Source of the DNA: Chiloscyllium plagiosum
Lineage: Eukaryota
DNA length: 42,862 nucleotides
Direction of reading: 5' to 3'
Assembly (NCBI RefSeq): GCF_004010195.1
Contig: NC_057719.1
Location: 3,720,152-3,763,013, forward strand
Part shown: in pieces, positions 1 through 42,862 of the stretch
How the letters are laid out: each line of letters opens with the position of its first letter
Numbering within the stretch: the first letter of the stretch is position 1
Made by a program: the position numbers and the translations under genes
The notes under the pieces: model-generated
Databases searched by the model: none
Seen by the model: the letters and a program-made list of their open reading frames with translations, nothing else
Told to the model about the DNA's origin: nothing

Positions 1-367
1 TTTCTCATTGGAATGGAGAAGGATGAGGGGTGACTTGATAGTGGTTTATAAGATGATCAGAGGAATAGATAGAGTAGACAGTCAGAAACTTTTTCCCCGG
101 GTACAACAGAGTGTTACAAGGGGACATAAATTTAAGGTGAAGGGTGGAAGGTATAGGGGAGATGTCAGGGGTGGGTTCTTTACCCAGAGAGTGGTGGGGC
201 ATGGAATGCGCTGCCTGTGGGAGTGGTAGAGTCAGAATCTTTGGTGACCTTTAAGCGGCAATTGGATAGGTACATGGATGGGTGCTTAAGCTAGGACAAA
301 TGTTCGGCACAACATCGTGGGCCAAAGGGCCTGTTCTGTGCTGTATTGTTCTATGTTCTATGTTCTA
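1..367 (+). mobile_element. CR1 LINE 3' end, young subfamily
   Basis: ORF2 C-terminus RRMRGDLIVVYKMIRGIDRV...TRGHKFK...FFTQRVV, 3' UTR hairpin gggccaaagggcctg and (TTCTATG)n tail. Confidence 0.92.
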
Positions 368-602
368 AATTGCCCAGTGTTCAGAGATGTGTCGGTAAGG
401 TGCATTAGTCAGGGGAATGGATCTATTCTCTTATAGTCCATGAACCTTGTTTGGAATGATCTGTTGGGCATGAAATTCTATGTTCTATGTTCTAAATTGC
501 CCAGTGTTCAGAGATGTGTCGGTAAGGTGCATTAGTCAGGGGAATGGATCTATTCTCTTATAGTCCATGAACCTTGTTTGGAATGATCTGTTGGGCATGA
601 AA
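349..602 (+). repeat. Perfect tandem duplication, 2 x 127 bp
   Basis: 349-475 and 476-602 read identical; each unit starts with the CR1 tail ttctatgttctatgttcta. Confidence 0.9.
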
Positions 603-1239
603 ATAGGTATTTAAACCTTTACATATGTTTAGAGTGGGGTTGTTTGCAAACACTAGAACTGGAGGATAAACCTTTGTGGCCTGTTCTTATGATATTTGTG
701 CAGTTTCATCAGCTCACTCCTTCCCCTTCCAATATCTGCTCGGACCTTTTAATACTATCAATAATCTCAGGTGACCACGAAGTACAAAACAGGTGTCTTA
801 CTATTTGTAGGGTGGTGTAGTCTCATGCTTATTCCACCAGACATATAGTCATCATAGATTGAATCTTCACTGGTCTCAAGTCTAGCCTGAGGGTAGAAAT
901 AAAGATCAATTAAAGTTTGGAAATATATTGAGTCATTCACAACATCCTAAAGCATTTTGCAGCTAATTCTGATTTCTGCTGTAATGAAGGAAAGGAAGCA
1001 GTCAATTTGCACGTAGAAATTGTAATCTCAAAATGCTGACCCATCTGTTTCATTGATATTGGTTGAAGGATAAATATTTGCCAAAGAAGAGATCTGGGAA
1101 AAATGTCACAGCAATCAGACCTTAGCTTAATGCCTTAACTGACCGTGCAGGACTCCCTCATCACGGCAATCAATGGTTAGCCTGGATTTTCTATCCACAG
1201 CCTTCTGACTCACAGGCTATCCTGCCACCAAATAGAGCA

Positions 1240-2455
1240 CAGATTTCCAGATCATGCCTAACAAGCTCGATTGAATTTTTGGAGGAGGTGTCCAGGTGTG
1301 CTGATGAGGTCAGTACAGTTGATGCACTTTATGCGGATTTCAGCAAAGCCTTTGTTATGATGCCAAATGGGAGAATGATAAAGAAGGTGAAAGCACATGG
1401 GATCCAGGGAAGTTTGCCAAGTTAGATCCAATATTGGGTTAGTGACAGGAGACACAAGAGGGTGGTGGTAGAAGGCTGTGTGTGTGACTGTGAGTCAGTG
1501 CCCTGTGGTGTACCACAGTGATCAGTGCTGGGTCCATTATTGTTCATGGTATATATGAATGGCATAAATGAGCATGTCAGGGAGAAGATAAGTAAGTTTG
1601 CAAATAACAGAAAATTGGCCGGGTGGTTAACAGTGAGTAGGAAAGTCTTAGGTTACACAGGAGAATATAAACAGGTTGGTCAGCCAGACAGATCAGTGGC
1701 AGATGGAATTTAACACTGAGAAGTGGAAAAATACTCAACAAATGACAGGACACTAGGAAGCTCAGAGGAACAAACTGATCTTGGGATACTCGTCCACAGA
1801 ACACAGAAGGCCATGAGGCCTGTTACAGGGTAGTTAAGAAGGCAAATGGGATGCTTGCCTTTGTCAGTTGATGCATAGATTATCAGAGCAAGGAGGTTAT
1901 GTTGGAGCAGTATAGGATTTTTGTGAGGCTGCACTGGAGTACTGACTCAGTCTGGTCACCACACTCCAGGAATGATGTGATTGCAATGGAGGGATTACAG
2001 AGGGGATTCACCAGAATGTTGCCTGGGATGGAGCAGTTCAGTGATGAAGAGAGACTGAATAGGTTTAGGCTGTTTTCTTTGGAGCAAAGGGGGAACCTGA
2101 TAGAGGTGTGTAAGGTTATGAGGGGCATGAACGTGGTAAATAGAAAGCTGCTGTTCCCCTTCTTCAAAATTTGGTCATTTGCAAGACTACAGTGAAAGGC
2201 GGGAGGTTTAGGAAGGATTCCATGTAAAACCTGTTCACCCAGAACGTTGTGGAGATCTGCAATGCACTGCATGGGAGGGTAGTTCGAACAGGAAACTTCA
2301 GAAGTATTTGGATGAGACACCTGAAATATCATAACAAGCAAGGCTATAGGCCTGGAACAGGAAATTAGGACTAGTACAGATTTAGAGTAGCTTTTGTCAG
2401 TGCAGATTCAATGAGCTGGAGAGCTTATTCTCTACTGTATGAATCTATGATACCA
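1240..2455 (+). mobile_element. Degenerate CR1 LINE, RT region to 3' end
   Basis: Frameshifted RT motifs (DFSKAF, SVLGPLLF, ISKFANN, RGFTRMLPGM, RGNLIEVCK). Confidence 0.85.
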
Positions 2456-2460
2456 TGAGA

Positions 2461-2645
2461 TCATAATGAAATCCTACAATAAAGCTTTGGCCGTGAGCTT
2501 TTTTTGGGTGCCTTTTCGTCATCACATGAGTTATTTTCATTCCCTCTGTGATGATGTGGTTTTTTTTGACGTTGTGACTGAGACTTCATTTGCTTCGTGA
2601 ACACATTAAAAGGTTCACTGCATGCTAACCATGATTTCCTGGCCA
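2461..2645 (-). CDS. Candidate last coding exon of the AGBL3-like gene
   Basis: Acceptor tttttttgaatatccctaag; phase 1 reads (V)ARKSWLACSEPF...KLYCRISL-stop, a hydrophilic basic tail lying in unique sequence between two CR1s. Not confirmed by homology. Confidence 0.35.
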
Positions 2646-2877
2646 CTTAGGGATATTCAAAAAAATCAAATTCCCAGCAGGCCATGCTGTTCTTTGGGAC
2701 CACACATTCCAAAGATACAACATATTTTTGTGGTGTAAGAAGACACTTACATTAATTTTGCTGCTTTTCACAATCCCAGCACTAAAGATCTCAAGTAAAT
2801 AAAGAGTGCGGGTAAGTGACGTTGAAATGGCCGATTGGCCTTCCTTCCACTCCTATGTCTTATGATCTTTTGGACTG

Positions 2878-4775
2878 AGAACATAGAACATAGAAAAGTA
2901 CAGCACAGAACAAACCCTTCAGCCCACTATATTGTGCCAAGAATTAATCCTAATCTAAAATAAAATTACCTAATCTACGCACCCCTCAATTCACTGCTGT
3001 CCATGTGCATGTCCAGCAGTCGCTTAAATGTCCGTAATGACTCTGCTTCCACCACCACAGCTAGCAACGCATTCCATGCACTCACAACTCTTTGTGTAAA
3101 GAACCTACCTCAGACATCCCCTCTATATCTTTCTCCTAACACCTTAAAACTGTAACCCCTCGTGGCAGTCAATCCTGCCCTGGGGAAAAGTTTCTGGCTA
3201 CCGACTCTATCCATGCCTCTCATTACCTTGTACACCTCAATCAGGTCAACTTTCTTCCTCCTTCTCTCCAGAGAGAAAAGACTGAGCTTAGTCAACCTCT
3301 CTCTGTAAGACAAGCCCTCCACAATCCAGGCAGCATCCTGGTAAACCTTCTTTACACCCTCTCCAAAGCCTCTGTATCTTTCCTTCAATAGTGCAACCAG
3401 AACTGGACACAATACTCCAAGTGTAGCCTCACCAGGGTTTTGTAGAACTGTAGCACAACCTTGTGGCTCTTAAACTCAATTCCTCTGTTAATGAAAGCCA
3501 AAACACCATATGCTTTCTTAACAACTCTATCTACTTGGGTGGCAACTTTGAGGGATCTTGAGGCAACTTGCATACCAAGATCCCGCTGTTCCTCCATACT
3601 GCCAAGAATCCTGTCTTTAATCCTATATTCAGCATTCGAGTTCGACATTCCAAAATGCATCACTTCGCATTTATCCAGGTTGAACTCCATCTGCCATTTC
3701 TCAGCCCAGCTTTGCATCCTGTCTATGTCATGCTGCAGCCTGCAGTAGCCCTCGATACTATCTACGGCACCTCCAACCTTTGTGTCATCTGCAAATTTAC
3801 TAACCCACCCCTCAACCTCCTCATCCAAGTCATTTATAAAAAACTACAAAGAGCAGAGGCCCAAGAACAGAGCCCTGCAGAACACCACTCACCACTAACC
3901 TCCAGGCAGAATAATTTCCATATACAACCACTCTCTGCCTTCTGTCAACCAACCAATTCTGAATCCAGATAGCCAAATCTCCCTGTATCCCATACTTCCT
4001 GACTTTATGAATGAGCCTTCCATAGGATACCTTATCAAATGCCTTGCTGAAGTCCATACACACCACATCCACTGCTCGACCTTTGTTGACTTGTCTCGTT
4101 ACCTCCTAAAAGAACTCAATAAGATTTGTGAGGCATTACCTGCCCCTCACAAAGTCATGCTGACTGCTATGCTTTTCCAAATAGTCATAAATCCTATCCT
4201 TCAGAATTTTTTCCAAAACCTTGTTGACCACAGTCATCAGACTGACTGGTCTGTAATTGGCAGGGATTTCCCTATTCCCCTTCTTGAAAAGAGGAACAAC
4301 ATTTGCCTCCTTCCAATTCTCCAGTAAAACTCCCTGGAGAGTGAGGACGCTTAGCAACCTCCTTTCTTGCTTCCCGGAGGAGCCTTGGATAAATCTGGTC
4401 TGGCCCTGGGTCTTATCTATCTTAATGTTTGCCAAAATTTCCAGCACATCAACTTCATCAATCTTGATCTGGTCAAGCCTGTTTCCTGGCTCCTCAAAGT
4501 TCTCATTCACAACAAGGTCCCTTTCCTAAGTGAAATCTGAAGCAGAAGACTCATTGTGGGCTTTTCCTATCTGCTCAGACTCTACGCACAAGTTCCCTAC
4601 GTTATCTCTGACCAGCATTACCCGTCTCCCTGATCATTCTCTTATTCTTCACATATGAGTAAAATGCCTTTGGGTTCTTCCTAATCCTTCTTGCCAAGCC
4701 TTTTTCATTCCTCCTCTTCGCTCTCTTCAGTCCATTTTGAGGTCTTTTCTAGTAAGCCTGTAATCCTCTAAAGCC
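2878..4775 (-). mobile_element. CR1 LINE, 5'-truncated
   Basis: NVVPLFKKG, NYRPVSL, DFSKAFDKV, QGSVLGPLLF, SKFADDTK, HLEYCVQFW; tail at 2878-2895. Confidence 0.95.
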
Positions 4776-5175
4776 TGGATTCTTGCTCAGCAAGGACTTG
4801 ATGACGAGATACCAGCTTCCGTGCAGTTATTTCAGGGTGACGAGGCACTACTTGTTATAACTTCTTGTCTATATATTAGACCACTAAATCCTCTGCTTCC
4901 TTTAACTTGCTCTCCTGACTATTGATCTCTCTGCTGTTTGGAGTTTGTAGACTTGTGCAAAATAGCTCCCATCTTTACTGAGATAACCATAATTACTTAT
5001 TTCAAAGTAATTCATTAAACTACATGAAACTGCCTTGTGGTTTGAGAGATATAATAAAAACAACAATGGATGTGAAATCCCTCAAAACCTCTCCTACTGC
5101 CATGGATTAGTGTTTCCATGAAAGCCACACCATCAAAGTAGGACAATGAATGCAGTTTCTCTTTTTCATAATCAC

Positions 5176-5257
5176 CTATCCTTGATAATTGAAGGTGATA
5201 GGAAGCCAATACCTCTGAAACAGCAGCAGTTTCTCCAATACTCAAGACTGGGGAAAC
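5176..5257 (-). CDS. Candidate AGBL3 tail exon
   Basis: 82 nt, acceptor ttttcattctctcctaaag, donor TAG|gtgatt; phase 0 to 1 VSPVLSIGETAAVSEVLASYHLQLSRI, compatible with the candidate exon starting at 2645. Confidence 0.4.
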
Positions 5258-5457
5258 CTTTAGGAGAGAATGAAAATAGTTTAGGTTTGGCACAAATGAT
5301 TACCAACGTTGCAGAAACGTTTTTATATATTATAAGAATTACCTGGAGTTTACAGCAGCCAAAAGACTGCATGACCGAATAAGAGCATGCCAATACTTAT
5401 GTACCCCATGCAATCTATTTTTTCTGAGCCCATCAACACATCATTACATTCCATCTC

Positions 5458-6007
5458 CATTTTGTCTATTATCCTATCCATGCCCCTCATGATTTTATAA
5501 ACCTCTATAAGGTCACCCCTCAGCCTCCGACACTCCAGGGAAAACAGCCCCAGCCTGTTCAACCTCGCCCTGTAGCTCAAACCCTCCAACCCTGGCAACA
5601 TCCTTGCAAATCTTTTCTGAACCCTTTCATGTTTCACAACATCTTTCCGATAGGAAGGAGACCAGGATTGCATGCAATATTCTAACAATGGCCTAACCAA
5701 TGTCCTGTACAGCTGCAACATGACCTCCCAACTCCTGCACTCAATACTCTGACCAATAAAGGAAAACATACCAAACGCCTTCTTCACTATCCTATCTACC
5801 TGCGACTCTACTTTCAAGGAGCTGTTGACCTGCACTCCAAGGTCTTTTTGTTCAGCAACACTCCCTAGGACCTTACCATTAAGTGTATACGTCCTGCTAA
5901 GATTTGCTTTCCCAAAATACAGTATCTCACATTTATCTAAATTAAACTCCATTTGCCACTTCTCGGTCCATTGGCCATCTGATCAAGATCCCGTTGTAAC
6001 CTGAGGT
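5458..6007 (-). mobile_element. CR1 LINE internal fragment
   Basis: MEFNLDKCE...RPLLEYCMQSWSP...RRLRGDLIEVYKIM. Confidence 0.92.
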
Positions 6008-6577
6008 ATGGAGCTGATTTTAAAAGTACAGTAAGAGTGACTGACATGTGGGAATGTTTGACCAAGAGTATGATTCCACAGCACTACCAAAACTGAAGTT
6101 AATGGATCCAAGGGGGAACTTCGCCATTACCTGGCTCAAGGGAAACTGGTTGTGCTTGTTGGAGGATAATTGTTTCAACACTAGGACATTTCTGCAAGAG
6201 GTCATCAGGGTAGAATCCTACACCCAAACATCTGTTCCAACATAAAATCAGAGGTATGGATGTGCACAGCTTTTTTTTTTCTTCACTGCCCAGATAATGT
6301 GCCCACATGCAAAGTAAAACAGTGGAAGATAGCCAAACAGACTCTGCTATTCAAGCAAGATGTGTGGATGAGCTTGGGGTGTGGTACAGACAGAAAACTA
6401 GAAACTACAGGTGAGTTAGCTCAATGTCTGGCAGAGAGAAATGAGGATATGTACATAGGAGGTGTGGTTTGTAAGTTTGTTAATGACTCCAAAATTAGTG
6501 GTATAGTGGACAGCAAAGAAGGTTACCTCAGAGTATAATGGGACCTTGAACAGATGGGCAAATGAGACAAAGAGTGT

Positions 6578-7595
6578 CCTTATAGTGTGGAAACAGGCCA
6601 TTTGGCCCAATGAGTCCGCTCTCTGAAGAGCATCCCACCCAGACTCACCACTCCTGTAACTCTGCATTTCCCATGGCCCGCCCCTCCAATCGCCACCAGG
6701 ACAGAACCCCACTGGTCCTCACCTACCACCCCACCAACCTCCAGATACATCGTATCATCCGTTGTCATTTCTGCCACCTCCAAACGGACCGCACCACCAG
6801 GGATATATTTCCCTCCCCTCCCCTATCAGCATTCCGGAAAGACCACTCCCTCCGCGACTCCATCGTCAGGTCCACATCCCCCACCAACCCAACTTCCACT
6901 CCCGGCACCTTCCCCTGCATCCGCAAAAAATGCAGAACTTGCACCCACACCTCCCCCCTCACTTCCCTCCAAGGCCCCAAGGGATTCTTCCATATCCATC
7001 ACAANNNNNNNNNNNNNNNNNNNNNNNNNNNNNNNNNNNNNNNNNNNNNNNNNNNNNNNNNNNNNNNNNTTTCTCCAGCTTCTTCATTTCCCCTCCCCCC
7101 ACCTTGTCTCAGTCCCAACCCTCGGATTCAGCACCGCCTTCTTGACCTGCAATCTTCTTCCCGACCTCTTTGCCCCCACCCCCTCTCCAGCCTATCACCT
7201 TCACCTTAACATCATCCCACCTATCGCGTTGCCAATGCCACTCCCTCAAGTCCCTACCTTTTATCTTAGCCTGCTTGGCACATCCTCCTCATTCCTGAAG
7301 AAGGGCTTATGGCCGAAACGTTGATTCTCCTGCTCCTTGGATGCTGCCTGACCTGCTGTGCTTTTCCAGCAACACATTTTTCATTTCTCATGGCTAATCC
7401 ACCTAAACATCTTTGGATGCTATGGACAATTAGCATGGCCAATCCACCCTAACCTGCACATCTTTGACTGTGGGAACAAATCGGAGCAAACCAGCACAGA
7501 CACGGGGTGTCTGTGCAAACTCCACACACGCAGTCGCCCAAGGCTGGAATTGAACCCTGGCATTGTGAGGTAGGAGTGCTAACCACTGAGTCACC
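6578..7595 (-). mobile_element. V-SINE (HE1-like), split by a PLE
   Basis: tRNA-like head (actcagtggttagcac...gggttcaattcc) and V-domain gtgtggagtttgcac at 7400-7595; tail at 6578-6677. Confidence 0.85.
6678..7381 (+). mobile_element. Penelope-like element (Neptune-type) 3' fragment with pLTR
   Basis: RTPLVLTYHP...AFRKDHSLRDSIVRS...PCIRKKCRTC linker typical of Neptune PLEs; pLTR with hammerhead at 7295-7322; TSD catttc(c/t)catggc at 6665-6677 and 7382-7394. Confidence 0.88.
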
Positions 7596-8854
7596 TAGAC
7601 AGGACAGTGAAGAAAGCATTTGGTATGTTTTATTGGTCAATACATTGAGTATAGGAGTTGGGTTGTCATGTTGCAGCTGTACGGGGCATTGGTTAGGCCA
7701 TTTTTGGAATATTGTGTTCAATTCTGGTCTCCCCGCTATAGAAAAGATGTTGTGAAACTTGAAAGGGTTCAGAAAAAATATACAAGGATATTGCCAGGGT
7801 TGGAGGATTTGAGCAATACAGAAATCAAGAGACTTTTTTCCCTGGAGCATTGGAGGCTGAGGGGTAACCTTTTTGAAGTTTATAGAATCATGAGGGGAAC
7901 GGATAGGGTAAACAGTCAAGGTATTTTCTCTATAGAAGGAGAGTCCAAAACTAAGGTTTAAGGTGAGATGGGAAAGATTTAGCGGGGACCTAAGGGGCAG
8001 CTTTTCCACACAGAGGGTGGTGCGTGTATGGAATGAGCTGCCAGAGGAAGTGGTGGAGGCTGGTACAATTAAAACATTTAAAAGGCATCTGGATGGGTAT
8101 ATGAATAGGAAGGGATATGGGCCAAGTGCTGGCAAAAGGGACGAGGTTAATTTAGAGTATCTGGTTGGTGTGGGTAAGATGGACCAAATGGTCCATTTCT
8201 GTGCTGTACATGTTGATGACTTTATGATTCTAAATGCTGGAATATTTTATTAAGGTGGATGTAGCGAGGCAGTTGGAAAATCAAAATGTAATTGGACAGA
8301 GTCAACTTGATTTTGGGAAAGACAATTTATGTTTGGGGAAATCGTATCTGACTAAGTTTTTGGAGTGTTTCTGAGGAAATAGCAAGCAATGAGGATAAAG
8401 AGGAACCTGCTTCAACTAGATGTCCAGAAGACATTTCAACAAGATGTCAGCACTTTGTCCAAAACTCTCCATCTGCACTACCCTGCCCTCTATACAGCAA
8501 ATAAAAGCAAAATATTGCAGATGCTAGAATCTGAAACAAAGAGAAAATGCTGGAGGAACTCAGCAGGTCTAGTAGTATTTGTGGAGAGAGAAACATAGTT
8601 AATCTTCTTCAGAACTGGAAGATGTTGAAAAATAGGCTATTTTTATACTTTTGACAGAGACAGAGGAGGAGCAAGTGGACAGATGGTGTAGAGATACAGT
8701 GAAAAATGTAAAGTGTTTGTTAATAAAGTGAAGGACTGAAACATAGGATTGTTCTCTCAGTAGAGAAGATGACTGGTAGTGGTTTACCTGAGGGTCACCA
8801 TGCCTCAGGTACGGAGAGAAGAGGTTGAGAAGGAGAGTCTTTCATGGCAACCAC

Positions 8855-9455
8855 TGTTGTGGACGAGGCTGGACCCCCTCAAAACATTTCAAGAAGGTAG
8901 CCCAGACCCTCACTTTGTTAGTTATTTTGAGCAGGTGTATGGTGGATATCCCAGGAGTGATGCAGCTGGCCCAACCACTCAGTTTTAAACAAAACAGAAT
9001 TCATTTTACACATGAACAAAAGCAAATTGAATTTAGAATAACAACCTATCTGAAACCCCAGGTGACTCTCTCGCAACTTAATGATGCTGTTCCAAATATT
9101 TGTGCCATCCCCATAAACACCCCCTTGGCAAAAAAAAGATAAAATCAAACACAGGTTCTTATAGGAGAGAGATTGTAGAGAGAGAGAGAGAGAAAGAGAA
9201 AGAGGGGTTCAGCCTGGAGCTGTTTCTCTGGGTCCAGCAATAATTGACTACTTGCTAAAACCAAACCAAACCAAACCAACCCCTGAACTGGGACAACTAG
9301 CCATTTCCCTTTCATTGTAAAAGTGTTTTAAAAGAAAGACTTAAAAGCATTCTCAAATAAATAAACCCAGACATATCGGAACCTCTGACTTTACGACCCC
9401 CTCTGAAAAGAAAATAAGGATAATTTAATCTTGTTAAAGGAGCAGCATCGTCACA
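8855..9455 (-). mobile_element. Solo LTR (601 bp) inserted in a tRNA-derived SINE
   Basis: TGT...ACA termini and 4-bp TSD CCAC (8851-8854, 9456-9459); related sequences at ~9820-9975 and 38784-39059. Orientation is tentative. Confidence 0.72.
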
Positions 9456-9982
9456 CCACAGCAAGTATGGAAATTGAACTCACACCGTTGGCATTACTCT
9501 GCATTACAATCCAGCCATTTCGTCATTTGAGCCCTTGGGTCTTGGCAGGGATCCTGATGATTGAGGGGAGGAGCTAGACAAAGCACAATCCAAAACAAGT
9601 CCTCAATAGTGATTTAGGTGGAAGCCATTCATGTGATATCAGTGGTGAGGACAGTGGATAAAGGCTGCGGCTGTATGGAGAACCCCAGTCAGCAAGGTCT
9701 CCTTATCCCTAGAACTGGATCTACCTTTTGTCAAAGGCTGTGTGTCTGCTGATGTACAGCAGCATTCCGACATAAAAGATGTCCTGCACATGATCCCAAT
9801 CGGAACTATCAGAACAAATCCTCAAAACATTTGAAGAAGGTAACCCAGACCCGAGTTTTGCGAGTTGGTTTAAGCAGTCAGAACGCAGGTATTCCAGGAC
9901 GGATTAAGCTGGCCAAGCCCCATTAGTTTTAAACAAAACAGAATTTATTTCCAAGATTACGAAATTATTACGAACAAAATCG

Positions 9983-10444
9983 GATGGATGTTGTGAAACT
10001 TGAAAGAGTTCTGAAAAGATTTACAAGGATGTTGGAGGGTTTGAGCTACAGGGAGAGGCTGGAAAGGCTGGAGGCTGAGGAGGTTTATAAAATCATGAGG
10101 GGCACAGAAAGGGTAAACAGACAAGCTATTTTTCTCCGGTGTGGAGGATCCAGAGCTAGAGGGGTGTAGGTATAAGAGAAAAGATGTAAAAGGAACCGAA
10201 GAGGCAACTTTTTCATGTAGAGGGTGGTGTGTGTGTGTGGAACGAACTGCCAAGGAAGTGGTGGGGGCTGGTCCAATTACAACATTTAAAAGGCATCTGG
10301 ATGGGGGGACATGGATAGGAAGAGTTTAGAGGGATATGGGCCAAGTGCTGGCAAATGGGGCAAGGGTAGTTAAGGATATCTGGGCCGACAGGGACGAGCT
10401 GGACCAAAGGGTTTGTTTCCATGCTGTACATCTCTATGACTCTA
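9983..10444 (+). mobile_element. CR1 3' fragment following an LTR-related fragment (~9790-9980)
   Basis: DVVKLERVLKRFTRMLEGLSYRERL and ctctatgactcta tail. Confidence 0.85.
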
Positions 10445-10703
10445 GGTTGTGTACCGAGAGGAATTTAACCCCCTGCTCTCTCTTGTTACTCCTCTGTTAT
10501 TGACAAAATATAAGGAAAAATATATTTTCCAACACCTTCCAGATCTGGAGAAGAGTCATACTAGATTTGAAACGTTAACCTTTTTAGCAGATCAGGCTTA
10601 AGAGTCATCTGCATACCCATCAGAATCTTACCAAACACACCAGAATTTAGTCACTGTCTTTTCTCAAAACACATATTATGAATCTGCAAAAGCCGGCAAA
10701 TAC

Positions 10704-10871
10704 CTTTCCTTCACCGATTTTGCAGTTTCTCTGGGGTACAGGGTCAGAAAGGGTAGGTGTTCGATCTTCATGTTCAAACCCAGGCTCATGCGCTTCAAAG
10801 TGGCCATGGGACCTAAGGGATTCTCTTTTTGTGGTCCTTTCTGCCCGGGAAGGCGCTGCTTTAAGCTGCAT
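10704..10871 (-). CDS. Probable AGBL3 tail exon, reading frame ambiguous
   Basis: 168 nt, strong acceptor atctttctttcttgcag, donor AAG|gtattt. Open in phase 0 (MQLKAAPSRAERTT...IGEGK) and phase 2 (CSLKQRLPGQKG...SVKE). Confidence 0.6.
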
Positions 10872-11013
10872 CTGCAAGAAAGAAAGATCTGCATTTGAAT
10901 ATCACATTTCACAACCTTTACAGTCATTTAAAGTGCTGCTGCAGTGGTATTGGATGAAATGTGACAACAAATATTTGTGTGGGATGACTCAACAAACAGC
11001 AGTGAGATATTTA

Positions 11014-11240
11014 AGAAAGTGAGGACTGTAGATACTGGAGATCAGAGTCAAGAGTGCGGTGCTGGAAAAGCACAAGCAGCATCCGAGGAGCAGGAGAATC
11101 GAGTATAAGCCCTTCATCAGAAAGCAGTGAGATATTTACACACGCAAAAGCGGAAGTTACTGGAAAAGCTTAGCAGGTCCGACAGCATTTGTGGAGCGAA
11201 ATCAAAGTTAATGTTTCAGGTCCGGTGACTCTTCAGAACT
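11014..11240 (-). mobile_element. Two tandem solo PLE pLTRs from different families
   Basis: 11014-11122 has 16-bp TSD agcagtgagatattta (10998-11013, 11123-11138); 11139-11240 is followed by a third target copy caatgagatattga. Both end at a hammerhead core. Confidence 0.8.
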
Positions 11241-12588
11241 CAATGAGATATTGATCATCTATCTAGACATTGTTGATTAAGGAGAACCATTAGCTAGAAC
11301 ATCAGAGAAAATTACAATTTTCTTCAAACTGCTGCAGCATGATCCAGTTAGGCATCTTATTGAACAAATGGTGCCGCTGACAACACAGCACCCCTTCTGT
11401 TTTGTGCTCGTTGTATCATCCGAGAATAGGTGCTTAAGACTCCTGCTGGGTAACGTAAACTCTCAACCTTCTGATTTAGAGGCAGGGGAGCTAATCAATT
11501 AGCCAGGCTCTTCCTTTGTGCATTAGTGCAGCCTGAGAACTGCTTACAGAGTGAAGACCAAATTCTGTCTTGTGCTCCTGTCCTAAGATGTAACTATTCA
11601 GCCAGGTGTTCTCCACTCACTTCCATTTCACTGGACCCTGAGTCTGTGACACACTATTCACTGAGGAGGCTGATCTAAAAATGCAAAGGATCCTGAATTC
11701 CCTGAGAGACGCAATGCATTACAGCTGCCCTGGTCTTGTGAAATTTTTAGCAGGACACTCTTAGCAACACGATGTTTTCCATCCCTGTGGTACTGACGTC
11801 CAGATCAGCACCATATTGATGGAGTGCTTGACATGACAATTCAGAAAACCTTTGGAAATTGCCATGACATTCACATTTGTGCACACTGAGGCCTTGCAAT
11901 CTCAATTGTGATCCCTAGTGGGACTGTTCCTGACAAAACAGGTTCCAAAACCAATTATTTTCTATTAGGCAGCCAGTCCACAGAGATTATTAGATATGAC
12001 TTGAGATTGACCACTTAGGTCAATCCTCTGAGATGGGGAGAAATTTCTTCACCCAGAGAGGGGTGAGCCTATGCAATTCACTACCACAGAAACTAGTCAA
12101 GACCAAAACATTAACTGTTTTCAAGAAGGAATTAGATATAGTTCTTTACTTTAAAGGATCAAGGAAATGGGGAGAAAGTGGGAAGAGGGTACTGGAGGGT
12201 ATGTGGATGAGCAGCCATGATCATGTTGAATGGTGGAGCAGGCTTGAAGGGCTGAATGGCTTACACTTGTTCCTATTTTCTATATTTGTGTGAATGTCCA
12301 ACCCAGAATGCTACTCCTCCTGTAGCAGGAAGATAGCAGGTATATCAATGATGTTAACCCATGTGCTAATCTTCTCCCCCACCATGTTCCCCATGACTTC
12401 TCAGGAGAGAAGGATTCCACCCAAGGTCTCAGTGCAGTTCTTGTGGGAGGATTGGGTGAAGAGGAAAGGTCAATTAATTCCACCCAAATCATTCCTTGAT
12501 GGACATAATCAAGCAACATTCCTGATGAAGAATGGTAAATATCTCAAATTTGCAACAATTCTACACAAATAGTGAATCATATCCAAAC

Positions 12589-12660
12589 CTTTCGATGATC
12601 TGTTATCTGTAAATCTTCTGTACTTTTCCATTTCCCAACATTCGCAGAAAGTACCTGCTG
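12589..12660 (-). CDS. Candidate AGBL3 tail exon
   Basis: 72 nt, acceptor tttgtccctcag followed by CAGCAG (tandem acceptors), donor AAG|gtttgg; phase 0 QQVLSANVGKWKSTEDLQITDHRK. Supported by splice signals only. Confidence 0.35.
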
Positions 12661-14272
12661 CTGAGGGACAAATTTTAATCAGAAGGTTTCATTCTTGATA
12701 ACTAGCACACTATAATGGGAAGGAAAAAGGAATGGTTTCGAATCAATTATGACTAAGAACTGGTAGCTTGTGGATATGGCTGACAAAGGCATATTTTATG
12801 GAAGCATTTCATTTTGCACCCATCTAGAAAATTTGCAAGATATACCAACTAAAGGGGAAAATGAACATTTATACTGCATGAGAGGGAAGTTCTCTTTGAT
12901 TGGCAAATGGACCTTACCACAATAGAAATATTGTTCTGGAGAATCTACCAATTAATGATGATTGACATTTAACTACCTGTTTAAATTTTAAAGCATACAG
13001 GTTGACTGTCAATGGTGAGAACATTATCCCTGACAAATATATCATCAAATGGCTGTCACCTATTTTGTTGGGTATAAATATTTGCACCTACATGTTCTTT
13101 CTGTCTGACAAGGATTGATCTGTAATTCAGTGCACGATGCTATAGTACGGAAAAATGCATTCCCTCGTTTTGGACAGGCAGCGAGGACAAATACCTGCCC
13201 AGAATTAAAAAGAGGAAAAGGGGAAAATAAGTGACTTCTAAAATCCCAAACTGGAGAGATAGTGGTAGCAGTGAAGCTGGCATAAGGTTGCAAGTTGTAA
13301 CTGCTTCTGGAAGCACTTGTTTCGATGTGCCCATCAGACATTAGGGCACCTATTCTTTTCAGAGTAGGTATCCCACTTCTAAGACAGGCCAAAAGCAGCG
13401 AATACAACTCAGACTGCACTGGCCAGGACCCGTAACCCTGGAGCATGCCACATGACCCAGGCAAATGGGGTCAGGTTGACTGAGTCCAGTCAGGCACGTC
13501 CCATCAACTGGGCTGGAGGGTTGCGTTGGGTGCAGATGGCTATTTCCACCTAAGTTTTCCATTAACACCTCAGGTTAATTGGCAGTGAAGCAGGAAGCTG
13601 AAAATGTGTTGCTGGAAAAGCGCAGCATCCAAGGAACAGGAGAATCAATGTTTTGGGCATAAGCCCTTCTGGAAGGCAAATCTTGCCCTTTGCTCTGCTG
13701 AGGAATTGGACAGAGTGAAGAAGACTATGGGCACTCCATCACCTGCCTCCTCTATGCCAAGAGAGAGAGTCTAACAGCATTACCAAAAGAACTAGGGCCA
13801 GGAAATAAACAGCTTGCATTATGTACACACTGTCCTTCATACCGTAATGCCCAAAAACATTTTCTAGCATGTTGTGGTGGGAAGACAGGCAACATCAGAG
13901 GCACTGCTCAAGGTAGTATAAAGTGGCAGAACAATAGGTGTTGGCACTTTATTATCAGGGTGGGAACAGAGGGACAAGTTGATCTGAGGGAAAGAGAATA
14001 ACAGAACTGATGAGCTGGAAGCAAGGGATTTTGTAAACGTCCTCAAGCAGAGAAAGAAAATCCAGGGATAATGAGAAAAAATAGAATTGTATTCATAGCT
14101 GAATTGTTTTTCAAAAGACCTATCCCAATGTCCCGCCTGCAATAGTCAATTCTCTAATTCTATCGTATGATTGGATTCCTGGATGGCACACATGAATTAC
14201 TCAGTGAATGCTTTTCATTCTCATTATCCTTAATCAGCCTAAGGACACATCCATGACTAATGTAGCACTTAC

Positions 14273-14395
14273 CAGGACATTGACAGCAGAGTCCAAGTCA
14301 CTCCCATTTTGATCAGGTGCTTGATTCAAGTAGTGATGATGGTTTCCTGCATGTGTTTTTTGTGGTTTCTTGTGTGCTTGTGTTTGCTGTACAAA
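14273..14395 (-). CDS. Probable AGBL3 C-terminal-tail exon
   Basis: 123 nt (114 with an in-frame alternative acceptor at 14386), consensus donor CTG|gtaagt, open in phase 0: FVQQTQAHKKPQKTHAGNHHHYLNQAPDQNGSDLDSAVNVL. Non-repetitive sequence, but no homology recognised. Confidence 0.6.
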
Positions 14396-15369
14396 CTAAA
14401 GATAATATATCAATAAAATCTGCACTCAGGATGTAGGTCATCTCTACATTTCCCAGAGAAGAATGTAAAACACAGTAAGATATTGAAATAAAAAACAGCA
14501 AGTGCTCAAATTAACAAGAATTGGTAACAATTTTTGTCATGACATCAAACATTAACTGGTTTTCTCACCACAGCTGCTGCCTGTCCCGCTGAGAGTTTTT
14601 GTGTATTTTCTGTTTTTGTTTCCAATTTCCATCTCTGTCATATTATACTTTTGTTATAATGTGGAACTTGAATCAGACATAGGTCGGATCAGAAGGATAC
14701 AGTGAACCAACTGGATTTTCAAAGAGAGTTGGCAGCTTGAAATAGCTGGTATCATTGTGGATGTTATTAATTGCAAAAATACCATACCCATTAAAATTAC
14801 AAAATTCAGAAGTTAGAGCAGGAAGTTTATACATATGACACATTTGGTCATAGATTTCAGCTGATTGCTCATGCATATCCATCCTTTGTCTTAGGAATAC
14901 AAGACTGAAGGTTACCCTTTAACAGTTTTTTTAAACTTAATCTTTCATGGGATGTGGGTATTACTGGCTAGAGCAGCATTTATTATCCATCATAAATGCT
15001 ATTTAAAAGGAAGTGTTGAAACCCCTTCTTGAACCACTGTGGTTTCTGTGGGGTAGGGACATCCACAGGATTAGGGAGGAGTCTGACCCAGTGACACTGA
15101 AGGAACAACAATATATTTCCAAGTCAGGATGGTGAGTAACTCAGAGGGGAACCTGCAAGTGGTGGGGTTCTACTATGTCTGCTCCCCTTGTCCTTCTAGA
15201 TGGAAGTGGTCATGGGTTGGGATGAGCTGTCAAAAGAGCCTTGATAATTGTTGTATCTTGAAGATGGCGCACGTTGCTGCTGTTACTAATATTTTCCTTA
15301 ACCATTACAAATCTTTTTCCTTTGTGCCACGTATGACTCCAATCAGCGGAGAGATTTTTAAAATTCCCT

Positions 15370-18010
15370 CATGGGAAGTAGGTGCCCATCATTGCCCATC
15401 TCCGGTTGCCCCTTGAGAAGGTGGGGTTGAGCTGTTTTCTTCTACCAGTGCAGTCCATGTGCTGTGGTAGACCCCCTAAGAAAGGAATTTCAGGGTTTTG
15501 ACCCAGTGACAGTAAAGGAATGGCAGTATATTTCTGAATCAAGATGACTTGATTTGATTTAGTTTATTTATTGTCACGTGTGTTTTGTTACAAAATATTA
15601 GATTAGATTAGGTTACTTACAGGGTGGAAACAGGCCCTTCAGCCCAACAAGTCCACACCGACCCATTGAAGCGCAACCCACCCACACCCATTCCCCTATA
15701 TTTACCCCTTCGCCTAACACTACAGCGGTCATGGGTTTGGAAGGTACTGTCTGAGGATCTTTGGTGAATTTCTGCAGTGCATCTTGTAGATGGTACACCC
15801 TGCTGCTACTGAGCATCAGTGATGGAGGAAGTGCGTGTTTGTGGATGTGGTCCCAAATTGTGGGTTGCTTTGCCCTGGCTGGTGAACAAGCTTCTTCAGT
15901 GTTAATGGAGCTGCACCTATCCAGGCAAGTGGGGAGTATTCCATCCCACTCCTGACTTGTGCCTTGGAGATGGTGGACGGGCTTTGGGGAGTAAGGAGGT
16001 GAGTTACTTGCTGCACGATTCCTAGCCTCAGATCTGATCTTTTGGCCACTGCATTTATGTAGTGAGTTCAGTTGAGTTTCTGGTTAATGATTACCCCCAG
16101 GATATTGATAGCGGGAGAATTCAGTGATGGTAACACCATTGAATGTCAAGATGTGGTGGTTAGATTGTCTCTTATTTGTAATGATCACCGCCTGGCATTT
16201 GTGTGGCGCCAAAGTTACTTGCCACTTGTCAGCCCAAGACTGGATATTGTCCAGATCTTGTTGCATTTGAACATGGACTGTTTCCCTGTCTGAGGAGTTA
16301 TGAATGGTGCTGAACATTGTGTAATCATTAGTGAACATCCCCACGTCTGACTTGATGATGGACAGATGGTAATTGGTGAAGCAGCTCAAGATGGTGGGGC
16401 TGAGGACACTACCCTGAGGAACTCCTGCAGAGATGTCCTAGAACTGAAATGACTGACCTCCAACAACCACAACCATCTTCCTATGTGTCAGGTATGACTC
16501 TAACAAGCAGGGAGTTTGCCCCCTGATTCCTATTGATTCCAGTTTTACTCGGGTTCCTTGATGCTACATTCAGTTGAATATGGTCCTGATGTCAACGGTT
16601 GTCACTCTACCCTCCCCTCTGGAATTCAGCTCTTTTGTCCATGTTTGAATCAAGGCTGTAATGAGGTCAGGAGCTGAGTGACCCTCGTGGAACCCAAACT
16701 GGGTGTCACTGAGCAGGTTATTGCTGAGCAGCTGCTGCTTAATAGCACTGTTGGTGACCCCTTCCATCACTTTACTGATGATCGAGAGTAGACTAAGGGG
16801 GTGGTAATTGATCAAGTTGGATTCTTCCTGATTTGTGTGTGCAGGACATTCCTGAGCAACTATATACTTTGCCGGGAAGATGCCAGTGTATTGGAAGGAC
16901 TTGACTGGAAAGTGGTAAGTTCAGGATCACAAGTCTTCAGTACTATTGCTGGAATGTTGTCAGAGCCCATAGCCTTTGCAATATTCAATGCGTTCAACTG
17001 TTACTTGATATCACGTGGAATTGGCTAAAGACTGGGGATTACTGGAGGAGGCAAGTATAGAACATGCACTCTGCAGCGTTGGTCAAAGATTGCTGCAAAT
17101 GCTTCAGCCTTACCTTTTGCACTGATGTGTTGCGCTCTTCCATGATTGAGGATGGGGATATTTGTGGAGCCTCCTCCTCCAATAAGTTGTTTAATTGTCC
17201 ACCACGATTGATGACTCAATGTGGCAGAACTGTGGAACTTAGCTCTGGTCCATTCATTGTGGGATCGTTTGGTTCTGTCCATCACTTGCTGCTTATCCTT
17301 TTTGGCATGGAAATAGTCCTGTTTGATGGCTTCACCATGCTGATGCCTCATCTTCAGGTACACCTGGTGCTGCTCCTGGCATGCCCTCCTGCACTCTCCA
17401 TTGAACCAGGGTTGATCCTCTGGCTTGATGGTAATGATTGAGTGGGAGATATGCCGGGCCATGAGGTTACAGATTGTGCTGGAGTACAGTTCTGCTGCTG
17501 TTGATGGCCCACTGCACCTCATGAATGCCCAGTCTTGAGTTGTTAGATCTGTGTGAAGTCTGTCCCATTTAACACAGCGACAGTGCCACAGAACTCGATG
17601 GAGGTTATTTTCAATGGGAACTCAGGACTTTGTCTCCACAAGGACTGTGTGGAAGTCAGACTTAACGATATTGTCGTGGTTAGTATCGTCTGTAGCTGGC
17701 AGATTAAGAATGATGAAGTCCAGTATGTTTTTTCCCTCTTGTTGATTCCCTCACCACCTGCCACAGACCCAGTCTAGCAGCTGTGCCCTTTAGGACCTGA
17801 CCAGCTCAATCAGTAGTGCTGCTGCTGAGCCACTCTTAGCGATGAACATTGAAATCCCCTCCCAGAGTACATTTTGTACCCTTGCCACTCTCAGTGCTTC
17901 CTCCAAGTGCTGTTCAACATGGAGGAGTATTGATTCCTGGTAACCAGCAGGAGAGTTCCTTGTTCATGTTTAACCCACAGCCATGAATTCTATGGCTCCA
18001 GGGTCAATGT
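15370..18010 (-). mobile_element. Degenerate non-LTR retrotransposon (CR1-group, second family) with a SINE tail inserted at ~15601-15725
   Basis: DQPWFNGEC, NYHPLSLLSIISKVME, QFGF..GHSAPDL, QGSVL, VGMFTNDYT, DLDNIQSWADKWQV. A related fragment lies at ~21360-21900. Confidence 0.85.
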
Positions 18011-19436
18011 TGTGCTCTCTCAGGGCAACTTTACTTTGCAATTTGAGAGGGAGAAGCTGGAATCAGATGTAACAGTATTACAGCTAAATAAAGGTAACTA
18101 TCGAGGCATGAGGGAGGAGGTGACCAGAATTGACTGGGAGAAGAGCCTAGCAGGAAAGAGAATGGAACAGCAATGGCAGGAGTTTCTGGGAGTGATTCGG
18201 CAGGAACATAAAAATTCATCCTGAGGGAAAAGAAGCATACTAAAGAGAGGACAAGGCAACCATGGCTGACCAGGGAGTCAGAGACAGTATAAAAGCAAAA
18301 GAGAAAGCATATCATACAGCGAAGGGTAATGGGAAGCCAGAGAATTGGGAAGCCCACAAAGATCAACAGAGGACAACTAAATAAGAAATGAGGATGGAGA
18401 AGACTAAGTATGAGGGTAAGCTAACCAGTAATATAAAAGAAGATTAAAGAAACTATTGCAGATATTTGAAAGGCAAAAAAGAGGCAAAAGTGGACCTTGA
18501 GCTGCCAGAAAATGAGGCTGGAGAAGTAGTAATGGGGAACAAAGAAATGGTGGAGGAACTGAATAAGCACTTTGTGTCAGTCTTAATTGTAGAAGACATG
18601 AGTAACATGCCAAAGATTCATGCAAATCAGGGGGCAGAAGTGAGTATAGTGACCATTCCCAAGTCTCAGATGGAAGAAAAACTGAAAGGTCTGAAGGATA
18701 AATCACCTGGACCAGATGGACTACATCCCAGAGTTCTAAAGGACATAGGTATACGTGGTCATCTTTCAGGAATCACTGAAGTCGGGGAGTGTCCAATCAT
18801 TAATGTAACCCTTCTGTTTAAGAAGGGAGTGCAAAAGGCAGGAAATTAGCCTGACCTCAGCCATTGGCAAGGTTTTGGAGTCCATGGTGAAGGATGAGAT
18901 TTCTGAATACTTAGAAGTGTATGGTAAAATAGGGGAAAGTCAGCATGGTTTCATTAAGGGGAGGTCAACAGGTTAGACCAAGGAGAGCCAGTGGATGTTA
19001 TCTACCTGGATGTCAAGAAGGCCTTTGACAAGGTGCCACACAGGAGGCTGCTGAGTAAGATAAGGGCCCATGGTGTTAGAGACAAGGTCCTAGCATGGAT
19101 AGAAGCTTGGCTGTTTGGCAGAAGGCAGAAAGTGGGGATAAAAGAGTCCTTCTCAGGTTGGAAGCTGGTGAGAAGTGGTCTTCCACAAGGGTTGGTGTTG
19201 GGGCCACAACTTTTCACTCTATACATTAATGATCGAGATGAAGGAACTGAGGGAATGCTGGCTAAGTTTGCAGATAATACAAAGATAGGAGGAAGGACAA
19301 GTAGCATTGAGGAGATGGGGAGGCTGCAGAAAGATTTAAGGAGAAAGTGAGGACTGCAGATGCTGGAGATCAGAGCTGAAAATGTGTTGCTGGAAAAGCG
19401 CAGCAGGTCAGGCAGCATCCAAGGAACAGGAGAATC

Positions 19437-19464
19437 GACGTTTCGGGCATAAGCCCTTCTTCAG
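19437..19464 (-). ncRNA. Minimal hammerhead ribozyme motif, intact core
   Basis: Minus strand reads CTGAAGA-A-GGGC-TTAT-GCCC-GAAA-CG-TC. Confidence 0.75.
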
Positions 19465-20469
19465 GAATGAGGAAAGTGTGTCCAGCAGGCTNNNNNNNNN
19501 NNNNNNNNNNNNNNNNNNNNNNNNNNNNNNNNNNNNNNNNNNNNNNNNNNNNNNNNNNNNNNNNNNNNNNNNNNNNNNNNNNNNNNNNNNNNNNNNNNNN
19601 NNNNNNNNNNNNNNNNNNNNNNNNNNNNNNNNNNNNNNNNNNNNNNNNNNNNNNNNNNNNNNNNNNNNNNNNNNNNNNNNNNNNNNNNNNNNNNNNNNNN
19701 NNNNNNNNNNNNNNNNNNNNNNNNNNNNNNNNNNNNNNNNNNNNNNNNNNNNNNNNNNNNNNNNNNNNNNNNNNNNNNNNNNNNNNNNNNNNNNNNNNNN
19801 NNNNNNNNNNNNNNNNNNNNNNNNNNNNNNNNNNNNNNNNNNNNNNNNNNNNNNNNNNNNNNNNNNNNNNNNNNNNNNNNNNNNNNNNNNNNNNNNNNNN
19901 NNNNNNNNNNNNNNNNNNNNNNNNNNNNNNNNNNNNTGCCTGTGGGAGTGGTAGAGTCAGCATCTTTGGTGACCTTTAAGCGGCAATTGGATAGGTACAT
20001 GGATGGGTGCTTAAGCTAGGACAAATGTTCGGCACAACATCGTGGGCCGAAGGGCCTGTTCTGTGCTGTATTGTTCTATGTTCTATGGTCTATGTTAACC
20101 CAACCTCCACTCCCGGCACCTTCCCCTGCAATCGCAAGAAATGCAAAACTTGCGCCCACACCTCCCCCCTTACTTCCCTCCAAGGCCCCAAGGGATTCTT
20201 CCATATCCGCCACAAATTCACCTGCACCTCCACACACATCATCTATTGCATCCGCTGCACCCGATGTGGCCTCCTCTATATTGGAGAGACAGGCCACAAG
20301 GACATTAGTGAACCAGATAGGTTTTTCGACGGTTGGAGGAAGAGCGCCTCATCTTCCGCCTAGGAACCCTCCAACCACAAGGGATGAACTCAGATTTCTC
20401 CAGTTTCCTCAATTCCCCTCCCCCCACCCTACCTTTTATCTTAGCCTGCTGGACAAACTTCCCTCATTC

Positions 20470-20497
20470 CTGAAGAAGGGCTTATGCCCGAAACGTT
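20470..20497 (+). ncRNA. Minimal hammerhead ribozyme motif
   Basis: CTGAAGA-A-GGGC-TTAT-GCCC-GAAA-CG-TT. Confidence 0.7.
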
Positions 20498-22379
20498 GAT
20501 TCTCCTGTTCCTTGGATGCTGCCTGACCTGCAGAAAGATTTAGACAGGTTTGGAGAGTGGGCAAAGAAGTGGCATGTGGAATACGTGTGAGAGTGTAGGA
20601 AGTTTGGTAGAAAGAATAGAGGCATAGATTATTTCCTAAATGGGGAGAAAATTCAGATTTTGGAAGTGCAAAAGGATTTAGGAGTCCTAGTCCAGGATTC
20701 TCTTAAGGTAAACTTGCAGGTTGAGGTGATAGTTAGGAAGACAAATGCAATGTTGGAATTTATTTTAGAATATAAAAGCAGAGATGTCCTTCTGAGGCAT
20801 TATAAGGCTCTGATTAGACCACATAGAGAATGCTGTGAGCAACTTTGGACCCCACACCTCAGGGAGGATGTACTGACCCTGGAGCGGGTCCAGAGGAGGT
20901 TCACCAGAATGGTCCCAGGAATGAAAGGCTTAACATAAGAGGAATGTTTGAGGACTCTGGGACTATATTCAAGGGAGTTTAGAAGGTTGAGGGGAGATCG
21001 AATTGAAGCTCACAGAATACTGAATGGCCTGAATAGATTGAATGTTGGAAAAATGTTTCCATTAGCAGGACTCAATGGCGCAGCCTTAGAGTAAAGAAAA
21101 TACCTTTTAGAATAGAGATAAGGAGAAACTTCTTCAACCAGAGAGTTGTGAATATAAGGAATTCATTGCCACAGAAGGCTGTGGAAGCCACATCATTTAG
21201 TATATTTAAACAGAAATATTTAGGTTCTCGATTGTTAAGGACATCAAAGGGAGAAGGTGGGAGAATGAGGTTGAGAAACTTATCAGCCATGATTGAATGG
21301 TGGAGGAGACTCACTGGGCCAAATGATCTAATTACTGCTGCTATGTCTTATGATCTTAACTCCCTCCTGACTCTAAAGCATTGTATAACCACCTCTGCTA
21401 GGTCTGTCCTGTTGGTGAGAAAGGACATATTCAGGGATGGTGATGGTGGGGTCTGAGACACTGTCTGTAAAATATGATTCCATAAGTGTGACCATGTCAG
21501 GCTGTTGCTTGACTAGTCTGTGAGGGAGCTTCCCAATGTTGGCACTAGCCCCCAGATGTTAGTGAGGAGGACTTTACAGGCTCGACAGGTCTGTTTCAGC
21601 CATTGGCCTTTCCTGTGCCTTGGTCCTTGCCAGGTGGTCTGTCCGGTTTCATTTCTTTGTTGAGACTTTGTAGTGATTGAAACAACTGAATGGCTTACAC
21701 GGCCATTTCAGAGGGCTGTTGAAAGTCACCACATTGCTGTGTGTATTCTCAATGCAAATATGGGACTTTATCTCCACAAGAACTGTGTAGTGGTCGCTTT
21801 TACTGATAATTTCATGGACAGATGCATCTGCAACTGGTATATTGGTAAGGATAAGACTAAGTTAAATGTTCCTTTTTGATGGATTCCTCACCGCCTGATG
21901 CTGTTCATACTATATATCATTCTTCTTCCTCTTAGTAGAGCATCCAACAGCAAGGAGGATATTTGGCCCATCTTGTCTGTGTTAACATTTTGAAAGGATT
22001 AACCAATTGTTTCTATTATCCCTGCTCTTTCCCTATTTTTTCATGTTCACTATGTATCCAATTCCACTTTGATCGATATGACTGAAACTTCTTACACTGC
22101 CCTTTCAGGCAACACATTCCAGATTACAACTGACTTAAAATAATTACTCACTTAAAACACACACAAAAAAAACTTCTCATCTCCTTACGTGTGTTTGTAT
22201 ACAACATGTCTGTGTTACTCTCTCTCTATCACTATCTCTTTGTGTGTGACTGTTTGCTTCTATCTTTTGCTTTTCATTTCTCTTTTACTCTATTCCCCTT
22301 TATATCTCTTCCTTTTTATGTTGGTCCCTCTATCTCTCTGCCTTTGCCTGTATCTCTCTCTCTTTCTAAGAATCCCCAC

Positions 22380-22475
22380 CTGGTATTGCTTTTCAGTATT
22401 CATCACCTTTCGGATTAAGTAGGAATTTTGTCTCTGCTTTTTGGTTTTTAGTTGTTTCTTCCTTTTCGTCACACG
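22380..22475 (-). CDS. AGBL3: AGBL3-like exon (basic patch)
   Basis: 96 nt, phase 0 to 0, acceptor cttttctcttttattttgcag, donor CAG|gtgggg. RVTKRKKQLKTKKQRQNSYLIRKVMNTEKQYQ resembles recalled KKHLKTKKERNS of AGBL3. Confidence 0.85.
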
Positions 22476-22789
22476 CTGCAAAATAAAAGAGAAAAGGGTG
22501 ATAAGGTTTCTTCAAGTACTGTTATCAACATTCTCTCATTATCAAAGCCAGTGCATCTCTCTATAAATACTCACCTTAAATGTGCCCCAATCGAGACCTC
22601 TGAATAACACAAAGGTATTTACAACAATCACACTGTAATGCTACAACAGTTCAGCCAGACACTGTTCTTAGGGCTAAAGATATCATAGAGTATGAGGAGA
22701 AAGTGGGAACAGGGGACGGAGCTGGATGATCAGCCATGATCATACTGAATGGTGGAGAAGGTTCAAAAGGGTGAATGTTCTACTCAAAT

Positions 22790-23087
22790 TGCTCAGAGAG
22801 CAGTTGAGAGTCAACCACATGGCTGTGGGTCTGGAGTCACAAGCAAGCCAGACCAGGTGAGGAGGGCGGATTTCCTTCCACAAGGACATTAATGAGCCAG
22901 ATAGGTTTTTTTCTAACAATCAAATGGCTCCATTATCATCAGTAGATACTTCATTTCAGATTTTTTGAACATTGAATTCAGATTCCCACCATCTGCTGTC
23001 GTGGGATGTGAATCCAGGCCCCCAGAACATTAGCTGAGTTCCTGGTTTAACATGCTTGCAATTATACCACCAGGCCATTGTAACCCC
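22790..23087 (-). mobile_element. tRNA-derived SINE, second family (related copies ~24390-24598, 27660-28050, 34360-34670, 41250-41365, 42590-42700)
   Basis: Recurrent blocks gagtcaaccacat..gtgggtctggagtcac and aaggacattagtgaaccagat, with a tRNA-like head. Confidence 0.7.
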
Positions 23088-23268
23088 GAATGTGTATCCT
23101 GATGTCTATCCTCCAATCTTTGAACTCTGATACCGTGCATTCCTTTTCGTCTGCACCATCAGCGGCAGGACCTTCATCCCCAAATACTGGAACTCTCTCT
23201 AAGACCTTCTGTTCAAGTCGCTCTTTCTTCCCACCTTCCATACCATTTCAACTGTGCCTGAAGCCATC

Positions 23269-23396
23269 CTGAAGAAGGGCTTATGCCCGAAACGTCGATT
23301 CTCCTGTTCCCTGGATGCTGCCTGCCCTGCTGCGCTGTTCCAGCAACACATTTTCAGCTCTGATCTCCAGCATCTGCAGACCTCACTTTCTCCTCT
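23269..23396 (+). mobile_element. Solo PLE pLTR (128 bp) starting at an intact hammerhead core (23269-23296)
   Basis: 11-bp TSD ctgaagccatc (23258-23268, 23397-23407); CTGAAGA-A-GGGC-TTAT-GCCC-GAAA-CG-TC. Confidence 0.88.
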
Positions 23397-23805
23397 CTGA
23401 AGCCATCTCCTCAACTCCTTTGAGTTCTACATGGATGTGACATGGTTGCAACAATTACTTGCAACACCCAACAATTAGGTGACTATGAACCATCATGCAA
23501 ACAGCTTCAAGGATTTCTCGATGGTTCCCAAGAGGTAGGAGGCTTAGGATACAATTCCCAAGCTTCCTGTATCCTTTTGGTGTGTCCTCCTCACACAGAC
23601 GCTAAAAGGCTGAGCATCAGCAAGAGATTTAGTTTGCAACAGCTAACAGATTGGGTTTGTACCCTTTAACGTTGGGAAGAATGACAGTTGATCACATTGA
23701 ACCGTGTAAATCCTGAGGGGAGTTGATAAGGTGAATGTTTCCTCCTGGGAGAACTCCATTTAGAGGACACAGTTGAAGAATAAGACATCTGCTTGTTAAC
23801 AAGGA

Positions 23806-24107
23806 AGTGAGGACTGCAGGTGCTGGAGGTCAGAATCAACAAGTGTGGTGCTGGAAAAGCACAGTGGGTCAGGCAGCATCCGAGGAGTAGGAAGGTCAAT
23901 GTTTCAGGCATAAACCCTTCATCAGGAATGTGTCCTCTAAATGCAGTTCTCCCAGGAGGAAATATCCACCCTATCAACTCCCCTCAGGATCTTACACATT
24001 TCAATGGGATCAACTGTCATTCCTGATGAAGAACTTATGCATGCAATGTCAATTCTCCTGCTCCTTGGATGCTGCCTGACCTGCTGCGCTTTTCCAGCAC
24101 CACTCTC
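23806..24107. mobile_element. Inverted pLTR pair enclosing an inverted copy of flanking DNA
   Basis: pLTR(-) ~23806-23928, spacer 23929-24022, pLTR(+) 24023-24107; TSD-like ttaac(a/t)agga at 23796-23805 and 24108-24117. Confidence 0.8.
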
Positions 24108-25203
24108 TTAACTAGGATACTGTAAACCTTATTAGTTTCACTCTGCTCCCATCCTGTCACTTTCAGTGTTTCTGTGGTCTAATGTTCTTGACACAGTCCT
24201 TTCTTATTCAACACCAAAACATTAACAATGTTTACTATGAATGAAAACTTTCAACTGATTATTCCCTGATTAGTTTTGGGATGCGGAAGTATTATTAGGG
24301 TAACTCCTCAATGGTGCCTTACTAAGACCAACTAACTCAGCAGAGACTAGGAGAAGACTGCAATTTCATTTAGACCCAGATCAGATTTACTTATCTAAAG
24401 GACGTTATTGATCCAGTTTAACCTTTATGACAATCCATGGCTCCATTTTCATCAGTAGATACTTAATTTCAGATTTTTTGAAAATTGATTTCTGATTCCA
24501 CCATCTGCTGTGGTGGGATTTGAACCCAGGCATCTAGAACGTTAGCTGAGTCCCTGGATTAACAGCCTTGCAATTATACCACCAAGCCATCGTAACCCTG
24601 AATGTGTATCCTGATATCCATCCTCCAATCTTTGAACTCTGAACAATACGTTTATGGCCATTTTGCTGAGACTATTTTTACTATCAGCATTTTTAAAAAT
24701 GTGTTTATTCAGTGAAAGTATCATTCCTCAAGATTATTCAGCTAGACTCTAATAATCCATTAATGTGGATTATTCAGTGGCACACCTGGCTATACCATTA
24801 GCCAGTAGACTGGTGGTGTTTAATCCTCTGGTACGACTCCCGTGTCACAGCACACTGGTGAGCTGCGATGAGGTGGGAGGTGTGCTGTGGAATTTTCTGG
24901 GAGTTGTGCTGCTTATCTGAGCATCGAGACAGTGTCTGCGCCTCTGATCTCCTCTGGAGCCTTTATGTCTACTATTGAAGGCAGTATCTCTGACAACAGG
25001 CGCCCTGATCGACTGGGCTAGCACAAGCCTCCAGAGCAGCATATGCGTAGACTTGAAAAGAAGGGGGTATGCTATGGAATTGTTTGACTCATTCAATTGT
25101 GCCTTGATACTAAAAAGATTGGGGACCACTACAGTAAACCAATGGGAGCCATTAAAAGGTAGAGGAAGGGATGATATAAATCAACACGCTTCTTAGGCAG
25201 AGG

Positions 25204-25421
25204 CGAAAATGTGTTGCTGGAAAAGCGCAGCAGGTCAGGCAGCATCCAAGGAACAGAAGAATCGACGTTTTGGGCATAAGCCCTTCTTCAGGAAACATGA
25301 AGAAGGGCTTATGCCTGAAAGGTTGATTCTCCTGTTCCTTGGATGCTGCATGATCTGCTGCGCTTTTTCAGCAACACATTTTCGGCTCTGATCTCCAGCA
25401 TCTGCGGTCCTCACTTTTTCC
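25204..25421. mobile_element. Palindromic PLE pLTR insertion
   Basis: Arms of ~85 bp joined at back-to-back hammerhead cores; 15-bp TSD cttcttaggcagagg (25189-25203, 25422-25436). Confidence 0.88.
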
Positions 25422-25857
25422 CTTCTTAGGCAGAGGGCCAATCTTCCCACGGCATAATCATACAGTCGCAGAGTCATACAGTACAGAAGAAGCCATTCAG
25501 CCCATCAAGTCTGCACTGACAAAAACTACTCTCAATCTGCACTAGACCTATTTTTCTTGGTACATAGCTTTGAATGTTATGACACTTCAAGTTCTCATCC
25601 GAGTATTTTTGGAAGGTTACGAGCTTTCCAGCCTCCAGTACCCCCCCTGGCTGTGCATTCCAGATTCCCACCACACTCTGGGTGAAAAAGATGTTTCCTC
25701 AAATCTCTTCTAAATCTCCTGCCATCACCTTAAAGTTATGACCCCTCCCCCCCCCCGCCCCCCCCCCTTCTTGTTATTAACCCCTCAACTAAAGGGAATT
25801 TCTATCCACCAGTCCATGCCTCTCATAATCATATTCATCCCACTAAGGTCCCCTCTC

Positions 25858-27391
25858 GGCTCGAAAGAAAACGCTCAGGGAGAAGGTAGGGCGGATCAGG
25901 GGTAGTGTTGGGAACTTGTGCGTGGAGTCTGAGCAGATAGGAGAAGCGTTAAGCAAGATTTTTGCTTCAGCTTTCACTAAGGAAATGGATCTTGTTGTGA
26001 ATGAGAACTTTGAGGAGCTGGGATACAGGCTTGACCAGATCAAGATTGATGAAGTTGATGTGCTGGAAATTTTGGAAAACATTAAGATTGAGAAGTCCCC
26101 AGGGCCAGCCCAGATTTATCCTAGGTTGCTCCAGTAAGCGAGAAAGGAGGTTGCTAAGCTGTTGGCGAAGATCTTTGCCTCCTCACTCTCCACGGGAGTC
26201 GTACCGGAGGATTGGAAGGAGGTGAATGTTGTTCCTCTTTTCAAGAAAGGTAAAAGGAAAATCCCCGGCAATTACAGACCAGTCGGTTCTACGTCTGTGG
26301 TCAGCAAAGTTTTGGAAAGAATTCTGAGGGATAGGATTTATGACTATTTGACAAAGCATAGTGTGATTAAAGGCAGTCAGCATGGCTTTGTGAGGGGCAG
26401 GTCATGCCTCACAAATCTTATTGAGTTCTTTGAGGAGGTGACAAGACAGGTCAATGAAGGTTNNNNNNNNNNNNNNNNNNNNNNNNNNNNNNNNNNNNNN
26501 NNNNNNNNNNNNNNNNNNNNNNNNNNNNNNNNNNNNNNNNNNNNNNNNNNNNNNNNNNNNNNNNNNNNNNNNNNNNNNNNNNNNNNNNNNNNNNNNNNNN
26601 NNNNNNNNNNNNNNNNNNNNNNNNNNNNNNNNNNNNNNNNNNNNNNNNNNNNNNNNNNNNNNNNNNNNNNNNNNNNNNNNNNNNNNNNNNNNNNNNNNNN
26701 NNNNNNNNNNNNNNNNNNNNNNNNNNNNNNNNNNNNNNNNNNNNNNNNNNNNNNNNNNNNNNNNNNNNNNNNNNNNNNNNNNNNNNNNNNNNNNNNNNNN
26801 NNNNNNNNNNNNNNNNNNNNNNNNNNNNNNNNNNNNNNNNNNNNNNNNNCCACACTTGGAATATTGTGTCCAGTTCTGGTCGCCCTACCACAGGAAAGAT
26901 ACAGAGGCTTTGGAAAGGGTGCAAAGAAGGTTTACCAGGATGCTACCTGGACTGGAGGGCTTGCCTTATGAAGAGAGGTTGAATAAGCTCAAACTTTACT
27001 CTCTGGAGAGAATGAGGAAGAGAGGTGACCTGATCGAGGTATTCAAGATAATGAAAGAAATGCATAGAGTCAATAGCCAGAGACATTTCCCCAGGGCAGG
27101 ATTGACTGGTATGAGGGGTCTTAGTTTTAAGATATTAGGAGAAAGGTATAGAGAGGATGTCAGAGGAAGGTTCTTTACCCAGAGAGTTGTGAGTGCATGG
27201 AATGCGTTGCCAGCGGTGGTGGTGGAAGCAGAGTTATTGGGGACATTTAAGTGACTGCTGGACATGCACATGGATAGCAGTGAGTTGAGGGGTGCGTAAG
27301 TTAAGTTATTTTACTTTACATTAGGATTAACCCTAGGCACCACATTGTGGGCCAAAGGGCCTGTTCTGTGCTGTACATTTCTATGTTCTGT
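25858..27391 (+). mobile_element. CR1 LINE, same subfamily as 2878-4775, with a gap; abuts an older minus-strand CR1 3' fragment (~25480-25857)
   Basis: KSPGPAQIYPRLL, NVVPLFKKG, SQHGFVRGRSCLTNLIEFF, PHLEYCVQFWSP, FFTQRVVSAWNALP. Confidence 0.95.
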
Positions 27392-27421
27392 CCTGATCTT
27401 ATCCAACCATTCAGTACATAC

Positions 27422-27488
27422 CTGGTGGGCCTTTCTTCCAAAATGCAAAGACTGGTCATCAGACTCGGAACTGTTTGAACCAGTGGTG
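27422..27488 (-). CDS. AGBL3: AGBL3-like exon
   Basis: 67 nt, phase 2 to 0, acceptor ttctcctctcatttcag, donor CAG|gtatgt. (S)TTGSNSSESDDQSLHFGRKAHQ matches the S.GS.SS.S motif of CCP2/3. Confidence 0.88.
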
Positions 27489-28907
27489 CTGAAATGAGAG
27501 GAGAACTAATAAACATTTCACAAAGCACAACAACCCATTCTCCACATTGTCACTCGTGGTTCAACGGATAACATTCTCATCTCTGAGTCAGAAGGTTGTG
27601 AGCCCAAGAGACTTGAGTATGCATTCTAGACTGATATAGTACTGAGGGAGTGCCACACTTTTCTTTATTCTTTCATGGGAAGTAGGCATCATTGGCAAAG
27701 TTAGCATTTGTTGCCCATTACTGATAACCTTTGAACGGCAATTATAGAGGGCATTTTAGAGTCAACCACATTCATTTGGGTCTGAAATCACACATAGGCC
27801 AGACCAAGGAGGATGGCAGCTGGATGTACCTACAGGCAGGTATTACCTAACTACATTCCCTGCAGAGCATTAGAGGACCGGATCGATTTTTTTTCCCAAG
27901 AATTGATGATAGTTATCATGGTCACCACCACAGTGGTGATTCCAGATTTACGAATTGAATGTAAATTCTACCAGCTGCCATGGAAGGGTTTGAACCCATG
28001 CCTTTGGTGTCTGCATGATTAGTCCCGTGATATTACCACTGTGCCACCTTTTTGCACAGGTCTGTTCGGGAGGTTTCAACAGACATAATATTGGGCAATG
28101 GAAGTGATGCAGTAAATGTGCCCACAGTTAATTCACAGGATAACTTTTTAAAAAATATATTCATTGGACATGGGTGTTGCAACCATGCATGCTAAATGCT
28201 CTTGAGAATGTGACGGTGAGCTGCGTTCTCGAAGTTTTGCAGTCCTTGGAATGTGGAGCACCCAACATGCTGTTAGGGAGAGAGCTCCAAGATATTGACC
28301 CAGTAACACTGAAGAAACAGCAAGTCTGTCTGGTCAGTTGCTTGATGCAGTTAGCGGTACTCCCATATATGTGCATTGATTCCCTCAGTAAGGAAGGAGG
28401 GGGGAGGCAAATGCTAAACTTGTCTATCTTGAACATGATCCTAAGGCACCAATTCATGTATTTGGCAAAATGTTTTTGTCTATCTTGTGCTATTCCCTCG
28501 TCATTTATCCTCCAGGTAACCTAGCAAAGAATCACAGCGGACTCCAAATGGTAACTCTCTCTCCACTGATGCTGCCAGACCTGCTGAGTTTCTCCAGCAC
28601 GTCCTTATTTTTAAACATCTGAATACTATCAGGAGCAGTGTAAATCGAGCTTTCATATACTAATTCCCTCCACGTAGAGGGAAATGCTCATATTTGATTT
28701 GGCAAGTTGAAGACCCAGAACACTCAACGTGAGGAATCGAATGTCCAGTCTGGGCAATGACCTGGCCATAGTCTAAAGTGTTCTATAATCCCTGAAAATA
28801 TGAAATATACTGTGGTCCGCAAGGAAACACTGGAAACTTGATAGATGCCCAGTAAACAAAGGAGAGGGTGCCCTTTACTATAATCAGTAAAAAATATTGT
28901 CGCGTAC

Positions 28908-29035
28908 CTGGATTCGATATAGGATAGGATATCTCCCAGCGATGCATCAGAATCATACTTTGTACCAGACATCTCCATTTTGGCAGCAATATGTTCTTTT
29001 ATTTGGTTCTGCAACTGCCTTTTGCATTGGATGTA
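28908..29035 (-). CDS. AGBL3: AGBL3-like exon
   Basis: 128 nt, phase 0 to 2, acceptor tttgtctcctcaatag, donor CAG|gtacgc. YIQCKRQLQNQIKEHIAAKMEMSGTKYDSDASLGDILSYIES; in frame with both neighbours and ends in the CCP2/3 IESS motif. Confidence 0.9.
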
Positions 29036-29289
29036 CTATTGAGGAGACAAAGAATCAAAAAATGCATTTCATTAAATGACGGGGCATGAAGTCAGCAGCT
29101 TATTCTCCACTCTGTTCTCTATACAAGGTATTAAAATTAATGAAGTTGTATTTTTCAAAAGGCTGAAAGTAATGTGGATATAGCTTATGGATATTGTTCT
29201 TGTGGGAACAGGTTATGGTAGAGGAGATATGATGTTAGTTGGGATTTGAAATAGCAGTCTAGAAAACAAGACTGCATACATATTGGGAT

Positions 29290-29582
29290 AATAGAATTAC
29301 AGAAACAGGCCCTTCAGAGCAACAAGTCCACACTGATCCTCCGAAGTGTAACCCACCCAGACCCATTCCCCTACCCTTTTACTCTATATTTACCCCTGGC
29401 TAATGCATCTAACCTACACATCCATGAACACTATGAGCAATTTAGCATGGCCATTTCACTTAACCTGCACATCTTTGGACTGTGGGAGGAAACTGGAGCA
29501 CCCAGAGGAAACCCATGCAGACACGGGGAGAATGTGCAAACTCCACACAGTTGCCTGAGGCTGGAATTGAACCCGGGTTCAG
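29290..29582 (-). mobile_element. V-SINE (HE1-like), 5'-truncated
   Basis: V-domain gtgtggagtttgcacattctccccgtgtctgcatgggtttcc...cccacagtccaaagatgtgcagg on minus. Confidence 0.88.
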
Positions 29583-29634
29583 GAAATAAACATGGACACA
29601 TTTTGTATTGGTGATATTGGAACTGAGGTTCTAT

Positions 29635-30262
29635 AGATGTTAGAAAGAAAAACTTGGGATGTGAATTTGACTTGGTTTGGTTGATGAATGTGTGAAATAT
29701 GAGATTTGACAGGTTTTGGAATGAATAGTCAGGGATCCAAGGAATAGATGTGAAATTAGGCATATATTAACTGTGAGGTAAAAGCAATGACTAAAGATGC
29801 TGGAAACCAGATTCTGGATTAGTGGTGCTAGAAGAGCACAGCAGTTCAGGCAGCATCCAAGGAGCTTTGAAATCGACGTTTCGGGCAAAAGCCCTCAATC
29901 AGGCCTTTATTCCTGATGAAGGGCTTTTGCCCAAAACGTTGATTTCAAAGCTCCTTGGATGCTGCCTGAACTGCTGTGCTCTTCCAGCACCACCAATCCA
30001 GAATATATTAACTGTGAAGTCATTAGATGTTGAGATGTGAGATTGGAAAACTGTTGAGATGTAAGGTCAGTAGATTTTGGGATGTGAGATAGGGAATGTA
30101 TTGGGATGCAAGTTCAGTAGTTGTTGGGATGTAAGATTGGGAAAACGTCGGGATGTGAGGTTGGGAAAAAGTTGGAATGTGAGGTCAATAGATATTAGGA
30201 TTTGAGATTGGAAAAATATTGGTAAGTGAAGTTAGATAGGTGTCACAATGTAAAGATGGGTA
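29635..30262 (+). repeat. Degenerate ~22-bp minisatellite interrupted by a pLTR palindrome
   Basis: Recurring ttgggatgtgagattgggaaaa-like units on both sides of 29777-30002. Confidence 0.7.
29777..30002. mobile_element. Palindromic PLE pLTR insertion
   Basis: Arms of ~90 bp, back-to-back hammerheads at 29875-29902 (-) and 29913-29940 (+); 15-bp TSD atatattaactgtga (29762-29776, 30003-30017). Confidence 0.88.
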
Positions 30263-31244
30263 GACAATGAAATTATTAGTGTGGGATATGTCCATGCAAA
30301 AATACTCTATAAGAAACACAAAAAAAGATCAGGCAACATCTGTGGAGAGAGACCAAGAGCCAACATTTCAGGTCAATAATCTTCCATCAGAAGAAGTTTA
30401 CATTCTGGAGTCTGATTTCAATCTGAGGGACGGGGGGCACTTTGATGACCATTTTTCAAGCCTGCATAGATTAGTTGATTAAAAAAAAATTCTGCAGGGT
30501 GGAACAAAGCCATAGGATGTTCCAAGCTGTGTTTATCCAAAACATCCTTAGAGCTACTATATTGATGATAAAATTGGCCTCATTATCTGGAGTTGAGATG
30601 AGCAAAGCAAGTTTGTTTTCCTTTCAGTAACAGAATGTACACTTGTGTAGATTGTAGGAAGGAGATTGGACTGTTTTAGTCTTTGATCTTGCTCTCCTCC
30701 CAACACATCAAGTTTTCTGCCATACCACATTTATCATGTGAAAATGCCAGGTACAGGAGCATAGGAACAAGTGAGTTCAGCAGAAGAGGTAAGTTCTCCA
30801 TTTCCTTGTGTTCACACTGTCACTTAAATGTTCCATGTATTTGAGATGTTGATTTTAAAAAAAGACGTTGCATTTTTATGACAACTTCCTTGATCTCACA
30901 ACATCCCAAATTCCCCAACAGACAATGAAGCACTTTGAAAAGAGTAGTGACTTTTGTAATGCAGGAAATGCACCACAAGCAACAGTGAAACAATAACAAG
31001 ATAAACTGAGTGATTTGGTTTGAGGGATCTTCCCAGAGAGCAGGTAGTTCCCCTCTCTTCTTTCTTCACTAATACGATGGAATCTCCTAGATTCATCTGA
31101 GAAAGTATATATGGCCTCAGTTTGATGCTTAATTCAAGAGATTATACCTCACTGTGCAGTACTCCTTCAATACTCCTTCTGAAGAGTCAGCTTGGATTCA
31201 AGTTTACGACTGTAGAGTGAAACTTGAATTTGCAACCTTGACTG

Positions 31245-31529
31245 AATTCCCTACAGTGTGGAAACAGGCCCTTCGGCCCGACCAGTCCACACAGACCCTC
31301 CAAAGAGCAACCCACCCAGATCCATTTCCCCTCTGACTAATGCACCTAACACTACGGGCAATTTAACATGGCCAATTCACCTGCCCTGCACGTTTTTGGA
31401 CTGTGGGAGGAAACCCACGCAGACACGGGGAGAATGTGCAAACTCCACACAGATAGTCACCCAAGGCTGGAATCGAACTTGGGATCCTGGTGCTGTGAGG
31501 CAGCAGTGCTAACCACTGAGCCACCATGC
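31245..31529 (-). mobile_element. V-SINE (HE1-like), near full length
   Basis: A box TGGCTCAGTGG, B box GTTCGATTC, V-domain and CR1-like tail gggccgaagggcctgtttcc. Confidence 0.9.
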
Positions 31530-32079
31530 AGTATCATTGAGTCAGAAGCAATTGGTTCAATAGAAGCATTTCCCTTCTCTCCATTGCTACCTTCTCCGAA
31601 TATTTCCCTCAATTAAACACTCTACTCATTTCAAATTTATTAAAGGCTAAAATGTTTGCAGTTACTTTGATTGTTTTAACATCATTCAAACCATCTCTAC
31701 AAATAAGGTCCTTAAATTAAACTTTAAAACAAAGTCTGACACAGTCTCTGGACTGGTTTGGCAGAGTATCCAGTCTATGAAATGGATCCACATGTATTGA
31801 AAAACTAAAAGATCCAAAATTCATCCCATAACAGGGGCCTGAATTGAATAGAACTGTGAATGTTCTTACCCACTGACTGGAGAACTGGTGAGAAATTCCT
31901 GTCTGTTTTATGGGGCAGCCACTTAAATGGCCAGCATCAGTCAGGCCTTGCCAGGATTCAGAATCTCAGCAGCAGAAGTCCTGCTTGCCAAGAGCTGATG
32001 GCACTTTGAATAAGATTAGCATTTGAATACAATTAATACAGGCAGGCTACACCAACATATTTCCATTCTGCAAGTTTAC

Positions 32080-32180
32080 CTTGGACTGATCAGGATCACA
32101 GTAGTCCAACAGGGTGTCACAAAACTCAAAGCCCACTGATTCCAGATCGTTTACATTGAAATGGACGTCCCCACTGTTCC
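32080..32180 (-). CDS. AGBL3: AGBL3-like exon (end of the carboxypeptidase domain)
   Basis: 101 nt, phase 1 to 0, acceptor gtttcattgcag, donor AAG|gtaaac. (G)NSGDVHFNVNDLESVGFEFCDTLLDYCDPDQSK resembles recalled AGBL3 DLESMGYHFCDSLLDYCDPDRTK. Confidence 0.93.
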
Positions 32181-32683
32181 CTGCAATGAAACAATCAGAG
32201 TCAAGATTCAAATAGCTTATTTTCAATATGTTGCTTTGTTGGAGGAAATGGGGACTGGCTCCCACCATATGTTCACTGGCAATCCAACTGGAACAACTGG
32301 GAACTGAATCACCAACCTAATATTCCTTAAACAGGTTTGGAATTGAGCACCTGCCTATCCTTGCAAGATCATTGATTTTAAGGGGACAAGGCTAAAGAAA
32401 TTGGAATGGACTCCCCAAGACCAGCACCTTCTACATCCTCAGTTAGGTTTCTTTTTCTATTCATGCATATGATGTGGGCATCACTGGCTGGACCAGCATT
32501 AATTGCCCATCATTCGTTTCCCTTGAGATAATGAGTTTTCCTGTTGAACTGCTGCAGTCATTCTACTATAGGCAAATACAGACTGCCATTAGGGATGGAG
32601 ACCCAGGACTTTGACTCAGTGACACCAGAAGAACTGCAATATATTGGGACGTGTATCTCACCATGCGCACTTGATCAAAGCAC

Positions 32684-32880
32684 ACTTTGGAGATGCCAGT
32701 GTTGGACTGGGGTGTACAAAGTTAAAAATCACACAACACCAGGTTATAGTCCAACAGGTTTAATTGGAAGCACACTAGCTTTCGGAGCGACGCTCCTGAT
32801 GAAGGAGCGTCGCTCCGAAAGCTAGTGTGCTTCCAACTAAATCTGTTGGACTATAACCTGGTGTTGTGTGATTTTTAACT
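32684..32880. mobile_element. Palindromic PLE pLTR insertion, third family
   Basis: Near-perfect ~80-bp arms with CTGATGA at the apex; 13-bp TSD ttgatcaaagcac (32671-32683, 32881-32893). Confidence 0.85.
32796..32824 (+). ncRNA. Minimal hammerhead ribozyme motif, AGCT stem-III variant
   Basis: CTGATGA-A-GGAGC-GTC-GCTCC-GAAA-GC-TA. Confidence 0.72.
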
Positions 32881-33479
32881 TTGATCAAAGCACCACCTAG
32901 TGGTCTGGGCCAAGGTGGAAACAAATATTTCCCTAAGGATATGGGGGACAGATGAAAGCCACAATATATTCAGGTAGTAGGACTGCAAATTAAATATGTT
33001 TGTGAGGCTCCTGCGTACGTTAACAGTCATTTTAATCTTCATATAAAATGATAAACTCAGAGTTGCTTAGAATAGTATTTTCTGGGCTCAACAAGGGTCT
33101 AAGTTGCTATGGATCTGGTGTTATGCATAATTAACAATGTATTATGTATTGTTAGGAATCTCATATAAAGGGAATTTCCCACGAAGAGAGATCATAATTG
33201 CAAAAACTTTCACACTCAATTTCAAAATAATACACTTAATTCCAATAAAATTAAATAATCTAAATTAAATAAATCCAATTAGTTCGACAGAAGGAATGAA
33301 TTAGGTAGTGTCAGTTGGGAAATCAGATTAAAAGGTAGAAAGACATAACCAAAAATGTTAATAAACATACAAATTTTCTATGAATACATATTTCACTAAG
33401 CAATAAAAACTCTGTCACAAAAGTGATCATCTGTGGTTGCCAGAAGTGGTCAAAGATATATTAGATTCTAAAAGGAGTT

Positions 33480-34080
33480 TGTAACATAATCCAGAGGATT
33501 AGTAAACTTTAGGATTTGCTGAATTTAGAGATGCAGAAAGAATGACAAAAATTTGATGAATAGAGAGAATGTAGAATGTAATTCAATTAAACTAAAACCA
33601 AATTCTAAGAGTTTCTACAAGTGTGTAAAATGAAGAGAACAGATCATGTAAGTCTCAGTCCCTTAAAGACTGACATAGGATAAATAATAATTATCACAGA
33701 AAAGCGAGGGAGATACATCTGCTTTCAAAGTAAAAACACAAACAATCTAGAAATAAAGAGGAACTTGGAGTCTAATAATCTAATAATTAATAATAGTAAA
33801 GTAAAATTGCTATAGAAATTAGTGGGACTAAAAGCTAACAAATCTCCAGGGATGTGATGGATTACGTCTCAATGTTGTACAGAGGTAGCTGCAGAGAATG
33901 TAATCTTCCAGAATCCCTCAGATTCTAAATAATCCCCATAACTTGTAAAATAGTGAAGACAATTTTGTTGCTCAATAAAGGACAGAGTGAGAATACCAGA
34001 GAGTTAAATGCCAGTTTGTTTGACATCTACTGTTGGAAAATTCTAGAATTAAATCTTAGAGATGTAATGACAGGACACTA
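33480..34080 (+). mobile_element. Ancient, AT-drifted CR1 fragment
   Basis: Relics of KLVGLKANKSPG.DGL and of the TSTVGKILE region. Confidence 0.55.
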
Positions 34081-34597
34081 TGGACGCAGACCAGATCAGT
34101 AGCAATCTAGCCTGCAGGTGGTTCTGGAAATGGCCTGTTTCCACACTGTAGGGAATCTAATCTAATCAAAATTATTATTCTAAGCACCTGTCACATGCCA
34201 TGAGCCCATTTTTCAAACTAATGTTGTCAATCTGATTTTGCCATTTTATATGAAATCCCCTGTAATTATTGAATTACCTTTAACTCCTCTTGCATATTGA
34301 ATCATACTCTAAGTAACTGTATAGCTACTTCCACCAGTGTATCTTTAAAAGGTGTTCATTCACAGGAATTAGGCTTCACTAGCTAGGCTAGTATTTCATA
34401 TCCATCTCTAATTGCTCAGGAGGCAGTTAAAACTCAACCACATTGTTGTGGGTCTGGAGTAACATGCAGTCCAGTTCACATTAGGATGGCAGTTTCCGTC
34501 CAGAAAGGGCATTAGTGAACCAGATGGTGTTCTCCAACAATCAACAATGGATTCATGTCATCATTAGATTCTTAATTGCCAATTCTTATTGAATTCA

Positions 34598-35102
34598 AAT
34601 TCCACTAACTGCTATGGCAAGATTCGAACTTGGATCCCCAGAACATTTATCTGGGTCACTGGATTGATAGAAGGAAGTGAGGCCCGCAGATACCGGAAAT
34701 TCAAGGGTCGAATTGTAAATGGGAAGGCATTAGCCTAGTAGTATTATTGCTAGACTATTAATTCAGAGAGTTGAAAAGGGTGGCACTAGAAAAGCACAGC
34801 AGATCAGGCAGCATCCGAGGAGCAGGAGAATCGACGTTTTGGGCATAAGCTCTTCATCAGGAATGTCGATTCTTCTGCTCCTCGGATGCTGCCTGACCTG
34901 CTGTGCTTTTCTAGTGCCACCCTTTTCAACTCTCTGAATTAATAGTCCAGCAATAATACTACTAGGCTAATGCCTTCCCATTTACAATTCGACCCTTGAA
35001 TTTCCGGTATCTGCGGGCCTCACTTCCTTCTATCAATCCAGTGACCCAGATAAATGTTCTGGGGATCCAAGTTCGAATCTTGCCATAGCAGTTAGTGGAA
35101 TT
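34598..35102. repeat. 238-bp near-perfect inverted repeat with a hammerhead in the 29-nt loop
   Basis: 34598-34835 is the reverse complement of 34865-35102 with about 3 mismatches by eye. Confidence 0.92.
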
Positions 35103-35716
35103 AAAAGTCCAGCAATAATACTACTAGGCTAATGCCTTCCCATTTACAATTACAAACACAGGCCATTCAACCCAAAAGGCCTATGTTGGTATTAGGTGCA
35201 TTTTATGTGAGCCTCCTCCAACTTTACTTCATCTCAAACTATCAGCATGTCCCTCTATTCTTTTCTCTTGCATGTATCTATCTGGCCTCCCCTTAAATAC
35301 CTCTGGCTATTTGCAACGATGGCTTCACATGGTGATGAGTTGCTAATGACACTTCAGGTAAAGATATCTCTTTTAAATTTTTGATTGGATTTATTGGTGA
35401 TTATCTTACATTTATGACTCTGAGCTTTTGACTCTCCTAGATATGAAAACGCCTTCTCTTCCTCTACCCCATCAAACTCCTCCATAATTTTAAGGATTTC
35501 TATTAGTCTTTAGTCTCTCTGCTCTAGACAAATGAAATATTCTTCTATGATAATGTAGTAAAAAAATGACTACACATCAATATATTAATATATGCATTTC
35601 TCCTATCATTGTGTCTTCACACACTCCATTATCCCACAACACAATGGATCACAAACCCTTGATTTCTCAATCCATAAACAGATTGAGGTAGTTCTGCTCT
35701 GATATACTGCTCTTAC

Positions 35717-35843
35717 CCAATGTGGAGCCACAGAAAGTTGCTTCCAGGGTGTAACTGTTGGTGACTCCCATCCTCCACACCACCACACGTCCTGTTCCTT
35801 CCTTAGCCCGCTTCACATGGAATTTACAACTTTGAAAACAAAA
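35717..35843 (-). CDS. AGBL3: Cytosolic carboxypeptidase (M14D, CCP3/AGBL3-like) exon containing the catalytic Glu
   Basis: 127-nt exon, acceptor ccccttttcattccag, donor G|gtaaga. Translates [42 protein letters not shown](G), matching the recalled CCP2/CCP3 motif [29 protein letters not shown] favours AGBL3 over AGBL2 (ESTFGG). The upstream exon lies beyond the window. Confidence 0.93.
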
Positions 35844-36139
35844 CTGGAATGAAAAGGGGAGTCAGTGGGCAAAAGTCACAATCATACTCACTTGTCACTG
35901 GCAGAGAGAAACATCTAACTGCTCAAAGAAGTTGACACCTTTTAGCATCATTCTGAAACATGTTATTTATCTCAATTACTGCCCATCTTCAAATAAGCAA
36001 TGAAATAAAATAAGTGCAGAAATGATTCATTCAGTCCTTCGAGCCTGTTCTGCCATTCAATGTAATCATTGCTGATCCTTTAGCTCAATGCCACATTCCT
36101 GCTTTCATCCCATACGCTGATGCCTTTAAAATCTAAAAA

Positions 36140-37705
36140 TTGCCTGGACCAGATGGGCTACACTCTAGAGTTCTGAAGAACCTAACTGAAGATATAGTGG
36201 TAGCTTTAGTTGTGATCTTTCAGGGATCACTGGAGTCACAGAGAGTCCCAAAGGGCTGGAAAATCACTAACTCCCTGTTTAAGAAGGGAGCAAGGCAAAA
36301 GACAGGAAATGATAGGCCGATTAGCCTGACCTCAGATTTGGTAAGATTTTGAAGTCCATTGTGGAGGTTGAGATTTCTGAATACTTGGAAGTGCATTGTA
36401 AGATATGGTAAAGTCAGCATGGTTTCATCAAAGGGAGGTCAAGCCTGACAAATCTGTTAGAATTCTTTGAGGAGGCAACAAGCAGGTTAGATCCAGGAAA
36501 GCCAATGGATGTTATCTACTTGGACTTCAAGAAGGCTTTTGTATTGCACAGGAGGCTGCTGAGTAAGATAAGGGCCCATGGTGTTAGAGGTATGGAGAGA
36601 AGCTTGGCTGTCTGGCAGAAAGCAGAGAATGGGGATTAAAGGTCCCTTCTCAGGATGGCAGCCGGTGACAAGTGGTGTTCCTCAACGCTCAGTGTTAGGA
36701 CCACAACTTTTCACTTTATACATTAATGATCTGGATGAAGGAACTGAGGGCATTCTGGCTAAGTTTACAGATGATACAAAGATCAGTGGAGGGACAGGTA
36801 GTATTGAGGAGGCAGGAAGGCTGCAAAAGGATTTAGACAGGTTAGGAGAGTGGGCAAAGAAGAGGTAGATGAAATACAATGTTGGAAAGTGGGAGGTTGT
36901 GTACTTTGGTTGGAAGAATAGAGGCATGGACTAGTTTCTAAAAGGGGAGAAAATTCAGAAATTGGAAGTGCAAAGGGACTTGGGAGTCCTAGTCTAGGTT
37001 TCTCAAAAGGTAAACTTGCAGTTGAGTCAGTACTTAGGAAGGCAAATACAACATTATTATTCATCTCAAAAGGACTAGAATATAAAACCAGGGGTCCCTC
37101 TGATGTTTTGTAAGGCTTTGGTCAGACCATGTTTAGTATATTGTGAGCAATTTTGTGCTCCATACCTCAGGAAAGATGTATTGGCCCTGGAACAGGTCTC
37201 GAGGAGGTTCATGAGAATGATCCTTGGATGATCCCTTCCTGATGAAGGGCTTATGCCTGAAACATTGATTCTCCTGCTCCTCAGATGCTGCCTGACCTGC
37301 TGTGCTTTTCCAGCACCACAGTCTCGATTCTGATCTCAGGAATTAAAGGTTTAAGGAACATTTGAGGACTTTGGGACTATACTTGATAGAGTTTAGAAGG
37401 ATGACGGGAGATTTAATTGACATTTTCAGAATACTGAACAGCCTGGACAGAGTGGACGTTGGGAAGTTGTTTCCATTAGCAGGAGAGACTAGGATCTGTG
37501 GGCACAGCTTTAGAGTAAAGGGAAAACCTTTTAGAAAGGAAATAAGGAGAAATGGTTTTTAGCCAGAGAGTGGTGAATCTGTGGAATCTATTTCCACAGG
37601 AGGCTGTGAAGGCCAGGTCATCAAGTAGATTTAAAACAGAGAAAGATAAGTTCTTAACTGCCGAGGGCAAACGTTACAGGAAGAAAGTGGGAAAATGGGG
37701 TTTTC
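36140..37705 (+). mobile_element. CR1 LINE, same subfamily as 18030-21357, with a solo pLTR at ~37237-37336
   Basis: PGPDGLHSRVLK, SGVPQRSVLGPQLF, AKFTDDTK, RRMTGDLID; the pLTR begins ttcCTGATGA at 37239. Confidence 0.92.
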
Positions 37706-38520
37706 ATAGTTTCATAGTAATAGAGGCAGGGATAGGCCATTTGGCCTGTTGAGCCTGCACTGCCACTAATTAAGGTCATGGTTGATATATCCATCATCCC
37801 AGCTCCTCCGACCTGCATTATCCCCATAACCCTTAATTTCCCTACTATGCAACAACCCATCCAACTGGGTCTTGAATATATTTAATGAAGCTGCCTCTAC
37901 TGCTTCCCTGGGCAGAGAATTCCATGGATTCACTACTCTCTGCAAAAGCAATTCCTCCTTATCTCTATCCTAAATCTACTTTCCCTAATCTTGAGGCCAT
38001 GTACTCTAGTCCTAGTCTCACCCACCTGCAGAAACAGCTTTTCTGCCTCAATCTTATTTATCCCTTTCATAACTTTATAAGTTTCTATAAGATCCCCTCT
38101 CAATCTTCTAAATTCTAGTGAGTACAGTCCCAAGCGGCTCAACCTGTCCTCAGAGGGTAACCCCTTCACCTCCGAAATCAACCTCTGCGCTCTGGTGACC
38201 CTCCTCTGCACTGCCTCCAAAGCCAGTGTATCCTTCCTCAAGTAAGGAGACCAGGACTGTGCACAATACTCCAGGTGCGGCCTCACCAATGCCTTGTACA
38301 ATTGCAGCAGAATTTCCCTGCTCTTAACTCCAATCCCTCCAGCAATGAAAGCCAATATTCCACTTGCCTTCCTGATTACCTGTGGCACCTCCAAATCAAC
38401 TTTTAGCGATGCTTGTATGAGCACTCCTAAGTCCCTCTGTACAATAGCACGCTGCAATCTTTCACCATTTCAATAATACTCTGATCTATTATTTTTAAAA
38501 AGTGAATAACGTCACAATTA
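37706..38520 (-). mobile_element. CR1 LINE 3' part, tail-to-tail with the previous copy
   Basis: QRDLGVLIQASLK...RPHLEYCAQSWSP...RRLRGDLIETYK; (ctatgaaa)n tail at ~37703-37718. Confidence 0.92.
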
Positions 38521-38783
38521 CCAAAACCTATCAGCCATGATTGAATGGCAGAGCAGACTTGATGGCCGAAATGGCCTAATTTCTGCTCCAATGTCTTATG
38601 GTCTTTCTTGAGTATATTCAGTAACTTGACCTCCACACCCTTCCATATGTCCTCTACCTTGTGTGTGAAGAAATTTTTCCCTATCTCAGTCTTAAATGGT
38701 CTACCCATACCCTGAAACTGTGATCCCTGGTTCTAGATTCCCCAGGCAGGGGAAACATCCTCTCTATATCTGCTCTGTCCAGC

Positions 38784-39059
38784 TGTGATGATACTATGGT
38801 TTTAAGCCGTGCATTTTATATTATTTTGTTAAGCATTTCAATAGAGTTCACTTAAACCAATTATTTTCTTTTATTTTTATTTTGTCTGTATTTTAACTGT
38901 CGCGTAAAACTAAAGTGTGTTTTGCTTAAAGTCGAGTAGTTTGACCAATTGAATTGCATCTGCAATGCAATGTCTTACATTTATCTTTAAAATAAGAAAA
39001 AGTTAGGTTCTAGGCTATGTTCTTAATATATTTTGAGGGGTTTGGTCTGATCCATAACA
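38784..39059 (+). mobile_element. Internally deleted solo LTR inside an older minus-strand CR1 (~38580-39420)
   Basis: TGTGA...TAACA termini resembling the reverse complement of 8855-9455; TSD-like cagc/cagt. Confidence 0.65.
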
Positions 39060-39577
39060 CAGTCTTGTTTGAATTTTATTCAATGAAATCTGATTCTATC
39101 TCATCCTTCAAAATTCTAGTGAATGTAACAGAGTCAAACCAATCTCTCTTCATAAGACAGCCCTACCAGCCCTGGTAGCAGTGAGTGAGCCTCCACTGCA
39201 CTCCCTCTATGTTAAGTATAACCTTTTTTAGGTAAGGAGACAAAAACTGCACACAATACCCCAGGTGTGAGCTCACCATGGTCCTTGATAACTGCAGGAA
39301 GACATCCATGTTTCTGAGTACAAATCCTCATGCAATTAAGGCCAGTATATCTTTGGTTTTGCTAATGACTTGCTGCACCTGCCTGTCTACCTTCACTGAC
39401 TGGTGTACAAGAACACCCACATCCCAGAATAGGCTCAAGGAGCTGAATGGTTTTACTGACATTCTTAATCTGCCATGAGCAGATTTTGTAAGTTATAGAA
39501 TCTTAGAGCACAACAGGAAGCCTGTTCTTTTGATCATAGGGTCTGGCAATGACCAACTAAACCAGCATTTATTACCA

Positions 39578-39686
39578 ATTGTGAAGAAAAATCAGAGTTA
39601 ACGTTTCGGGTCCGGTGACCCTTCCTCAGAACTGATGGTAACTGGGAAAGGTGGGTTTTCATGCAGAAGATAGGGTGGCGGGGGGG

Positions 39687-39726
<40 letters not shown>

Positions 39727-41220
39727 AGTCTGCTTTGCCATTCAGTAATGGCTGAAAAACAGTTGGACAAACAAAGGAGTGGACAACGATCTGGCCGGGA
39801 GGATGAATAGCTGTTAATGGAGACTGTCAGTGACTAACAAAGGGTTGTGCATAACTATGTGATTACAAGGCCTGGTGTATAGTGGTGTATAGTGGTGGCA
39901 GGGGTGATCGATTGGCTCGGACATAGGAGAGTTCAAGCTCTAAAGTTGTTGAAATCAATATTAAGTCCCAAAAGCTAAAGGGTCCCCAAGCGGAACACCA
40001 GGTATTGTTCTTCCAGCTGACACTGAGCTTTGCTGGAGCACTGAGGCAGAGATATTGGCCGGGGTCAGGGTGGTGTGTTGTGGCACGTGACTGGAAACTC
40101 AGCATCATTTTCGCAGGCAGAATGTGATGTTCCAGTGTAGAGGAGATCACATTGTGAGCAGTGAATGCAGTAGACTATATAGTGTGAATGCAGGTAAAGC
40201 ATCACTTCACCTGAAAAGTATATTTGGGCCCTTGAGGAGGGAGGAGGTAAATGGGCAAGTGTTACGCCTTCGGTGATTGCAGGGGAAGGTGTCGTGGGGA
40301 TGTGGGGGCTGTTGGGAGTGAAGGGAATAGTCCCTACAGAAGGCAGACAAGGGAGGAGAGGGGAATGTGTGTCTGGTAGTGGCATCTTTTTGGAGGTAGC
40401 GGAAATGGCAACTAATGATTTTCTGGATGTGGATGCTTGGTGGGATGGTAGATAAGGACAAGGGGAAGAGAGGGGCTGAGGCCGAAGTTCCAGAGCTGGA
40501 GCAAACAGTTGGGATCTAGTCTGCTGCATTCACTGCTCACAATGTGATCTCCTCTATATTGGGGAAACAAAGCGTCGAACACCTCCATTCTGGCTGCAAA
40601 AATTACACTGAGTTCCCAGTCGCCTGCCACTTCAAAACACCACCCTGATCCCTGGTCAATATCTCTGTCTCAGGCTTGCTGCAGTGCTCCAGTTTAGCTT
40701 AGCATAAGCTGGAAGAACACCTCATTTTCTGGTTGGAGACCCTGCAGCCTTCGGGACTTAACATTGATTTCAATAACTTTCGAGGTTGAACTGTCAACTG
40801 TCCTAGCCAACTGATCCCACCCTCCCACCCCCAACCACCACCACTAACACACACCAGGCCTTGTAATCACATAGTTACACACAACCCATAGTTAGTCACT
40901 AACAGTCCCCATTAACAGTTATTCACCCTGGCTACCTTTGCCTGCCCAACTGTTTTTCTCTCTCTTTGAGCTCTATCCCCACTTACTGTTTACTCCTTAT
41001 TAATCCCACCACCACCACCCCCCACCCCCACCAGCCCCCAGCTTCTATCTAAAACCCACATTTTCCGAGCAACCATCAATTCAGAGGAATGGTCAACAGA
41101 CCTGAAACTCTATTAACTCTGATTCTCTTCACAGAAGCTGCCAGACCCGCAGTGCTTTTCCAGCAATATTTGGTTGTGTTTCTAATTTACAGCATCCACA
41201 GCTCTTTCGGTTTTCATTTA
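39578..41220. mobile_element. Two head-to-head Penelope-like 3' fragments (minus ~39578-40460; plus ~40520-41220)
   Basis: GIY-YIG relics IVYCIHCSQCDLLYTG(T) on minus and CIHCSQCDLLYIGET on plus; pLTRs at both outer ends. Confidence 0.82.
39600..39629 (-). ncRNA. Minimal hammerhead ribozyme motif, fourth family
   Basis: agtt-CTGAGGA-A-GGGTC-ACCG-GACCC-GAAA-CG-TT-aact; the flanks AGTT/AACT can form a 4-bp stem I. Confidence 0.75.
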
Positions 41221-41367
41221 ATACAAATCCCAAATTATGAATTAAGACTCAAACACATTGCTGCAAGTCACATGTCGGTCACATCAGGTAAGGACAGCAG
41301 ATTTTGTTTCTTAAAGGGCATTAGTGACCCAGGTGAGATTTTTACAATAGTCAACAGTGGTTTCATT

Positions 41368-41612
41368 AGGTAAAAACAATGACTGCAGATGCTGGAAACC
41401 AGACTCTGGAGTGGAGTGGTGCTGGAAAAGCACAGCAGTTCAGGCAGCATCCGAGGAGCAGTAAAATCAACATTTCAGGCAAAAGCCCTTCATCAGGAAT
41501 ATAGGCAGAGTGCCTGAAGGGTGGAGAGATAAATGAGAGGAGAGTGGGGATGGGGAGAAAGTAGCATAGAGTACAATAGGTGAGTGGGGGTGGGGATGGA
41601 GGTGATAGGTCA
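41368..41612 (-). mobile_element. PLE pLTR / 3' UTR fragment
   Basis: Same family as 29777 and 42720; CpG-decayed hammerhead at 41469-41496. Confidence 0.82.
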
Positions 41613-41619
41613 TATTCAT

Positions 41620-42418
41620 TTTCGTCATTTATATAAATGATTTGGATTTGAACATAGGATGTATAGTTAATAAGTTTGCAGATGACACCAAAATTGGAGG
41701 TGTAATGGACATCAAAGAAGGTTACCTCAGAGTACAACTGGATCTTGATCAGATGGGCCAATGGACTGAGAAGTGGCAAATGGAGTTTAATTTAGATAAA
41801 TGTGAGATGTTGCATTTTGGAACGGCAAATCAGAACAAGACTTATACACTTAGTGGTAAGACCCTGGGGAGTGTTGCTAAACAAAGACGCCTGGAGTGCA
41901 GGTTCATAGTTCCTTGAAAGTGGAATCTCAGGTACATAGGATATTGGAGAAGCCATTTAGTATGCTTTCCTTTAGTGGTCAGAGCAATGAGTATAGGAGT
42001 TGGGAGGTCATGTTGCGGCAAGGAGGACATTGGAATATTGTGTGCAATTCTGGTCTCCCTCCTATTGGAAGGATGTTGTGAAACTTGAAAGGGTTCAGAA
42101 AAGATTTACAAGGATATGCAAGGGTTGGAGGGTTTGAGGTATAGGGAGAGTTTGAATCGGCTGGGGATGTTTTCCCTGGAGCGTTGGAGGCTGAGGAGTG
42201 ACCTTATAGAGTTTTATAAAATCACAGAATTTATGATTAGGATGAACAGACAAGGTCTTTTCCATTGGTTGGGGGAGTCCAGAACTAGACGGCATAGGTT
42301 TAGGGTCAGAGGGGAAATATATAAAAGGGACCTAAGGGGCAACTTGTTCACGCAGAGGGTGGTATGTGTATGGAATGAGCTGCCAGAGGAAGTGGTGGAG
42401 GCTGGTAGAATTACAGCA
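41620..42418 (+). mobile_element. CR1 LINE fragment
   Basis: NKFADDTKIGG, EKWQMEFNLDKCE, FTQRVVCVWNELP. Confidence 0.92.
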
Positions 42419-42719
42419 TCTTTGCAGACTTGATCTTTATTGGGTATATTATCTTTTATCTCAATTTTAGAAATTTCTGCGCAACTACTGAAAGAAATTA
42501 ATTAGATTTTGAGGGAGAGTTCATCAAGGCGTGGAGCTAATCTGATAGTTCTTTCAAAGACCAAGCCCGGATACAATGGGATGGATGGAGTGGAGGTGGT
42601 GTAATGGTAACGTTCACCTGGGCTATTAATCCAGAGCCCGAGGTTAATGTTCTAAGAACATGGGCTTGAATCCTGCCATGACCTATACCATGGTGGTGTA
42701 TGGGTTAATGTAACCACTG

Positions 42720-42862
42720 TTCTGGAGTAGAGTAGTGCTGGAAAAGCACAGCAAGTCAGGCAGCATCCAAGGAGCAGTAAAATCGACGTTTCGGGCAAAA
42801 GCCCTTCATCAGGAATAGAGGCAGAGAGCCTGAAGGGTGGAGAGATAAATGAGAGGAGGGTG
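42720..42862 (-). mobile_element. PLE pLTR running off the window, with an intact hammerhead at 42785-42812
   Basis: Minus strand reads CTGATGA-A-GGGC-TTTT-GCCC-GAAA-CG-TC. Confidence 0.85.

Follow-up and report, generated by a model that had tools for sequence, protein, structure and literature searches.

Minimal hammerheads of Penelope-like elements in a shark genome: insertion junctions point to uncut, probably capped templates

The hammerhead-like motifs that recur in the window, the whole stretch of 42,862 nucleotides analyzed from the shark Chiloscyllium plagiosum, are the 3′ ends (pseudo-LTRs, pLTRs) of GIY-YIG Penelope-like elements (PLEs), as a sequence-only reading had proposed, and therefore belong to the known minimal hammerheads (min-HHRs) of Cervera and De la Peña 2014. 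Most copies are insertions of 60–130 nt, probably generated when reverse transcription begins within the first pLTR of a transcript that has not been cleaved and continues to the capped 5′ terminus. The min-HHRs of PLEs are already known and the scale found here is unusual; the start-site and cap pattern is what is added. With regard to the role of the PLE hammerhead, insertion junctions in great number record the template as uncut, and probably capped just before the ribozyme, which argues against cleavage or circularization as the usual insertion route and indicates where the promoter and the RNA ends of a vertebrate PLE lie.

The PLE origin is documented by a GIY-YIG domain (PF01541) scoring above the cut-off upstream of the pLTR and by a reverse transcriptase (RT) with a YIDD motif in the same reading direction, with an RVT_1 score below the cut-off, an order (RT, then C-terminal GIY-YIG, then pLTR) that defines endonuclease-positive PLEs; no full intact ORF was recovered, nor was a full-length tandem pLTR-ORF-pLTR master, the seven targeted "open frame" loci being N gaps among the sequence listed. 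Four families (A, B, C, and D) were distinguished among the copies, plus a further one, E, in line with the minimum of four claimed earlier, and endonuclease homology lies upstream of long copies of families A, B, C, and E and at one family D locus (L200). A CX2-5CxxC linker was seen at that locus and in the window at 20094–20279; such a linker before the endonuclease is common to Neptune and Nematis, according to the relevant part of PMC8557442, and by this feature the shark elements appear to be of the Neptune/Nematis type, unlike PAc, the Poseidon element of Anolis (Frangieh et al. 2024, as far as described in PMC11167929). Their 3′ ends are fixed and bimodal, with and without a tail, and the PLE hallmarks of a 30–40-nt tail on one end, an inverted 5′-truncated copy, and a target-site duplication (TSD) were all found. 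The endonucleases of the different lineages are only ~27–47% identical, and the core and palindromic stem III are nonetheless conserved, so the ribozyme is under selection in PLE masters. After insertion, copies decay neutrally, with the core behaving like the flank. Long copies in the window comprise a family A copy at 20094..20531 (+), in which the linker and a GIY-YIG fragment (20094–20279) precede an intact hammerhead at 20470–20497; a family A copy at 7070..7380 (+) with a PLE ORF remnant further upstream and a stem II mismatch in its hammerhead (7295–7322); a family C copy at 39590..40529 (−), with a GIY-YIG remnant upstream and its 3′ part missing, the intact hammerhead of which (39629–39600) has the best stem I, of 4 bp; and the inverted family C partner of the latter at 40500..41168 (+), whose decayed hammerhead lies at about 41081.

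All 22 coordinates at which the motif had been reported, given on the minus strand by its cleavage-site end, carry the motif or a decayed remnant. A minimal-hammerhead descriptor matched ten sites in the window for core plus stem II and six as intact, where 100 dinucleotide shuffles averaged 0.25 and 0.01; the intact motifs are +20470, +23269, +32796, −19464, −39629, and −42812, in agreement with the earlier estimate of about six. Three sites (10545, 30390, and 41081) are heavily decayed and were identified by eye only through their likeness to family C; among them are the remnant at 10545..10580 (+), which is the weakest of the 22 and was missed by the 3′ anchor search, and that at 30361..30390 (−). 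A search of Rfam returned no hammerhead family at E≤10, and its hairpin miRNA models, scoring below gathering thresholds, were rejected.

The motifs possess the min-HHR core CUGANGA ... GAAA ... UH, with stem II closed by a G-C pair. Base pairs were counted by structural anchoring in 107 intact motifs from the window, its flanks, and sampled loci, which are copies and not independent events, a MAFFT alignment having been set aside with family D out of register there. These counts substantiate the proposed covariation of stem II between families: pair 1 is G-C in 96 and G-T in 11, pair 3 G-C in 84 and A-T in 22, and pair 4 C-G in 80, G-C in 22, and T-A in 4. Stem II is 4–5 bp long in the shark compared with 7–8 bp in the descriptions of PMC4209133. 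The center of stem III is CG in 71, GC in 21, TG in 14, and GT in 1, the palindrome expected for a dimer. Stem I was absent from the sequence-only description. It is merely 2–4 bp, compared with the 4–5 bp or so expected of helix I in min-HHRs, yet it covaries through compensatory changes between families (pair 2 is T-A in 74 and A-T in 21 of the 107), measuring 4 bp in A-CTGT and C, 3 bp in D, 1 bp in E, and 2 bp plus U.U plus 1 bp in A-TTAT and B. Decay mainly through CpG changes in CGAAACG, likewise suggested before, is borne out by 66 changed cells of 441 (15%) at these positions versus 23 of 1108 (2.1%) elsewhere in the core, and 13 of the 16 non-intact window motifs show a CpG-position change by eye.

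The anticipated very large genome-wide load is real: a single pattern that leaves out stem I matched 93,494 intact cores exactly, and pLTR ends number ~0.9 million by extrapolation from sampled loci. In the portion of PMC4209133 concerned, the highest counts reach about 4,000 in coelacanth and 9,000 in Xenopus, so that at least 93,000 intact cores amount to ~10 times the top counts of that 2014 survey, with descriptors that differ, helix I being included in theirs. The stated density of one motif per 2 kb holds within the window and not as a genome average, which is 1 per 3.7 kb in the samples, the window being about twice as dense.

The most informative feature of the copies, overlooked in the sequence-only reading, is where they start. 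Of 254 young copies, 149 start at −14..+10 relative to the first core base of the ribozyme, 58 are long and align past −14, and 7 start at the cleavage site (+26..+31); because starts cluster at the upstream edge of the ribozyme and few lie at the cleavage site, the templates were uncut. Expressed as a rate, starts at −10..0 occurred at 7.5%/nt (92 events over 1232 at-risk positions), compared with 0.40–0.44%/nt from −21 to −240 and 0.53%/nt at +26..+34, the pile being weaker in family B (4.2%/nt, n=52). The sequence TCATTCC at the start is one that we take to be Inr-like. In RNA reads, the junction at −4 is seen as well (151 loose ends in one sequencing run), and two RNA read sets, of a library type that can hardly reveal one, show no pile of molecule starts. 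An artefact of a mismatched reference was rejected, given the 58 of 254 copies aligning past −14 and the TSD-bounded solos that start likewise, and the possibility that, as in D. virilis, a conserved 3′ splice site immediately precedes the ribozyme was dropped, since the CTGT subfamily and some B variants lack the AG. Not all PLEs start at the edge of the ribozyme: the start of D. virilis Penelope is placed some 120 nt further upstream, and an intron there ends at helix I (per the passages concerned in PMC2377424 and PMC4209133).

Within the window, family A solos include a mini-insertion at 23267..23394 (+) running from −2 to the tail end, with an 11-bp TSD and an intact hammerhead (23269–23296); a copy at 11007–11123 (−) starting at −3, with a core deletion and a 16-bp TSD, which shares the interval 11007..11236 with a family C remnant at 11157–11236 (−); and a tail-less, CpG-decayed copy at 37236..37320 (+) starting at −3. 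A tail-less family A copy at 13596..13670 (−) starts at core +4, and two older, CpG-decayed family A copies in 23796..24103 face outwards with starts at −5/−6, the minus arm (23796–23930) having a tail and the plus arm (24017–24103) lacking one. Further copies are of family A with a tail at 19334..19491 (−), having an intact hammerhead (19464–19437) and a 5′ end that enters an N gap; of family B with a tail at 41369..41612 (−), with a CpG-decayed hammerhead (41496–41469); and of family B without a tail at 42721..42862 (−), with an intact hammerhead (42812–42785).

The start pile coincides with stem I in three families of different sequence, a match that would also arise if the 5′ edge reflected RT stalling past a folded or protein-bound hammerhead, or 5′ exonuclease trimming to a protein footprint. 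The spread of 5′ ends from −14 to +10 and the protein assistance of the anole hammerhead, reported in part of PMC11167929, are likewise in its favor, but stalling or trimming is fairly unlikely: the structure is predicted to be weak with a stem I of 2–4 bp, the active fold is not the predicted minimum-energy fold in A-TTAT, B, and D-GTC, and neither process predicts that G should appear at a single position opposite a C of the template. This G is the extra base before A(−4), which in family A is G in 3,444, A in 1,634, and T in 646 cases, with 2,086 G left once GG is removed; at a control one base later, G numbers 818 against 5,328 for C/T, and the base composition of the samples is 0.21 for G and 0.29 for T. 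The genome-wide test covered families A and D, and in D the excess, assessed at one position, is weak (103 G vs 180 C/T, 36% vs 30% expected) and inflated by A>G changes. By eye, the first 30 G loci comprise 9 in which G is clearly untemplated, 18 in which it is common to the target or partner arm, and 3 in filler. A subfamily variant as the source of the extra G was rejected, 0 of 30 loci carrying the element's own upstream sequence. In the account of PMC11702581, capped full-length L1 insertions are recognized by an added G; in the shark, the extra G is probably a copied cap and the start position a Pol II start site, such that the capped end at which RT would run off lies about 4 nt upstream of the core.

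A cap signal is also compatible with mini-copies forming a self-renewing SINE-like class with an internal promoter, transcribed from −4 and mobilized in trans, which differs from run-off on a PLE transcript solely in the identity of the master. An internal promoter is known in Penelope (from a section of PMC2377424) and short copies far exceed long ones (149 vs 58 of 254), but in those A subtypes that were examined by eye, short and long copies have diagnostic letters in common, junctions of pairs differ between copies, and 92% of family A RNA reads continue into unrelated sequence, as a passenger would, which makes such a class quite unlikely.

Run-off on one master can also be considered in light of paired copies. 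Among 427 sampled copies, 176 (41%) lie in head-to-head pairs, and orientation in the sampled copies is head-to-head in 88 pairs and tail-to-tail in 1. Exactly one tail occurs in 37 of 40 young pairs, a TSD surrounds 34 of 40 (1 of 40 in the control; mode 15 bp), both arms have a common subtype in 10 of 11 typed pairs, against 0.20 by chance, and the junctions differ from copy to copy. Such pairs probably form when each of the two nicked strands of the target serves as a primer on RNA from one master, one per internal start site; in the anole element, RT starts at two internal sites and the main substrate is uncut RNA, according to the part of PMC11167929 concerned. In the window, unstranded head-to-head pairs with a tail on one arm and a 15-bp TSD are found at 25198..25421 (family A, a perfect RNA hairpin) and 29777..30004 (family B); a family D pair with a 13-bp TSD at 32678..32883 contains an intact hammerhead (32796–32824, +) inside the hairpin, and a family A pair at 34767..34933, with arm starts of −5 and +22, lies in a 248-nt inverted repeat (34591–35109). 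Three window pairs were folded, giving predicted hairpins of −146 to −181 kcal/mol, and the construct previously proposed for cleavage assays, 32790–32830, falls within one of them.

The idea that genomic copies are working ribozymes finds no support, with stem I of 2–4 bp, cores that decay like the flank, and hairpins in pairs; intronic copies are probably inactive in host pre-mRNA. The depth of poly(A)+ reads stays level across the cleavage site of family D (1193 before, 1204 after), and cleavage-site ends are absent from two RNA read sets, the library being ill-suited to reveal such ends. The same depth, the mere 7 of 254 starts at the cleavage site, and the dispersed or inverted, not head-to-tail, units render very unlikely a retrozyme-like cycle in which dimeric hammerheads cut the RNA and a monomer or circle serves as template, a model put forward in PMC4209133, within the part concerned, and favored by the conserved core and palindromic stem III of ribozymes selected in masters; a religated circle would mask the cut yet not yield a fixed start at −4. 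As described in part of a preprint (bioRxiv 10.64898/2026.07.22.740005), non-LTR retrozymes are likewise non-coding, PLE-related, dispersed as monomers, and equipped with a type I hammerhead, and are reported in one chondrichthyan, but they form head-to-tail arrays by definition and are reportedly excluded from introns, whereas shark copies lie scattered or inverted between TSDs, adjoin PLE coding remnants when long, and occur densely within a gene. No head-to-tail tandem hammerhead array, the defining retrozyme feature, occurs among the window copies.

Comparison with PLEs themselves is closer. Min-HHRs in metazoan pLTRs, in the portion of PMC4209133 concerned, resemble those of the shark in their type I core, unpaired base before stem II, G10.1-C11.1, palindromic 15.2-16.2 without loop 3, short stem I, and many families per genome, mainly solo with opposite-strand neighbors; that portion holds no counterpart account of solo start positions. 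PAc, in the sections of PMC11167929 concerned, also has two 3′ ends about 35 nt apart past the hammerhead (the tail), an uncut RNA template, and no reads ending at the cleavage site; cap run-off products, proposed here for the shark, are not described there for PAc. Inverted pLTR-plus-tail insertions, partly covered in PMC3846280 and PMC8557442, likewise show a head-to-head inverted 5′-truncated copy, a one-arm tail, a TSD around the unit, and a reported Inr-like motif in pLTRs, but the entire shark unit is ~200 bp without an ORF and such pairs comprise 41% of sampled copies, with a TSD mode of 15 bp, the rotifer cases quoted having 8–10 bp. Listings from searches of an open-access library contained no account of pLTR mini-insertions that end at a cap, nor of PLE hammerheads in sharks; supplements of PMC4209133 and the 2026 preprint may list shark families. 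As a tentative extension of the run-off reading, the shark pLTR might act as a true LTR with the hammerhead as its repeated R segment, with transcripts beginning ~4 nt upstream of the core and, for family D, being polyadenylated ~30 nt past the cleavage site; RT start sites would then be kept only in the front pLTR of most transcripts, so that mainly cap-terminated mini-copies, close to a million, would result, and the ribozyme would have no cutting role in insertion.

The window's motifs had been placed in the introns of one gene, and shark CCP2/3 proteins indeed map minus-strand exons from past its right end to past its left. This gene, AGBL3/CCP3 (770..35846, −, extending beyond both window ends), was found by a splice-site scan plus homologues, and tblastn with CCP2/3-like proteins of sharks places exons at about 35709–35846, 32080–32181, 28910–29035, 27386–27490, 22377–22433, 14273–14389, 12595–12660, 10692–10961, and 770–889 (all −). 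A Peptidase_M14 domain in the window's flank supports the assignment; the gene went unrecognized in Pfam searches of 25 and of 142 window ORFs, and weak matches such as TMEM192 and Pox_M2 were rejected as sub-threshold. Three intact motifs are sense to AGBL3 (19464–19437, 39629–39600, and 42812–42785) and could in principle pair because the ACGT palindrome is common to all, which speaks for a host function of the intronic hammerheads in cutting or regulating AGBL3 pre-mRNA. Such a function is extremely improbable, as the partners lie 3–23 kb apart with a stem III of only 4 bp, copies in the gene region show no strand depletion (38 sense, 28 antisense), and in pooled family A copies, rather than the three sense motifs themselves, the core changes much as the flank does (A/T 1.0% vs 2.0%, p=0.10; G/C 4.5% vs 3.4%, p=0.27). 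For AGBL3, the intronic motifs look like passengers. The minus arm of the family D pair at 32678..32883 brings an ATTAAA signal, in sense, into an AGBL3 intron.

The hammerhead motifs of the window (C10:3720152-3763013, within the 3.56-Gb genome) are real and belong to a known kind that has been amplified in a variant way. A motif or its remnant is present at 22 of the 22 sites listed by the sequence-only reading, and a descriptor composed of CTGANGA, a stem II of at least 3 bp, GAAA, a palindromic NN and TH recovers 6 intact motifs in the window vs 0.01 per shuffle (100 shuffles), and 43 in 70 sampled loci (680 kb) vs 0-1 in 10 shuffles. The covariation and CpG decay proposed by that reading are both borne out: among 107 intact motifs, whose pair counts reflect copies of a few master lineages rather than 107 independent events, both members of pairs vary in stem I as well as in stem II and at the centre of stem III, and the two core CpGs are changed in 15% vs 2.1% elsewhere in the core. 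The ribozyme has clearly been under selection in the master lineages, and after insertion the core decays neutrally (compared with flanking positions matched for base, p = 0.10 and 0.27); the active hammerhead fold of the copies is predicted to be weak and the inverted pairs to form very stable hairpins. The motifs are of the same class as the min-HHR of PMC4209133, and differ from retrozymes, whose tandem arrangement the window copies lack. Their proposed location in introns of a single gene is upheld, the gene being AGBL3/CCP3: carpet-shark CCP2/3-like proteins place minus-strand exons across the whole window and past it, a right-flank exon being 96-97% identical.

The origin of the motifs in pLTRs of Penelope-like elements (PLEs), also proposed earlier, is demonstrated by endonuclease and RT homology upstream of long copies, where PLE protein matches occur in 43 of 67 regions and none in 24. 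Window positions 20094-20279, immediately upstream of the motif at 20470, code for a CxxC linker and GIY-YIG fragment with 66,478 first-look candidates genome-wide; one longer copy passes the GIY-YIG Pfam cut-off, and other long copies carry an RT with YIDD at an RVT_1 score below the cut-off. Judged by homology, families A, B, C and E (pLTR lineages) are well linked to PLE proteins, family D being tied to them by a single locus of 27-33% identity. The linker suggests an element of the Neptune/Nematis type as characterized in PMC8557442. Two further family D protein matches were discounted as deriving from neighbouring elements. A long inverted family C insertion (39901-40821), with GIY-YIG remnants on both arms, is flanked by motifs at 39629 and 41081.

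Copies were located through their 3' part, so that the search did not depend on the ribozyme, and 16 real long copies served as alignment references; the anatomy set comprised 254 of 427 copies, restricted to families A, B and D at >=88% identity over >=35 nt, with families C and E and older copies left out. Counted from the cleavage base, 3' ends cluster at +52..+65 and +89..+100 (first 123 loci), corresponding to the tail of PLEs and to the pair of RT start sites described in PMC11167929. Counted from the first core base, the 5'-end rate per nt is 7.5% over -10..0, drops to 2.2% across +1..+10, and is 0.5% where the ribozyme would cleave, compared with 0.4% farther upstream; 149 of 254 copies start at -14..+10 and 7 at +26..+31, the templates having been uncut. 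In total, 176 of the 427 copies form 88 head-to-head pairs, with one tail-to-tail pair. Among 40 young same-family pairs, exactly one tailed and one tail-less arm occur in 37, and a 10-17-bp target-site duplication (TSD) in 34 (control 1/40); of the 11 pairs that could be typed, 10 have two arms of one subtype. The same inverted-plus-tail layout is seen in the elements of PMC3846280 and PMC8557442.

One inverted junction, with arms from +9 and -1, is repeated at L110, L119, L141 and L088, and its recurrence at unrelated loci with differing TSDs and more than one subtype suggests that joining within stem II is favoured at this point. At L013, L088, L225 and window 34862, an arm from -4 is joined, by way of stem I complementarity, to an arm that begins with the cleavage product or close to it, possibly by cDNA fold-back. 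A 248-nt inverted repeat (34591-35109, 97%) carries in both arms an identical roughly 90-nt foreign insert separating pLTR body from tail.

At -5, where the element's own base is C, family A-TTAT copies have G in 3,444, A in 1,634 and T in 646; 2,086 of these extra Gs lack a preceding G, and at the next position G is the rarer base (818 vs 5,328 C/T). The element's own upstream sequence continues beyond the extra G in none of the first 30 loci inspected, where by eye 9 Gs were untemplated, 18 common to target or partner and 3 within filler. The shared Gs are what a cDNA with one additional terminal C would leave on annealing to the target, and the partner arm explains 4 of them equally well. 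At the one position checked, family D shows 103 G vs 180 C/T. Extra Gs mark capped full-length L1 insertions (PMC11702581, PMC4038843). Transcription would begin near -4, RT would begin inside the front pLTR and run off the cap, and priming by both target strands would yield head-to-head pairs. The hammerhead of an anole element is protein-dependent and dispensable for in vitro insertion, as PMC11167929 describes.

RNA data came from a single-cell poly(A) run, possibly of a relative, in a library type blind to caps and short cleavage products. Of 2,801 family A reads, 92% continue into other sequence and 151 have a junction at -4; molecule starts or ends show no pile-up in this library. In family D, 378 + 457 of 3,069 reads carry poly(A) that begins at +29 and +32 respectively, counted from the cleavage base, downstream of ATTAAA and where the genomic copy compared has no A run; read depth is level across the cleavage site, short cleavage products being invisible here. 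AATAAA/ATTAAA occurs in 46 of 56 family D pLTR copies (e.g. L111:462-482), and AATAAA in 22 of 186 family A copies, lying at about +54 from the cleavage base in the CTGT/ATGT subfamilies (L140, L040, L072, others). A sense family D copy with a poly(A) signal in an AGBL3 intron (32678-32797, minus strand) could cause premature ending of AGBL3 transcripts.

A very large hammerhead load had been anticipated, and a single exact pattern specifying intact cores of families A, B and E matches 93,494 times genome-wide (control 0). A sample of 163 loci, each 10 kb long and placed at round coordinates on large contigs only, holds 82 intact motifs, which extrapolate to about 1.8e5 genome-wide, and 427 pLTR 3' ends, 1 per 3.7 kb, which extrapolate to about 9e5. 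The suggested spacing of one motif per ~2 kb holds for the window and flanks (one pLTR end per 1.9 kb, duplicates still included) and not for the genome sample. Neither cap-terminated pLTR mini-insertions nor a hammerhead load of such size was found described in the searchable open-access literature, supplements aside. The density of pLTR ends is about twice the genome average in a 140-kb region near the C10 start (flanks L011-L020).

Repeats make up about 61% of the window. LINE fragments, which we take to be CR1-like, are plentiful (1-6000, 7600-8100, 15600-19340, 25850-27390, 36300-38500 and 41600-42440) and carry AP-endonuclease-type ORF2/RT remnants (RVT_1 matches); several pLTR copies lie inside or adjoin them. 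A degenerate tandem repeat with a period of about 47/24 nt (30013-30235) adjoins a family B pair.

Follow-up and report, generated by a model that had tools for sequence, protein, structure and literature searches.

Insertions of Penelope-like elements (PLEs) are known for inverted pLTRs, an optional 30-40-bp tail, palindromes at their junctions, a proposed self-priming step and the capture of host DNA (PMC3846280, PMC8557442). The locus described here lies in a window (the whole 42,862-nt stretch of DNA that was analysed) and resembles the reported insertions of EN+ PLEs in its head-to-head inverted pLTR ends, one-sided tail, short TSD, inverted-junction palindromes and host DNA captured between the pLTRs. 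However, in the sections of those two reports covered here, the host DNA between the pLTRs was not copied in inverted form from the insertion's flanks; at this locus, by contrast, copies of both flanks are contained in the arms, and the pLTR body is separated from its tail. In vitro, PLE reverse transcription starts at two adjacent sites, and both target strands are cut and extended (PMC11167929). The PLE tail equals the stretch between these two start sites. Both priming junctions, the long end on one strand and the short end on the other, stand side by side here, as the two-strand, two-start result predicts.

Fold-back copies of the target site are already known for L1 and R2. Somatic L1 fold-back inversions of 52-220 bp were found alone in three cases and with twin priming in one, about 0.3-0.4% (PMC10191854). 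Like the present locus, they are inverted duplications next to the target, attributed to DNA polymerases during resolution; in contrast, they involve one flank only and are rare, whereas here both flanks are copied, apparently at different times. At the snap-back 5' junctions of R2, the 3' end of the cDNA primes on itself or on nearby target before joining (PMC11371274), but these junctions are experimental, concern one site and come without a twin-primed inverted pair or later extension. In short-range replication switching and quasi-palindrome conversion (PMC7954356), and in DUP-TRP/INV-DUP rearrangements (PMC11293582), as proposed here, synthesis moves onto the opposite strand close to an inverted repeat, returns through microhomology and yields a near-perfect inverted repeat; inverted repeats produced by short-range switches with four switch points are on record (PMC7954356). 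Unlike in those cases, the seed repeat here is a retroelement stump and the tract is 113-238 bp. Finally, the minimal hammerheads of metazoan PLEs, for which opposite-strand pairs 100-700 bp apart have been noted, have the same extra nucleotide before stem II, no helix III loop and palindromic 15.2-16.2 positions (PMC4209133); here, however, a core G is changed, stem II is mismatched, and of the motif arm 2 retains no more than the half that begins at the cleavage triplet. A search of the open literature, with subscription papers and supplements outside its scope, found no description of PLE insertions with inverted copies of their own flanks, and the section covered of a bioRxiv paper on retrozymes holds nothing on flanks or inverted insertions. 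Such copies are thus apparently undescribed for PLEs in that literature, which calls the resolution of PLE insertions undefined; the locus is a footprint of that step.

The locus is a palindrome of 505 bases (Table 1). Its 238-bp arms, 34598-34835 and 34865-35102, differ only at 34752/34948, 34803/34897 and 34826/34874, and they enclose a 29-nt loop (34836-34864) containing a degraded minimal hammerhead. On the + strand, the left half runs from the left flank through the left TSD copy, the 40-nt tail and 44 nt of inverted right flank to the inverted right TSD copy, the pLTR body, which starts at the family's short 3' end, and the hammerhead remnant. The right half is the mirror from the GTC triplet back to 34598; GAATT, the remaining letters of the right TSD and then the true right flank follow. 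This order of parts, with arms of 238 bp, about three mismatches and a ribozyme loop, is that of the initial annotation, in which two positions need adjustment. The pLTR does resume after the inverted flank, but near 34770 rather than at 34764, since a TSD copy precedes it; and the mirrored left flank, put at ~70 bp up to 35102, measures 73 bp (35030-35102).

Table 1. Parts of the palindromic insertion and its surroundings (window coordinates)
Feature	Position	Strand	Basis or remark
SINE-like repeat body (insertion target)	34406..34670	-	72% identity to copy 22783-23080 across rebuilt empty site
Source of mirrored left flank, last 73 bp of SINE body	34598-34670		
Left TSD copy, 8-15 bp	34656..34670	+	12/15 match to 34931-34945
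pLTR tail, 40 nt, begins at the family's long 3' end	34671..34710	-	alignment to 5 tails
Inverted right-flank copy (44 nt) and right TSD copy (15 nt)	34711..34769	-	43/44 identical to 35108-35151
pLTR body from the family's short 3' end	34770..34835	-	family alignment
Degraded minimal hammerhead motif	34833..34864	-	family motif; core and stem II changes
Arm 2, inner part	34865..34989	+	mirror of 34711-34835, carries all 3 mismatches
Arm 2, outer part: mirrored tail, left TSD, further 58 bp of left flank	34990..35102	+	
Microhomology GAATT, 5 nt, mirrored left flank to right TSD	35098..35102	+	
Remainder of right TSD, then true right flank (SINE head followed by unique DNA)	35103..35151	+	

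A 54-nt block occurs three times, at 34711-34764 (inverted), 34936-34989 and 35098-35151; the true right-flank stretch 35103..35151 is copied twice within the insertion. The inner part of arm 2 holds pLTR from the GTC triplet, the TSD copy 34931-34945 and the right-flank copy 34946-34989. Its outer part is complementary to 34598-34710 at 113 of 113 positions. That all three mismatches fall in the inner 125 bp (P 0.14 by chance) would agree with an inner hairpin of greater age. All three are transitions; the letter that departs from the family is on arm 1 at 34803 and on arm 2 at 34874. The tail (34671-34710) aligns with those of the copies at 19339, 23267, 23800, 25298 and 11073, and its junction with the inverted right flank shows microhomology of at most 2 nt.

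Joining 34670 to 35108 restores a single SINE-like repeat, which we take to be HE1-like. Three in-window SINE paralogues reach the site: two align gap-free across the rebuilt joint, and the third extends 5 nt past it, so that the empty site proposed in the initial annotation is correct. The flank-like segments are absent from all 11 aligned in-window copies of the element family, which makes them local host (SINE) DNA and not element consensus, as the first reading of the sequence had it; what it called the right flank consists mostly of the head of the SINE whose body makes up the left flank. The inverted right-flank copy brings with it a second copy of the TSD, 34755-34769 and 34931-34945 being alike to 34656-34670 at 12 of 15 letters. 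The outer letters are possibly derived from the pLTR, hence the range of 8-15 bp for TSD length. We rejected TSD mismatches as a clock, since only 8 of the 15 letters are surely TSD. Six of the seven other family insertions examined in the window have TSDs of 11-16 bp, and the seventh has 5 bp.

Its hammerhead motif, its tail and the inverted pairs with short TSDs identify the element as a PLE pLTR insertion within a SINE, in line with the initial annotation. In the in-window family alignment (11 copies), some copies end at a long 3' end and others at a short one, and the tail and body of this insertion begin at these two ends used by other copies. Three letters present on both inner arms are absent in all 10 in-window copies that reach them. 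The family motif, described as in PMC4209133, has exactly three exact matches in the window against none in 100 shuffles. At the locus, GAAA has become AAAA at 34840 and stem II is mismatched at 34851, so that the core (CUGANGA, GAAA, NUH) and stem II are no longer intact. The G of GAAA is essential for hammerhead activity, and the ribozyme is likely dead, to judge by its sequence. The region 34833-34864 forms no stable fold (z 0.32). An Rfam search of the window gave no hits at the gathering score, and ARAGORN found no genes in it. Upstream of another family pLTR, the frame 20100-20360 contains a YIG motif and a weak match to PF01541 (GIY-YIG; E 0.095), at 13.5 bits below the cut-off of 22.6. 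A 20-nt pLTR motif was found at no locus in viral contigs; its 17 loci in metagenome contigs were discarded, all being chance matches of at most 32 aligned letters.

The relative age of the parts was judged against organism C, a related species represented by one run (X9) at depth 4-6. In its four long pieces, 62 of 1365 letters are not those of the window (~4.5%). Its contig 27 is unbroken over 34423-34768, through left flank, tail and inverted right flank, with 15 other letters and 2 gaps. By the letters of this contig, the left half, including the inverted right-flank copy, is shown to predate the split from organism C. Contig 32 of the same run, 1115 letters long, aligns only from 35098, with its letter 534, and does not raise the depth at 34700 and 34710. 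Had a mirrored left flank been present, the alignment would have been longer, so its start at 35098 suggests a right half that lacks one, although a C-specific change is possible. At 34666, 34683, 34700 and 34710, the window carries on both arms a letter other than that of organism C; at 34666 all three SINE paralogues agree with organism C, and at 34683 four of five pLTR tails do. With sites treated as independent, the differences between the arms (3/238, and 0/113 in the outer part) are fewer than those between the species (62/1365; P 0.005 each). Arms so alike argue against a copy older than the split, unless they were converted, and the mirrored left flank is likely younger than the split.

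We therefore favor an origin in two steps, with a probability of roughly 0.58: an older inverted copy of the right flank, and then a younger switch, probably by the host at the DNA level, that mirrored the left flank. In the first step, both target strands would have been primed, one at the long 3' end (left TSD and tail), the other at the short 3' end (right TSD and pLTR body). Together with 44 nt of flank, the junction on the right would then have ended up in inverted orientation behind the tail, either through cDNA snap-back and hairpin opening while the insertion was sealed or through a later switch between the inverted arms. On this view, the inverted series of right flank, TSD and pLTR body is most readily understood as the element's usual second junction in reverse orientation rather than as a free jump to unrelated DNA. 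In the second step, in the lineage of organism A, a growing strand would have folded back on arm 1 and copied leftwards through the tail, the TSD and 58 bp of left flank, returning to the right TSD via GAATT and leaving 44 nt of right flank duplicated. This may have extended a pre-existing 125-bp hairpin, or the fold-back may have occurred at the hammerhead remnant, also deleting sequence still present in organism C.

Microhomology of at least 5 nt, such as the GAATT return, has a chance of 0.0057 in random local pairs. The mirror rejoins the chromosome through this microhomology, as DNA template switches do. Two features of a short-range template switch are present, a reverse-complement copy (113-238 bp) and microhomology at the return. 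The loop-side fold-back point, 34864, shows only 1 nt of exact microhomology. (This value, and those of 2 nt at the first junction of the second locus and 6 nt at 24017-24022 given below, were read by eye.) Folding of the 3' end before the mirror revealed no stable snap-back hairpin (z +1.09 and +1.25), so that structure-guided priming at the ribozyme is unsupported. The locus is likely a functionless scar.

Four of 24 sequencing runs (X1, X5, X9 and X15), all as contigs, were compared with the window. X1, from the same species, differs from the window at several places but has 0 differences from it in its contigs 34619-34740 and 35052-35127, and it holds three of the five junctions: left-flank/tail, tail/right-flank and mirror/right-flank. 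The first is bridged by X1 contig 4 and X9 contig 27. The GAATT return is covered by X1 contig 7, with 0 differences. The short sides in X1 are 30 letters at the tail/right-flank junction and 25-30 at the mirror/right-flank junction, just below the 31-letter rule. Among the contigs listed, none joins 34769, 34864 or both arms. The anatomy of the palindrome is confirmed in the window and the junctions exist; both arms probably lie on a single molecule.

One alternative, unlikely but live, is that the species carries an allele with an inversion, or with a single arm, broken at AATTC (34598) and GAATT (35098), and that the window was merged from the inverted and uninverted haplotypes through their shared inner 125 bp, either by the assembler or by a real crossover. 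The window contains three N gaps and hence comes from a scaffolded assembly. The X1 tail contig has single-copy depth (12 against 10.5-13.2), where two arms predict double, but fragments that form hairpins are hard to sequence, which could halve depth (PMC4057610). X1 contig 7 continues past a branch predicted at 35073 and stops at 35127, not at the predicted 35135; an internal TSD copy with the letter of 35105 could account for this stop, as could an unmirrored allele with that letter. One arm-specific variant near 34618 or a branch to a SINE paralogue could also explain contig 7. X1 contig 3 leaves the window at 34577 with nine loose letters, also as a merge might predict. On the other hand, X1 ends at 34740 and 35122 are exact break points of the window's k=31 graph, contig 8 starting at 35122 as predicted by the repeat that ends at 35151, and the second breakpoint of the supposed inversion is in no contig. 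X15 (same species) and X5 have zero depth on the tail (34666-34710), and their right-flank contigs begin at 35100 and 35102 without a break at 35122. The zero depth of X15 fits a merge; we rejected the holes and contig starts of the two runs as evidence for an empty allele, since a lack of coverage proves nothing and 11% of X5 is unread.

Somewhat less probable still is a palindrome that as a whole predates the split from organism C, its arms evened out by gene conversion and the right half of organism C changed later. Organism C does hold the left half, conversion would place lineage-specific letters on both arms, and the 533 upstream letters of its contig 32 are unexplained under any model. 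But this history requires a second change in organism C that ends exactly at 35098, and a near-identical second arm would break contig 27 at 34627 and 34740, whereas the contig is unbroken over 34598-34768.

We give about the same low credence to the origin put forward in the initial annotation, in which a single insertion event, with the PLE reverse transcriptase jumping back and forth between element RNA and target DNA, produced the whole palindrome. In its favor, the components match element ends and target flanks exactly, another inverted pair in the window (see below) has a flank copy between its arms, PLEs have been proposed to self-prime and to jump between templates (PMC3846280), and the ends of R2 cDNA snap back onto the cDNA itself or onto target DNA close by (PMC11371274). 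A single event nevertheless fits poorly with the 35098 start in organism C and with arms that differ at 3/238: the two flank copies appear to differ in age, and one event would need later conversion plus a change in organism C. Copying at the time of insertion, of the L1 or R2 type, would likewise fail for the mirrored left flank, which appears younger, but may apply to the right-flank copy and to 23929-24022. A role for the ribozyme cut at GTC, near which the initial annotation saw the mirror start, is not supported either; the start lies 3 nt 5' of the predicted cut, where a cleaved RNA would give no template. Cut RNA was rejected as its cause, the joints of paralogue contigs scattering over 34810-34843. 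Paralogue contigs leave the window at 34789 and 34911, 184-278 per run. In the five other inverted pairs, the sense arm begins upstream of the hammerhead core. Polymerases are not assignable from sequence, and for L1 fold-backs DNA polymerases have been held responsible (PMC10191854); the older right-flank copy may or may not be the work of the element's reverse transcriptase.

A pure fold-back artefact of a read or library, which a near-perfect palindrome, a gapped assembly and unverified inner junctions might suggest, is very unlikely and already largely refuted by the three junctions found without differences in X1, a run that differs from the window elsewhere, by the left half in another species, and by the three transitions that separate the arms, with family-deviant letters on both.

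The window holds six inverted pLTR pairs. Four of the other five have TSDs of 13-15 bp; the fifth (23800/24018) has only a 5-bp candidate. In this second pair (23679-24118), the stretch 23929-24022 is an inverted copy, 93 bp long and 91.5% identical, of the pair's own left flank (23679-23771). It sits between the arms, with microhomologies of 2 nt and 6 nt. Flank capture is seen in two of six pairs in the window, or one of five without the pair chosen for study. It is possible, though we hold it only tentatively and think it rather doubtful, that twin-primed PLE insertions here routinely pull host DNA, including their own flanks in inverted form, into the joint of the cDNA ends, and that the leftover hairpins grow by later fold-backs. 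If so, capture would affect tens of percent of inverted pairs, against 0.3% for L1, and PLE stumps would be a genome-wide source of host-sequence palindromes. Were capture as frequent as 2/6, the sealing step could be tested by a genome-wide count, which would also reveal a source of palindromes that short-read assemblies mishandle.

The inverted pair at 19324-20541, with a 15-bp TSD, surrounds an N gap and contains the end of a PLE-like ORF (YIG, 20100-20360). Beside the gap, 156 bp are 98% identical to 212-367 of the window, 19.7 kb away; a capture, a young LINE copy and a mis-join are candidate readings of this match. Plain inverted pLTR pairs with 15-bp TSDs and no flank copy lie at 25189-25436, with the tail on the right arm only, and at 29762-30020, with the tail on the left arm only. 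The pair at 32671-32894 belongs to a different hammerhead-bearing pLTR family, is centred in stem II and has a TSD of 13-14 bp. Outside the six pLTR pairs, an older inverted pair (~600 bp, 71% identity) lies at 39580-41133. A degenerate tandem repeat with units of ~47/24 bp (30013-30235) directly follows the pair at 29811.
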